This document shows, piece by piece, positions 1-64,000 of a DNA stretch of 64,000 nt. Source of the DNA: Terriglobia bacterium. Lineage in GTDB: Bacteria > Acidobacteriota > Terriglobia > 20CM-2-55-15. The stretch spans positions 32,001 to 96,000 of the forward strand of contig CBDAOY010000009.1 in the NCBI GenBank assembly GCA_965198225.1, read 5' to 3'. The notes under the pieces were generated by a model, which searched no databases, was not told the DNA's origin, and saw only the letters and a program-made list of their open reading frames with translations. A program made the translations under genes and the position numbers. The stretch's first letter is position 1. The number at the start of each line of letters is the position of its first letter.

Positions 1-1
1 C

Positions 2-391
2 GCATCAAGGCCAAATCTGAACGAAGTCACGTTTCTGAAGACGTGTCCGGATCTCGCCCGTGAATGCTTCGCCGATGCGCTCCAGGAGGCGGGCCGGCGC
101 GGACTTTCCGTGAAGTGGGCGACGGAATCGTTCAGCCTTCGGGTTCCGCTGGAGGGTGGGGACAGGGCGCTTCTGACTGCGTGGGTTGGCCGAGAGCATG
201 CCAGTGTCCAGGTTTATCTCAAGGGAGTCGATGACGAAGAAAGGCGACAGGAGGTGAGGCAGCGTTTTCTCGAACTGAGGCGGTTTCGGTCGAGCGGAAA
301 ATACACTGCGGAACTGCAATTGAACGATTCAGAGGCGGTAACACTCGCCCGAAAGGCCCTCGAGATCATCTGGGAAATTGCCGCCGATTGA
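2..391 (+). CDS. Hypothetical protein, 5'-partial
   Basis: The frame of ORF 110-391 is open back to base 2; no recognised motif. Confidence 0.5.
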
Positions 392-980
392 GCGCCGCAC
401 AGACTACGCTCCTGGAAGGCCAGAGCGCATCCGCTTAAGACTCCCTCAGGCACTGTCAGAGGAGTGTAGCCCTGGCGAGCGCAACGGAAAAGAAAAAGAG
501 GTGAGCCGTTACTGGCACTTTGGGAGGAACGAGACCCATCCGGTGACGCTTTGGCTGACTGGCTTGTCCGGCGCTGGCAAGAGTACGCTCGCCGGATTGA
601 TTGCTGAGCAACTTAGAAACAGGAGACTCGCTGTGGAGGTGCTGGATGGAGACATTCTTCGCCAGACCCTGTCGAAGGGACTCAGCTTCAGTAAGGAAGA
701 TCGGGACGCGAATGTCTGCCGCAGCGGGTTTGTCGCCAACTTGCTGAACAGAAATGGCATTAATGTGATTGTGGCAGCGATTTCCCCTTACAGGTCAATT
801 CGTGCAGAGGTTAGAGAGGCCCAGGAAAAAGCCAGATTCGTCGACCATCTCGAAGATCGAGCACTGGTCCTACCGTCCGCCGCGAAACGCCGTGTGGGAT
901 CCTCGATCTGGTCGCTACCCTTGTGCGTCATCCATCCGGCTGACGCTTCAGTATCACCGGTACACCCGCTTCCCACTTAA
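378..980 (+). pseudogene. cysC: Adenylyl-sulfate kinase, C-terminally truncated (similarity only about 540-845)
   Basis: [15 protein letters not shown]-loop, [22 protein letters not shown]; similarity stops at ARFV, before the expected RDxKGLY/FTGI motifs. Confidence 0.8.
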
Positions 981-1488
981 CCCAAGGAATATCGCCGTGG
1001 AACGGCGGGGTCGACGCGCGTAACTCCTCCATCGAAGCATCCAGCAACCCCGCGTTCTCTGTCCAGCGCCACGCCAGCACCAGGTATCGCCGGATTACCG
1101 GCAACGGGAAAAACCCCTTGCTATTCGCCCACTCGAAGACATCCTGACCACTCTTGCTGGAATTGCACCACCGGCATGCCGGAACCAGGTTGTCCGCAGA
1201 AGCGGGCCCTTCTCGCAGCCGCGGAATCAGGTGATCCACTGTCTCTGCCGCTTGGTCGCAGTATGTGCAGCGGCCCGTCAGCTTGCGGCGTTCATCTCGC
1301 ACGTCGATGGATGGAAAGGCAGTTTCTCCCGACAGCAACTTTCGTCGCAGCTTCATTGCGATCGCGTAGCACTTGCTGCGAGCCATGCCCTCGTCTCTCA
1401 TGACGTGGAAGGTCATCCGGGAGTACGCGTTGATCAGGTACTCTCGTGCCGTATCGTTGGGCAGAGCGGCGAATCCTCCTCCCGCCAC
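928..1488 (-). CDS. HNH endonuclease
   Basis: CTYC...DHLIPR...[14 protein letters not shown] zinc-binding HNH motif. Confidence 0.85.
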
Positions 1489-1740
1489 GGGCTAACCGAG
1501 GCTCCGGAGGACGGCCACGACGAAGGCTTTCCAGGCACCGACGACGATACCGGTCGACTGGCTGCAGAAACCGGCCGTCGTGCGCACAGATGAGATGTCC
1601 TTCCGCTCTGGAGCCGACCGTGTAGTTTCTAGACTTACGAGTCTCAATAGACCATCACATGATGCATCGTCTTGGAAACTCAATTACCGACCGCACCAGG
1701 GACACAGTGCGAGTCACAGGAGAGAAGGGGACGATACCCC

Positions 1741-1867
1741 CCCTCAGTGGTCACTTCAAACCCGGCCAAGGATGGTCACCGCAAAACCGGCCAATGGGAT
1801 GGCCCGGGACGGTGGTAGTTTTACCCCTTCTGGAGGGGGCTGGGCAAGCCCGTTTTGGTCCGCCAGC
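1741..1867 (-). mobile_element. IS21-family remnant (right end plus last codons of istB)
   Basis: Tandem terminal repeats TGGTCACTTCAAACCCGGCCAA / TGGTCACCGCAAAACCGGCCAA; minus strand reads WRTKTGLPSPLQKG*, resembling an IstB C-terminus. Confidence 0.6.
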
Positions 1868-2658
1868 AGCTCCTCCTGGGACGGATACACGGGGTCCGGG
1901 TCCAGAGGGGCTTCGACTTCCCGGGCCTTATCCACTTCGTCATTCATTTTGACCTCCTTTGTTGCGGCCCCAGGGGCCAGACTGCTCAGTTACTTCTGAG
2001 CAATCCTGCTACTCCTCCAATTCTCGAACAAGCCGGAATCCCACCCACGATTCGCTGTTTCTGGAGTATACCCACTTATCAAATGCGTCTTTCCTCCTGG
2101 AAGGCGTCAGCTCAATTAAGTTCCGTGAGTCCCAAGCTTCTTCAGTAGGGTCATAATACAAGTACCCATCGTTCCAAGTGGATCCGAACGCAGCAACCTC
2201 TCCGTCGTCACAGCTATCGGGGTGTTCAGGAGAGCCGTCGAGCGTAAGGTCGTAGGAGTTCCAGTCATTAGGATTGATGGTTATCTCGACGCAGGCCAAG
2301 ACAAGCTCCGAAACATTGCCCACTATGTCGTAGACGCCGATACCGTTCGGCGAAAACCGGCCAACTTCCGCAGTTCGCGCGAAGCCATCTGAACACTTAA
2401 ACGCAAATTCTCCTTCATGGCTGGAGTCCGCTACATTCCCTGAATTGCAGATGTCCGTATTATTCACACGTACCGAGTAAGCGGCCCCCTCGGGCTCTAC
2501 GTACAGCATTGCTGTCTTCGACCCTGCACGAGCGGCATACTGCCACTCTGCGGCACTCGGTAAGCGATAGCGGTGTCCGGTTTCGCGCGACAACTGAGGT
2601 GCTCCCCAAAATTCGGACAGGTCGCTAAGGTGTAAAATCGCTGCCTCGGGAGAGGCAG

Positions 2659-2952
2659 ATGAAGAAGAGACAGAGGAAGCAGTACAGTGCCGATCTGAAG
2701 GCGAAGATCGCGGTGGAGGCGGTGAAGGGACAGCGAACGATCCAGGAGATCGCCTCCAACTACGGGGTCCACCCGAATATGGTGACAAAGTGGAAGAAGC
2801 AGTTGCTCGATGGCGCGTCGGAGATCTTCTCGAACGGGAAAACACAATCGATGGAAGCCGATGAAGAAGTCCGGACCGAACTTTACCAAGAGATCGGGAA
2901 GTTGCACGTCGAGGTGGATTGGTTGAAAAAAAAGCCCGGACTTTCACGTTAG
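2659..2952 (+). CDS. IS3 transposase OrfA
   Basis: HTH (YSADLKAKIAVEA...IASNYGVHPNMVTKWKKQ); A8G slippery site at 2926-2934. Confidence 0.9.
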   Translation: MKKRQRKQYSADLKAKIAVEAVKGQRTIQEIASNYGVHPNMVTKWKKQLLDGASEIFSNGKTQSMEADEEVRTELYQEIGKLHVEVDWLKKKPGLSR

Positions 2953-3839
2953 GACAACGACGGCCATGGATCGAATCAAGCCACAAGAAACTGAGCATCG
3001 CCGAGCAGTGCCGGTTGTCGGGAGTGTCCCGGTCGGGACTCTACTACACGCCTGTTGGCGAGAGCACCGAGAACATGGAGTTGATGCGTCTGTTGGACGA
3101 GCAGTACACACGGACGCCGTTCTACGGCGTGCGGCGGATGACTCACTGGCTGGAGAAGCAAGGTCACCGGGTCAATGCGAAACGAGTACGTCGACTCATA
3201 CGGCAGATGGGACTGGAAGCGATCTATCCCAAACCGCGGTTGTCGACGCCGGCACCGGGACATCGGATCTATCCGTACCAGCTACGGGGGCTGAGGATCG
3301 ATCGCCCAGACATGGTGTGGGCCACCGATATCACGTATATCCGTCTGCGGCAGGGGTTTATCTATCTGGTGGCGATCATGGACTGGTACAGCCGGTATGT
3401 GCTGGCCTGGGAAGTTTCAGTATCGATGGACAGCGCTTTCTGCGTGTCGGCATTGGACTGGGCCCTGAGGCATGCGCAACCGGAGATCTTCAACTCGGAT
3501 CAGGGTTCTCAGTTCACCAGCGATGCGTTTACGAGCCGACTCGAAGGCGAGGGCATCCGGATCAGCATGGACGGCCGGGGCCGGTTCCTGGACAACATTT
3601 TCGTCGAACGTCTATGGCGAACGGTGAAGTACGAGGAAGTGTACCTGAAGGACTACATGAGCGTTCCCGAGGCGGTCTCGAACCTGACTGTCTATTTCAG
3701 ATTTTACAATCAGGAACGCGGTCATCAGGTATTCGACTACCAGACACCCGAGGCGATGTACTTTCAAAGTGCGAGGAGCACGGCATCGGTCAAGAAAGCC
3801 GCCATACTCCAGGTTGCCCCAGACGGCGAACGCCGTTGA
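2919..3839 (+). CDS. IS3 transposase OrfB (DDE), reached by -1 frameshift
   Basis: WATDITY, NSDQGSQF, NIFVERLWRTVKYE integrase-core motifs. Confidence 0.92.
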   Translation: MVEKKARTFTLGQRRPWIESSHKKLSIAEQCRLSGVSRSGLYYTPVGESTENMELMRLLDEQYTRTPFYGVRRMTHWLEKQGHRVNAKRVRRLIRQMGLEAIYPKPRLSTPAPGHRIYPYQLRGLRIDRPDMVWATDITYIRLRQGFIYLVAIMDWYSRYVLAWEVSVSMDSAFCVSALDWALRHAQPEIFNSDQGSQFTSDAFTSRLEGEGIRISMDGRGRFLDNIFVERLWRTVKYEEVYLKDYMSVPEAVSNLTVYFRFYNQERGHQVFDYQTPEAMYFQSARSTASVKKAAILQVAPDGERR

Positions 3840-4234
3840 CAAGCGATCCTGGCGCGATCTTTTCTCTGGAAATGTTTATCGGTGGCAAAAAGAAAGAAAA
3901 AAGAACCAAAAAAGAAAGAAAGCTGCAGCATGTGGAAACTGCCGCCGCTGATGGAAATCCTCAAAAAGGATTTCCACAACGGCTTGAAAACAGCCTCGGA
4001 GACTCGGCTTTTTCACAATTACCACAGGCTCGGCGACGGGTAAAATATCAACCCATTTCAACGGCAGCGATCCACCTTAAGATCCGGGATTTTCTGTCCG
4101 AAGAATGGGGAGCCCCTCAAACCACTGTGCATAGGCCATCGCGTCGCGAGTGGTCACGCAGGTTACCGGGTGGGTGTCCGTCTGATCGAATCCCGGACGC
4201 TTCCACGTCCGTGAAGAATTCTTGCGCCGCCTAG

Positions 4235-5771
4235 GAGTCTGCGCGGCAGAGCGCAAAGAACTCGGACTGATTGGGATTTGAGAGGGTCTTCGGAGGAGAA
4301 TCGACCGATTCTTCCGATACGACGAGTTCAGAGTTGTACGGACACCCGTAATTGGCCGTGTATCGGGTCTGCCGGGTTGCGGTTTTCCGGATTATGCCCA
4401 TTCGATCTTCCCGTTCATCCGTCGTAAGTTCACCGCCAGAGTGACCAGATTCCACTCCCCGGTCACTTTGTCCAAACCGCGTAGACTGAACTGTCGGAAT
4501 CCGAGCACCGACTTGATCCACCCGAAGGGCGGCTCACCAATGTGCTTTCGGGCCCGGTAGCGGTCACGCCCACGCTTGGTTTTCATCTTTCTCATCATCC
4601 GACCAACAGCGGTGTCTTTGGGTGGGAGTGGGGCACGGGCGAGATCCTTCTCGCGACCCATCGCAACATACCCGTCAATCTGACGTTGTTCCAACATCCC
4701 CAGATTTGACTCGGATCGATATCCCGCATCGGCCAGCACGCGGTCGGGACGCTCCCCCAGATTGTCGCTCAACGCATCCAGCGTGGGTTCCAACTGCCCC
4801 ACATCCGATGCATTGTCAGTCACCGTTGTTGCCACGATGATCCGGGCCTGGGAATCCACCACCGCTTGCGCGTTGTAGCATTGCTGGAACCCTTCGGTGG
4901 AGGTCTTCATCATCCGGCTTTCCGGGTCGGTGAAGTTGTCCTGGGCCGTGGGTTTAGGTTCCCCCATGGGACGTTTGAATGGCTTCTTTCCGCATCCGGG
5001 TTTGTGATCTTTGGTGTTCCGTCCCGCTTCCTTGTCCGCGGCCATCTGACGTTCTTCGAGCCGCTTCATGGCCGCCTGTATCGTGGCCAGGCGCTTCTTG
5101 CGCGTGGCCAACCCGTCGGGCAGTTCGTCTCCGCGCCGGTCCTTGCCGTATCGCTCGTCTTCGTCCTCATCGGTCGCCTCGGCCCGGTTCAACAGATCCC
5201 GAATCTGTTCACCCAATTCGGTCTCCTGCTTTTTCATGCGTTCGTAGCTCATCGCTTTGCGTTTGCTTGCATTCGCCCGCATCTTGGTCCCGTCCACCGC
5301 CACGGTTCCCATCTTCACCAGTCCCGCTTCCCGCGCCATCATCACCACTTGCACAAACAGGTTTCCGAACTCCTCAAGATGCAGTTTGCGAAAATCCGAG
5401 ATCGTTCGGTGCGCCGGAAAGTTCTCCGCTCCCAACATCCGGAACGCTACGTCGTCGGTCAACTTCGCCGCGATCTTCCTGGACGAGAACACTCCGGTCG
5501 CGTACCCATAAATCAGCACCTTCACCATCATCCGCGGATCAAACGCCTGATTGCCCGGACCCTCGGTTCCATACCGCTGTTCGAACGCGCTCAAATCCAT
5601 CGCGTCCACCGCGTCCGATATGAAGTACGACAGGTGATCTTCGGCCAACCAATCTCTCAACGACGGTGGCATCAGCAGTGTTTGTTCTGGGCTATAAGTC
5701 CGATAGGTTCGTGCCATGACATATCTTCGATCTTTATCCGCCCAATTCCGGTCCTTCTGCCGCGCAGACTC
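4235..5771 (-). mobile_element. IS1182-family insertion sequence
   Basis: Perfect 16-bp IRs GAGTCTGCGCGGCAGA / TCTGCCGCGCAGACTC; CTAG duplicated at 4231-4234 and 5772-5775. Confidence 0.93.
4392..5717 (-). CDS. IS1182 transposase
   Basis: DUF772-like N-terminus (LMPPSLRDWL, FDPRMMVKVLIYGY, SSRKI), VDGTKMRANAS, LADAGY, EPPFGWIK. Confidence 0.92.
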   Translation of the reverse strand: MARTYRTYSPEQTLLMPPSLRDWLAEDHLSYFISDAVDAMDLSAFEQRYGTEGPGNQAFDPRMMVKVLIYGYATGVFSSRKIAAKLTDDVAFRMLGAENFPAHRTISDFRKLHLEEFGNLFVQVVMMAREAGLVKMGTVAVDGTKMRANASKRKAMSYERMKKQETELGEQIRDLLNRAEATDEDEDERYGKDRRGDELPDGLATRKKRLATIQAAMKRLEERQMAADKEAGRNTKDHKPGCGKKPFKRPMGEPKPTAQDNFTDPESRMMKTSTEGFQQCYNAQAVVDSQARIIVATTVTDNASDVGQLEPTLDALSDNLGERPDRVLADAGYRSESNLGMLEQRQIDGYVAMGREKDLARAPLPPKDTAVGRMMRKMKTKRGRDRYRARKHIGEPPFGWIKSVLGFRQFSLRGLDKVTGEWNLVTLAVNLRRMNGKIEWA

Positions 5772-6528
5772 CTAGGGGAGAAATCGTTGTCGCATCCATA
5801 CTTCGGATCGGTCTCCGCTTCGGTGCGATAACGGCTTCCGTCAACGAATTTCTTGAATTCCCCGCGTGTCACCTCATATTTCCCTATCGCAAACGGTTTG
5901 TCGAAGACCACCCATGTGGTGACCTTTCCCCGGTTAATCCGATGCACTGCGTACTGAAAGCGGCCCCTCGCAATCTTGAGCATTTCCGGGGCCAACCCTC
6001 CAGAACGCAACGTGTCCCGCTCAAGCGGAACCCCTGCCGCTTCGATCTGGCGCTGGGCTTGCCCGGTGTTCTCTTTTTTCTCGGCCTCAACCCGCTTTCG
6101 CTCGGCCTCAACCCGCTTTTGCTTGAGCGCATCGAGCTTCCGTTTTTCCTCAATTCTCCTAAGCGCATCTTCAGCGGACTCCAGCAGCTTCAATGCTTCC
6201 GTGTGAAACTGGCCTGTCCTCCCGGCAGACACCAGGTATCTGCTAACGGCGTCAATCGCGTCTTGCGCCTGGCCCACCTTTAGAGCCGCCTCGGCCTGCT
6301 TGTAGTGAAACTCATCGCGCAATCCCATGTTGTGCTCTTCATGCAATGCGAGTATCCGGTCTAGTGCTGCAAGTGCACCCTGATAGTCTGCTTCAGACAG
6401 AAGCCGGTCCACTCGCAACCACTCCCGGTCCACCATGATTTCAGGTGGAAGCTGGGCGGCGGCGCTTTGCATGAATCCAATGGTCAGAATCCAGGTCAAA
6501 ACGATCTTCATGGTATCGGCCTCCTTCG

Positions 6529-6837
6529 CTAAAGATTTCCCAGGCCAACCCCGGAACAAAATGAGACGACGGTCCCGATCCTGGAAGTCCAGTGCAAACG
6601 CTTAAGTTCTATTCCCAGGTGCGCAATGTGAGAAGTGTATGCGGCCTTCTCATTAGCAGAGAAGGCCGTGGTTCTATCAGGCGCACCCGCCAGAACTCTT
6701 GCAATCTGCTGTTCCCGGATTGCTCGTATGATGGCGAGTTCGGCGGCAATCTTCTTTTGCCCCCTCCTTGTAACAAACCACACGGACAGGGCTATTACGA
6801 AGCCTACTAGTAAAACCCAATACGCAGCTTCTTCCAT
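6529..6837 (-). CDS. Small hypothetical membrane protein
   Basis: AGGAG before ATG; N-terminal hydrophobic helix YWVLLVGFVIALSVWFV followed by basic residues. Confidence 0.45.
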   Translation of the reverse strand: MEEAAYWVLLVGFVIALSVWFVTRRGQKKIAAELAIIRAIREQQIARVLAGAPDRTTAFSANEKAAYTSHIAHLGIELKRLHWTSRIGTVVSFCSGVGLGNL

Positions 6838-7079
6838 CTTGATCTCCTGGGCGTCGGGGAAATCGAGGCCGGCGAGGTACGGAATACGACCGTGCCGAGG
6901 CCGACCCCCTAGCGAACGACGTTCGACACAAGCCCGTCGGACATGTCTGCGATGTGTCCGGACTCGGGTGTTACTTCCCTCCTGTCTCACCGCGTTCCAA
7001 TCCGCGCCGCATCGACCTGTATGCCCGTCCCGACGCCCAGCGCCGTTGTCCGGCGCCACAACCGTCCCCGGCGGCGGTT

Positions 7080-9428
7080 TCAGCCCGCGTTCGGCCGGGG
7101 CATGCGGTAGCCGGCCCCGCGGTGGTTGAAGATGTAGACCGGCTCTTTCGGGTCGTCGCCCAACTTGCGGCGGAGCTTTTTAATGAAGGCGCGAATCAGG
7201 TTTTTCATGCTGACCGTGTCGCGTTCGCCCCAGACCTGGCGCAGCAGGTGTCCGTAGGACAATACCCGTCCCGCATTGATCGAGAGCGCGCGCAGCAACT
7301 CGAACTCGGTGGCCGTCAGATCCACCTCGCGGCCAGCCACCGTTACGCGGCGCTGGTCGTAGTGGATGGCCAGCTCGCCCAGCACGAAGGGTTCGGGCTC
7401 AGGCCGCTCGCGCAGCGCCGCCCGAATCCGCGCCGTCAGCTCCGCGGGCGAGAAGGGCTTGACGATGTAGTCGACGGCGCCGCTCTCCAGAGCCTTCGCA
7501 ATCGTCTCGTCGCGGCCGTATGCGGAGATGAAGATGACGGGCTGGTGGGTAAGCTCCGGGACGCGTTGCATCAGTTCGATACCGTCGGCCTCCGGCAGCA
7601 TCAGGTCGAGCAGCACCAGTTCGGGCCTCTCGGTCACGATGAGGTGGGACAACTCCCGATGGTCGCCGGTCACGAGCACGGCGTAGCCGGCCTCGGTGAG
7701 CGCGTCGCGAACATAGCGCAGCGTCCGCGGGTCGTCGTCCACGACGAGGATGTGCTCCTGTTCCCGGCGCTCCCGGAGCGGACCCGACAGGCTCGGCCCG
7801 CCGCCCGCCTCCTCCGCCACCGGAATCGTGAAGCTGAACCGTGTGCCCTGGCCGGCGCCGCCGCTCTCGACCCAGATGCGCCCTCCGTGCGCCTCCACCA
7901 GACCCTTCGAGATGGACAGGCCCAGGCCACCGCCGATCCCACGCTCCCCATCGTCGCCGCCTGCGCCGGCGTACTTCCGGAACAGGTGCGGCAATCGCTC
8001 CGGCGCCACGCCCCTGCCTTCGTCGAGGACCGACACCACGACATGGGCCCCGTCGCGCACCGCGGCGATCCGGATGGGGGACGACGCGGGAGAGTGCCGG
8101 GCGGCGTTTGAGAAGAGGTTGTTCAATACCTGCACGATGCGCCGCCGGTCGGCCATCACGCGAGGGAGATCGGGCGCAAGGTCGATCCCGACGCCGTGCG
8201 TGCTGCCGCCGCTGAGGAACGTGTTCCTCGCCCGGTCCACCAGCACGGTCACCTCCGTGGGCTCGGGCGTCACCGAGAGCGTGCCGGAGTCGATACGGCC
8301 CGCATCGAGCAAGTCGCTGATCAGGCTGCGCATGTGATCGGCCTGCTCGACGATGATCCGGAAGAACTCGCGCATCTCCGCTCGATCCAACGTCGCCGAC
8401 GCTTCCAGCAGGGTGTCGGCGGAGCCTTTGATCGAGGTCAGCGGCGCGCGCAGTTCGTGGCTCACCATGTCCAGGAATTCGGCCCGCAACCGCTCCAGCT
8501 CCTCCAGCGGCGCAAGATCCTGCATGGTGACCACCACCGACTCGACGGCGCCGGCGGCGGAACGGATCGGCGTCGCGTTGACCAGCGTGGTGACACGCCG
8601 CCCGTCGGGGACCGAGAGCACGATCTCTTCCGCGCGCACTGTCGTCGCTTTGATGAGTTCGCTTGCCAGAGGCAATTCGTCGAGCGCGATCTCGCGCCCG
8701 TCGGCGCGCCGGCACGTGATCACCGTGAGAAGCTGCTCGGCCGTGCGGTGGTCCGGCATGTGCAGCCCCTCGACGATGCGCCTCGCCTCCCGGTTGAGCG
8801 ACACCGGACTGCCGGTGTTCGCATCGAAGACCACAACGCCGATCGGCGAGGTCTCGATGAGCGCCTCGAGGTCGGTGCGTGCCCGCTGCTCGTCGCGGTA
8901 GGTGCGCGCGTTGGCGATCGCCGTCGCTGCCTGCGAGGCGAACAGCAGCAGGAGTTCCTCGTCCTCGTCGGTGAACTCTTCCCCGTCTTCTCTCTCCACC
9001 AGATAGAAGTTTCCGACATGCACGCCCCGATGGCGCATGGGCGTGCCCAGGAAGGTCTTGGAGGACGGCAGCAGGTCCGAGGAGAAGCCGAGCCCGCGCA
9101 CGTAGGCGGGCACGTCCGACAACCTCAGCGTGCCCGGCAGGTCGCGGAAGTGCTCGAAGAGCCGCGGCCCGTCGGGCCATTCCACCAGCCGCCGGTGTTC
9201 TTCGTTGGATATGCCGGAGGTGATGAAGTTCTCGGGCTGACCCGCCCTGTCGATGGTCACGATGGCGCCGTAGCGCGCGCCGGTCAGCGCACGGGCGCTT
9301 TCGGCGATTTCTTCCAGAACGGTGTCGAAGTCCAGGCTTGCGCTGATGCGCACGCTGGCCGCGCTCAGCCGGGAGATGCGCTCGCGCAGGGCCTCGATCT
9401 CGCGCATCAGTTCGTCGTGGCTCTTCAT
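7080..9428 (-). CDS. Cytoplasmic hybrid histidine kinase/response regulator (GAF-PAS-HisKA-HATPase-REC-OmpR winged helix)
   Basis: VSHELRAPLTSI H-box, QVLNNLFSNA N-box, DEGRG and GLGLSI G-boxes, LVVDDD/LLDLMLP/KPF receiver, LTATEFELL...GAGY DNA-binding domain. Confidence 0.9.
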   Translation of the reverse strand: MKSHDELMREIEALRERISRLSAASVRISASLDFDTVLEEIAESARALTGARYGAIVTIDRAGQPENFITSGISNEEHRRLVEWPDGPRLFEHFRDLPGTLRLSDVPAYVRGLGFSSDLLPSSKTFLGTPMRHRGVHVGNFYLVEREDGEEFTDEDEELLLLFASQAATAIANARTYRDEQRARTDLEALIETSPIGVVVFDANTGSPVSLNREARRIVEGLHMPDHRTAEQLLTVITCRRADGREIALDELPLASELIKATTVRAEEIVLSVPDGRRVTTLVNATPIRSAAGAVESVVVTMQDLAPLEELERLRAEFLDMVSHELRAPLTSIKGSADTLLEASATLDRAEMREFFRIIVEQADHMRSLISDLLDAGRIDSGTLSVTPEPTEVTVLVDRARNTFLSGGSTHGVGIDLAPDLPRVMADRRRIVQVLNNLFSNAARHSPASSPIRIAAVRDGAHVVVSVLDEGRGVAPERLPHLFRKYAGAGGDDGERGIGGGLGLSISKGLVEAHGGRIWVESGGAGQGTRFSFTIPVAEEAGGGPSLSGPLRERREQEHILVVDDDPRTLRYVRDALTEAGYAVLVTGDHRELSHLIVTERPELVLLDLMLPEADGIELMQRVPELTHQPVIFISAYGRDETIAKALESGAVDYIVKPFSPAELTARIRAALRERPEPEPFVLGELAIHYDQRRVTVAGREVDLTATEFELLRALSINAGRVLSYGHLLRQVWGERDTVSMKNLIRAFIKKLRRKLGDDPKEPVYIFNHRGAGYRMPRPNAG

Positions 9429-9562
9429 CTCTACACAAAGACTTCCTGCGCGAGGCCTGGGCCAGCCTGACACCTGCAAGGAAGGAGGCCCTGCGAGCGG
9501 CAGGGAGGCGGCCCGAGAGGACGTCACAGCCGGGTGACGGAGTCGGCCAGGCAATCGCAGCG

Positions 9563-10042
9563 TTGTTCGGCGGTGCAGCCATTGCGGTCGCTGGCGCACA
9601 GAGTGGTGCAAACTCGGAGGACATCTCGGACGCCATTGGCACATTTGCGGAAGGCGTCTTGTCCGGACAACCTGGCGGGGCGAGCGTGGGATCTGGCGCG
9701 GGCGTTTCCGCGCCCGGCGGGCTTAATACCAGTGCCAAGCCAGGAACCACGGCGGGCGTGGGATCGTGCCTGATTCCGGGTTATCCGACCCCTCCCAATC
9801 CGATGAGCCTGGGGCTTTCATGGTGTCCGGCGAGCGTTGATTTTCAAGTGCGAGCGTTTGCGTTGCAGGCGGCTGGAATCCAGTGCGCGATTGCGACGGC
9901 CGAAGCGCCACCATCGGATGAGGTCGTGAGTCGGGCGAGAGCCCAGATTAGCGAGGTGTGCGGCGGGCTGGAAGCCGTGGGCGCGAGGCTGAGCACGGAC
10001 GGCGGCGCGAGCTGTCGCTGCCCGGCTGGCTTCGGGCAATGA
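9563..10042 (+). CDS. Cys-containing hypothetical protein, possibly the C-terminal fragment of a larger gene
   Basis: Gly/Ser linker followed by a six-Cys domain; TTG start without an obvious RBS. Confidence 0.4.
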   Translation: MFGGAAIAVAGAQSGANSEDISDAIGTFAEGVLSGQPGGASVGSGAGVSAPGGLNTSAKPGTTAGVGSCLIPGYPTPPNPMSLGLSWCPASVDFQVRAFALQAAGIQCAIATAEAPPSDEVVSRARAQISEVCGGLEAVGARLSTDGGASCRCPAGFGQ

Positions 10043-10150
10043 CCGCACTCCGCGCTCCGGATCGCTGGACGGGCTCGAAAGGGCGATTCAGGGAGGGTCT
10101 TTCTATCGCCGCCTTGAGTCGGCGGACCGGGGGGGCACTGTCAGAGTAAA

Positions 10151-10501
10151 GTGACGCCAGAGGAATTCGCAAACTTGAAGTCGCAAATTGCGACCTCAAA
10201 TTGCGGCGACCGATGAACGCTGCCGCGCGGGTTTACGGAGCAAGGCGTGGCCATGCTCTCAGGCATCCTTCGCCGCAAGACCGCCGTACAGGTGAATGTG
10301 GCGATCATGCGTACCTTCGTCCGGCTCCGCTGGATGCTGGCGACCAATGAGGAGCTGGCCCGCAAGGTCGCGCAGCACGACCAGGCGATCAGTATTCTCT
10401 TCGAGCACATCCAAGGGTTACTGGGGCCGCCCGAACCGCCGAAAAAACATCCGATCGGCTTCCGGGTGACGGATGACGACGAGCACTACTTATTCGAATA
10501 G
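10151..10501 (+). pseudogene. ORF6N-domain DNA-binding protein, N-truncated with internal stop
   Basis: TPEEFANLKSQIATS..*TLPRGFTEQGVAMLS..AVQVNVAIMRTFV..PIGF; TGA at 10214-10216. Confidence 0.8.
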
Positions 10502-10535
10502 CTAAATCGGAATTTCCGGTTGAGGAGAACAGTCC

Positions 10536-12854
10536 ATGCCAACGCTAAGCCTGAAGCTGGGCGACCAAGCGATCAATCTCACGAACGCGCGTGACCTGCT
10601 CAACTTGGCCGATTCCTCGCAAGGCTCGATCCTTTTCAAAATCGCCGACACAAGCTTAGCCGCTCACAAAGACAAGCCTCTCAGCGACCTCACCGATACC
10701 GAACTCCGCGTGGGGCTCAGTGTGGCGAACGATTCGAAGTGGAAGCTCGACGGCGGGGTTAACGTAAACTTCGGGATTGAAGCCTCGACCGAAGGCGCAC
10801 TGATCATTCGCAAGCAAGGCGCGTTGTTGCGCTATCGACTCGGGCACGGCAATCAGGACGACGTTGAAGTTATCGAGGTCCCCGGAGGTCACGCCTACGT
10901 TTCGGTGGAGTTGCCCGTCTCGTTGGGAATCGAGGGTGGCGCAAAATTCAGTCACGGAAACCTTGGCATTAACGCCGAGGCGTCCAAAAGCCTCAAATTC
11001 GTCATCGCCAACCACAAATGTATCCCTCTCGGCATGACCATAGGAGAGGCCTTGCGGGAGGCGTTAGAGAGATTCGAACTCCCCTTCAAACCCAAGGGTG
11101 TGGAGACGCTCGACGACAACGACTATTTAGAGTACGAGTTCATCGGCAAGCTTGCGTTGGGTTTCGGCCTCAACTACGGCGTGAAAGGAATTTTTCTGGG
11201 TGGGCGCAGCAACGGGGAGATCAAGCGGTCTTTTGAGTCGCCGCTCGGTAAGGCCGTCATCAAAGCCCGACCGTCGTTTCAAACGCGAGCGTCGTTCAGC
11301 ATCGATTACGAGCATGAGGATGCCTTCCGCGTCGTTGTCGGCAGGCACAAGAGACCCTCCGAAGGAATCAACACGGCGACGCTTTTCCTGTTCCGTATGG
11401 ATCAAAGCAAGCTCACAGTGCAGTTCAGTGCGGGGATTTCGCTCAGCGCCGGCGCGAGCGTCAAGTTCGATTTGGAGCTCGACAAAATTATCAATGCTGC
11501 TGCGAAAAAGATCACGGAGGGATTACCCGAGGGGGACGTTAGAGACGGGGCGTCCAAGGCTTTCAAGGAAGGGCTCAAGAAACAGGAGAATCGCCGGCAG
11601 TTGGAAAAGTATGTCAAGGAGGCGGATGAACGCGTCAACAAACTGCTAAAGAAGCTCGACAACAAGAAAGTCGAGCTTGCCGTTCTGCACGAGCGACTCG
11701 AGAAGGAGACTTCGCTTTTTAACTATGAATTTGATTTCAACCAGACGCCCGCGCTGGCCGAAGGTTATCCGTTGGCCGTTAAAGGCCAGTTCGCCCAAGC
11801 GATCGAGGTGGATGGCGTTACATTGTTGCCGGGCTCGTTTGTGGAAAATGAAGTGATTCGTCGAACGACGATCAACTTTCAGTTGTTTGATCTATTCCGA
11901 TTCAAGTCGATCACCGAGTACTTCAAGAAGTCCACGATGGTCTACGCGGGCCAAGGGGTGTTCCGGCTGCGTTTCGTCACGGGCGTCAAACATGAAAGCG
12001 GCAGGGTCGGCCCCACACGTCAAGTCGAAGTCTTCTATACAGCGGACGCGCTGACCAAAGATTCAATGTCCTTAGAGGACCTCGACGTGAAGATGCATTT
12101 CATCCTGAATGACCACGACAATCGCAAAGCCGCTCGGCAGACAGCCCGGGCGCTAAGTATGATAGCCGCTAGTTCGGATTTGGCACCGATCTCAGCCCGT
12201 CTCACGGAAGCGATCGAGAGCGACCCTACACCCCACGTGAAGGTCTCCTGCGTGTTTGATGAGTCGGCGTTCAAACATCTGAAGTCCGACAATTTCGTTG
12301 ACCGCAAGCCGAAGCCCCTACCGCACAAAGAAGACGAAGATAACTGGAATACCTTCGTGCAGGCGGTGAACTTCATCCATGCCGACGCAGGGTTTAATGG
12401 AGAAGGATTTCCCGATCTGGTGGAACCGTTCGACCAATGGAGCCTCTACAACCGGACGGCGATCGACCGGGAGGAATCCACGAAGCCGCCGAACCGCATG
12501 CAGGCCGGCAACATTGCAGTCGACTCGCGGTGGCCCTCATCCTGGACTGGATTCAGCGTGACGGAGCGCCGCTTCCTTTTCGACAGGCTGCTAGACGGCT
12601 GCAGGGGCCTGCTGGTCATGGGTAGTGGCCCCGGCGGTGCCCCCGCCCATCCCCCGCCTGGGGATCGCTCCCGTCCGATTTATCCCTGCGGGAAGGCTCG
12701 GATTCGGGCCGAAACAGGAGGCGGGAAGCGCCTGGGCCGGCGCGGGCAATTGGAGCCAGGACCGGAAAGAAACCGGGGCCGGAAACAAGCCCCGGTGGGG
12801 CTGGAGGGTGGAGCGGGTTTTGACCGGGAAAACGGTTGGGGGATAGCGGAATGA
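10536..12854 (+). CDS. Large hypothetical protein; the tail after about 12575 is probably an unrelated fused sequence
   Basis: GAGGAG RBS; about 680 aa of normal composition, then an abrupt switch to Gly/Pro/Arg-rich, higher-GC sequence. Confidence 0.7.
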   Translation: MPTLSLKLGDQAINLTNARDLLNLADSSQGSILFKIADTSLAAHKDKPLSDLTDTELRVGLSVANDSKWKLDGGVNVNFGIEASTEGALIIRKQGALLRYRLGHGNQDDVEVIEVPGGHAYVSVELPVSLGIEGGAKFSHGNLGINAEASKSLKFVIANHKCIPLGMTIGEALREALERFELPFKPKGVETLDDNDYLEYEFIGKLALGFGLNYGVKGIFLGGRSNGEIKRSFESPLGKAVIKARPSFQTRASFSIDYEHEDAFRVVVGRHKRPSEGINTATLFLFRMDQSKLTVQFSAGISLSAGASVKFDLELDKIINAAAKKITEGLPEGDVRDGASKAFKEGLKKQENRRQLEKYVKEADERVNKLLKKLDNKKVELAVLHERLEKETSLFNYEFDFNQTPALAEGYPLAVKGQFAQAIEVDGVTLLPGSFVENEVIRRTTINFQLFDLFRFKSITEYFKKSTMVYAGQGVFRLRFVTGVKHESGRVGPTRQVEVFYTADALTKDSMSLEDLDVKMHFILNDHDNRKAARQTARALSMIAASSDLAPISARLTEAIESDPTPHVKVSCVFDESAFKHLKSDNFVDRKPKPLPHKEDEDNWNTFVQAVNFIHADAGFNGEGFPDLVEPFDQWSLYNRTAIDREESTKPPNRMQAGNIAVDSRWPSSWTGFSVTERRFLFDRLLDGCRGLLVMGSGPGGAPAHPPPGDRSRPIYPCGKARIRAETGGGKRLGRRGQLEPGPERNRGRKQAPVGLEGGAGFDRENGWGIAE

Positions 12855-14911
12855 GAGGGCGGCATTACTTCCTGATTGTCGTTGGCGCGGTCGTTGCCGG
12901 GTGGGGATTCTACTACCGACCATTTCCGCCGATTGCCGGCATTCCCCCTTTCGTCATCATGGACATCTACTACCCCAATTCCCTCCTGGCCATCAAGCTC
13001 TGGTACTACGCCTTACCCGGCGTTGCCGTCTCGGGCGGGGGGCTCATTCTGCTGTCCCTCTGGCGGGTGTATTTCGAGAAGTGGGATCGAAGGGGTTCGG
13101 GCAAGGGGAAGCTCCCGACGTGGCCCCTGGACCCGGAAGCGGACGGACCCTCAATCGTCGTCGGGGAGGTCCACCACCCGGTCGCCGTCCAGGAGGTCCG
13201 CCGCCCCTCCTGGCTCACTATTCCAGAGCGGGGACTCTATACCGGAGTCGCCATCTTCGGGGCCGTGGGATCGGGCAAGACTTCGGCCTGCATGCACCCC
13301 TTCGCCTCCCAGCTTCTCGGCTGGCGGGCCGGGGATCCGGAGCGGCGGGCGGCGGCCCTGGTCCTGGAAGTCAAGGGCGACTTCTGCCATGACATCCGCA
13401 AGATTCTGGCCGGGGCGGGGCGCGGGGAGGATTACGTCGAGTTGAGCATGGATGGGCGGTGGTACTGGAACCCGCTCGCCGCTCCATGGCTCGATTCCTA
13501 CTCGCTGGCCTACACCATCTCGAGCCTGCTCAACCAACTCTTCGGCAAGGGCAAGGACCCGTTCTGGCAACAAGCCTATACCAATCTCGTCCGCTGGATT
13601 ATCGAGCTGCACCGGGTGTTGCCCGGAGGGTGGGTCACATTGCAGGACGTTTATCGCTGCACGATCAGCCCGGCCCTGCTGGCGGCAAAGATCGAGAAGG
13701 CCGAACAGGCCGCCCTGCGGGGGCAGGACGGCACGTTGCAAATCACGCGGAAGGCGTTCGCCAACTCCAAAGGACTCGATGCCTGGAAATGGACCCCCAT
13801 CGAAAACACCGATTACACCGAGGCGGAGTATTCGGCGGAACTGCGGAACAAGCTGATCGAACTGAAGGTGAACTACGAAGAAGACTGGCCCCAAAGCGAA
13901 GGCGCGGGACAGGAACGTGTAGAGCACGTGTGGGCGGTCCAGCGCTGGTACCAGGAAGACTGGATGAAACTCGATAACAAGGTGCGGTCCTCGGTCGTTG
14001 AAGGCGTGGCCGTATTCCTGTCCATGTTCGACCTGCCCGAAGTGGCGCGGGTGTTCTGTCCCGGCCCGCCCCAGAAATGGGACCCCGCGGTCGAGGCGAA
14101 GCGGCGGGCGGCGGTCCCGGACCCGGACGACGAGATCACGAGCGGCGGCGGCGTATTGGCAACTTCGATCAAGCGCCACCTGCCCCCGATGGATGAATTG
14201 ATCGAGAGCGGCAAGGTGCTGGCGCTCAATATGCCGGCCGGGGCCAATCCGGCGCTCGCCCGCGCCATCGGCGTCATGCTCAAGAACGCATGGCTCCAAA
14301 CCCTGCTCCGGCGGCCGGCCCGGATGAAGGAATCGCCGCAGCGCTACTTCCGGCCCGCCGTCTTTATCTGCGATGAATACCAGTCCTTCGCCTCGGTCGG
14401 CGAGGACGATCCTTCCGGCGACGAGAAGGCGTTCGCCCTCACCCGGCAATGCCGCGTCATTCCGATTGTCGCCACACAATCTATTTCCTCGCTCCGGTCG
14501 GTCCTGGGAAGCTCGGAGGCCTGGCGCACCTTGCTTCAAACATTGCGGACCCGGATCTTCCTGTCCCTGAGCGATGACGCCTCGGCCCGGATCGCATCGG
14601 AGTTGTGCGGACAGGTGGCCAAGATCAAGGGATCCTACACGCTCACCGAATCGGCGAAGCGGGCCGGTATCTCCCCCCTCTCGGGACGGGCCGGGGGCGG
14701 AGCCGGAAACATCGGCGCGAGCAAATCCTTCCAGGAACGCAGGGAGGCCGTCTTCCATCCCCGGGACTTCGCCCTGCTGTCGAACTGCCAGGCCATCTGC
14801 CTCCCCTATGACGGGGCGCAGTCGCTCGAACCACGGAGGGTCTATCTCAAACCCCACTACCTGCCCCGGGACCATTCCTACTGGCGGCAACTCAGGGACG
14901 GGCGGCTATGA
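12851..14911 (+). CDS. VirD4/TraD-like type IV coupling protein
   Basis: Two N-terminal TM segments, Walker A GAVGSGKT, LEVKGD, WNPL, DPFWQQA, Walker B FICDEYQ, VATQS. Confidence 0.85.
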   Translation: MRGRHYFLIVVGAVVAGWGFYYRPFPPIAGIPPFVIMDIYYPNSLLAIKLWYYALPGVAVSGGGLILLSLWRVYFEKWDRRGSGKGKLPTWPLDPEADGPSIVVGEVHHPVAVQEVRRPSWLTIPERGLYTGVAIFGAVGSGKTSACMHPFASQLLGWRAGDPERRAAALVLEVKGDFCHDIRKILAGAGRGEDYVELSMDGRWYWNPLAAPWLDSYSLAYTISSLLNQLFGKGKDPFWQQAYTNLVRWIIELHRVLPGGWVTLQDVYRCTISPALLAAKIEKAEQAALRGQDGTLQITRKAFANSKGLDAWKWTPIENTDYTEAEYSAELRNKLIELKVNYEEDWPQSEGAGQERVEHVWAVQRWYQEDWMKLDNKVRSSVVEGVAVFLSMFDLPEVARVFCPGPPQKWDPAVEAKRRAAVPDPDDEITSGGGVLATSIKRHLPPMDELIESGKVLALNMPAGANPALARAIGVMLKNAWLQTLLRRPARMKESPQRYFRPAVFICDEYQSFASVGEDDPSGDEKAFALTRQCRVIPIVATQSISSLRSVLGSSEAWRTLLQTLRTRIFLSLSDDASARIASELCGQVAKIKGSYTLTESAKRAGISPLSGRAGGGAGNIGASKSFQERREAVFHPRDFALLSNCQAICLPYDGAQSLEPRRVYLKPHYLPRDHSYWRQLRDGRL

Positions 14912-15900
14912 GCGGGGCCAGTGGCCTCGAATACCTCAAGCCGTTCCTGCCGGGACTGGAACCCGTGCTGGCGGACCCGGACGTGAGCGAGATCATGATC
15001 AACGGCCCGAACAACGTCTGGATCGAACGGGCCGGGAAACTCCAACCCCACCCGGCGCCCGCGCTCGATCGGCGGGCACTGGCCCGCGCGGCCATCCATA
15101 TTGCGCGGCCCCTGGGCCTGGACCCGGCACAGAAGCCTATCGTGGATGCACGCCTGGAAGACGGATCGCGTGTCGCCATCTGCGTCCCGCCGGCCAGTCC
15201 CCGGGTGGCCATCACCGTGCGGCGCTTCGGCAAGCGGAGTTTTTCTCCCGACGATCTGGTGCGGCTCGGTTCCCTGCCCCCGGAGGTGTTCGCCGCGGCG
15301 CGCAAGGCGCTGCTGGGACAACAGAACATTCTCGTGTCGGGCGGAACCGGATCGGGCAAGACTACCCTGCTCAATGCGCTGATCGAACTGCTGCCCTCCG
15401 ACGACCGGATTGTTTCGATCGAGGACACGCTCGAGCTGCGGATCGACCAATCCAATTGCGTCCGCTTCGAGGCGCGCGGCATCGACAGCGGAGCGGTGAC
15501 GATCCGGGACCTCGTCAAACACGCACTCCGCCATCGACCGGACCATATCGTCGTGGGCGAGGTCCGGGGCGGCGAGGCCGCCGATCTTCTCCAGGCCCTC
15601 AACACCGGACACGGCGGCTCGCTGACCACGATCCACGCCAACAACGCCGAATCGGCCCTTTCGCGGCTGGCCAGCTGCGCTATGCAGGGTGGCGGCGATC
15701 TTCCCTGGGAAGTCACCTGCCGGGGCGTCACGGACGGAATCTCCATGGTCATTCACATGACGCGGCGCGACGGGAAGCGATACGTCGAGGAAGCGCTCCA
15801 CGTCGGCGACTACGACGTGGACAAGCGGCGCTGGCACTACCGGCCCGTCGCGTTTCCATCGCCACACCCCCGCCCCACACTGAGAGAGGTAAAACCATGA
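14908..15900 (+). CDS. VirB11/CpaF-family secretion ATPase
   Basis: EIMING, SGGTGSGKTT, SIEDTLEL, ALRHRPDHIVVGEVRG, NTGHGGSLTTIHAN; ATGA overlap with the upstream gene. Confidence 0.92.
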   Translation: MSGASGLEYLKPFLPGLEPVLADPDVSEIMINGPNNVWIERAGKLQPHPAPALDRRALARAAIHIARPLGLDPAQKPIVDARLEDGSRVAICVPPASPRVAITVRRFGKRSFSPDDLVRLGSLPPEVFAAARKALLGQQNILVSGGTGSGKTTLLNALIELLPSDDRIVSIEDTLELRIDQSNCVRFEARGIDSGAVTIRDLVKHALRHRPDHIVVGEVRGGEAADLLQALNTGHGGSLTTIHANNAESALSRLASCAMQGGGDLPWEVTCRGVTDGISMVIHMTRRDGKRYVEEALHVGDYDVDKRRWHYRPVAFPSPHPRPTLREVKP

Positions 15901-16600
15901 CGGATACAGCGAAGCGCTTACGGAAGAACCGGGCCGCACGGCTCGGCGCGCTGATGGCCTTCGCAGCGATTATCGCCCTTGCGATGGCCGGACAGTGGGC
16001 CGGACCCATCACGATGCGTGTGGAGCGCGTCGTTGACGGCGATACCCTGGTGGTTCGCTATCAAGACGAGAGCCACACCGTCCGCCTCGTCGGAGTGGAT
16101 ACCCCCGAAACGGTGCATCCCACCCGGGCCGTGCAGTATTTCGGGGCCGAGGCGTCCGCTTTCACCAGGGCCCGGCTGGAGGGCAAGACGATGCACTTCG
16201 TACGGGATCGTATCGGGGATAGCGCGATCCCTTCGGGCGGCTATTGCGCCATGTCTATCTCGATGGCGAAAACTCCAATGCCACCCTCATCCGCGAAGGC
16301 TACGGCCATGCGATTCGCGGATTCGATGACTCGATGCGGCGCGACTTTATCGCGCTCGATAATCAGGCCCGCGATCAGAGGCGGGGCTTATGGGGCCGTC
16401 CGCGTCAGGCGGGTTACGCCAACCAGATCATCTTGGCGTGTTCCCCGGCCGTGGGGCCGCGACACGCGCCGGTTCGAACCACCGCAATACGAGATATGGC
16501 GTCCGCCGGCGCGGCCCCTTCGCCCGTCCCCAGGAACACCCGTCAAGCTGGACTGCAAGCGCCGTCCCGATCGCTGGAGGTAACGCGTGGGTTGCTCTGA
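15897..16600 (+). pseudogene. Thermonuclease (SNase) family protein, frameshifted near 16222
   Basis: Signal/TM segment, VVDGDT, VRLVGVDTPE in one frame; DPFGRLLRHVY...LIREGYG...RGLW in the next frame. Confidence 0.85.
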
Positions 16601-16861
16601 CAATCGCTGCCCGACACCGCCCGGATCATGGATCGAGTGCGCCATTATCCGCTTGCCGATGTTGGGTCCGGTGGCCCGGCGCACCTCTCGCGCCAGACCG
16701 GGAGCCCGCTTCGCGGAGTCTGTCCGTCGAGTTGCCTTTTGCCGGGCGGGCCCGTCCCCAGCATCGGCTTACGCGCGTCCCCTTCAATCAGGGCTTGCCT
16801 TTGTCGCCTGTCTTTGTGAACGACAAAGATCAAACCCTTAACTCTCAGGAGGAAAAACATC

Positions 16862-17128
16862 ATGGCGAATCAACCCATTGACGAAATCCGGATCGGTGCC
16901 GTCAAGGCGACGATTTGGCGGAACGGAACCGAGGACCGCCCCCGGCACAACATCACCTTCGCCCGTCTCTACAAGGACGGCGATACCTGGAAGTCCACGC
17001 AGAGCTTCGGGCGGGACGACCTCTTGGTGCTGGCGAAGGTGGCCGACCACGCGCATTCGGAAATCTTCGCGCTTTCGCTGGAAGCCGCCGCGAAGGCCGC
17101 CGCGGAGGAGGACACGCCAGAGGCATAA
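16862..17128 (+). CDS. Small conserved-looking hypothetical protein, putative ssDNA-binding (PC4/PUR-like)
   Basis: Strong AGGAGG RBS; beta-strand-rich pattern IRIGAVKATIWRN...ITFARLYKDG..WKSTQSF then a helix and acidic tail. Confidence 0.7.
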   Translation: MANQPIDEIRIGAVKATIWRNGTEDRPRHNITFARLYKDGDTWKSTQSFGRDDLLVLAKVADHAHSEIFALSLEAAAKAAAEEDTPEA

Positions 17129-17552
17129 CCCAACGCGGACGCGGCGGGGATCAACCCCGCCGTGATCCGCGCCGCGCGCTTCTTCCCCGTTTCGTCCGGC
17201 ATCGCCCGGATCACAGCGTGGTGGGGGCGGCCTGGGGCGGGGAGGCCTCCGTCCTGCTGTAGGCCTCAACCTAAGCGCTCGGCGGCTCGGAGAAACTCCC
17301 CGAGACGGAATTGCACGAAGCCAGGGAAAGCTAAGGACATGCCGTATGTTGAGGGATGACAGCTTCGGGTTAAGCACTCGGGAGGCATACCTGCCATCCA
17401 CGACGGGCGCAAAGCCATGGGTCCTGGGTTGCCGATCCAGCGGCATCCTGCCGGAGAACGGGCGGAACCTGTTTAACCTGACAGAACCTGAATACGACAG
17501 TCGGGTTCCCGCGGGTGAAGTCCCGGCCGATCTCCCCGGTGGACCAGCGCCA

Positions 17553-17822
17553 GTGATCCGCGAAGCTTCGCTCCAGGCTCGGCGCCACTTCACCCTTGCC
17601 GATCAGGTGAACCAACTTGTCGCGGCCAGTGAAGCGGACCCCGAAACGGGGTTCATATCGCGGATGCTGGCGCTGTGTTCTCAGTCCCGCACCAACCCCG
17701 GCAACCGGATTCAGTACAAGCGGCGCAACGGCCCCTACACGCCCTACATGACCGCGGGCGGTGACAACAATCTTCCTTTCGGCACCCCGGCCCACCTACT
17801 GATGGTTTGGTTGTGTATCGAA
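17553..17822 (+). pseudogene. repA: Plasmid replication initiator RepA (RepA_C/IncW-like), truncated
   Basis: RHFTLADQVNQLVAASEADP..GFISRMLALCS..RTNPG...YKRRNGPY...LPFG...LLMVWLC, then similarity is lost. Confidence 0.7.
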
Positions 17823-18158
17823 TGGATTCCATGGCCGATCTTGGCGATGATCGCCACCTCTACGCCTTACCCGACCTTGTCCTTCATGCCATGGATTTCG
17901 CGGGCGCTTTCGGTTTCATTGATGCGGATTGTACTCAGTATGCTGAAATCGTCGCTTGTTTCCTCGCGCACATTATCAACAGCGGAAAAAACGCTCAAGC
18001 TGTCGAAATGTCACAACTCCACGATATACGTCACTGCATCATATAAAGCAGGATACACGGTCTTTGAAGCGGCCCATCGCATAGTGTTCTGTGGGCATTC
18101 CCCTGATGCGAGAATCAGTAGCGATTCACCCCTGACTCTTTTGGGGAGTAGGTGAACG

Positions 18159-18398
18159 ATGATCGGAAAAGCAGTCGCCTTGATCCAGGTCCCGAACCAG
18201 CGCCTGTTCAGCATGAGAGCGGCGGCGCGATATCTCGGGCTTCACGAACAGACCCTGCGCAAGCTGTCCGATACGGCAGCCCTCCCTGTCCGTCGGCTCG
18301 GAAACCGCCGGGTGTTCCTGCTCGACGATCTGGATCGCTACATCGAGTCACTCCCCGAGTGGTACCCTGTAAGCGGTGACGAAAACCCGCGACAATAG
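18159..18398 (+). CDS. Excisionase-like HTH DNA-binding protein
   Basis: LFSMRAAARYLGLHEQTLRKL...RRLGNRRVF..DDLDRYI; directly upstream of the integrase. Confidence 0.85.
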   Translation: MIGKAVALIQVPNQRLFSMRAAARYLGLHEQTLRKLSDTAALPVRRLGNRRVFLLDDLDRYIESLPEWYPVSGDENPRQ

Positions 18399-19464
18399 TA
18401 AGGAGTACCGTATGCCTATACATGAACGGCGCGACCGTCGCGGGCGCGTCAGAATCTATGTCGACAAGCAGTGGCCGGACGGCACCCGTTTCAGGCGGGT
18501 AATGCCAAACCGGACCAGAGCGAAGAATACGCTCGCCCGCATCGAGGGAAGCATCGCCACGGGAACGTGGCCGACAACAAAGGAGTCTCTGGAACGGGGG
18601 CGGGATCCGTTGGAGGACCCGACGATCGCCGAATTCACACCCCTGTACTTGGAATATTGTCGGAAGCAGAATCGGCGGCCGGAGTTCAAGAAGTTCGCCT
18701 TGGACCCGGTCGTGAGAGTTCTAGGGCGCCTTCGGGTTCGGGAGGTGCGACGGAAGCACGGACATGTTTTCGTTGAAGCCCGCTCCCGAGAGGTTTCGTC
18801 CGCAACGGTGAATCGCAGCATTGCCGTCCTGAGTCACTTGCTGACGTACGCGATGGATCGGGGCATCATCGAGACCCATCCGCTTGCCCGGTTTCCGCAT
18901 CTGCCGGAACCGATATCCAAGCTTCGGGTGATGACACCTGAAGAGGCAGACCGCCTAGTTGCTGCCACGTATCAGATCGATCCAGTCATCGGTGTGTTCG
19001 TCGATGTGCTGGCTGAGACTGGGCTTCGCAAGTCCGAAGCTCTGGCGCTCTGCTGGCCAGAGGTCGACTTGCAAGCGAGACGATTGACTGTGGCCGAAAG
19101 CAAGAGTGGTAAGCTCCGGCACGTTCCGATTACGGAGAGGGCCGCGACCGCTTTGCGTTCGTTCGTTCGAGCGATCGATGAGCCGCATGTCTTCGTTCAT
19201 CCCGTGACGGGGCAACCCTGGCGGGACCCGCGAGTGCCTTTCGCAAAAGCAAGAACAGCGGTGGGGCCATCCTGGGTGGGTTTCCATGATTTCCGGCACT
19301 ACCGGGCGACCCAGTGGGTGAAGCTCGGCATGCCGCTCCGGGAAGTGAAGGAGTTCCTGGGGCACCGTTACATCGATACCACGATGCGTTACGCACACTT
19401 CGTTGAAGATCACGCGTGGCCGATGGCCCGCGAGATTGAGCGCAAAGAAGCGGCCAGCCGTTAG
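18376..19464 (+). CDS. Tyrosine recombinase/integrase
   Basis: TGLRKSE, KSGK, HDFRH, LGH and TTMRY catalytic residues. Confidence 0.95.
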   Translation: MTKTRDNSKEYRMPIHERRDRRGRVRIYVDKQWPDGTRFRRVMPNRTRAKNTLARIEGSIATGTWPTTKESLERGRDPLEDPTIAEFTPLYLEYCRKQNRRPEFKKFALDPVVRVLGRLRVREVRRKHGHVFVEARSREVSSATVNRSIAVLSHLLTYAMDRGIIETHPLARFPHLPEPISKLRVMTPEEADRLVAATYQIDPVIGVFVDVLAETGLRKSEALALCWPEVDLQARRLTVAESKSGKLRHVPITERAATALRSFVRAIDEPHVFVHPVTGQPWRDPRVPFAKARTAVGPSWVGFHDFRHYRATQWVKLGMPLREVKEFLGHRYIDTTMRYAHFVEDHAWPMAREIERKEAASR

Positions 19465-19467
19465 TGG

Positions 19468-19489
19468 CTGGACGAAAACTGGACGACAA
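19468..19489 (+). repeat. Tandem 11-bp repeat, putative integrase arm-type sites
   Basis: CTGGACGAAAA-CTGGACGACAA between the int stop and the tRNA 3' end. Confidence 0.5.
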
Positions 19490-19547
19490 TCGTGCAGGAT
19501 GGAACAGAGGCAGTGACTGTTGAGGGCTAAGGCGCTGAAACCAAAAG

Positions 19548-19631
19548 TGCCGAAAAGAGGACTCGAACCTCCACGGGGTTGCCCCCACTAGATCCTGAAT
19601 CTAGCGCGTCTGCCAATTCCGCCATTTCGGC
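19548..19631 (-). tRNA. tRNA-Leu(CAG)
   Basis: GCCGAAA...TTTCGGCA acceptor, CTAGA-TTCAGGA-TCTAG anticodon arm, long variable arm, GTTCGAGTC T-loop. Confidence 0.97.
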
Positions 19632-19784
19632 TTGAGCATTAAATTTAGAGAGGTTTGACGGCGAAGTCAACGTAGGCTGGAATCGTGCTTCGCTTTAAGA
19701 TGTGCGGTCATAGACCGCACCGACACCTCCCCAACCGCTAAGTCATGATTGTAAAATAGCTTCGGTTGCGGAAATACTGAAGGG

Positions 19785-21935
19785 ATGGCAGCCGACAAAC
19801 GCGCGACCCGCCGCACACCGCGGAACATCACCGCCGAAGAACTGCTGGACTACGTGCGGCAGCAACCGGATCGGGCGGCCAGTTTTCGCCAGATCCTCGA
19901 GGACTTCCAGGCCGACCGCACAGACCGGAAACAGATCAAGGATCTCCTCGGTCAGCTCGTCAAGAACGACAAACTCATCCGGCACAAGGGCAACCGATAC
20001 GAGGCGACTCCGGGACTCGTCCTGATCGAGGGTCGGATGTCGCTCCACCGCGACGGGTTCGGTTTCGTCATCCCCGATACTCCACCGCCCAAGGTCGCTG
20101 GCGATATCTTCATCGCTCCCCCGCTGACCGGATCGTCAATGCACGGGGACCGGGTCGGGGTCGTCATCACCCTCCGGAAACCGGACGGCCGCGCTGAAGG
20201 AAAAGTCGTGCGGGTCGTCGCGCGTGCTCACGACACTGTGGTCGGGCAGCTCCGCTTCGACAGCGAGACCTTCTTCGTGGTGCCGACCGACGAAAAGCTT
20301 CCCCGGAGGATCCTGGTCACGAATGCGGAATCCGAACACAAGGACAAGATCGTCGAAGTGGAACTGACCCGGTTCCCTTCCGAAGCCCACTGGCCCGCCG
20401 GCAAGATCGTTTCGGTGATCGGGTTCATCGACGACCCCGAAGTCGAGACCACGATCATCATCCGCAAGTACGGTCTTCCGCTGGAATTCCCCGACGCGGT
20501 CCTCGAAGAAACCGATAGTCTTCCGGATGGAGTGGCAGAGGTGGACCTGGAGGGGCGCGACGACTTTCGCGATCGAACTGTTGTCACCATCGATCCGGAC
20601 ACGGCGCGGGACTATGACGATGCGATCGACGTGGAAGAACTCGACGACGGGAGCTTTCGCCTGGGGGTCCACATCGCCGACGTGTCCCACTTCGTCGAAC
20701 CGGATACCGCCATCGACAGGGAGGCTCGGCTGCGCGGAACTTCAGTCTATTTTCCGGATCGCGTCGTCCCGATGCTGCCTGAAAAGATCTCGAACAGACT
20801 GTGCTCGCTGAACCCCCGCGTCGATCGCCTCGCGACGAGTGTCGTCATGGAAGTCGACTCCCACGGCGAGATACGCAGCCATTCATTCCACGAAAGTGTC
20901 ATCCGGTCGTCCGAGCGCATGAACTACGACCAGGTCCAGCAGATCCTGGACGGAGCCGGCTCGGTGCGCTCGCGCTACCGAGACGTTGTGACGCCGTTAA
21001 AGACGATGGAGAAGTTGGCGAAACGCCTCATGGAGCAACGGAGGAAGCGGGGGACCATCGATTTCGATCTACCCGAGCCGCAACTGACATTCGACTCTGA
21101 AGGCATCGTCTCGGGCATCGTCAAGGCGGAACGTCGTTTCTCGAACCGGATTATCGAAGAATTCATGATCGCGGCCAACGAAGTCGTCGCCCGAGCGCTG
21201 GGGCAGCAGCGGGTGGCCACGATCTATCGCGTTCACGACGCACCCGACCCCCGCAAGGCCGAAGAGTTCTCGGAACTGGTCGCGCAACTGGGCCTCCGTT
21301 TTCGTCCCCGTTCACTCCGCCCACTGGAATTTCAGAAGTTCGTCGATTCCATAGCGGGACGAGCCGACTCGCGGATGATTTCATACCTGATGCTGCGCTC
21401 GTTCAAACAGGCCGCCTACTCGGCCTCGAACTCGGGACACTTCGGCCTGGCTTCCGAGGCTTACACCCACTTCACGTCACCCATCCGCCGATACCCGGAC
21501 CTCATCGTGCATCGCATCTTGAAGAGTCACATCCAGGGCCGCAGGCGGGCCGGTTACAGCCGAGCGCAGTTGGGACCGATGGCGGCCGAATCAAGCGAGC
21601 GGGAGCGCCGGGCAGACGAGGCCGAGCGAGAGCTGTATGACTGGAAACGGATGGCCCTGCTCGAAGAACGAGTCGGTGAAACCTTCGAGGCATTGATTAT
21701 CAGCGTCTGGAGGGACGGCATGCGAATCGAGCTGCTGGAGCAATTCATCGAGGGATCCATCCCCGTCGATGAAATGAGCGATGACTATTATGCCTTCGAG
21801 CCTGCCAACCGCGCTCTCGTCGGTCGCGGCACACGCCGGCGCTTCAAGCTCGGACAGAAGATATATGTCCGCCTGGCTCGCGTCGACAAACTGCTGCGTC
21901 GGGCGTATTTCCTGCCCGTGCTGGCCAACGAATAG
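19785..21935 (+). CDS. rnr: Ribonuclease R
   Basis: N-terminal HTH, HRDGFGFV cold-shock domain, TIDPDTARDYDDAI, HIADVSHFV, YTHFTSPIRRYPDL, C-terminal S1. Confidence 0.95.
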   Translation: MAADKRATRRTPRNITAEELLDYVRQQPDRAASFRQILEDFQADRTDRKQIKDLLGQLVKNDKLIRHKGNRYEATPGLVLIEGRMSLHRDGFGFVIPDTPPPKVAGDIFIAPPLTGSSMHGDRVGVVITLRKPDGRAEGKVVRVVARAHDTVVGQLRFDSETFFVVPTDEKLPRRILVTNAESEHKDKIVEVELTRFPSEAHWPAGKIVSVIGFIDDPEVETTIIIRKYGLPLEFPDAVLEETDSLPDGVAEVDLEGRDDFRDRTVVTIDPDTARDYDDAIDVEELDDGSFRLGVHIADVSHFVEPDTAIDREARLRGTSVYFPDRVVPMLPEKISNRLCSLNPRVDRLATSVVMEVDSHGEIRSHSFHESVIRSSERMNYDQVQQILDGAGSVRSRYRDVVTPLKTMEKLAKRLMEQRRKRGTIDFDLPEPQLTFDSEGIVSGIVKAERRFSNRIIEEFMIAANEVVARALGQQRVATIYRVHDAPDPRKAEEFSELVAQLGLRFRPRSLRPLEFQKFVDSIAGRADSRMISYLMLRSFKQAAYSASNSGHFGLASEAYTHFTSPIRRYPDLIVHRILKSHIQGRRRAGYSRAQLGPMAAESSERERRADEAERELYDWKRMALLEERVGETFEALIISVWRDGMRIELLEQFIEGSIPVDEMSDDYYAFEPANRALVGRGTRRRFKLGQKIYVRLARVDKLLRRAYFLPVLANE

Positions 21936-21969
21936 GAGGTCGCTGTAAAATGAAAAATTGTCGCCTGGA

Positions 21970-22042
21970 GCCGGCGTAGCTCAGTGGTTAGAGCGAAGGT
22001 CTCATAATCCTTAGGTCGGCAGTTCGACTCTGCCCGCCGGCA
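21970..22042 (+). tRNA. tRNA with CAT anticodon (elongator Met; Ile2 not excluded)
   Basis: GCCGGCG/CGCCGGC acceptor, CTCATAA loop, GTTCGACTC; paired 1-72 so not initiator. Confidence 0.9.
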
Positions 22043-22127
22043 TTCCCTTGATTCGTCGAGAAGGTAGCGCCTCCGCCACTGCCAGGCGTTCCCCCTGGCA
22101 GAGGCTGCACGATCAACAAGCCCCGTT

Positions 22128-22586
22128 TCAGAGGGCTGGCTGAGTGCCCTGGCGTTCACCGAAGAGCGGATCTATTGAGAGGCCTTCCCCCTCTAGACCG
22201 GCGACGTAGTCCAGATCGTCGCCTGTGCCGGGGACCGGCACGAGGCGGCACCGAATTCTGCGCTGAATCTCATCCAGAACCGCGGACTGATCGATCGTTC
22301 GAACACCGCCGCGTTCGAGCAGCTCACGCACCAAGCGTGAATGAGTCAGCGCGAGCATCGGCGGGGAGTGCGGGTCGGTATGAATGTCGCGAATCAGTTG
22401 TAGCCCGCCCGGCGCTTTCGCATCGACCAACACCAGATCCGGGTCTTCCCTCGCGATAAAATAGGCCCCCACTTCAACCGTTCCCGCGTCGAGGACCTCG
22501 CAGGAATCCGAATTCAGATCCAGCGTGAGTTGGTCCGTTAAGTGCTTCTCCTGGCCAACAACCAGGACCTTGGCCTTCCTAGCCAT
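22128..22586 (-). CDS. Receiver-domain-like protein (degenerate)
   Basis: KVLVV...EDPDLVLVD REC pattern; the acidic pocket and conserved Lys are not clear. Confidence 0.55.
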   Translation of the reverse strand: MARKAKVLVVGQEKHLTDQLTLDLNSDSCEVLDAGTVEVGAYFIAREDPDLVLVDAKAPGGLQLIRDIHTDPHSPPMLALTHSRLVRELLERGGVRTIDQSAVLDEIQRRIRCRLVPVPGTGDDLDYVAGLEGEGLSIDPLFGERQGTQPAL

Positions 22587-22644
22587 TTCTTCCTACTCCT
22601 TGTAGACACTGCCTGAATCGCGCGGCGCCTTTCGGCACGGACGG

Positions 22645-24283
22645 TTATCGATGCCTCTCCTGTTGCTTGTTCTCGAGTTCCACCAGCCTCTCGTGGAGCC
22701 ACTGGATGTAGATGTGCGCCTTTTCCAGCTCTTGGAGAATGCCTCGCTGGTGTCGGCCCACATCGACGATGTCCTGACCGTCCGAGTCCTTCGTTGCCGG
22801 CCCAACAGCCGGCAGATGGCGGTTGGCCCACATGGCGTCGGAGTGCTCGGTGATCGTCTCGATCCGATAGCCAGGCTGGAAGACATAGTCGGCGTGGAGC
22901 TGACCGCCGCGCTGGTAGATCCTCCCGTTTACGTCGAGCATCGCGTCGGGACGAGGATCGTCGGTACCGATGCCGACCGCCAGATCGGTTGTCAACATGG
23001 ATCTCAGCGGTATCGGTGCGCCTGCCACTGAAACGAAACTCCGGAAGGCAAAGTCGACATCGGCGCCGACACTGCTCGTCCCTGCAGCATACGAATTCCC
23101 TGTCCCGTAGGCGACGACGGCGTGGGCACAGCCGGTGTGGGTCAGCGCCCATGTGAAGGTCTCACCGGCCGTCAAAGTCACTCCGGCGACGGGAAAACCA
23201 AGCATCATCGGGAAGGCGACATCGCCGGCGCCTATCTTGATCGCAAGAGTTCCCAGTGCCGCGCCCACTGGCCCTTCGCCCGCGAAAACCGACAAGTCGC
23301 CGCAGAAGTAGTCCTCGCCTGAGGCCCCTTTGAAGGCGCCGACGGCCAGGTCGAGTTTGATCAGTGTACCGGTGACCGATGGCGAGAACGACTGCCATAG
23401 TACGCTGCCGTTCTGGTCCAGGGTCCGGGTCTGGGTCGTGGAAAAGGAGCCTTGCTGTTCGGAGAGGAAAGCCTGGGGAGGCGGGGTAAACATGATGGAA
23501 CCTTCTGTCCAGGCGCTCGTACCACCGCCACTCTCACCGGGGTCGCCTTTGTCGCCCTTCGGGCCGGGTGAACCCGGCAGCCCCGGAAGACCCGGAGGTC
23601 CTGGCGATCCGGCTTCTCCAGTGTCGCCCTTATCCCCGACGTCACCTTTCTCGCCTATGTCCCCGACGTCGCCTTTGTGACCGACGTCGCCTTTGTCGCC
23701 CCTGTCGCCTTTCTCCCCTTCGGGTCCGGCCGGACCTTCGTAATCGAATCGAAGGCCGACGACCTGGAGCCAGGTAGAGGATCCTTTCTTACTGCTTGCT
23801 GCTCTTGTTGCTCTTGCCGCTCTTGTTCTTCGTGCTGCCGGCTGAGTTGAAGCGGAGACCGACGAAGTCCTGTCCCGGCGCCAGGCTGGAGCCGGCAGGA
23901 AAGATCGACGTCACATCGATCTCGGTGATGACGCCTTTCTGGACGGCAATGGACATACCTTTCGAAGACTGGTTGAACAGGTCGGACGGCAAACCGTTGC
24001 GCGCCATCGAAATGTCGAGGTCGTAGCGAACCGTACCGGAACGGCGCGGTATCACAACGACCGTGGCGCCCGCAAACTGTCTGAGATTCGGGGGGATCTG
24101 GAAACCGAACCGGACGTCGCCTTTCTTACTGACGGGCCAGTTTCCTACTGTGTCGCTATCCTTGCCCTCGGGTGTAACCCAGAGCTGCATCGGTGCATCC
24201 TGAGCCGACACGGGGCGTGGCATGAGCATCAGAATGATGAGGCTCACGGCAAGGGCGGCCCCGGAAATCCACACTCGTTTCAT
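22645..24283 (-). pseudogene. Secreted collagen-like fibre protein with a chaperone-like C-terminus; frameshift near 23793
   Basis: Signal peptide ORF 23789-24283; the shifted frame gives 23 Gly-X-Y triplets (about 23530-23736) continuing in frame into ORF 22645-23493 with VGIGT...ADYVF..Y...HLP...[11 protein letters not shown]. Confidence 0.8.
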
Positions 24284-24540
24284 CGTCCAACTCCCTTCCT
24301 TGGGGATCGATTTTGATCAAGGGGTACTCAAAGGGTATTTTGTCAAGATTCCGACGATCACCCGTCAATCGAACCCGGTTGATCCGGTACCGCATCGGGA
24401 TCCTGACAACAGCAAGCTGCTGGTTCTGAATGGCTTCTGTCGCACCGCTACCGGTGGCAACGATTCAGGAAACGCAGCTACCTACTTTGAGAGAGCACGG
24501 ACGATGCCAAGGCTCGGGGGATACTCCAACGATCCGGCTT

Positions 24541-24804
24541 CTATTCAGCCGCCGGCCTGAAGAAGTTGTAGAGCCACGCGGCGATTACCCCGGCGATGAA
24601 ACCATCCGCAAGGCCGTAGAGGGTACCGATCACGACCTGACCGAAAGACGCCGTCCCACTGTAGCCCGGGTACACTGAAGCGACCAGATCCAGGAAACTC
24701 TGGCCGTAGCCGGACCAGATCAGGTTTCCGAGCCCGACCGTGAGAATGCTGCCGCCAAACAGCAGGCCGATGGTAAAACCGAGAGCCTTGATGTCCAGAT
24801 TCAT
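24541..24804 (-). CDS. Small membrane protein
   Basis: AAGGAGG RBS; two hydrophobic helices. Confidence 0.8.
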   Translation of the reverse strand: MNLDIKALGFTIGLLFGGSILTVGLGNLIWSGYGQSFLDLVASVYPGYSGTASFGQVVIGTLYGLADGFIAGVIAAWLYNFFRPAAE

Positions 24805-25113
24805 ACTCGCCTCCTTCTGAGGATCAAGCGTCTAGTCCAGCTTGGACTCCGGCTCGGGACAGGTCAAGAAAAGCGGGCTAACGAAGAAGCGCGGCAGATG
24901 ATCGGGACTGTTTCCAGCCCGATCGCCTGCCGCGCAGGAGATCTGAGGTACGTGCAGTATCTGCAGGCAGACACCCAGATCAGGTCCACCTCACGAAAGG
25001 GTTTTCTCGTAGCGCCGAGATTATTGTATTTCAAGGCGACCATGGGATCGACACGCGTTGCTCTTCGAGCCATGTCGGTCACCCTAGTGGCCTGTAACGG
25101 GAACGCGTTCACA

Positions 25114-25171
25114 TTCCCCTTGTATAGATAGGGGTGCAATTGTACCATCTCCCCTAGCATTAACATGGGAG
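25114..25171. promoter_or_regulatory. Two CCC-N13-GGG palindromic boxes, putative PadR operators
   Basis: TTCCCCTTGTATAGATAGGGGTG (25114-25136) and CTCCCCTAGCATTAACATGGGAG (25149-25171) directly upstream of padR. Confidence 0.55.
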
Positions 25172-25175
25172 AACG

Positions 25176-25526
25176 ATGAGCGACGAAAAAGTCGGCGTTC
25201 TGAAAGGCGCCATGGACGTACTGATCCTCAAGGCGCTCAGTTGGGGGCCGATGCACGGATACGGTGTGTCGCGTTGGATTCGACAGGTCACCGATGACGC
25301 GTTCGACCTCCAGGAAGGCGTCCTCTATCCGGCCCTCCACCGGCTGGAACGCAAAGGGTGGATCGAGTCGGAGTGGGGCCTGTCGGAAAACAACCGGCGA
25401 GCGAAGTATTACGAGCTGACCCGCCTGGGACGTAAACAGCTTCAGGCGGAAATGTCTACGTGGTCTCGTTTTGCGGAGGCCGTGGGCAAGGTCGTCAACG
25501 CCACCGACGCACCCGACTGGGCCTGA
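25176..25526 (+). CDS. PadR-family regulator (acidobacterial type)
   Basis: LILKAL..GPMHGYG...[28 protein letters not shown]. Confidence 0.95.
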
Positions 25527-25533
25527 TTCAGCT

Positions 25534-28188
25534 ATGACACGGAGAACGCCCATGTGGCGACGCTACCTCACCTTCTGGGGGCGGAGCGTCGACGCCGATG
25601 TCGACAGCGAGCTGCGGTTCCACCTGGAGATGAAGGCGCGGGAGCTGATCGACGACGGCTGGGACGCCGAAGATGCCCGCGATCAAGCCCGCCGGGCCTT
25701 CGGCAACGTCGGCAGGGTTCGCGCGGAATGTCGTGACATCGGACGAGATTTGGAGGCAGATGTGCGCCGGACGGAATACTACGACCAGTTGAGGCAGGAC
25801 CTGTCGTTCGGGCTGCGCCAGCTCAAGCGGAACCCCGGGTTCGCCGTGGTGGCGGTCTTGACCCTCGCACTGGGTATCGGAGCCAACACCGCGATGTTCA
25901 GCATCGTCGACGGCGTGCTCCTCCGACCTCTCCAGTATCCCAACGCGACGAATGTCTACACGTTGTGGCAGAGCGATCTCGCCGATGGGATCGAGCGGGA
26001 CGGGGTTGCGCCGGCAAACTTCGTGGACTGGCAAGCTGAAAACACCGTCTTCGAGCGGATGGCCGCGATCCGTCCGTATTCGTTCGAATACAACGAACAG
26101 GGGCGGGCCGTCGACATTACCGCGTCACTGGTTTCGGAAGGGTTCTTCGAGACCCTGGGCGTGGCTGCTTCTTACGGCCGCACCTTCGATGAACGAGACT
26201 ATGCACCGGGTGAGCGCGCATTCGTGATCAGCCACGGTCTCTGGCTTCGCCAGTTCGGCGGCGACGTCGACATCGTCGGGCGCCAAGTGAGCTTCGATGA
26301 TGTCGAGTTCACCATCGTCGGCGTCATGCCCCCGGACTTCGAATTCCCGAACAGGGAGGTCGGAATCTGGGCACCCTACAGGCTCTCCACCGAGCCGGGT
26401 CGCCGGGCCTCCGGGTACCTGCAGGCGATCGCACAGCCCAAACAGGGCATGACCGTGCCCGCAATCCAGGCCGAGATGGACGCCATCGCAGCCAGCCTCG
26501 CCACGCGCTACCCGGAGTCGAACACTGGTATCGGCATCTCCCTCGTCTCACTGCATGACTACCTCGTCGGACATGTCCGGCGACCGCTGCTGGTCTTGCT
26601 CGGCGCGGTCGGATTCGTCCTGCTTATCGCCTGCTCGAACGTGGCCTGCCTGATGCTGATGCGCGGATCGCAGCGCGAACAGGAGTTTGCCGTTCGAACG
26701 GCCCTGGGCGCCGCTCGGAAGCGCCTTGCGCGGCAGCTGGCCGCGGAGAGCCTGGTTCTGGCGCTGCTGGGGGGAACGGGCGGCCTGCTGCTTGCGGTTT
26801 GGATACAGCAGTTGCTGCCGCTGCTCAGTCCGGCCGATTTCCCGCGAATGGAAAACGTGGCCCTCGATGCGAACGTCCTGGCATTCACGGCGCTGGTCTC
26901 GATCGGGGCAGCGTTTGCGTCGGCCCTGGCGCCCCTGGCGCGGGTCTTCGGACGGGATACGAATTCACTCCTCAAAGAGAGCCGGCGAAACCTCAGCGCC
27001 GGCGGCATGAGCCGGCGTCTGGGAAGCGCCCTGGTGGTATCGGAGGTCGCGCTGGCACTCGTCCTTCTGATCGGAGCGGGCTTGCTGGGCCGGAGCTTCA
27101 CAAAACTCCTGACGGTCGACCCCGGCTTCGTCGCCGACAACGCGCTCGCGCTGGAACTGCATGTCTGGGACGCCTATCCCGGTCCTCCTCAGCAGAGAGC
27201 GTTCTTCAACGACATCCTCTCGAGGATCGGATCACTCCCCGGCGTCCGGGCCGCAGGAGCTTCCTCGGTCATGCCGTTCCACGGGTCCAGCAGCGAAATG
27301 GAACGTGTTTTCCGGACCGAAGGAGACACCGGAGCAGAAGAGGCTCACAGCACGGACGTGACGATCGCGACCGTGGGCTACTTCGAAGCCATGGGTATCG
27401 GACTGCTTCAGGGCCGTGTCTTCACACCCTTCGATGGGCCCGACTCCCCTCCCGTCGCCATCGTCACCGAGAGCGCGGCCCGGCGTTACTGGAGGGATGA
27501 GAATCCGATCGGCGAGAGAATCACGATGGAAGACGACGGGGCGATGAGCACGCATGAGGTCGTCGGTGTCGTGGCCGACGCGCGGCACACCGGCCTCGAC
27601 AGCGGTACCAGGGCGGAAATCTACCTGCCCCACCTCCAGAGCTCATTCGGCTCGATGATCGTGGTCGCACGGACCCAGGGAGATCCGCTCCAGCTGGCTG
27701 AGGCGGTTCAGGCACAGATCTGGGATGTGAACCCGGGCCAGACCATCAGCAGCGTCACGACACTCGGCCAGCTGGTGGATCGCACCCTCATCACCCGGAG
27801 GTTCTACCTCATGCTCATCGGAGGGTTCGCCCTGACGGCCCTCCTGCTGGCAAGCGTCGGGATCTATGGAGTGGTGTCGTTTTCGACCACTCAACGCACC
27901 CCGGAGTTGGGAATCCGCATCGCGTTCGGCGCCGGATCCGCCGACATCCTGCGGATGGTTCTGGCACAGGGACTCGGGCTGACAGTCGCCGGAGTGGTCC
28001 TCGGACTGGCACTCTCGCTCGCGCTGACCCGCTTCATCGAAGGTCAGTTGTTCGGGCTCACCCCGACCGACCCCCTCACGTTCGGTGGCGTTTCGACGGC
28101 GCTGGCAGCCGTCGCACTGCTGGCGTGCTATATGCCGGCCCGCCGGGCGACACGCCTCGATCCCCTCCACACTCTGCGGTCGGAGTAG
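25534..28188 (+). CDS. ADOP-family duplicated ABC permease
   Basis: [31 protein letters not shown], two MacB/FtsX halves, [11 protein letters not shown]-terminus. Confidence 0.93.
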
Positions 28189-28265
28189 CTTGAGTCAGCT
28201 GAAACGAACCCACAAGTGACTACTCGCAAGCACCCACTCCACGGTGGTGCAACTGACTACTTCTC

Positions 28266-28712
28266 CTACTCCTCCACATACTTCGTCAACCACCCGATCA
28301 CCAGAGGCCAGCCGCCCTTGTGGCTTTCGCGCGCCTCGGGGAATCCGGCGAAACCGCGATGCGTCATCGTAATCGTCGTACCCTCCGGTGAGCCTTCGAG
28401 CACCCACTCCACGGTGGTCTCCGCGCACTCCACCCAGTAGGGATTCCAGGTGTAAACCAGTTTGGACGGTTCGGTGATCTCGACGAACTTCCCCTGCATC
28501 GTAAAGGGTTCGCCACTGCCGTCAACGCCCTCACACCGCCAGTCGCCTCCGACCTTCAAGTCCGATTCCCACTTCACGACTCGGTAGGCCCCTTCCTCTC
28601 CCCACCACATCGGAACCTGCTCGGGGTCGGTCAACGCCCGGAAGATCCTCTCAGGCGGCGCCTTGATGTACAGTCGTTCGATGATTTCGTCTTGAGCTAC
28701 GTCCGCTTTCAT
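28266..28712 (-). CDS. SRPBCC/AHA1-domain protein
   Basis: IKAPPERIFRALTDPE...WW, DLKVGG.W, LVYTW, GW. Confidence 0.9.
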   Translation of the reverse strand: MKADVAQDEIIERLYIKAPPERIFRALTDPEQVPMWWGEEGAYRVVKWESDLKVGGDWRCEGVDGSGEPFTMQGKFVEITEPSKLVYTWNPYWVECAETTVEWVLEGSPEGTTITMTHRGFAGFPEARESHKGGWPLVIGWLTKYVEE

Positions 28713-29101
28713 TGCTTTTCTCCTTTTCTTCCACTTCCGACTTTCGGTTTTTGGTTTTTGCGGGGCTGCAACCTTTCATCGGATGTCTCTACGAGGTCCT
28801 TCAAGCGGCGCAGACTGTGGCGCCAGAAGGTACGGTATTCGTCGAGCCACTCATCCACGTCTTGAAGGGGGCCCGCGTTCAGGGCATAAACCCGGTTTCG
28901 CCCATGCCGTTCTTCGACGACGAGATCGGCCTCTTTCAGGATTCGCAGATGCTTGGATACCGCCGGACGACTGACGGGGAAGGCGCTGGCAATGTCGGCA
29001 ACAGCCAGCCCTCCATCACAGAGGGTGCTCAGGATGACACGTCGTGTCGGGTCCGCCAGAGCTCTGAAAACGTCCGTTGCTTCAACCGGTGGTCTACCCA
29101 T
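28709..29101 (-). CDS. ArsR/SmtB-family regulator
   Basis: FRALADPTRR, SRPAVSKHLRIL, GRNRVY. Confidence 0.92.
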   Translation of the reverse strand: MGRPPVEATDVFRALADPTRRVILSTLCDGGLAVADIASAFPVSRPAVSKHLRILKEADLVVEERHGRNRVYALNAGPLQDVDEWLDEYRTFWRHSLRRLKDLVETSDERLQPRKNQKPKVGSGRKGEKQ

Positions 29102-29119
29102 GGAACCAATCGCCTATTG

Positions 29120-29166
29120 GTAACTATTTAGTTACGGATTATCCGACAATCGTCCACACGTGTCAA
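29120..29166 (-). promoter_or_regulatory. Sigma70 promoter and palindromic operator of the arsR-SRPBCC operon
   Basis: TTGACA (29166-29161), 17 bp, GATAAT (29143-29138); palindrome GTAACTA-TT-TAGTTAC at 29120-29135. Confidence 0.75.
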
Positions 29167-29208
29167 CACCGGGGTATTGGAAAAAGGACCGGAATGACCG
29201 GGAACGGG

Positions 29209-29634
29209 CTATTTCTCGAGCGAGCTGAGTATCTTCGTCGCCTGATCGACAAGCGCTAGCTCGGCGTCAGCCAGACCCGACAGCTCGGCGGCAATGCGAG
29301 CGACGCGCCGCCTTCGGCCCGCCTCCATGATCCTTCGGCCCTTATCGGTCGCACGCACGACGACCTGCCTGCGATCCTCCTTGTCGGTCTCGCGCTTCAC
29401 GAGACCGAGTTCTTCCAGGGACTTCAGGATACGCGTGATCGCGGGCCGCGACACCATCTCGGCGCGAGCGAGTTCGCTCGCCGTTTTCGGTCCGGCGAAG
29501 GCCAGCACGGAAAGGACGGACAGGCGTTCCGCGCTCAGACCCGTCACCCGATCCACGGTCCGAGCCCGCCGGAGCAGATGTATCGCAATGGAGTGTAGAC
29601 TGTTCGCCACGAGCGCCGTCGGCGTGGCCTTCAT
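29209..29634 (-). CDS. MarR-family regulator
   Basis: ELARAEMVSRPAITRILKSLEELGLV.R..D..DRR...V..T.KG. Confidence 0.9.
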   Translation of the reverse strand: MKATPTALVANSLHSIAIHLLRRARTVDRVTGLSAERLSVLSVLAFAGPKTASELARAEMVSRPAITRILKSLEELGLVKRETDKEDRRQVVVRATDKGRRIMEAGRRRRVARIAAELSGLADAELALVDQATKILSSLEK

Positions 29635-29654
29635 TCCACGGGGAAGAGGTGGAC

Positions 29655-29685
29655 TTGACATAATAGTTAACATGGTTAACTATTA
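29655..29685. promoter_or_regulatory. Perfect palindrome (putative MarR operator) next to a TTGACA box
   Basis: TAATAGTTAAC-ATG-GTTAACTATTA at 29661-29685 between divergent marR and VOC genes. Confidence 0.75.
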
Positions 29686-29732
29686 ACATCGTTAACCACC
29701 GCAGATTCTAGTTGGACCGGGAGGAGAAGACA

Positions 29733-30119
29733 ATGGGGGAATTCGGACTCAACTCGATCGGCCAGATTCACATCACCGTCGGCGACATCGACCGGTCCGT
29801 CGCGTTCTATAAAGACGTTCTTGGGATGACACTGCTGTTCGAAGTGCCCGGTCAGAACATGGCCTTCTTCAATTGCGGCGGCGTCCGCCTGTACCTGGGT
29901 AAGGCCGAGAACCCCGACTTCCAGTCCAAGCCCCTGATCTACTACAAGGTTCAATCCATCGATGATTCGGTCAAGGAGCTCGAGTCACGCGGCGTAGAGT
30001 TCGATCAGCGGCCACATGTCGTTCACAAGACGGATGAGCACGAGCTTTGGATGGCAGGATTCCAGGACCCGGATAAGAACCATCTCGTATTGATGGCTGA
30101 GATACCCGTCGAGGGCTGA
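29733..30119 (+). CDS. VOC/glyoxalase-family protein
   Basis: GQIHITVGDIDRSVAFYKDVLG...FQDPDKN; GGAGGAG RBS. Confidence 0.9.
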   Translation: MGEFGLNSIGQIHITVGDIDRSVAFYKDVLGMTLLFEVPGQNMAFFNCGGVRLYLGKAENPDFQSKPLIYYKVQSIDDSVKELESRGVEFDQRPHVVHKTDEHELWMAGFQDPDKNHLVLMAEIPVEG

Positions 30120-30126
30120 GAGCTAG

Positions 30127-30395
30127 CAGCCCGTGGCAGAACTCTGCAGGGCCGCGTTACGGCGAAACGGGGCCGGATTCGAGGAGGCGAGGACGAAGCA
30201 ATGCTCATTCATTGGGAGGAGTCGGCGACAACGAAGACGGCCCCGTTTCGCCGTAACCCGAAGGGCGCAGGGGGGTTCGGGCCGCAGGCTTTGTCCCTCG
30301 TCGGTCACGATGAATGATCATCGCTCCGCTCCTCTCTTCGCGCCTGCAACCCGAAGACCCCTGCGCGCGACCCTGCAGAGTTCTGCCACGGGCTG
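30127..30395. mobile_element. MITE-like structured element, copy 1
   Basis: 30-bp TIR (1 mismatch) CAGCCCGTGGCAGAACTCTGCAGGG(C/T)CGCG, CTAG on both sides, no credible ORF. Confidence 0.88.
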
Positions 30396-31043
30396 CTAGA
30401 GCAGTTGTTTGAGGTCCGCAGGCCGTTCGAGCCAGTACTCCGGTTCGTGAGGCTCCAGACTGTCCCGGGAGAAAGGCCCCCACATCGCGGCGGCCAGTCG
30501 CACCCTGGCCGCTCGACCCGATGCCATGTCGTGCGGGGAATCTCCGACGAACGTGGCTGCCTCGGGGCCCACGCCCAGCTGCTCCAGCGCCATCAAAACG
30601 GGTTCCGGGTGGGGTTTCGGGTTCTCGACATCGTCGGCTCCGATCAGCACGTCGAACATTCCGTCGTAGCCACCGATGGACAACCCCCGCTCCAGGCTTC
30701 CATGCATCTTGCTGGTGACTACCCCGAGCCTGAAGCCGGCTTCGCCGAGGGACCGAACGGCGTCGCAGACACCCGGGTAATGCTCGACCAGGTCGTCATG
30801 ATGTTTCAGGTTGTAGTCGACGTAGGTCGAGATCAGCTGTTGAATCTCATCGGCCTTCTCGGTGAATCTCCGGAACTGAACGCGGAGGGGAGTGCCGAGC
30901 ATCTCGAGCCATGCTTCATCGCTGATTGAAGGAAGCCCGTGCGTAGCGGTCGTGTGATGAAAGCTCTTGAGGATCAGGTCGACCGAGTCGATCAGCGTGC
31001 CGTCGAGGTCGAAAAGGATGGCGCGGTCCGGGGCCGGGGGCAT
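30396..31043 (-). CDS. HAD-family hydrolase (PpaX/Gph-like)
   Basis: LFDLDGTLIDS, VVTSK, KPHPEP, VGDSPHD. Confidence 0.9.
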   Translation of the reverse strand: MPPAPDRAILFDLDGTLIDSVDLILKSFHHTTATHGLPSISDEAWLEMLGTPLRVQFRRFTEKADEIQQLISTYVDYNLKHHDDLVEHYPGVCDAVRSLGEAGFRLGVVTSKMHGSLERGLSIGGYDGMFDVLIGADDVENPKPHPEPVLMALEQLGVGPEAATFVGDSPHDMASGRAARVRLAAAMWGPFSRDSLEPHEPEYWLERPADLKQLL

Positions 31044-31188
31044 GGCCTGAGTATAGCGCGACGTCAGTTTCCGATCCGAACCGCCCGGGAGTAGCCCACA
31101 ATCGGCTCCCACCGGGTACCCGTCGAGACGTTCTTTCGCATCATGACTCCTTTTCTCGTTTGGTCCAAACAGACTAACCGATCCGCGT

Positions 31189-31422
31189 TTGACCGACGAC
31201 AAAGCCGTTCACTATGATGTCGGGAAGGAGCGGATCGTGCCCTGCAAGTGTGTACAGATCAGCAAAGTCCCGCTGCCCGGCAAGGTTGTCGCCTACCAGT
31301 ACACCTTCAAGTGCACGATGAGTGACGGCCGCACCAGAAAAGCCACCCTTGTCGAATCCGACGACAAGCGCGCAAAGATGATCGCGGAGATCAAGGTCGG
31401 CCAGGCGTTGTCGAACGGGTAG
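31189..31422 (+). CDS. Small hypothetical protein
   Basis: Normal composition and codon usage; no recognised motif. Confidence 0.5.
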
Positions 31423-31516
31423 AAAAGTTCGTCAAGCGGAACGATCCGCGAGAGAGCCACTGAGAGGGGGGCAGGGGCCTGGCCCTGTCCCCGGGTGTTG
31501 ACAAAGCAGAAACCTG

Positions 31517-31755
31517 AAACTCCCCTCCTTGGATAAGGAGGGGTGGATGCACCGCAGGTGCAGACGGGGTGGTTTGACAACGCCGGGGTGGATGCACCGC
31601 AGGCGCAGACGGGGTGGTTCGACAACTCCGGTGGATGCGCCGAATCAGACGGGGTGGTTTGATAACTCGGGGTGGATGCGCCGAAGGCGCATTTCTCTTG
31701 ATCAACACCACCCCGGCGCTTCGCGCCACCCCTCCTCATCTGAGGAGGGGAGTTT
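31517..31755. repeat. Composite REP/BIME-like array
   Basis: Outer IR AAACTCCCCTCCT...AGGAGGGGAGTTT enclosing four units of GGTGGATGC.CCG..G..GCAGACGGGGTGGTT (the last one partial). Confidence 0.85.
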
Positions 31756-31860
31756 GGAGGACTCCAATCTACAAAGCCTTCAATCCAGGGATAATCGGGC
31801 CATGATAGCGGCGACGCAATTCGCCGCGAATTGCTGGAGGCCGCCTCCCACGCTTTGCCG

Positions 31861-32070
31861 TCACGGCCGAACCAGGCGACCCAGGGGGGGCGTAGGCCCT
31901 TGTGCTGGACGGTACTCGAAGCCCAGCTCCCGCAGGTTGTTGATCATGGCTTCGTTGGCCGGCCCGAAAGTGCTGAACCGGTCTCCTTTGGCCGGGGCCG
32001 CCCCCTTCATCACGCGGGCGAGGACGAGCCCGTCGAGTTCCTCACCGGCTTCCAGGTGCTTGTAGTCCAT
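31861..32070 (-). CDS. Small hypothetical protein
   Basis: Typical codon usage; no motif. Confidence 0.45.
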   Translation of the reverse strand: MDYKHLEAGEELDGLVLARVMKGAAPAKGDRFSTFGPANEAMINNLRELGFEYRPAQGPTPPLGRLVRP

Positions 32071-32091
32071 AGGCAGATACTAGCAGGTAGA

Positions 32092-32116
32092 AAAAGGGCG
32101 GTCCGAAGACCGCCCG
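32092..32116 (-). terminator. Intrinsic terminator of the S9 peptidase gene
   Basis: GGGCGGTC-TTCG-GACCGCCC followed by a T run on the minus strand. Confidence 0.75.
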
Positions 32117-32139
32117 TCGAGGTCGAGACTGTTCCTATT

Positions 32140-34507
32140 CTAACTACCGCCTTGTGACTGACTTGTGGTCGTCCCCTCGCTATCCTCCTCCTCAGCCGGG
32201 AGCGTGTTCAACAGGTCTTCCCATTCGAACCAGCCGTCCTTCCCGTTGATCCACTTTTCCATCCAGTTGAACTCCGACACCATCTTGACCAGACGGTTGC
32301 GATTGCTCGTGATTCCGTGGGTGGTACCGTCTTCCCTTCCCGTTGATCCACTTTTCCATCCAGTTGAACTCCGACACCATCTTGACCAGACGGTTGCGAT
32401 TGCTCGTGATTCCGTGGGTGGTACCGGGATAGACGAAGAACTCTGTCGGCACACCGAGCTTCTTCAGGGCCATGTGCAGCTCTTCACTCTGCGGGCGCGG
32501 CACTCGCGGATCGCCGTGAACGACGTGGACCATCGTCGGTGTCTTCGCGTTGTTGATGTACTTGAGGGGCGAGATGTCCCAGAGCGCGTCGAAGTCGTCG
32601 TAGGGGAACGTACCGAAGTAGTTCTGGCGATTCCGTTGCACGTCGCTCTGCGCGTACATCGAGATCCAGTTCATGGTCCCCGCGCCCGATGATATGGCTT
32701 TGAAGCGGTCTGTGTGCGTCAGGATCCAGTTGGACCAGTGGCCACCAGCGCTCCACCCCATCGCTCCCAGCTTGTCGGGATCCACCATGCCTTCCTCGAT
32801 GAGGTGATCCACCCCGGCGATGATGTCCTCATAGCCCTGCCGGAAGTAGTCGCCGACAATCTCGGTCCGAAACTCCTCGCCGTAATTGCTCGAGCCGCGG
32901 TAGTTCGGAAGCAGACACATGTACCCGTTCGCGGCGTAAACATGGGAATAGTAGCCGTGGCTGGCGTTGAAGCTCAGGACGCTCGCCGAGGCCGGACCGC
33001 CGTGAATCTGAACGATCAGCGGATAGCGCCGGCCGGGCTCGTAGTCGAGCGGTTTGACCAGGACGCCCTCAACCATCCTGCCGTCAGTCGAGCGCCACTG
33101 GACGGCCTCGGTCTCGCCTAGCTGCAACCCATCAACCTGCGGGTTGGAATTCGTCAGGCGCTTCCAGTTCGAGCGGTCCCCGACCTGGTCGATGGACGAC
33201 ACGGTGTAGATACTGGCGGGCGTGACCGGGTCGGAATAGTTGATCGTTACGGTGTCGCTCACCCAGTCGTAGGTCGCCGACACCGACCCAGGCTCGTCGA
33301 CGAGACGCGTGACGGCGCCCGACTCCACGTCGACCGCCAGCAGACCACGGGTGGCGCCGAGGCCCGCGTTCGAGTAAATCGTAGAACCGTCCTGAGACCA
33401 GAAACTGCCCGGAACGCGCCCGTCGAATTCGCCGCCCAGCATCCTGAAGTCGCCGCCACGATCGCTGACTTGCCTGACCCAGATCTTCTGGTCGCGATTG
33501 TAGGTGAAATCGTTGGATGCCGAGAAAGCCAGCATCGAACTGTCCGACGAAAACTGAACGGTGCTCTCCCGGATCTCTTCGTTGTCGGTCAACCGTTCGA
33601 TCTCGCCGGTCTCCACCTCGAGCAGATAGTTGTCCGCGTGGATGCCTCGCTCGGTGACGGTCCGCATGTAACGGTCGTTGGGCGTGCCCTGGTAAGCGAT
33701 CCACTTTGAGTCTCGCGATATGGTCACGCCACTGACCGCGTAGTCGTTCGTGTCGGTCAGATGCTCCTTCTCCCGGGTGTTCATGTCGAACGACCAGAGG
33801 TGCTCGAGGGCGCGGTCTTCGTTGCGGATCATGACATCGAAGTTCTCCCTCATCCTTCTGCGGTTGCCATTATCCACGCTGTCGGGAGCGATGAAGTAGA
33901 CCCTCTGGCTGTCAGGAGCAAACTCCCACCAGACGACCGGAGCATGGTGATCGATGAGATGGACCGGTTCCGGATCATCGATTTCGGCCAGACGGATTGC
34001 CCAGACGCTGCGGTCGTCTTCCTTGCCGGCCGTGTAGGCGAGCCACTGCCCGTCGTAACTAAACGCGTACCGGCTGACGCCGTCCTTCGCGTCGGTGATG
34101 CGGCGCGATTCCCCTCCGTCGGGCCGCATCAGGAAAAGCTGGTTGTCCGAACCGTCCGACACCCGGTCGGAAGCAAAGACGAAGAAGCTGCTGTCGGTCG
34201 ACCATCTCGGATTGGTCTCGTTCTTGCCAGCCGTGTAGGTCATCTGGCGGGTCGAGTCGATTCCCTCTTCGAGGGAAACCAGATACAGGTCGGTGAAGTT
34301 CTTGCCCGACTCCCAGTCGGTGATCGATCGGGTGAACACCATCGAACTTCCGTCCGGACTGACCCTCGCGTTCCCGACCGACTGCATGTTGATGATGTCC
34401 ATGAAGGTCATCGGCCGCTTGTCCTGAGCCGTGCCGAGCGGAACCGACACGACCGCCAACAGCGCCGCAACCAGTGCAATAGTCCCAAGTCGACTCATCG
34501 TTTTCAT
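32140..34507 (-). CDS. S9 (prolyl oligopeptidase/acylaminoacyl peptidase) family protein; C-terminus frameshifted by a 97-bp duplication
   Basis: Signal peptide, beta-propeller, IHGGP, NYRGS, GWSAGG, DPRVP, HG; 92-bp exact repeat at 32238-32329 and 32335-32426. Confidence 0.9.
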
Positions 34508-34714
34508 AAGCTCGCGCCCGAACAGCGCCCTCCTCTTTGAATGGGTTTCGAGATAACAACGAGGATCGAAACTTAGGGAGAGGGAGTCAAGTAATTTCGG
34601 TGGGAAGAATCGGATTCACCACGGAGGCCCGAAGGCACGGAGGGATCTGGCGCTCAAAACGATCAGCCGTGCAGAGCGCGGCGGAGACGCCGCTGAGACA
34701 AGGCGCGCGACCAG

Positions 34715-35119
34715 CTACTCTACTACCATGCCGATAGACTTGACACGGCTCGTCACGATTCGGCGGCCGTCGTACTGGAACTCCAGGTTGAAGCCCAGGT
34801 AGATGCCGCGAAGCTTGAGGAAGGAGCCGCCCATGGAACTCCCGGCGAGGTGCACAGCGGTGCGTTCGGGGAAGAATTGACCTCCGCGGACCATCACTTC
34901 GCCGGAATGCTTGGAGAGAATCGTAATCTCGTAAGTGCTGTTTTCGGTCTTCACGCAGAGACAGTCGAGGTCGTCAAGGGTTTCGATCTGCAGGCCGTCG
35001 CTCCACTCCCTCTTGGACCAATTATCAAGGATGCCCTCGGCGTTGTGCCAAGCCGACCGGTCCGTACCGAGCGTCGGCCGGCCGATTATGGTCTTGGCCG
35101 TGCGTCCGAATGCATCCAT
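34715..35119 (-). CDS. Hypothetical protein
   Basis: GGAG RBS; compact beta-rich ORF (TENSTYEI...VRGGQFFPE...GSSMGGSFLK). Confidence 0.75.
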   Translation of the reverse strand: MDAFGRTAKTIIGRPTLGTDRSAWHNAEGILDNWSKREWSDGLQIETLDDLDCLCVKTENSTYEITILSKHSGEVMVRGGQFFPERTAVHLAGSSMGGSFLKLRGIYLGFNLEFQYDGRRIVTSRVKSIGMVVE

Positions 35120-35316
35120 CGCTGGCTCTCCGGGGGACAGTTTACTTTAGATGCGGGTAGAGTCCCACATCCTTTTCCCAGAAAGAATCCTTGCAGTTAG
35201 GGTACCAAACCAATCCTCTCGGACGCCAATCCCCGCGGTCCTGCGGGGATCCGGAGGCGGGGGCTAAGCCATTGATTGCAGGGCATGACTAGCTCATACT
35301 CGGATTACATAGAACG

Positions 35317-36687
35317 ATGCCCAACGAGAACCCGCTCGTCCGGTCGGTCCGCCAGACACTCCATAAGCACCGGCTGATTGACACAAGTGACACGATCCTG
35401 GTCGGAGTATCGGGTGGCGCCGATTCGGTCTGCCTTCTCCACATCCTGCATACTCTGGGACTCCGGATCGGGGTCGGCCATGTCAACCACGGGTGGCGAG
35501 GCCAGGCGTCGGACGACGACGAGCATTTCGTGCGCGAACTGGCGGCTCGACTCGACGTGCCCTTCCACACCCAGGAACCTGGCGTAGCGGGATCAGGCAA
35601 CCCGGAGGCCGAAGCCCGGACGGCCCGGAAGCGTTTTTTTGATCAATTACTTACAAGTGAGTCCTTTACTAAGGTTGCGCTGGCTCACTCGCGAAACGAC
35701 AGAAGCGAGACATTGCTTCTGAACCTACTCCGCGGGTCCGGCCCGGAAGGGCTGGTCGCGATGAGTGCCGTGACGGGACGTGTGATCCGGCCACTGATCG
35801 AATCCACCCGCGACGAGATCGAGGCCCACCTCCGAACCATCGGCCAACCCTGGCGCGATGACCGAACGAACAGCGATCTCGACTTTGCACGAAACCGCAT
35901 CCGACATGTCGTACTGCCGACGCTGGCGTCCGATTTCAATCCGAATCTGATTGACACACTGGCGCGAACCGTCGAGCTGCTTGCAGACGAGAACGAATGG
36001 ATGAAGCAGGCGATCGACGAGTGGCTCCTCGAACGCTGCCGGAAGGATGAGGCCGGCGTTGTGTTGCGCATCGATGATTTGGCTGGCCGCCCTGTCGGCT
36101 TTGTCAGGAGAGTCTTGAGGGAGTCCTTGAGGCGGTCCGGCTCCGCCCTCACCGACGTCGGCTTCGATCATCTCGAAAGTGTTCGGTCGCTACTCGAGCC
36201 GGGAAAAAGCGGCAAGGTCATCGAGCTGCCGGGCGCCATCGCCGTCGAACGCAATTTCGACACACTCGTCTTTGCCGAGGGGGTCGAAGCAAAGGCTGAC
36301 TACGAATACGAACTCGAGATTCCCGGGCGGGTTCACGTGCCTGAAATCGGTTGCGTGATCGAGGCCCGGCTCGCCAGCCCGGCCGACGGCAAACCCAGGC
36401 AGGGAAGGGCCTTGGTCGATGGTGAATCTCTGGGTCCCTGTGTTAGAATCCGTAATTGGAGAAATGGCGACTTTTATAGCCCTGTAGGACTTCCAGCGGC
36501 TACGCTGAAGAAGCTCTTCCAGAACGAACGGGTTCCGAGGAGACAGAGACACCGATTGCCGGTGTTGGTCGCGGAATCTTCGATCGTCTGGGTGGCCTCG
36601 TTCCCTGTTTCCCGCGAATTCGCCCCGACGGGCCATTCCCGAAGAATCATCGAATTCGAGGCTTTGCCGCAGGCTCCGGGAGAGTAG
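35317..36687 (+). CDS. tilS: tRNA(Ile)-lysidine synthetase
   Basis: VSGGADS PP-loop, HVNHGWR, AHSRND..ETLL, IRPL, RNRIRH, TilS_C region. Confidence 0.95.
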   Translation: MPNENPLVRSVRQTLHKHRLIDTSDTILVGVSGGADSVCLLHILHTLGLRIGVGHVNHGWRGQASDDDEHFVRELAARLDVPFHTQEPGVAGSGNPEAEARTARKRFFDQLLTSESFTKVALAHSRNDRSETLLLNLLRGSGPEGLVAMSAVTGRVIRPLIESTRDEIEAHLRTIGQPWRDDRTNSDLDFARNRIRHVVLPTLASDFNPNLIDTLARTVELLADENEWMKQAIDEWLLERCRKDEAGVVLRIDDLAGRPVGFVRRVLRESLRRSGSALTDVGFDHLESVRSLLEPGKSGKVIELPGAIAVERNFDTLVFAEGVEAKADYEYELEIPGRVHVPEIGCVIEARLASPADGKPRQGRALVDGESLGPCVRIRNWRNGDFYSPVGLPAATLKKLFQNERVPRRQRHRLPVLVAESSIVWVASFPVSREFAPTGHSRRIIEFEALPQAPGE

Positions 36688-36776
36688 AGTCGTTTGGGAG
36701 ACTGAGGAGTCTAAAGTAACAAAGCGACTTTAGACGAGCCCGGATTTCGTGAGGAATCCAGGCTTGGGGGATTTTA

Positions 36777-38693
<1,917 letters not shown>

Positions 38694-38776
38694 GCGTCGT
38701 TGCGCTTCTGTGAGCGCACTTTGCGAGGGGATGAAGATGTGCGGTCATAGACCGCACCTACACTGATGAAGCATCG

Positions 38777-38804
38777 GCCAGAAGCCACGGCTTCTGGCTT
38801 TTTT
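38777..38804 (+). terminator. Intrinsic terminator-like hairpin after ftsH
   Basis: GCCAGAAGCC-AC-GGCTTCTGGC-TTTTTT. Confidence 0.7.
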
Positions 38805-38814
38805 GTATCTACTG

Positions 38815-39687
38815 ATGCGCACACCCCGCACCTGGAAGCTCCCTCGAACATCATTCGAAATGGGCGAGCGTACGCTGGTGATGGGGATCCTGAACGTCAC
38901 ACCCGATTCATTCTCCGACGGCGGACTCTACAGCGACCCTTCGCGGGCTATCGAACGGGGCCGGGAGATCGAGGCGCAGGGCGCCGACATCCTCGACATC
39001 GGGGGGGAATCGACGAGACCGGGAAGCCAGCCCATCTCGGTGGACGAAGAGATCCGACGCGTCGTACCCGTCGTCGAACAACTCGCGCGGGTACTTCGAA
39101 TCCCTATCTCGGTCGACACCTACCGGGCCGAGGTCGCCCGACGGGCGATCGATGCGGGGGTCCAGGTCATCAACGACGTGGGCGGCCTCAGACTGGACCC
39201 CGAAATGGGACAGGTGGCGGCCGAAACACGCGTGGGGATCGTCCTGATGCACAGTCGCGGGGATCGCAGCGAACTCCACGTCCGTGACGGGGACCACTCT
39301 CCCGAAGCCGTGTGCAGCGAACTCTCTCAAACCATTGAAAGCGCTATCCAAGAAGGTATTGAACCCGCCTCGATAGTCGCCGACCCCGGTCTCGGCTTCG
39401 GTAAGAGCTCACGCGCCAGCCTAAAAATCTTAAAAAGCCTGGGTCTTTTTAGTACACTAGACTATCCACTATTAGTGGGCGTGTCCCGTAAGTCATTTAT
39501 AAAAATGAACATATCCGGCCCGGAGGTCGCGGTTTGGACTACCGCATCCGCCGTGGCTCTGGCCGTAGGAAACGGGGCCCACGCCATTCGTGTCCATGAT
39601 GTTGCTCAAATGAGAGCCGTGGCTCAAATGGCAGACGCAATCGAGCAGGAAGATTGGGGACGGCGACCGAATTCCCGGCATTCCTGA
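38815..39687 (+). CDS. folP: Dihydropteroate synthase
   Basis: MGILNVTPDSFSDGG, DIGGESTRPG, DPGLGFGK, SRKSF, RVHDV. Confidence 0.97.
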   Translation: MRTPRTWKLPRTSFEMGERTLVMGILNVTPDSFSDGGLYSDPSRAIERGREIEAQGADILDIGGESTRPGSQPISVDEEIRRVVPVVEQLARVLRIPISVDTYRAEVARRAIDAGVQVINDVGGLRLDPEMGQVAAETRVGIVLMHSRGDRSELHVRDGDHSPEAVCSELSQTIESAIQEGIEPASIVADPGLGFGKSSRASLKILKSLGLFSTLDYPLLVGVSRKSFIKMNISGPEVAVWTTASAVALAVGNGAHAIRVHDVAQMRAVAQMADAIEQEDWGRRPNSRHS

Positions 39688-39716
39688 GTTCGGTCTCCGT
39701 CCCCGAATTAAAACTG

Positions 39717-40526
39717 ATGTTGGGTGAATTACTGGCATTGCCGCCGATTGACGGATTCGCGATCCTCGATATTCTGATCGTCGCGTTCATCATCTATCAT
39801 ATTTTGGTATTGATGCGCGGAACGCGTGCGGTGCAGATGGCGCTCGGCCTGACCGTGGTCGTGGCCTTCTTCTACTTCTCCAGATACGGCCAGCTTGCGG
39901 CCCTTTCGTGGCTGCTGACGAACATCCTTCCCTACTTTGTTTTCGCCATCATCGTTATCTTCCAGGCCGAAATCCGCAGAGCGCTCACGCATTTCGGCAG
40001 GACTCCATTCCTGAGCGGCTTTTCGTCGATCAATCGCGGCGAGTTCTACGACGAGCTGGTCCTGGCTGCAACGACGCTGGCTTCGCGGAAGACGGGCGCG
40101 TTGATCGTCCTGGAACGCGACGTGGGGCTGAAGAATTACATCGAGAGCGGGATCGCGTTGGAATCGCTGGTGTCCTATGACATTCTCGTGACGATTTTCG
40201 ATCCCTCCGTCCCTCTTCATGACGGGGCCGCTATCGTGCAGAACGGTCGTGTCGCCGCCGCAGCCTGTTTCCTCCCGCTGACCGTGAATCCGCGCCTGAG
40301 CAAAGAACTGGGGACCCGCCACCGCGCAGCGATCGGCGTTACCGAGGAGACGGACGCGGTCGTGATCGTCGTGTCTGAGGAAAACGGGTCGATCTCGTTT
40401 GCGGCGAACGGCGAGATCATGCGCTTCCTCGATTCCGAGGGACTGCGGAGCCGACTACGCGACGCTTTTGAAAAGAAATCACCCGAGCAGCTTCACGAAG
40501 CGGTCACCTCGCCGGCCGAATCATAG
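39717..40526 (+). CDS. cdaA: Diadenylate cyclase CdaA
   Basis: Three TM segments, PLHDGA and GTRHRAA DAC motifs, VSEE. Confidence 0.95.
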   Translation: MLGELLALPPIDGFAILDILIVAFIIYHILVLMRGTRAVQMALGLTVVVAFFYFSRYGQLAALSWLLTNILPYFVFAIIVIFQAEIRRALTHFGRTPFLSGFSSINRGEFYDELVLAATTLASRKTGALIVLERDVGLKNYIESGIALESLVSYDILVTIFDPSVPLHDGAAIVQNGRVAAAACFLPLTVNPRLSKELGTRHRAAIGVTEETDAVVIVVSEENGSISFAANGEIMRFLDSEGLRSRLRDAFEKKSPEQLHEAVTSPAES

Positions 40527-40535
40527 GGTCAGGTC

Positions 40536-41468
40536 ATGCAGCTCCGGCAACTCATCACACGCAACTGGTTTCTGAAGGTGTTCTCGATCCTGCTCGCCAG
40601 TCTGCTGTGGCTCACGATCGCCAGCGAAACGAACTCTGTGATCAACCGGACCCTCGCATTGGAGTTTCAGAGCATCCCGGCCAACACGGAGATTACAGGA
40701 GAGACTGCCCGAGAAGTCGATCTGCAGCTGCGCGGCTCGTCGAACCTGCTCAACGAAATCTCGCCGGCCGACCTGGCCGCTGTGGTGTCGCTGGTCGGAC
40801 AGACCCCGGGTGAGAAGAACCTCCCCCTTTCGGCGCAGAACATCCAAACGCCCTTCGGCGTCGAGGTGCTTCGTGTCAACCCTCCGCGCGTCCAATTCAA
40901 TCTGGAGCGGACGCTGTCCCGGCAGCTGCCGGTCCGGGCAACGGTCGAGGGCGAACCTGCGGAGGATTACGTCGTGGTGGGCATTGTCGTCTCGCCGAGC
41001 ACGGTACAGGTGGTCGGACCAGAGTCCAGAATCCGACCACTCGAGTCGCTACCGACCACATCGATCCGAATCGACGGGCTGCGAGAGAGTGTTCGCGAAT
41101 CCGCGGATCTGAACGTCATGGATCCTTTGGTCCGGCTGCAATCGCTGTCGCCTTATGAGGTGATGATTCAGATCCTGGAAGTCGAAGTCGAGGACATCTA
41201 CACGATTACCCTGGATCCTTCTCTGGATCCGGAGCTGTGGTTCGTGCAGCCCTCGGAAATCGAGGTCACGATACGTGGGCCCAAGAGCCTGATGGCCGAG
41301 TACGAACCCGAGTTTGTCTATTTCACGATCGACACCGACAGTCTCTCACCGGGAAGCCAGGAAGTCATTCCACGAATCATCGGCGTCAATGAACCACTTT
41401 ACGCTGCGCTGACGGAACCCGAGAGCGTCGAGGTAATCGTCCGGCCGGAGGCGGCCGATCGTCCATGA
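40536..41468 (+). CDS. cdaR: CdaR/YbbR-domain protein
   Basis: NWFLKVFSILLASLLW anchor, repeated P..V.V.GP units; lies between cdaA and glmM. Confidence 0.88.
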   Translation: MQLRQLITRNWFLKVFSILLASLLWLTIASETNSVINRTLALEFQSIPANTEITGETAREVDLQLRGSSNLLNEISPADLAAVVSLVGQTPGEKNLPLSAQNIQTPFGVEVLRVNPPRVQFNLERTLSRQLPVRATVEGEPAEDYVVVGIVVSPSTVQVVGPESRIRPLESLPTTSIRIDGLRESVRESADLNVMDPLVRLQSLSPYEVMIQILEVEVEDIYTITLDPSLDPELWFVQPSEIEVTIRGPKSLMAEYEPEFVYFTIDTDSLSPGSQEVIPRIIGVNEPLYAALTEPESVEVIVRPEAADRP

Positions 41469-41553
41469 TGGCAGTGTAGGTGCGGTCTATGACCGCACAC
41501 ATCTAACCCGGACCATTTGTGCGCTCACAGAGCGCACCTACACGTAGATACTC

Positions 41554-42945
41554 TTGAACAAGCTATTTGGTACAGACGGGATTCGCGCTCGCGCCGGTCA
41601 GTTCCCGCTGGATGCAGCAACACTGCCGGCGATCGGACGGGCGATCGGGCTGGAACTGGGGCGCAAGATCATCGTTGGACAGGATCCTCGGGCTTCCAGC
41701 CCCTGGATACTGCAGCAACTGAGGGCGGGGCTCGACGGCACTAACGCGTCGATCGTCGACACCGGCGTTCTGCCCACCCCTGCGATCGCGCTGCTGACTC
41801 AGCAGTCGGACGCCGCTGGCGGCGTGATGATTTCTGCCTCCCACAATTCGTACTCGGACAACGGCATCAAGGTATTTGGCGCGAACGGCCGCAAGCTGGC
41901 CGATGCGGAAGAAGAGCGTCTCGAAAAACGCGTCCACAGTTTGTTCCCCGTCGAAGCAGCGGAAAGCCCGGCTAGTGATGTTCCGTCCGCAGCTCCCAGT
42001 GCGTCCCCGTGGCTCGAAAAATATCAGACGCTCCTCGCCGCCAGATTCCCCGACGGACGCTGGCTCGAGGGCTTTCGGCTGGCCGTCGACTGCGCGAACG
42101 GTGCGATGAGCGACGTCGCGCCGGATCTGCTCCGGCGAATGGGAGCGGACGTGTCGACCGTCAACGCGAGCCCATCGGGAACCAACATCAACGAAGGTTG
42201 CGGAGCGGTGCACCCACAAGCCCTGATCGAAGCGGTCCTGGAGCAAGAAGCTGACCTTGGCGTCGCGTTCGACGGCGACGGCGACCGCTCGATGTTCGTC
42301 GCCGGGAGCGGGAAACTGGTCGACGGAGACCCGATCCTTCTCTTGATCGCACGCCTGATGAGAAAGGATGGACGGCTCGACCCTCCCATCGTCATCGGTA
42401 CCTCCATGACCAACTACGGCCTCGAGCGGATCTTTGCCGACGAAAGTATCCGATTGACGCGGGTCGGCGTCGGTGACCGGTACGTGTTTCAAGAGATGCT
42501 GGACAGCGGCAGCGCGCTCGGCGGCGAGCCTTCCGGCCACATCATCTTCCCCGATTTCCGGCTATCGGGAGACGGGCTGCTGACGACTTTGAAGGTGTGT
42601 GAAGCCCTCGTCAAACAGAACGCCTCCTTGGATGACCTGACCGCCGACTGGGATCCGGCCCCCCAGCTTCTCCAGAATGTACCCGTCGAGAGAAAAGTAC
42701 CGCTCGAGGGAATGCCTTCGGTGACCGCTCGAATCGGCGAGATCGCTCGCGAACTGGAGGGACGGGGGCGGATCGTCGTGCGCTATTCAGGCACCGAATC
42801 TCTGCTGCGCGTGATGATCGAGAGCGACTCCGCACCGCGGAACGAACGGCTTGCCGGTGAGCTGATCGCGCTAGTCCGTCGCGAACTGCCGAAAGTGTTT
42901 CAAACGGACGAAAATAAAGGGCAAGAACACCGATCCGGCGCTTGA
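41554..42945 (+). CDS. glmM: Phosphoglucosamine mutase
   Basis: LFGTDGIR, MISASHN, DGDGDR, GGEPSGH, RYSGTE. Confidence 0.95.
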   Translation: MNKLFGTDGIRARAGQFPLDAATLPAIGRAIGLELGRKIIVGQDPRASSPWILQQLRAGLDGTNASIVDTGVLPTPAIALLTQQSDAAGGVMISASHNSYSDNGIKVFGANGRKLADAEEERLEKRVHSLFPVEAAESPASDVPSAAPSASPWLEKYQTLLAARFPDGRWLEGFRLAVDCANGAMSDVAPDLLRRMGADVSTVNASPSGTNINEGCGAVHPQALIEAVLEQEADLGVAFDGDGDRSMFVAGSGKLVDGDPILLLIARLMRKDGRLDPPIVIGTSMTNYGLERIFADESIRLTRVGVGDRYVFQEMLDSGSALGGEPSGHIIFPDFRLSGDGLLTTLKVCEALVKQNASLDDLTADWDPAPQLLQNVPVERKVPLEGMPSVTARIGEIARELEGRGRIVVRYSGTESLLRVMIESDSAPRNERLAGELIALVRRELPKVFQTDENKGQEHRSGA

Positions 42946-42970
42946 CAGAATCCCCGCAGCCGCGTACTAT
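42942..42970 (+). promoter_or_regulatory. Sigma70 promoter, probable rrn promoter
   Basis: TTGACA, 17 bp, TACTAT; boxA-like GCTCTTTGACAA at about 43126. Confidence 0.75.
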
Positions 42971-43211
42971 CCTCTGATGCGCCTGCGCACATGGAGTTAT
43001 CGTGCGCAGGGTGGCGAAAAGGAACCGCCGAGCAATACCCTGGCGGTTTTTTTTAGCCCCTTCAACACTCCCCAAACTTCGTTTTGAGGGGTGTCGCAGC
43101 GCTTATTTGAGGCCTGGAGCCCCAAGCTCTTTGACAACAGAAAGCGTGCCTAAAAGTCGAATAACTGAGTCTTTTAGCTGACAAGCGATGTATCTGAACT
43201 TTCAAAAGTCT

Positions 43212-44741
<1,530 letters not shown>

Positions 44742-44902
44742 GAGTAAAGTCTCACAAACGCCTGTTGAGCTGGGATTCGGTTCCGGCTGGCGGGCACGCT
44801 TTCTGCCTCAAATATACGTGTAGGTGCGGTCTATGACCGCACAATCAAACCTGGCACTCGTCTAACCGGCGAGACCCGACGACAGTAGCGGAGTAGAATC
44901 CC

Positions 44903-44977
<75 letters not shown>

Positions 44978-45006
44978 TTCTGAAGGGGTGCGGGCTTCCG
45001 GTGCCG

Positions 45007-45079
45007 GGGGATGTAGCTCAGTTGGGAGAGCGCCGCCCTTGCAAGGCGGAGGTCGTCGGTTCGATCCCGATCATCTCCA
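45007..45079 (+). tRNA. tRNA-Ala(TGC)
   Basis: GGGGATG/CATCTCC acceptor with G3-U70, TTGCAA loop. Confidence 0.97.
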
Positions 45080-45352
45080 TTGAAAGAAATCGAAATCCGA
45101 TTTCTTCACATTCGAAATTCGAGATCTCAGATTTCCAATTTCAAATTTTTCGCTTCGGCTTGCAGCCGGAGCGAAAGTCACCTGGTCTTTGACAACTGAA
45201 TATTGATGGGCAAACTCTACGAATTCCTGACGTAGAGCGAGCTGGAAAGCCTCTCCTGTTGGTGCGGTCTCTGACCGCACATGCGACATCTCTGCCGACC
45301 AGCACGCGAAACGTTTATGAGTAGAGCGAGCGCCTTAGGTAAAAGTTGTAGT

Positions 45353-48348
<2,996 letters not shown>

Positions 48349-48570
48349 TTATTGATCTAATCACTACCAAGTTCTTCCTATCGCGCTCATTGCCCATCAA
48401 TATTCTTTTGTTAAGGATCTCGTGTAGGTGCGGTCTATGACCGCACATCCGATCACGGCGTAGGTGCGGTCTATGACCGCACAATCCGATCTTTGAAAGA
48501 ATTTCTTCTGTAGGGTCGCTTTACGGGCACCAATTGTGCGGTCATAGACCGCACCTGCAGAACACCATTT

Positions 48571-48689
<119 letters not shown>

Positions 48690-48700
48690 TTAATTGAAGG

Positions 48701-48741
48701 AAAGCCCCGACAATTGGAAGTTGTCGGGGCTTTTCTGTTTT
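48701..48741 (+). terminator. rrn intrinsic terminator
   Basis: AAAGCCCCGACAA-TTGGAAG-TTGTCGGGGCTTT followed by a T-rich tail. Confidence 0.85.
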
Positions 48742-48823
48742 CCCGGTTATACTCTGCTTTCGGACGCCGGTTCCACGAAAACAACTGGCGCGTTCTAAGA
48801 ACGTCCGAATTGCGAGGAGACGC

Positions 48824-49279
48824 GTGACAATCCAGAGTTCTGTCCTCATCGCCCTGCTCTTCCTGCCTCAGGCGCCGCAACCAGAGTCGCCCTGGACCAC
48901 GGCCGACCTCGGCTGGCTTTCCGGCACCTGGCAGACCGAGGGCGAAACCCGCATCGAGGAACACTGGACCGAACCCGCCGGAGGGCTGATGCTCGGCCTC
49001 AATCGGACGATTCGGAGCGGACGCGCCATGGCTTTCGAGTTCCTTCGGATCGAAACCCGCCCGAACGGTCTGTTCTACGTGGCACAACCGGACGGAAGAG
49101 AGGGAACGGATTTCCAACTCGTCGAACTGACGCCGTCGCGGGCGACGTTCGAGAACATGGAGCACGACTATCCAAAGCGGATCGTCTACAGGAGGAACCA
49201 CGACGGCACCCTGACTGCAGAGATTTCCGGCACCCGCGACCAACCCGTGGGGAGATTTCACTTCAGGCCGGACGGCTGA
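48824..49279 (+). CDS. DUF6265-like secreted protein
   Basis: LGWLSGTW...EEHW..PAGGLMLG...FEFLRI...FEN.EHDYPKRIVY. Confidence 0.8.
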   Translation: MTIQSSVLIALLFLPQAPQPESPWTTADLGWLSGTWQTEGETRIEEHWTEPAGGLMLGLNRTIRSGRAMAFEFLRIETRPNGLFYVAQPDGREGTDFQLVELTPSRATFENMEHDYPKRIVYRRNHDGTLTAEISGTRDQPVGRFHFRPDG

Positions 49280-49383
49280 GGACCGTTTTCCCTGTCCGAG
49301 ACCGGTTGAGGAAGACCGCCTGCGTCCCACCGGGAGAGCCTCTCCGGCCGATCGCGCACCTCGGGGGCGACCTCGTGGGAAAC

Positions 49384-49863
49384 TCAGTCGCGCTCGATCT
49401 CGACCGCTACCAATTGACCTTCGTGAAGTTCGACTTCAACCTCGACAGGCATACCCACAACCAGCGAACTGGGGTCAAGACCGTCGAAACGCGTGGACTC
49501 GTTCAGAACGACCTGCACAGGACCCAGGGTCAGAATACTCCGAACGGGATCGATGCCGGTGATGAGTCCTTCGATGCTCGATTCGCTATCGTCGTTCTCG
49601 ATCTCCATCTCATGTGCGATCAGTCGACCGGAGTCATCGACGATGACTTCCAGCTCCAAATGGATTCCGGCCCTCAAATTCCCAACACCGGGAACGTTCG
49701 CGGCTTCCACGACTACTCGCCCCTCAAAGAGGGCAATGGTTGTCCCGCTCATGCTCGACACCGTCCCTTCGAACTCCATTTCCGTCATCGAAGAATCCTG
49801 ACCGTCAGGCTGGGCGGGCCAGGCCAGGAGCATTGTTGCAACCAGCACTGAAAACACTTTCAT
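49384..49863 (-). CDS. DUF5666-like exported protein
   Basis: Signal peptide, two EG.(V/I)...L..G..VEVE OB-like repeats. Confidence 0.7.
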   Translation of the reverse strand: MKVFSVLVATMLLAWPAQPDGQDSSMTEMEFEGTVSSMSGTTIALFEGRVVVEAANVPGVGNLRAGIHLELEVIVDDSGRLIAHEMEIENDDSESSIEGLITGIDPVRSILTLGPVQVVLNESTRFDGLDPSSLVVGMPVEVEVELHEGQLVAVEIERD

Positions 49864-50007
49864 ATCCGACTCCTTGTCAGGAGGCCGGTGGACCCCCTCG
49901 AGGGCAACAATACTTCCAGGCCCTGAAGATTCTCTGAACCCACTCGCGGTCACAGCCGGTGCAAGATGGTATTCTGCGGGCCCTATTTCACGCAGGAGTT
50001 CGCACTG

Positions 50008-50910
50008 GTGCCCGAACTACCCGACATCCAGGTTTATATCGAGGCGCTTGAACGCACGGTTCTCGGCCAGCGTATAGAGGGCATCCGTGTCGCCAGTCCG
50101 TTCCTAGTCCGTAGCATCGAACCCCCGGTGGAAAGGTTCAAGGGACGACGGGTGACCGGTTTCAAGCGGCTGGGAAAGCGGATCGTGATCGGGTTCGACG
50201 GCGATTACTTCCTCGTCCTGCATCTGATGATCGCCGGCCGGCTCCGGTGGAAGAAGAAGGGCGCAGGGCTTCCGGGGAGGATCGGTCTGGCGGCCTTCGA
50301 CCTCCAAAACGGAACGCTCCTGCTGACCGAGGCCGGCAGCAAGCGCCGCGTTTCTCTTTACGCCGTGGAGGGACGTGAGGGCCTGGCCGCCCACGACCGG
50401 GGCGGGATCGACGTCCTCGAGTGCACTCCGGACGAATTTCAACGGCGGCTCGTGGCAGGAAACCACACTCTGAAGCGCGCGCTCTGCGACCCGGCCAGCT
50501 TCAGCGGAATCGGCAACGCGTATTCGGATGAGATCCTTCACGCCGCGGGTCTGTCTCCGCTGCAACTGACCCGGAATCTCGAACCCGGAGAGATTGCAAC
50601 ACTGTTCGAAAAGACCCGCCAGACCCTCGAACTCTGGATCGACCGGCTCCGGGAGGAAGTCGGTTCCGATTTCCCGGACAAGGTGACCGCCTTCCGTCCC
50701 GAGATGGCCGTGCATGGGAAGCATCGGCAGGCCTGCCCGACGTGCGGCTCGCCAATTCAGCGGATCGTCTACGCGGCAAACGAAGTCAACTACTGCGCCC
50801 GCTGTCAGACAGGAGGAAAAGTCCTGAGGGACCGAGCCCTATCCCGACTCCTGAAAGCGGACTGGCCGCGGTCGATCGACGAGATGGAAGCCCTCAGGCC
50901 CGGAAACTGA
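50008..50910 (+). CDS. Fpg/Nei-family DNA glycosylase/AP lyase
   Basis: N-terminal PELPDI, RLGK, HLMIAG, GIGNAYSDEIL H2TH, CPTC...CARC zinc finger. Confidence 0.92.
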   Translation: MPELPDIQVYIEALERTVLGQRIEGIRVASPFLVRSIEPPVERFKGRRVTGFKRLGKRIVIGFDGDYFLVLHLMIAGRLRWKKKGAGLPGRIGLAAFDLQNGTLLLTEAGSKRRVSLYAVEGREGLAAHDRGGIDVLECTPDEFQRRLVAGNHTLKRALCDPASFSGIGNAYSDEILHAAGLSPLQLTRNLEPGEIATLFEKTRQTLELWIDRLREEVGSDFPDKVTAFRPEMAVHGKHRQACPTCGSPIQRIVYAANEVNYCARCQTGGKVLRDRALSRLLKADWPRSIDEMEALRPGN

Positions 50911-51462
50911 TTCCGCGCAGCGGCGTCCACGTCCGGCCGTACGCGAACCAGCATGCCAGCGCCAGCGAGCCGCAAAGGACGGCTCCGAGGGGAAAGTCGG
51001 TCCAGAGCCAATAGGAACCGGTGCCGTCAAACCGGAAGGCAAACACCGAAAGCGTGAAGAAAATGCCGAATCCCATGAAGACGCTGCGCCGATGCACTTT
51101 GCGCTTCGCCCGCAGCAGGCTTTCCATCTGTTCGTCAGGGGCCTGTATGGAAGGCGACGTGCTCTCGAACGGGAACTTCCATTCCTCCCGAACCAGCACA
51201 CCAAATTCAGGATCCTCGGCCAGGAAGACATCGACAAGGGTCCGTGTGTCGGCACTCGCCTCGCCCGACATGTAGGCTGGAAGCAGGTCGGTAATGCTTT
51301 TACTGTCTCGACCCGGATGCGATCGCTCACAGTCCACGCGCGCACGAAGGTCTCGGAGGCGATATCCCGCGCTGTGGAGGCGTCTCCGGACAGGAACAGC
51401 GCGAACCGGTAGACGTCGGGGTTGTAGTGTTCGTAAAGTGTGCCGAACTCGACCGCGTCCAT
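50894..51462 (-). pseudogene. Deletion-fused ECF sigma (region 2 only) and anti-sigma remnant
   Basis: FGTLYEHY..DVYRFAL...DIASETFVRAW ends near 51296; another frame then gives ITDLLPAYMSGEASADTR..V..FL plus two TMs. Confidence 0.75.
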
Positions 51463-51583
51463 GGCTGTTTAAGATATGCGGGAAGACCAAAAAAGTTACA
51501 GCAGGTAGCAGAAAAAATGTCTCATCGAATGGCTCACAAACACCGGAATGTTATAAGATTGCCGATATTTTTCGGGCGTTAGC

Positions 51584-52387
51584 GTGAGGACGCGCCCGAT
51601 CGAAATCCAAGGAGCGAATGACTTGCGTAGCATTCTTCTAATGCCTCTGCTGATGCTCACCGGTGGCCTGATTATGTCCTCGGGAGACGCCGCCGGCGCT
51701 GAACCCATCGAGCAGAACTCCGAGCGGTGGACCACCTGGCACGGCATCTACACCGAATCGGAAGCTGACAGTGGATGGTACGGGTACGGATCCAGGTGTG
51801 CCCGCTGTCATGGAGAGAACCTGGAAGGCGGCAGCGGTCCGCCATTGGTGGGTGACCGGTTCATGGAGAGCTGGCGCGAGGACACCTTGGACAGTCTGTT
51901 CAGGAGGATCAGCAAGATGCCCCCTCAGGGACCGTGGCTGGACGACCAGACCTACCTCGACATCCTGGGCTACATGCTGCAAGCGAACGGGTACCCCTCC
52001 GGTAGCTACCGACTCAGCACCGACACTCTCGAGACAGTCTGGATCGAAGGCATGAACGGGCCAGAACCGGTACCGGACCGGGCGATCGTCGAAGTCGTCG
52101 GCTGCCTGGCGCAAGCGAGTGGTGAATGGATTCTGACGAAAGCCAGTGAACCGGTTCGAGCCCGGCAGTCGGAAAAAACGAATCCCGAGGACTTGAAGGC
52201 AGCCGAGTCCAAACCGCTGGGGAATTACGAGTTCCTGCTGACGAATTTCTACATGCTCGGTGCATTCGATCCCGATCCCTATTTGGAACACAAGATGCTG
52301 GCCAAAGGAGCCCTCAACAGACGGTCGGATGGCGACCGGATCAGCCTGACGGGTTTAGGCATGGTTGCTGACAGTTGCGAGTGGTAA
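51584..52387 (+). CDS. Exported monoheme cytochrome c with a C-terminal beta domain (start uncertain)
   Basis: Signal peptide, GIYT, CARCH, MPP distal ligand, second domain VVGCL. Confidence 0.85.
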   Translation: MRTRPIEIQGANDLRSILLMPLLMLTGGLIMSSGDAAGAEPIEQNSERWTTWHGIYTESEADSGWYGYGSRCARCHGENLEGGSGPPLVGDRFMESWREDTLDSLFRRISKMPPQGPWLDDQTYLDILGYMLQANGYPSGSYRLSTDTLETVWIEGMNGPEPVPDRAIVEVVGCLAQASGEWILTKASEPVRARQSEKTNPEDLKAAESKPLGNYEFLLTNFYMLGAFDPDPYLEHKMLAKGALNRRSDGDRISLTGLGMVADSCEW

Positions 52388-52420
52388 CAGACTAGAACAG
52401 GCAGGGTACTTAGGACTAAA

Positions 52421-52460
52421 GAGCCCCGACCGGGTCCGAACGGCCGGGGCTTTGTTGTTT
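52421..52460 (+). terminator. Intrinsic terminator-like hairpin
   Basis: AGCCCCG.CCG...CGG.CGGGGCT then TTGTTGTTT. Confidence 0.55.
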
Positions 52461-52662
52461 CTCGAGGGGAACCGCCAGCTAGATCGAAGACGCTCGGATT
52501 TCCGCCAGCAATTCGCGTCGAAGGGCATCCAGTTTCTCGGCCATCGAACCGAGACGCCCGTCGATCTTCTCATGCAGCGCCGCCAGGCGACGTCATCAAT
52601 CATGGCTTCGTCCACGGGCCGGTGAGGGGCAAGTTGATCCCAACACTAGCTATGACTCGGTC

Positions 52663-53874
52663 ATGCTCGAAGCCTGCAACGCCAGTTTCCAGATCCACCT
52701 GCAGGTTGCTCCGGACGAGTTTACGCGAGCCTACAACGCGGCGCAGGCTTACGCCGGTCCGATTCTGGCAGCTGCAACCAACTCCCCGATGCTGTTCGGT
52801 CGACGCCTCTGGCAGGAAACGCGGATCGCCCTCTTCCAGCAAGCGGTCGAAACGCGAGACCCGACCATGGAGCATCGCGAGACTCCGGAGCGGGTGAATT
52901 TTGGAAAGCGATGGCTGAAGGGCTCCCCGGTCGACCTGTTCCGGGAAGACATCACGCACTTCAAGACCTTGCTGGTGCCGCCCGCTATGGACGACTCCGA
53001 AGACCCGCTCGCAATGCTCGAGCGGGGTCAGATCCCGGGACTCGGCGCGCTGTGTCTGCAGAACGGCACGATCTGGCGGTGGAACCGCCCCTGCTACGGA
53101 ATCACCGCCGGAAAACCCCACTTCCGGATCGAGAACAGGCTTCTCCCCGCGGGCCCCTCGATACCGGATCAGGTCGCGAACGCGGTACTCTGGCTGGGTC
53201 TCATGAACCACGCGGTTCAACGCCAGGAGGACTTCGCCGAACTGATGGATTTCGAATCGGTGAAGGAGAACTTCATCGCGGCGAGCCGGCAGGGGCTGAA
53301 GGCGCAGTTCTCGTGGATCGGCGGCGAGATCGTTCCCGCGCAGCGGTTCGTCGAGGACGAGCTACTTCCCCGGGCGCGGGAGGGCCTGAGTGCGGCGGGA
53401 GTGAACGCTTCTGACGCCGAGCGCTATCTCGGAATCCTCGGAGAAAGGGTTCGCTCCGGAAAAACGGGCTCGGGCTGGATGCTGCGTTCGATGGCCGACA
53501 TGAAGAACCAGGGCACTGCCAGCGAACGTCACAGCGCCTTGAGCAGGGCCATCGCCTCGCGACAAACAAAGGGACGACCCGTCCATGAGTGGTCGCTGGC
53601 CGCACTCCGGGAGGCGGGTGGGTGGCAGCACCACTATGTCCAGGTCGAGCAGTTCATGACGACCGAGATCTTCACGGTTCACGAAGAGGACTCCGTCGAT
53701 CTGGTGGCCAACCTCATGCGCTGGGAAGGCATCCGCCATGTCCTGGTCGAGAACCACGAACACCGGCTCGTCGGCCTTGTATCCTACCGGGCGCTCCTCC
53801 GCGTACTCGCGGAGAAACGATCCCCGGATGAAGACTCCCTTCCGGTCTCAGCAGTCAGTAAGTCAAGATGGTGA
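52663..53874 (+). pseudogene. Glutamate-cysteine ligase (GCS2)-like/CBS fusion, truncated at both ends
   Basis: Starts mid-domain (DSVMLEACNASFQIHLQV, NSP, ETRIALFQQ, WRWNRPCY, RIENR); only one CBS repeat before the stop. Confidence 0.7.
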
Positions 53875-53902
53875 CCGGCAACTGACAAATGGCTGCGGGC
53901 TG

Positions 53903-54280
53903 CTAAGCCGACTCCGGTAACTCCACGAGAGTTACGATGTTGCCGTCCGGGTCTTTGAAATGCGCAAGTGTTCCGCCCCAGGGTTGTTTCTCGGGCTCTC
54001 CAATAAACTCGACCTCTCGTTCGGACAGCCTGTCGAAAGTGTCGTTGATGTTCGGGACCTCGAGCGACGCGGCAAGGTTTCGCGGAACAAGTTCGGATGC
54101 CTCCTCGTCGTCCCTTGCGATGAATTCCAGAAGAAGCTTGGTCGGCCCAGTGTCGAACATCGCAAAACCAGACCCGGGGTCCTCGACCTCCGCTCGAAGG
54201 CCGATGGTGTCCCTGTAGAAGTTCAACGCGGCATCGAAGTCACAGGTAAAAACCCGAACCGCAGATAGTCTGTACGTCAC
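53903..54280 (-). CDS. VOC/glyoxalase-family protein
   Basis: DFDAALNFYRDTIGL...QPWGG..AHFKDPDGN; GGAGGGG RBS. Confidence 0.9.
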   Translation of the reverse strand: MTYRLSAVRVFTCDFDAALNFYRDTIGLRAEVEDPGSGFAMFDTGPTKLLLEFIARDDEEASELVPRNLAASLEVPNINDTFDRLSEREVEFIGEPEKQPWGGTLAHFKDPDGNIVTLVELPESA

Positions 54281-54330
54281 AATTCCCCCTCCGGCACTCT
54301 TCCGACAACTGACTACTGGCTACAATTCTT

Positions 54331-54786
54331 CTACATCTCGTTGTCGGGCTGCTCCTCTTCGCCTGATTCGTCCTGGACATCCAGCGCGATAATTCGCGAT
54401 ATCTCTGCGGACCACAATCTTGCCTCCGTGACCCATAGGAACGGTTTCAACAGGATACGCTTGCCGGTTTTCGTCTCGAGGAACACTGGATAGCGCACCA
54501 TCCTCCCCACGTTGGCTTCGCCGGGCTTCGGACCCAGCTTCTCGGTGATTGCCATGGACCGGAACTTCGAGAAATCGTATTCACGTGAGAAGACCGGCAA
54601 GGGTACCCAGCCCCACCATCGACGAATCTTTCGACGGCGACCGTCGATGACGACGCCGCGGCCGATCAGGAAGATGACGACCCCGACACCCGCCAAAAGC
54701 AATCCTGTAGGGACTCCATGAAAAGGCAGGATCAAACCGATAAAGGCAACGTCCAGACTGCCCAGGATCAAGCCGACGCCGATCAC
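54331..54786 (-). CDS. Hypothetical membrane protein (N-terminus may lie in the overlapping ORF 54783-54974)
   Basis: Two TM helices followed by a soluble domain. Confidence 0.6.
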   Translation of the reverse strand: MIGVGLILGSLDVAFIGLILPFHGVPTGLLLAGVGVVIFLIGRGVVIDGRRRKIRRWWGWVPLPVFSREYDFSKFRSMAITEKLGPKPGEANVGRMVRYPVFLETKTGKRILLKPFLWVTEARLWSAEISRIIALDVQDESGEEEQPDNEM

Positions 54787-55025
54787 AGGCAGATGGGAAC
54801 GCTCCGTCGAAACTCTATCGTGTTGGGACCCGATCTGCGAATCTGCGTGTACTCATCCCAGACGCCCCACTCCGAAGAGATTGGCTGGAGCTTGAACTGT
54901 CGGCGTTTTCGGCCTCCCGATGACGAACTCATGCACGGTCCCCGTTCACCCGTCGGCCGTACTGACACAGGCATTGCGGTACGAGCGTCACCAGTAGTCC
55001 GGCAGTCAGGTGGAAGAAGAGCGGA

Positions 55026-55373
55026 TTACTGGCTACTGCCCAGCTGGGCGGCGTAGGTCTGCACGGCAATCTTGTCGTCGCGGACCACGAAAGTGTCGGT
55101 TCCCAGCAGAATCCACGGGAGCGCTTCCCAGTGGATGTAGGCAACTTCTCCGACAACTTCCTTTCGGCAAATCTTGAACGCTTCCCATATCCCCTCAGGT
55201 AGCCCTTTCACAAAGTCGGTGAAAAAGGCACGGAGCTCTTCCAGACCGCGGTAGGTCCCCTCCGGTGCGATGACGACCGAGTCTTCCGTGTAATCGGCCA
55301 TGATCGAATCGATTCCCTCGCCAAAGGCCTGAAGATGGTGGTTCAGGACTGCCTCAGTTCTATCGGTCGACAT
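55026..55373 (-). CDS. SnoaL/NTF2-like protein
   Basis: HHLQAF...IMADYTEDSV...GTDTFVVRDDKI..QT. Confidence 0.85.
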   Translation of the reverse strand: MSTDRTEAVLNHHLQAFGEGIDSIMADYTEDSVVIAPEGTYRGLEELRAFFTDFVKGLPEGIWEAFKICRKEVVGEVAYIHWEALPWILLGTDTFVVRDDKIAVQTYAAQLGSSQ

Positions 55374-55425
55374 AGGCTCTCATGTCTCCTTTCCTCTCGG
55401 TTCACATATAACTGACGACGCCCTA

Positions 55426-56133
55426 CTAAGTGACCAGATATCGCGTCTCCAGCGGTTCCTCGACGACCCGTCCGTCGACGGCGGCGACGCGATAGGCCCT
55501 GGCATTCGGCCGTGACGAAACCGCGGCATGGATGTCGCCGTCGATCAAATGCAACGCGACCCCGTCGTCCATGGCGTAGCCGGTCTTGGCAGCTCCTTTT
55601 TTCAGGACACGATGGTACGAGGGCCTGCGGTCGACTTCACCATCGTAATGGGGACTGCAGCTTCCTGGCACGAATCCCAGACAGTCGAGTACGGCCAGTT
55701 CCTCCGCATAGGAGTCGGTCAGGCCCTGTTCAAACCAACAGATGGCGCCGGCGCTGACGCCGGCCATCACGACACCGTCCCTCCATGCTTTCTCGAGCAA
55801 CTCCGTAAGACCCCATTCCCGCCAGAGAGCGAGCATGCTCTTTGTATTGCCGCCACCGACGTATATGACGTCCTGAGCCTGTATCAGCGAACGCAGATCG
55901 GGAGTCCTGTCGAAGAGCATCAGGTGGGAAGGCCGGCAGTCGAGTTGGGAATAGGCGGCATAGAAGGCCTGAATGTAGCCCGCGGAATCGCCTGATGCCG
56001 TCGGAACGAAACAGACGGCGGGGTTCGAGACCGCCGCCTGTTCGAGAATGTAGCGATCGAGCGCCAAATCGTTCGTGTCGGATGAGAATCCGCCTCCGCC
56101 AAGCGCAACAATCTGCTTCGTCGGGCCACTCAT
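55426..56133 (-). CDS. Peptidase E (S51) family
   Basis: PTASGD, YVGGGNT, GVSAGA, PHYD. Confidence 0.9.
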   Translation of the reverse strand: MSGPTKQIVALGGGGFSSDTNDLALDRYILEQAAVSNPAVCFVPTASGDSAGYIQAFYAAYSQLDCRPSHLMLFDRTPDLRSLIQAQDVIYVGGGNTKSMLALWREWGLTELLEKAWRDGVVMAGVSAGAICWFEQGLTDSYAEELAVLDCLGFVPGSCSPHYDGEVDRRPSYHRVLKKGAAKTGYAMDDGVALHLIDGDIHAAVSSRPNARAYRVAAVDGRVVEEPLETRYLVT

Positions 56134-56522
56134 TTGTTAATTGTCATAGTGGGTCGTCCGTTAAGAAGTATTGATGGCTTTCCGACTTGTCACCAGTCAG
56201 TCGTCACTTGTCACTGGTTGTAACAGGCCATTGATCCCTTACGTCCGATCAGTCTACCGAGAAAGCACGGGTCGGACACATTGGAATGTTCGATTTCGAA
56301 CAGTTCAGACCGGAAACGGACGAGATGTACCGGGTTCGCAGTCCCAAAGTCGAGACCGATCACGTCGGCCGAAGCCGAAAACCTCCCTGTTTTCTTGAGG
56401 AAGGGCAACCGAATCTCCGTTCTCGTGTCTATCCAAACAATGGCACGGGACTTGCCATGCACTGCTGTGGAAGAGTTTTTTTCTGAACGAAAAGCGCCCG
56501 AGCCTCGTAGAGATAGTAAGAG

Positions 56523-57179
56523 ATGACTCATTCCGACAGCGGAGAACACAGGATCCCGAACCAGGTGGTGAAAATGGCCGGCGGGGGCCACGGAACCGCC
56601 GAGGAACGGATCCTTGTCGAACGTGCCAAGGGTGGCAACCAGGAAGCGTTCGAGAAGCTGGTGCACATCTGCGACCGCGGTGTGCTCAGACTCGCCTATC
56701 GTAGTATGCTCGGAAACGCCGAAGACGCCCAGGACGCTTACCAGGAAACGTTCCTCAAGGCTTTTCGCTACCTCAGAAACTTCCGCTTCGAATCCAGCCT
56801 GAACACGTGGATATACCAGATCGCCACCAACGTCTGCCTGGACCGACTCCGCCAGCGGCAGAAGCGGCGAGAGTCGACGATGGACGAGGGGCGCACGGAC
56901 CCGGCGGACGCCTTTGCCGCGGTCACGGACTCGGCAACGTCGATGGCCAGTTCCTACACCAACCCGGAACGCAGGCTGTACGGTAAGGAGCTAGGCGAGC
57001 AGATCGACGCTGCGGTGAGAACTCTCTCAGAAAAAGAACGCCTGGTTTTTGAGATGAAGCACTACGGCGGCTTCAAGCTCCGGATCATCGGCGAAATCCT
57101 AAGGACCAGCGAGGGCGCCGCGAAGAACTACCTGTTCCGGGCCACCCGGAAACTGCGCGCCCAACTGGCGCGCGCCTGA
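56523..57179 (+). CDS. ECF sigma-70 factor
   Basis: DAQDAYQETFLKAF, TWIYQIATN region 2; LSEKERLVF...IGEIL...AKNYLFRA region 4. Confidence 0.92.
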   Translation: MTHSDSGEHRIPNQVVKMAGGGHGTAEERILVERAKGGNQEAFEKLVHICDRGVLRLAYRSMLGNAEDAQDAYQETFLKAFRYLRNFRFESSLNTWIYQIATNVCLDRLRQRQKRRESTMDEGRTDPADAFAAVTDSATSMASSYTNPERRLYGKELGEQIDAAVRTLSEKERLVFEMKHYGGFKLRIIGEILRTSEGAAKNYLFRATRKLRAQLARA

Positions 57180-57325
57180 CTTTCCTCTCCTCGTAAGAAC
57201 CTCCCCGGGCGTCAGCTCCAAACGCGCATACATTGTGTATACTAGCAACCTGCGGCGGAAGCCTTATGTCTGCCGACAGCTCGTGGATCCTCGGTGAGTG
57301 GTGTGGCTCGGGAGGAAACCACAGG

Positions 57326-58114
57326 ATGCAGTTTCAAGACCTCTTCCGGGAGCCCGAGGTCGGGGTTCGGCTGGCCGAACACATGCCGGACTGGTTGCTG
57401 GTTTTCGACCGGAAGGGACCTCTGCTGGATGCCAACCGGAAGGCATGCGACGCCCTCGGATACTCCCACGACGAGTTGCTCTCGCTCAGCTTGTGGGACA
57501 TCACCCGGGGCTTCTCAGCCGATGAGTTCTCAACGCTCTTCGGGCCGATTCCCGAGCTGCCCCTCATCCTCACTGGATTCAGCCGGCACAAGAACGGTGG
57601 CATGCACCCGATCCAGGTACACGCCTGGGCGCACCGGCTCGACAACACCGAAATGATCCTGGCGGTCGTTCGGGACATAACCCAGAACGAGCTGGCAAAG
57701 AGGGCTCTGGAGGACAGCGAGGAAAGGTTCCGCAAGATCTTCGAGCATTCGAACGATGCGATCCTCGTCGTCGATCCCGAGAACGATGCGATACTGGACG
57801 CGAACCCGCAGGCTTGCTCGATGCTCGGCTACCCCTATCGCGAGTTGCGCTCTACACCCATCAGCTCCATCCATCCGCACGAAATGCCCGAGCTCCTGTC
57901 GTTTGCCGATTCGGTTCTCGAGGTGGGTAGCTGCTGGACCCATGAGCTGAGCTGCCGTACGAAGAGCGGGGTGGTTCTCCCTGCAGAGATTTCGGCGTCG
58001 CTGCTGGAGATCGACGACCGGCCGGTCGTGCTGGCCGTAATCCGGAACCTGGGCGAGGGCAACGTGGAGGAAGGTCGACTCCAGGCCCGCCCCCAGCAGG
58101 AACAGACGTCCTGA
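57326..58114 (+). CDS. Tandem PAS-domain protein without output domain
   Basis: Two PAS repeats (ANRKACDALGYS, VRDIT; SEERFRKIFEHSNDAI, ANPQACSMLGY). Confidence 0.8.
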   Translation: MQFQDLFREPEVGVRLAEHMPDWLLVFDRKGPLLDANRKACDALGYSHDELLSLSLWDITRGFSADEFSTLFGPIPELPLILTGFSRHKNGGMHPIQVHAWAHRLDNTEMILAVVRDITQNELAKRALEDSEERFRKIFEHSNDAILVVDPENDAILDANPQACSMLGYPYRELRSTPISSIHPHEMPELLSFADSVLEVGSCWTHELSCRTKSGVVLPAEISASLLEIDDRPVVLAVIRNLGEGNVEEGRLQARPQQEQTS

Positions 58115-58132
58115 CGGCTGACCGCCTCAGCC

Positions 58133-58420
58133 TCACACACCGGCGGCAACGATCAAGTTCGCTTTCGAAGCCTGCTGCCGAAGCTCTTTCGGACCCCGGT
58201 ATTCTTCCGACGACCACCACTCTTTGGCACGCTCGACACTGTCGAATTCGAGGATCACGAACCGTCCCGGGTTCCAGTCGCCTTCCAGAACTTCCGTCTC
58301 GCCTCCCCGTACGAGGAATCGGCCGCCGTATGCTTCGATCGTAGCCGGCACATGCTTCTTGTACTCTTCGTACTTAGCGGCGTCTTCGACATTCACTTGG
58401 ACGACGATGTAGGCGGACAT
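58133..58420 (-). CDS. DUF1330 protein
   Basis: YGGRFLVRGG...LEGDW...ILEFDS.E.AKEWW.SEEY. Confidence 0.92.
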   Translation of the reverse strand: MSAYIVVQVNVEDAAKYEEYKKHVPATIEAYGGRFLVRGGETEVLEGDWNPGRFVILEFDSVERAKEWWSSEEYRGPKELRQQASKANLIVAAGV

Positions 58421-58430
58421 AGCAATCTCC

Positions 58431-58910
58431 TTAATCGATCAGCACCTCGGCTTCGATCTCGACCGGGATATCGAAGGGCAGTTCCGCGACTCCGATCGCA
58501 GATCGAGCATGGCTTCCGCGCTCGCGGCCGTATAACTCGATGACGAGATCCGAAAAACCGTTGATCACTGACGGTGTGTTGTTGAACCCGGGCGCAGCAT
58601 TCACCATACCGAAAACTCGGACCCAGGCCCGGACACGGTCCAGTTCCCCCAGCTCTCGTTTGAGGCTCGCGAGCATCGCGAGAGCCGTGACGCGGGCTGC
58701 GTCGTAGGCCTCTTCGGGTGTCAGATCTCGACCGACCTTGCCCCGCTTCTGGGTAAGGCTCCCGTCGGGATTCATCGGTCCGTGGCCGGACACGAGAGCC
58801 CGTTCTCCAACGGTCCGAACCCAGGGGAACGGTAATGTCGCACCGCCCGGCACCGCCATCTCCGCCGGCAGAACGAGTCCCAGTTCTTCCAGTTTTTCCT
58901 CGATAGTCAT
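58431..58910 (-). CDS. RidA/YjgF-family protein
   Basis: VSGHGP, VINGFSDL, HARSAIGVAELP..IPVEIE. Confidence 0.9.
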   Translation of the reverse strand: MTIEEKLEELGLVLPAEMAVPGGATLPFPWVRTVGERALVSGHGPMNPDGSLTQKRGKVGRDLTPEEAYDAARVTALAMLASLKRELGELDRVRAWVRVFGMVNAAPGFNNTPSVINGFSDLVIELYGRERGSHARSAIGVAELPFDIPVEIEAEVLID

Positions 58911-58934
58911 AGTCTCGACGGCGACGAACTTTCC

Positions 58935-59549
58935 CTAGGGCGGTCGGATTCCAAACTGGAGCGCGCGTTCGTCTCTGTGGGGAACAAAAGGCCCGTTTTC
59001 GAGCTTGAATCGGATGGAGTAGTTGTTGGGCTTCTCCCGCAGGGTCACGGTCATCGAAAACATACCGGTGCCATCCGGAGGGATCAGACCGGGATCGACA
59101 GGGATTTCCAGTGTAGCGGGAAACCGGCCCGTGGTCTCGCGGGCCGTAATCACGGCGATGACATTCTCGACTTCGACCTCGCTGCGGTTGGTCATCCAGC
59201 CAGCCACGGACAGGGTCTTCTCCTCGAGCTCATGGTTGAGCTCGTTCAGGGTGAACGGCTCTGATCCATCGGCGGTCGCCGGTATCAGGACGTCCAGGTA
59301 GCGATCATCCATCGGAAGAACGACCGACGAGAGATCGGTAAGGGAAAAGAGGACGATGCCGACGATCACCAGTCCGGACATTATGCCGGCTCCCATCCGC
59401 AGGTAGTCGAACTTGGGCTTCGACCCGGGAACGTCCAGCAGAAACGCAGTACTCTCGTCCTCCCCGGCCCCCGCCGATTCTTCGGCAGCCTCGGCTTCAG
59501 GCGCCTTATCCTCAGGAGGCTCGATCTCTTCTGGAGGTTGGGGATCCAT
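58935..59549 (-). CDS. Single-pass membrane protein with an Ig-like soluble domain
   Basis: Acidic N-terminus, one TM, beta-rich domain. Confidence 0.7.
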   Translation of the reverse strand: MDPQPPEEIEPPEDKAPEAEAAEESAGAGEDESTAFLLDVPGSKPKFDYLRMGAGIMSGLVIVGIVLFSLTDLSSVVLPMDDRYLDVLIPATADGSEPFTLNELNHELEEKTLSVAGWMTNRSEVEVENVIAVITARETTGRFPATLEIPVDPGLIPPDGTGMFSMTVTLREKPNNYSIRFKLENGPFVPHRDERALQFGIRPP

Positions 59550-59620
59550 CTACCTAATGATAACCCCTAGCTAGTGGTCAGTGGTTGTCAGTTGCCAGTA
59601 GTCAGTAGTCAGTTGTTTTC

Positions 59621-60999
59621 GAGCTACCCTCAAAAGGTGTGTAAATAGCATAGGCGGTGATTATCCTTCCGGGTGAAATAAAAACCCGGGCGGAAGAGCC
59701 CGAAAGGAAGGAGTCACACCGCCATGAGCAAGAAGAACATTGATCGAAGTGTGGAGTCAAGAGTCTGCTTTGAACAGCTGGAAGAGTGGGTGCGAGAGCA
59801 GATCCAGTTTTACGTACAGGAACTGTTGGAGGATGAAGTGACACAGCTGCTGGGACGAAGAAAGAATGAGCGTCGCCGAGAAGTGGACGCGCCCGGTGGC
59901 TATCGCAACGGCTACGGTAAGGAGCGGCGACTGACGCTGAGTTGCGGAACGATCAAGCTGCGGCGTCCCCGAGTGCGGGATCTGGAAGAGCGTTTTGAGA
60001 GCCGGGTCTTGCCGCTGTTTGCCAAGCGGACGCAAGAGGTACGAGACTTGATTCCAGAACTCTATTTGCATGGTCTGGCCGAGGGGGATTTCGATCTGGC
60101 CTTAAGAGGGCTTTTAGGGGAAGAAGCGCCGCTGTCCCCCAGCACCGTAGCCCGGTTGAAGGAGAAGTGGCAGGGAGAAATGGAGGCCTGGCAAAGCCGT
60201 CGGCTGGACGATCTGGAAGTGGTGTATCTGTGGGCAGACGGTGTGTACATCAAAGCAGGGCTGGAGAAGGAAAAGGCCGTGATCCTGGTAGTGATCGCCG
60301 CTTTAAGTGATGGCACTAAAGTGGTGGTGTCGGTCAGTAGTGGTTATCGAGAATCGACCCAGAGCTGGTCCGAAGTGCTGAGGGATCTCAAAGAGCGGGG
60401 GATGAACCCACCGAGACTGGTGATGGCTGACGGGCATCTGGGGATCTGGGGAGCGTTGCGCAACGTTTTCCCAGAAGCCGACGAGCAGAGATGCTGGAAT
60501 CATCGCATCGTCAACTTGCTGGCTAAGATCCCCAAGGGTCGGCACAAAGCGGCGTTGTTGATGTTGCGGCAGATCCCTTATGCAGAAACACGGCAGGAAG
60601 CCGAGCAAGTCAAAGGACGATTCCAACATTGGTGTGGCAAGAGAGGACTGGAGGCTGCGGCTGATCTGATCGACCAGGACTGGGATCGGATGGTGACGTT
60701 TTACAACTATCCCAAACAGCAGTGGCAACATCTGCGGACTACCAATCCAGTGGAGTCTCCCTTCTCTGCTCTGCGACTGCGAACCGATGCCTCTCGAAGG
60801 TTCAAGAAAGTGGCCAACGCACGGGCTGTCATCTGGAAGATGCTGCTGGTCGCTGAGAAAAGATTTCGCCGTTTGAAGGCTCCGCACTTGATGAAGGATG
60901 TCTACCAAGGCGCCCAATATGTCAATGGAGTTCCAGTCAACCAAGTCACCGAGGAGAAAGCCGCCTGATGTCTATTTACACACTTATTGACGGAACCTC
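59621..60999 (+). mobile_element. IS256-family insertion sequence
   Basis: 28-bp imperfect IRs GAGCTACCCTCAAAAGGTGTGTAAATAG / CTATTTACACACTTATTGACGGAACCTC; 9-bp TSD GTTGTTTTC at 59612-59620 and 61000-61008. Confidence 0.95.
59724..60968 (+). CDS. IS256 transposase
   Basis: YRNGY, PRVR, YLWADG, MADGHLG, QRCWNH, RTTNPVES. Confidence 0.95.
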   Translation: MSKKNIDRSVESRVCFEQLEEWVREQIQFYVQELLEDEVTQLLGRRKNERRREVDAPGGYRNGYGKERRLTLSCGTIKLRRPRVRDLEERFESRVLPLFAKRTQEVRDLIPELYLHGLAEGDFDLALRGLLGEEAPLSPSTVARLKEKWQGEMEAWQSRRLDDLEVVYLWADGVYIKAGLEKEKAVILVVIAALSDGTKVVVSVSSGYRESTQSWSEVLRDLKERGMNPPRLVMADGHLGIWGALRNVFPEADEQRCWNHRIVNLLAKIPKGRHKAALLMLRQIPYAETRQEAEQVKGRFQHWCGKRGLEAAADLIDQDWDRMVTFYNYPKQQWQHLRTTNPVESPFSALRLRTDASRRFKKVANARAVIWKMLLVAEKRFRRLKAPHLMKDVYQGAQYVNGVPVNQVTEEKAA

Positions 61000-61138
61000 G
61001 TTGTTTTCGGCGATACGCCGAACCGGAGCGTGAGAGAGCCACTGTGAGGGGGATAGGGGTATAGCCCTGTCCCCGGGTCTTCACTGTGCAAAAAAGTCGG
61101 GGAACCCTTCAACTGACCACTGACGAACTTGTCACTGA

Positions 61139-63103
61139 CTACCCCGCCAACAACGGTGCCACCAACACCAGCGAAACGATCGACATCAGTTTGATCAGGA
61201 TATTCATCGACGGACCGGATGTGTCCTTGAACGGGTCGCCCACAGTGTCACCAACGACGGCGGCCTTATGTGCGTCCGATCCTTTGCCGCCCAGATTCCC
61301 GGCCTCGATGTATTTCTTGGCGTTGTCCCATGCCCCACCCCCGTTGGACATCATGATCGCCAGCAGAACCCCGGTGAGCGTCGCTCCACCCAGGAATCCG
61401 CCAAGGGTCTCCGCACCGAAGGCAAACCCGATGACGACCGGCATCGCCACAGCGAGCAGTCCAGGAAGCAGCATCTCATGGAGGGCGCCATCCGTCGCGA
61501 TGGAAACGCAGTTGGCATAATCGGCTTTCGCTTCGCCGGCCATCAGACCGGGAATCTCCCGAAACTGACGCCGAACTTCATTCACCATCTTGAACGCCGC
61601 GCGACCGACGGCCTTCATCGTCATCGCTGCCAGCATGAACGGCATCACCCCACCCAGGAAAAGACCTATCACCACGTTTGCCTGTATCAGGTTGATCGAA
61701 TCCAATCCGACGGTCGTCGTGTAGGCCGAAAAGAGGGCCAGCGCTGTGAGCGCGGCGGACCCGATGGCGAATCCCTTGCCGATTGCCGCGGTCGTGTTAC
61801 CCAGTGCGTCCAGGCGATCGGTGATGCTCCTGATCTCCGGCCCGGCCCCGGACATTTCGGAGATACCGCCCGCGTTGTCTGCGATGGGGCCGTAGGCATC
61901 CACGGCCATCGTCACGCCGATGGTCGACAGCATTCCCACGGCAGCGACGGCAATGCCGTACAACCCGTTGAGCGTGTAGGACACATAGATTGCCGCGCTG
62001 ATCGTGAGAACCGGCAGTATCGTACTCTCGAATCCGACCGACAGACCGCTGATGATCGTCGTCGCTGGACCCGTCTGGCTGGCTTCGGCGATGTCGCGAA
62101 CGGGTTTGGCCGACGTGTAGTACTCGGACTCGAAGCCGATCGCCACGCCCGCGAGGAGACCTGCCACGACCGCCCAGAAAGCGGAAAGATCGGGCATGGT
62201 CGTACGAACAATCCAGAAAGCTGCGATCAGGAAGAGGGCGCCCGCTACGTAGGTCGGCATGTGAAGCGCCCGTTCAGGACTCATGCCCTTGAACACCCGC
62301 ATCGAGAACACGCCCAGCAACGAACACACCAGACCCGCCATCACCAGCAACAGCGGAAGCGACATGAACGCCAGCGGGTTCGCAACCGTTGCGCCTATCG
62401 CCATCGTCGCGATCACGGACCCCACGTAGGATTCGAACAGGTCCGCACCCATCCCTGCCGTATCTCCCACGCAGTCGCCGACGTTGTCGGCGATCACGGC
62501 GGGGTTCCTTGGATCGTCTTCGGGTATACCTGCCTCGACCTTCCCAACGAGATCCGCGCCTACATCAGCGCTTTTCGTAAAGATACCTCCACCGACACGG
62601 GCAAACAACGCGATCGAACTCGCACCCATCGCAAACCCGCTGATGATCTCCGTATCCTTCGTGAAGTAGTAGTAAATACCGATTCCGAGCAGGCCGAGCG
62701 AAGCGACGGAAATACCCATCACGGCGCCGCCGTTGAAAGCGACCATCAAGGCCGGACCCGTCCCGCCGTCCTTGGCGGCCTGGGTCGTTCGGACGTTGGC
62801 TCGGGTGGCGGCCTTCATGCCGAAGAACCCCGCGCCCATCGAAAACCCCGCGCCGGTCAGGAAGGCGACCCCGGTCCAGGGACTCAGCGCCACGCTCAGG
62901 ACGATGAATACGACGGCAACAAAGATGGACACAATCGTGTACTCGCGTTTGAGGAACACCATTGCTCCAAGATGAATGCTGTCGGCGATCTCCTTCATTC
63001 GGTCGCTGCCGGGCGACATGCGCGCGATGCCGAGGTAAATGAAGCCGGCGAAGACGAGGCCGACAATTCCAACTATTGGAGCCAAGGGGGTCAAATCCTG
63101 CAT
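61139..63103 (-). CDS. hppA: Membrane-integral pyrophosphatase, K+-dependent type (probably Na+-translocating)
   Basis: [26 protein letters not shown] (Ala = K+-dependent), [10 protein letters not shown]. Confidence 0.95.
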
Positions 63104-63267
63104 CGAGTTCCTCCGAAACAGATCTACGTATCAGTACCAACCCGCATTCCCACCAGTGGTCTACCGCAGCGCGACGACGACCAACGAGCAAGGCGGGCTA
63201 ATTGAGGTCGGGGGAAGCATCGGGCAATCGATCACCTCCGCCCTAGAGAAAGCATATTCTACAAAAC

Positions 63268-63296
63268 AAGCCCCATTTCCGGTGGAAATGGGGCTC
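63268..63296 (-). terminator. Hairpin, probable terminator downstream of rplQ
   Basis: AGCCCCATTTCC-GGT-GGAAATGGGGCT with TGTTTTGT following on the minus strand. Confidence 0.75.
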
Positions 63297-63331
63297 GCTA
63301 CCGATTGGAACAGGTCACGGCTAAGCACAAG

Positions 63332-63602
63332 CAGCCCGTGTCGGAAAACCTGATGGCTCGCGTTACGGCGGCGTTGCGCCAGATGCTAGGCGCCGCGCCG
63401 ACCGGCCTGCGGGTCCGGAGAAATGTCGCGCGGCAACAGCGCCCGCGTGTGACGCCGCCGTAACCCTCCGGGCGCACGGGGGTTGCGGTCGGATACTTTG
63501 TTGCTCGTCGTCATGATGAAACAGCATCAATTCCTCCTCGCGCCTCGTCTCCGCCTCGCAAGACCCGTGCACGCGAACCATCAGGTTTTCCGACACGGGC
63601 TG
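63332..63602. mobile_element. MITE-like structured element, copy 2
   Basis: 31-bp TIR (1 mismatch) CAGCCCGTGTCGGAAAACCTGATGG(C/T)TCGCG; flanks CAAG and CTAG; same internal architecture as 30127-30395. Confidence 0.85.
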
Positions 63603-64000
63603 CTAGTCTTCCGCCGCCTCTGCCCCTTCCTCACTTTCTTTCTCTTTCTCGTCCTTTTCGGTCTCTGCCCGAGCAGCCTTCTTCACTTCCAGCTCGCTGC
63701 CGAGCAACTCGATGACCGCCATGTCGGCTCCATCTCCGACACGGGGTCCGAGGCGGACGATCCGACTGTAGCCACCCGGACGGTCGCTGAATCGAGGAGC
63801 GATGGTGTCGAAGACCTTCTTGGTAGCAACGTCACTCAAGAGATAGGACTGGACCTGCCTTCTTGCATGCAACGTGTCGCGCTTGCCCAGCGTGATCATT
63901 TTTTCGGCCAGCGGCCGCAGTTCCTTCGCCTTCGGAACAGTCGTCACCAACCGCTCGTGTTCGAGAAACGACGTCACGAGATTACGAAGAAGTGAACGCC
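63603..64000 (-). CDS. rplQ: 50S ribosomal protein L17, 5'-partial
   Basis: LLRNLVTSFLEHERLVTT..KAKELR...EKMITLGK...RPGGYSRIVR...R.GDGA.MAVIEL. Confidence 0.97.
   Translation of the reverse strand, partial: RSLLRNLVTSFLEHERLVTTVPKAKELRPLAEKMITLGKRDTLHARRQVQSYLLSDVATKKVFDTIAPRFSDRPGGYSRIVRLGPRVGDGADMAVIELLGSELEVKKAARAETEKDEKEKESEEGAEAAED

Follow-up and report, generated by a model that had tools for sequence, protein, structure and literature searches.

A new, abundant family of non-coding MITEs with an unusually conserved interior in an acidobacterial genome

Two elements in a 64,000-nucleotide stretch of a Terriglobia genome (hereafter the window) are copies of an abundant, non-coding MITE family that is new and has an unusually conserved interior. 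Taken as a whole, they are best explained as non-autonomous derivatives of an IS630/Tc1-mariner-type cut-and-paste transposon, an origin that we consider highly probable. The earlier note on this DNA had already proposed a non-autonomous mobile family, a view borne out by the multiple copies, the inverted ends, a duplication of TA, an orthologous site that is empty in relatives, and a transposase-bearing element with matching ends.

An nhmmer search of the window's genome recovered 156 non-overlapping related loci (31,270 bp, 0.49% of the genome), so the likeness of the two elements is not due to chance. Paired ends were found for 118 elements, which fall into subfamilies of 34, 17, 16, 14, 12, 5, 5 and 2 copies plus 13 singletons; the 17 paired copies of SF2, the subfamily of copy 1, are 96–100% identical, and SF5, that of copy 2, has 12. 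Lengths range from 161 to 273 bp by subfamily, and the two modules of the interior exist by themselves too, in subfamilies of 161 and 181 bp. Open reading frames of 61–92 aa are present on both strands of copy 1, and indels between subfamilies shift their frames (judged by eye); the elements appear to lack coding capacity. Of 60 related genomes 25 gave matches, as did 14 of 301 sampled across the phylum; both counts include the window's own genome. For the annotation of acidobacterial genomes, such copies matter as they inflate intergenic repeats and break assemblies.

Both window copies (Table 1) start with CAGCCCGTG and finish with CACGGGCTG, as had been read at 30127-30395 and 63332-63602; the location was right, but the true ends lie one base further out on each side (G...C, 30126-30396 and 63331-63603). 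The inverted ends of about 30 bp are alike within a copy and, past the first 9–15 bases, unlike between the copies, as the earlier note had it, and mean column identity in alignment A1 is 81%. In each case the right-hand CTAG does hold the TAG stop of a minus-strand gene, identified by its HAD_2 or Ribosomal_L17 domain, and no promoter-like site was found in or beside either copy. The rplQ site is empty in four relatives (G001, G002, G003 and G005, i.e. three genomes of the same genus and one of the same family), where nothing lies between the stop (CTAG or TTAG) and the spacer and hairpin; this hairpin with its T-run, kept at the empty sites, is now parted from the stop by copy 2. A search for a syntenic empty site of copy 1 found none.

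Table 1 Features of the two window copies and of the adjoining genes (window positions)
Feature	Position	Strand	Remark
Glyoxalase/VOC-family gene, convergent	29712-30119	+	TGA end 4 bases before left TA of copy 1
Left TA of target duplication, copy 1	30124-30125	.	within CTAG 30123-30126
Copy 1, whole element	30126-30396	+	271 bp, subfamily SF2
Left inverted end, copy 1	30126-30155	+	outer stem with 30367-30396
Module 1, copy 1	30156-30257	+	stem A, tandem G.A/A.G internal loop, apical CAATG-loop-CATTG hairpin
Mini-hairpin CC-GAA-GG, copy 1	30258-30264	+	junction centre
Module 2, copy 1	30265-30366	+	stem B, purine internal loop, apical CGATGA-loop-TCATCG hairpin
Right inverted end, copy 1	30367-30396	+	final C, read on the minus strand, supplies the G of the TAG stop
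Right TA, copy 1	30397-30398	.	with 30396, TAG stop of HAD gene (minus strand)
HAD-family hydrolase gene	30396-31202	-	stop adjoins copy 1; Pfam HAD_2, 7e-48
Hairpin and T-run downstream of rplQ	63258-63295	-	read by eye; not called by a simple terminator scan
Left TA of copy 2, decayed	63329-63330	.	now AA
Copy 2, whole element	63331-63603	+	273 bp, subfamily SF5
Stem A, copy 2 (approximate)	~63362-63464	+	
Mini-hairpin, copy 2 (approximate)	~63465-63471	+	
Stem B, copy 2 (approximate)	~63472-63572	+	
Right TA, copy 2	63604-63605	.	with 63603, TAG stop of rplQ (minus strand)
rplQ (ribosomal protein L17)	63603-63977	-	Pfam Ribosomal_L17, 7e-35

TA stands on both flanks of 76 of the 118 elements, position -3 is a C in 103 and position +3 a G in 101 (the two varying independently of each other), and the first and last bases of the element itself are G and C in 115. 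There are nested insertions, in which elements sit inside an internal CTAG of other copies, and in one of these the inner element has a TA at either end. IS630 itself prefers CTAG. The earlier note had pointed to IS5/IS1182-type insertion sequences, which would imply a 4-bp CTAG duplication; the presence of CTAG on both flanks of most copies would, by itself, fit this, but the element-side G and C are kept in more copies than the outer C and G, which vary independently, and the transposase is of the IS630 family in all intact elements found to have matching ends. On these grounds we rate a derivation from IS5 or IS1182 as very improbable, and the flank statistics favour TA over CTAG as the duplicated unit. 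The intact element in question is a resident insertion sequence of 1124 bp with three identical, CTAG-flanked copies, whose protein carries Pfam DDE_3 and HTH_32/HTH_23 domains and matches NCBIfam IS630 with 257 bits (cut-off 100). Its ends agree with GTGRCC-type MITE ends at 20–23 of 30 positions, compared with 21 of 30 between its own two ends. Judged by these sequences, at least the commonest subfamilies have their ends in common with an intact IS630-family insertion sequence of the same genome, and the transposase with the same ends that the earlier note had suggested looking for was thus found for the GTGRCC-type subfamilies and not for the CAGCCCGTG type of the window copies. No autonomous element with CAGCCCGTG-type ends was detected in the window's genome or in the inspected IS630-like copies of five relatives (7 of 30 loci), so the link of this type to IS630 rests on the TA/CTAG target, on 9 of 14 terminal bases matched by eye, and on the shared interior; for GTACTC-type ends, no autonomous partner was found in three genomes.

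With gene ends taken from our own codon-usage caller, which is not a validated predictor, 38 of the 118 elements are docked on a gene stop in the window's genome, modestly above the 23.7% expected from free non-genic CTAG sites (p = 0.04); in other genomes 11 of 37 loci are docked. Within SF2 the proportion (11 of 17 copies) is above the prediction of the target-site model. The element starts with G and finishes with C, which gives TA+G and C+TA at the junctions, so that when the TA hit belongs to a TAG or TAA stop, insertion remakes TAG and leaves the protein unchanged. At 31 of 39 docked gene ends, removal of the element together with one TA gives back TAG or TAA in place. Docking is explained by the fact that stop sites are among the few CTAGs where an insertion does no harm, and the family shows neatly, and in numbers, how small transposons come to gather on stop codons. 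The common orientation seen in the two window copies does not extend to the family (23 sense vs 14 antisense relative to the docked gene in this genome, 5 vs 5 in others), and convergent, tandem and divergent regions hold 21, 64 and 33 elements vs 437, 958 and 390 free CTAG sites (p = 0.14). As both orientation and gene context are unbiased, and docking is only modestly in excess, the dedicated 3'-UTR processing module proposed earlier is unsupported.

The fold of the interior persists where the ends do not. The parts described from the letters of the window all recur in the predicted folds: stem A, the CC-loop-GG mini-hairpin, and stem B, which contains a purine internal loop. They form a four-way junction together with the outer end stem. 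For copy 1, either strand folds much more stably than shuffled sequences, with predicted energies for RNA of -178.8 kcal/mol on the plus strand (z -11.6) and -188.5 on the minus strand (z -14.0), and for DNA of -106.6 and -106.4 (both with z about -13). The nested stems covary, as had been claimed: 96.1% of the cells are paired vs 80.7% in shuffles and 38–43% when slid, two-sided changes occur in 49 of 86 pairs, and the covariation score is 0.441 vs 0.155 and was reached by none of 500 shuffles. A phylum-wide alignment shows two-sided changes in 52 of 78 pairs, and the conservation of the four-way-junction fold by many such changes across the phylum is strongly supported. The outer stem has 30 pairs in alignment A2, which are 96–98% paired. 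Overall, 91.8% of the paired cells are Watson-Crick and G-U makes up 3.6%; G-U and A-C are equally frequent in the outer stem (17 cells each), and the interior stems contain 59 G-U cells against 18 of A-C; the cells are not independent, and one doubtful pair accounts for 18 of the 59. The stem of the mini-hairpin and its flanks are unchanged in 27 of 27 aligned elements, purine-purine mismatches are retained on the plus strand, and among the 112 interior columns that are unpaired, 27 reach a conservation of 90% or more. As to the functional strand, which the earlier note had left open, both strands fold equally well, and the modest interior G-U excess alone favours the plus strand. As that note had also advised, Rfam was searched, and no family matched: at the gathering threshold the window gave only rRNA and tRNA, and for both copies, with E up to 10, the best match scored 21.6 bits vs a gathering score of 94.

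The interior cassette of ~210 nt does not stem from the resident insertion sequence, and comparisons among copies show that it is retained through an exchange of the ends. When end types are compared, likeness is 31–56% in the outer columns and 60–67% in the interior, and in one genus two sets with different ends, both multi-copy in genome G336, are 44% alike at the ends vs 95% in the interior. Across the phylum, at least five end types, spread over classes, carry this interior. Since 95% identity survives an exchange of ends, and at least five end types share the interior across classes, it is presumably retained for a reason.

We tentatively favour the reading that the reason is a role in cis at the level of DNA, in mobilisation. 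The self-folding interior would make the whole element a composite palindrome that extrudes from supercoiled DNA, and extrusion would bring both ends next to each other for the transposase, no matter which one they fit; the high stability of the RNA fold in transcripts that read through the element would be a by-product. The equal folding of both strands, the predominance of Watson-Crick pairs and the equality of G-U and A-C in the outer stem speak for this reading. Against it stand the interior G-U excess, the plus-strand purine mismatches and the conserved unpaired columns, which fit poorly to a merely foldable spacer; these three features point to a strand- or sequence-specific constraint. 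If the interior aids mobilisation whatever the transposase, this would be a general principle of MITE success, and such a role is directly testable with the intact IS630-family element of the same genome. A bolder reading, which we regard as possible but rather doubtful, is that the lasting unit is the ~210-nt interior and not the transposon ends, i.e. a four-way-junction cassette that would act as a plus single strand (RNA or ssDNA) and onto which, throughout Acidobacteriota, ends belonging to different IS630-like transposases would have been fitted repeatedly. The cassette would then be defined by its conserved junction core, the tandem purine mismatches and two CGATG-loop-CATCG hairpins, and it is partly favoured by the 95% identical interior with two end sets in one genome, the end types (at least five), the G-U excess confined to the interior and the 27 conserved unpaired columns. 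If true, the interior would be either a structured nucleic acid that travels in MITEs and can change one such carrier for another, or an enhancer of mobilisation that acts in cis and is universal.

Two further explanations have to be weighed against the favoured role in mobilisation. The fold might be functionless, its arms being kept complementary by arm-against-arm correction of hairpins at replication (gene-conversion-like repair), with subfamilies born as near-perfect palindromes and the conservation reflecting recent spread and horizontal transfer. Copies from another genus are 89–92% identical to copy 1 and same-genus genomes hold only 77–80% copies, which suggests transfer rather than long vertical descent, and this explanation also draws on the overwhelmingly Watson-Crick pairing, the equal folding of the strands, the by-eye impression that modules 1 and 2 are inverted copies of each other in their apical regions, and the neutral-looking genomic distribution (p = 0.14). 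We nevertheless judge it unlikely, as arm correction does not yield local stems nested within each half, a conserved junction core or 27 conserved unpaired columns, and an interior that stays 95% identical through an exchange of ends and recurs with at least five end types across classes points to retention for a reason. Still less probable, in our estimate, is a functional RNA under host-level selection, i.e. a portable 3'-UTR stabiliser, RNase target or small RNA gene for which the ends would be a mere vehicle. Strong covariation, the G-U excess of the interior stems next to a symmetric outer stem, the conservation of tandem G.A mismatches and of UNCG- or GNA-type mini-hairpin loops, and the lower variation of stems than of loops among copies within the genome (2.6% vs 4.2%) would all suit such an RNA. 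Known MITEs do act in this way, RNase III cutting Correia elements and ERIC elements exposing an RNase E site, as described in PMC10969869. In three RNA libraries there are contigs that cover the element, one of them (131 nt) spanning the element-rplQ junction, but these contigs show neither strand nor ends, the libraries may include DNA, and repeat copies are indistinguishable. Moreover, orientation relative to docked genes is unbiased and the spread over gene contexts matches that of free CTAG sites, as given above, both window copies lie antisense to the plus-strand reading, G-U pairs are few, and neither a threshold Rfam match nor a promoter-like site was found. Were the interior to work as RNA, it would represent a class of structured RNA that has not been described before, in a phylum that has been little studied.

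Several known systems resemble the family in part. With IS630 and ISY100, bacterial Tc1-mariner insertion sequences, it shares the TA target and duplication, ends of 24–30 bp and, in the resident 1124-bp element, a two-HTH plus DDE transposase, and for IS630-type elements PMC2170065 further describes a transposase that cuts two bases inside the 5' ends and that cleaves linear DNA poorly compared with supercoiled DNA. The GTGRCC-type subfamilies also resemble IS630 MITEs in having a resident autonomous element with matching ends, and MITEEc1, which is ERIC, is filed under IS630 in ISfinder, as stated in PMC11602168. It differs from IS630 and ISY100 in its strong preference for a CTAG context, and from these and their MITEs in that the interior does not come from the resident insertion sequence and forms a ~210-nt self-folding cassette common to sets with different ends. 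Correia elements of Neisseria and ERIC/YPAL of enterobacteria often lie inside transcription units, and deletion variants of them exist. Like the present family they are short, TA-flanked and multi-copy with long hairpins (PMC10969869), but they form one long hairpin of 100–160 nt, in contrast to the 270-nt four-way junction with two independent modules described here. REP/BIME and other mosaic intergenic repeats (PMC3733652) are also modular, palindromic and extragenic, often lying just past stop codons; the present elements differ from them in size and ends. Stowaway MITEs of plants are mobilised by Tc1/mariner elements and show a TA duplication, ends related to mariner-like transposases, high hairpin potential and very high copy number, as here. 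REPs, by comparison, measure 20–40 bp, have a palindrome headed by GTAG or CGTC, lack inverted ends and TA duplication, and are paired with RAYT transposases. Stowaway families are defined by their ends and have unrelated interiors, whereas in the acidobacterial family the interior is the conserved part.

Re-reading of the sequence recovered the two elements of the window as the earlier note had described them, each bounded by inverted ends of its own (~30 bp). Copy 1 and copy 2 have the nine outermost bases on either side in common, and the interiors can be aligned, with a mean column identity of 81% overall. When copy 1 was compared by BLAST with its own genome (6.4 Mb, 9 contigs), 18 full-length copies of 96–100% identity were retrieved (copy 1 counted), together with many weaker matches, and three rounds of nhmmer on both strands gave 308 hits in 156 loci, i.e., 0.49% of the genome, only copy 1 and copy 2 being located within the window. 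Pairing of end motifs resulted in 118 elements, of which 86 carry GTGRCCTGTAAC-type ends, 30 carry CAGCCCGTG-type ends like the window copies, and 2 are nested mixtures; 205 end-like motifs were left unpaired. Clustering of the paired elements at 88% identity produced subfamilies of 34, 17 (copy 1 type), 16, 14, 12 (copy 2 type), 5, 5, and 2 members, as well as 13 singletons. The build is modular (end, stem A module, mini-hairpin, stem B module, end), as is evident from a 161-bp subfamily holding the stem A module alone, a 181-bp subfamily holding the stem B module alone, and a third one in which stem A and the base of stem B are retained with a different apex.

A consensus fold was obtained with RNAalifold from an alignment of 20 distinct elements (own genome, nine related genomes, and two named assemblies), and consists of a four-way junction of the outer stem (the two paired ends), stem A, a two-pair mini-hairpin, and stem B, with a CGATG-loop-CATCG hairpin capping both long stems. 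The covariation first noticed in the nested stems of the two copies held on this larger set, with two-sided changes in 49 of 86 pairs, and again in a phylum-wide alignment of 27 sequences (52 of 78 pairs). Cells were paired in 96.1% of cases vs. 80.7% after shuffling and 38–43% with partners slid, the covariation score was 0.441 vs. 0.155, and none of 500 shuffles reached any observed measure; as related sequences may beat shuffles without any structure, the case rests on the slid control and on the two-sided changes. Copy 1 also folds far better than its dinucleotide shuffles, whichever strand is taken and whether it is modelled as RNA or DNA (z −11.6 to −14.0). Copies in the own genome diverge from their subfamily consensus less in stems (2.6%) than in loops (4.2%), as counted per copy and not per mutational event. 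In a search of Rfam, the window matched only rRNA and tRNA families at the gathering threshold and neither copy, at E up to 10, came near the threshold of any family.

Its sequence features place the family among the transposons of the IS630 group, as an IS630-type MITE. TA is found on both flanks of 76/118 elements, C at −3 in 103/118, G at +3 in 101/118, and G as first plus C as last element base in 115/118; the inner G/C are better conserved than the outer C/G, which vary independently of each other, a pattern that fits a 2-bp TA duplication within a preferred CTAG. PMC2170065 describes IS630-family elements as inserting at TA with TA duplication, as being cut two bases inside their 5′ ends, and as being cleaved much better in supercoiled than in linear DNA. 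Two copies are interrupted by another family member at their own internal CTAG, and five extra bases at one nested insertion (see table) may have been left behind when an element was excised earlier. An intact 1124-bp insertion sequence occurs three times in the own genome, with no sequence difference between copies, and encodes a 349-aa protein with Pfam DDE_3 and HTH domains, which scores 257 bits against the NCBIfam IS630 model (cut-off 100). This match, and flanks that favour a TA duplication, speak for IS630 in place of the IS5/IS1182-type kinship suggested in the earlier note. The ends of the 1124-bp element match GTGRCC-type MITE ends (those of the commonest subfamilies) at 20–23 of 30 positions, which is as good as the match between its own left and right ends; it is probably active and likely drives the largest MITE subfamily, which has 34 copies at ~1.5% divergence. 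Many ends are solo, and GTGRCC-type ends also enclose at least one unrelated short interior; the transposase is probably shared with further MITE sets.

The transposase with matching ends called for by the earlier note was thus found for the GTGRCC type, and none was found for the CAGCCCGTG type, of whose terminal 14 bases 9 match the other type by our own count. In the own genome, long pairs of CAGCCCGTG-type ends were composites only and the second IS630-like copy has ends of a different type; seven of the 30 IS630-like loci of five relatives were read by eye, all with yet other ends and none of the CAGCCCGTG type. An autonomous partner for GTACTC-type ends was likewise absent from the three genomes searched.

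Features located in the window, the own genome (G000), and a relative (G006)
Feature	Location	Strand	Remarks
Copy 1	window 30127-30395		subfamily SF2
Copy 2	window 63332-63602		subfamily SF5
Probable rplQ terminator	window 63258-63295	minus	hairpin and T-run past the end of rplQ; four relatives have it conserved
654-aa ORF	window 61139-63103	minus	downstream of rplQ; membrane pyrophosphatase-like (by eye from sequence)
Complete rRNA operon	window 43211-48688		16S, two tRNAs, 23S, 5S
Additional tRNAs	window 19548-19631, 21970-22042
Intact 1124-bp IS630-family insertion sequence	G000 C4:315558-316681, C8:1087178-1088301, C9:947526-948649		three identical copies, CTAG-flanked
Second IS630-like gene	G000 C5:518368-519270		43.5% identical to the first; ends of GTCTCCTGTCCCAGAAA type; CTAG flanks
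Nested insertion	G000 C9:672653-672970 and beyond		inner right TA, then five extra bases (GTCTA), then host copy again
102-bp singleton	G000 C4:246684-246785		GTGRCC-type ends around unrelated short interior
Tandem repeats of ~48 bp in locus L110	G006:C1:3012538-3015884, ~1880-2150 in window orientation		downstream of glyoxalase-family gene; unrelated to the MITE family

Insertion of copy 2 could be followed directly, as the rplQ site lacks the element in three genomes of the same genus and in one of another genus, where the rplQ stop lies in CTAG or TTAG and is directly followed by a short spacer and the conserved hairpin with its T-run. In the window, the stop and this hairpin are separated by a 273-bp element, whose left TA has decayed to AA; the hairpin was missed by a simple terminator scan. 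No syntenic empty site was found for copy 1, the neighbourhood being different in the relatives G002, G003, and G006.

The family is present in 25 of 60 related genomes (own included), 20 of these being among the 33 other genomes of its taxonomic family, and in 14 of 301 genomes sampled across the phylum (own included). Among named records, the interior patterns matched only three assemblies titled Terriglobia bacterium (Terriglobia being a class of Acidobacteriota); two interior patterns gave no match in viral contigs, and there was none in plasmid records. Copies from another genus are 89–92% identical to copy 1 vs. only 77–80% for those of same-genus genomes, which suggests horizontal spread. 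In other classes the same interior occurs with other ends (the GAGCCTGTCCGAG, CAGGCCGTGGTG, GTGTCCTGTCCCAGAG, and GTACTCMCTTCCATA types), and between end types identity amounts to 31–56% in the outer columns and 60–67% in the interior. The clearest instance is genome G336, which harbors two multi-copy sets whose ends are 44% alike and whose interiors are 95% identical, the break being located at the base of the outer stem; the interior thus outlasts its ends.

The nearest kin are ERIC/MITEEc1, Correia, and the plant Stowaway elements, from which the family differs by its four-way-junction architecture, by modules that are also found alone, and by an interior conserved while ends are exchanged. 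No published account was found in the full-text literature searched, and PMC8841776 names MITEs in its reference list only. PMC11602168 reports a census of 99 MITEs in phages of Acidobacteriae UBA7540, and its supplementary lists may already contain the family without description.

Docking on TAG stops was confirmed for both copies, the stops of a HAD-family hydrolase gene (right of copy 1) and of rplQ (right of copy 2) lying inside the right-junction CTAG; left of copy 1, a convergent glyoxalase-family gene ends four bases short of the left TA. With TA+G and C+TA at the two junctions, an element that enters a TAG or TAA stop codon at its TA harmlessly restores TAG, and the encoded protein is unchanged. 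Genes were predicted with our own codon-usage caller (5025 genes, 84% coding), by which 38 of the 118 elements are docked on a gene stop; after in silico removal of the element and one TA, TAG or TAA was restored in place at 31 of 39 docked gene ends, and in the remaining eight the second TA had decayed. CTAG is about seven-fold under-represented in the genome (3114 free sites vs. 22,925 expected), with 430 free sites at gene stops, 1303 within genes, and 1381 intergenic, and by the same caller TAG ends 1738 of the 5025 genes, 471 of them as CTAG. Docked elements (32%) are in mild excess over the 23.7% of non-genic free CTAG sites located at stops (p = 0.04); the count of zero elements inside genes follows in part from the use of an ORF-based caller and was given no weight. 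Docking was seen for 11 of 37 elements in loci of other genomes. The orientation shared by the two window copies proved not to be a family rule (23 to 14 in the own genome, 5 to 5 elsewhere), and neither gene context (convergent, tandem, and divergent: 21, 64, and 33 elements vs. 437, 958, and 390 free CTAG sites; p = 0.14) nor local GC skew (33 vs. 25 elements, the skew being too weak for a decision in 59) showed a link. Given the mild excess and the unbiased orientation and context, docking is chiefly the outcome of target choice and purifying selection, and the portable 3′-UTR processing module proposed in the earlier note is not supported. The copy 1 subfamily, docked in 11 of 17 copies, exceeds what target choice alone predicts.

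For the interior, we tentatively favour a cis-acting role as DNA, although we hold it to be less likely than not. A self-folding interior would make the whole element a composite palindrome able to extrude from supercoiled DNA, and extrusion would bring both ends next to each other for whichever transposase matches them. The rival reading of a function exerted by the + strand, as RNA or ssDNA, could draw on the interior pairs, with 59 G-U vs. 18 A-C cells (18 of the 59 G-U come from a single doubtful pair, and cells are not independent), and on the + strand retention, phylum-wide, of tandem purine mismatches in both long stems and of the junction core. To be weighed with these are the outer stem, with 17 G-U and 17 A-C, the 91.8% of paired cells that are Watson-Crick, and the equally good folding of both strands, so that, as in the earlier note, neither strand stands out clearly as the functional one. 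A small-ORF reading was set aside, as 38-codon ATG frames occur on both strands and appear, by eye, to be shifted by subfamily indels. A terminator scan gave one weak site inside copy 1 vs. 0.5 expected.

The fold may also be functionless, maintained by arm-against-arm repair and recent spread. Speaking against this reading are the 27 of 112 unpaired interior columns that are at least 90% conserved. The element is covered by contigs in three RNA libraries, with one contig joining it to rplQ; neither strand nor transcript ends can be read from such contigs, and DNA or sequence from other copies may be present among them. Cover was zero at window 63000-63339 in the three libraries. The metatranscriptome runs containing the rplQ stretch (X5, X14, and X15) are labelled sponge metagenome in their own records.
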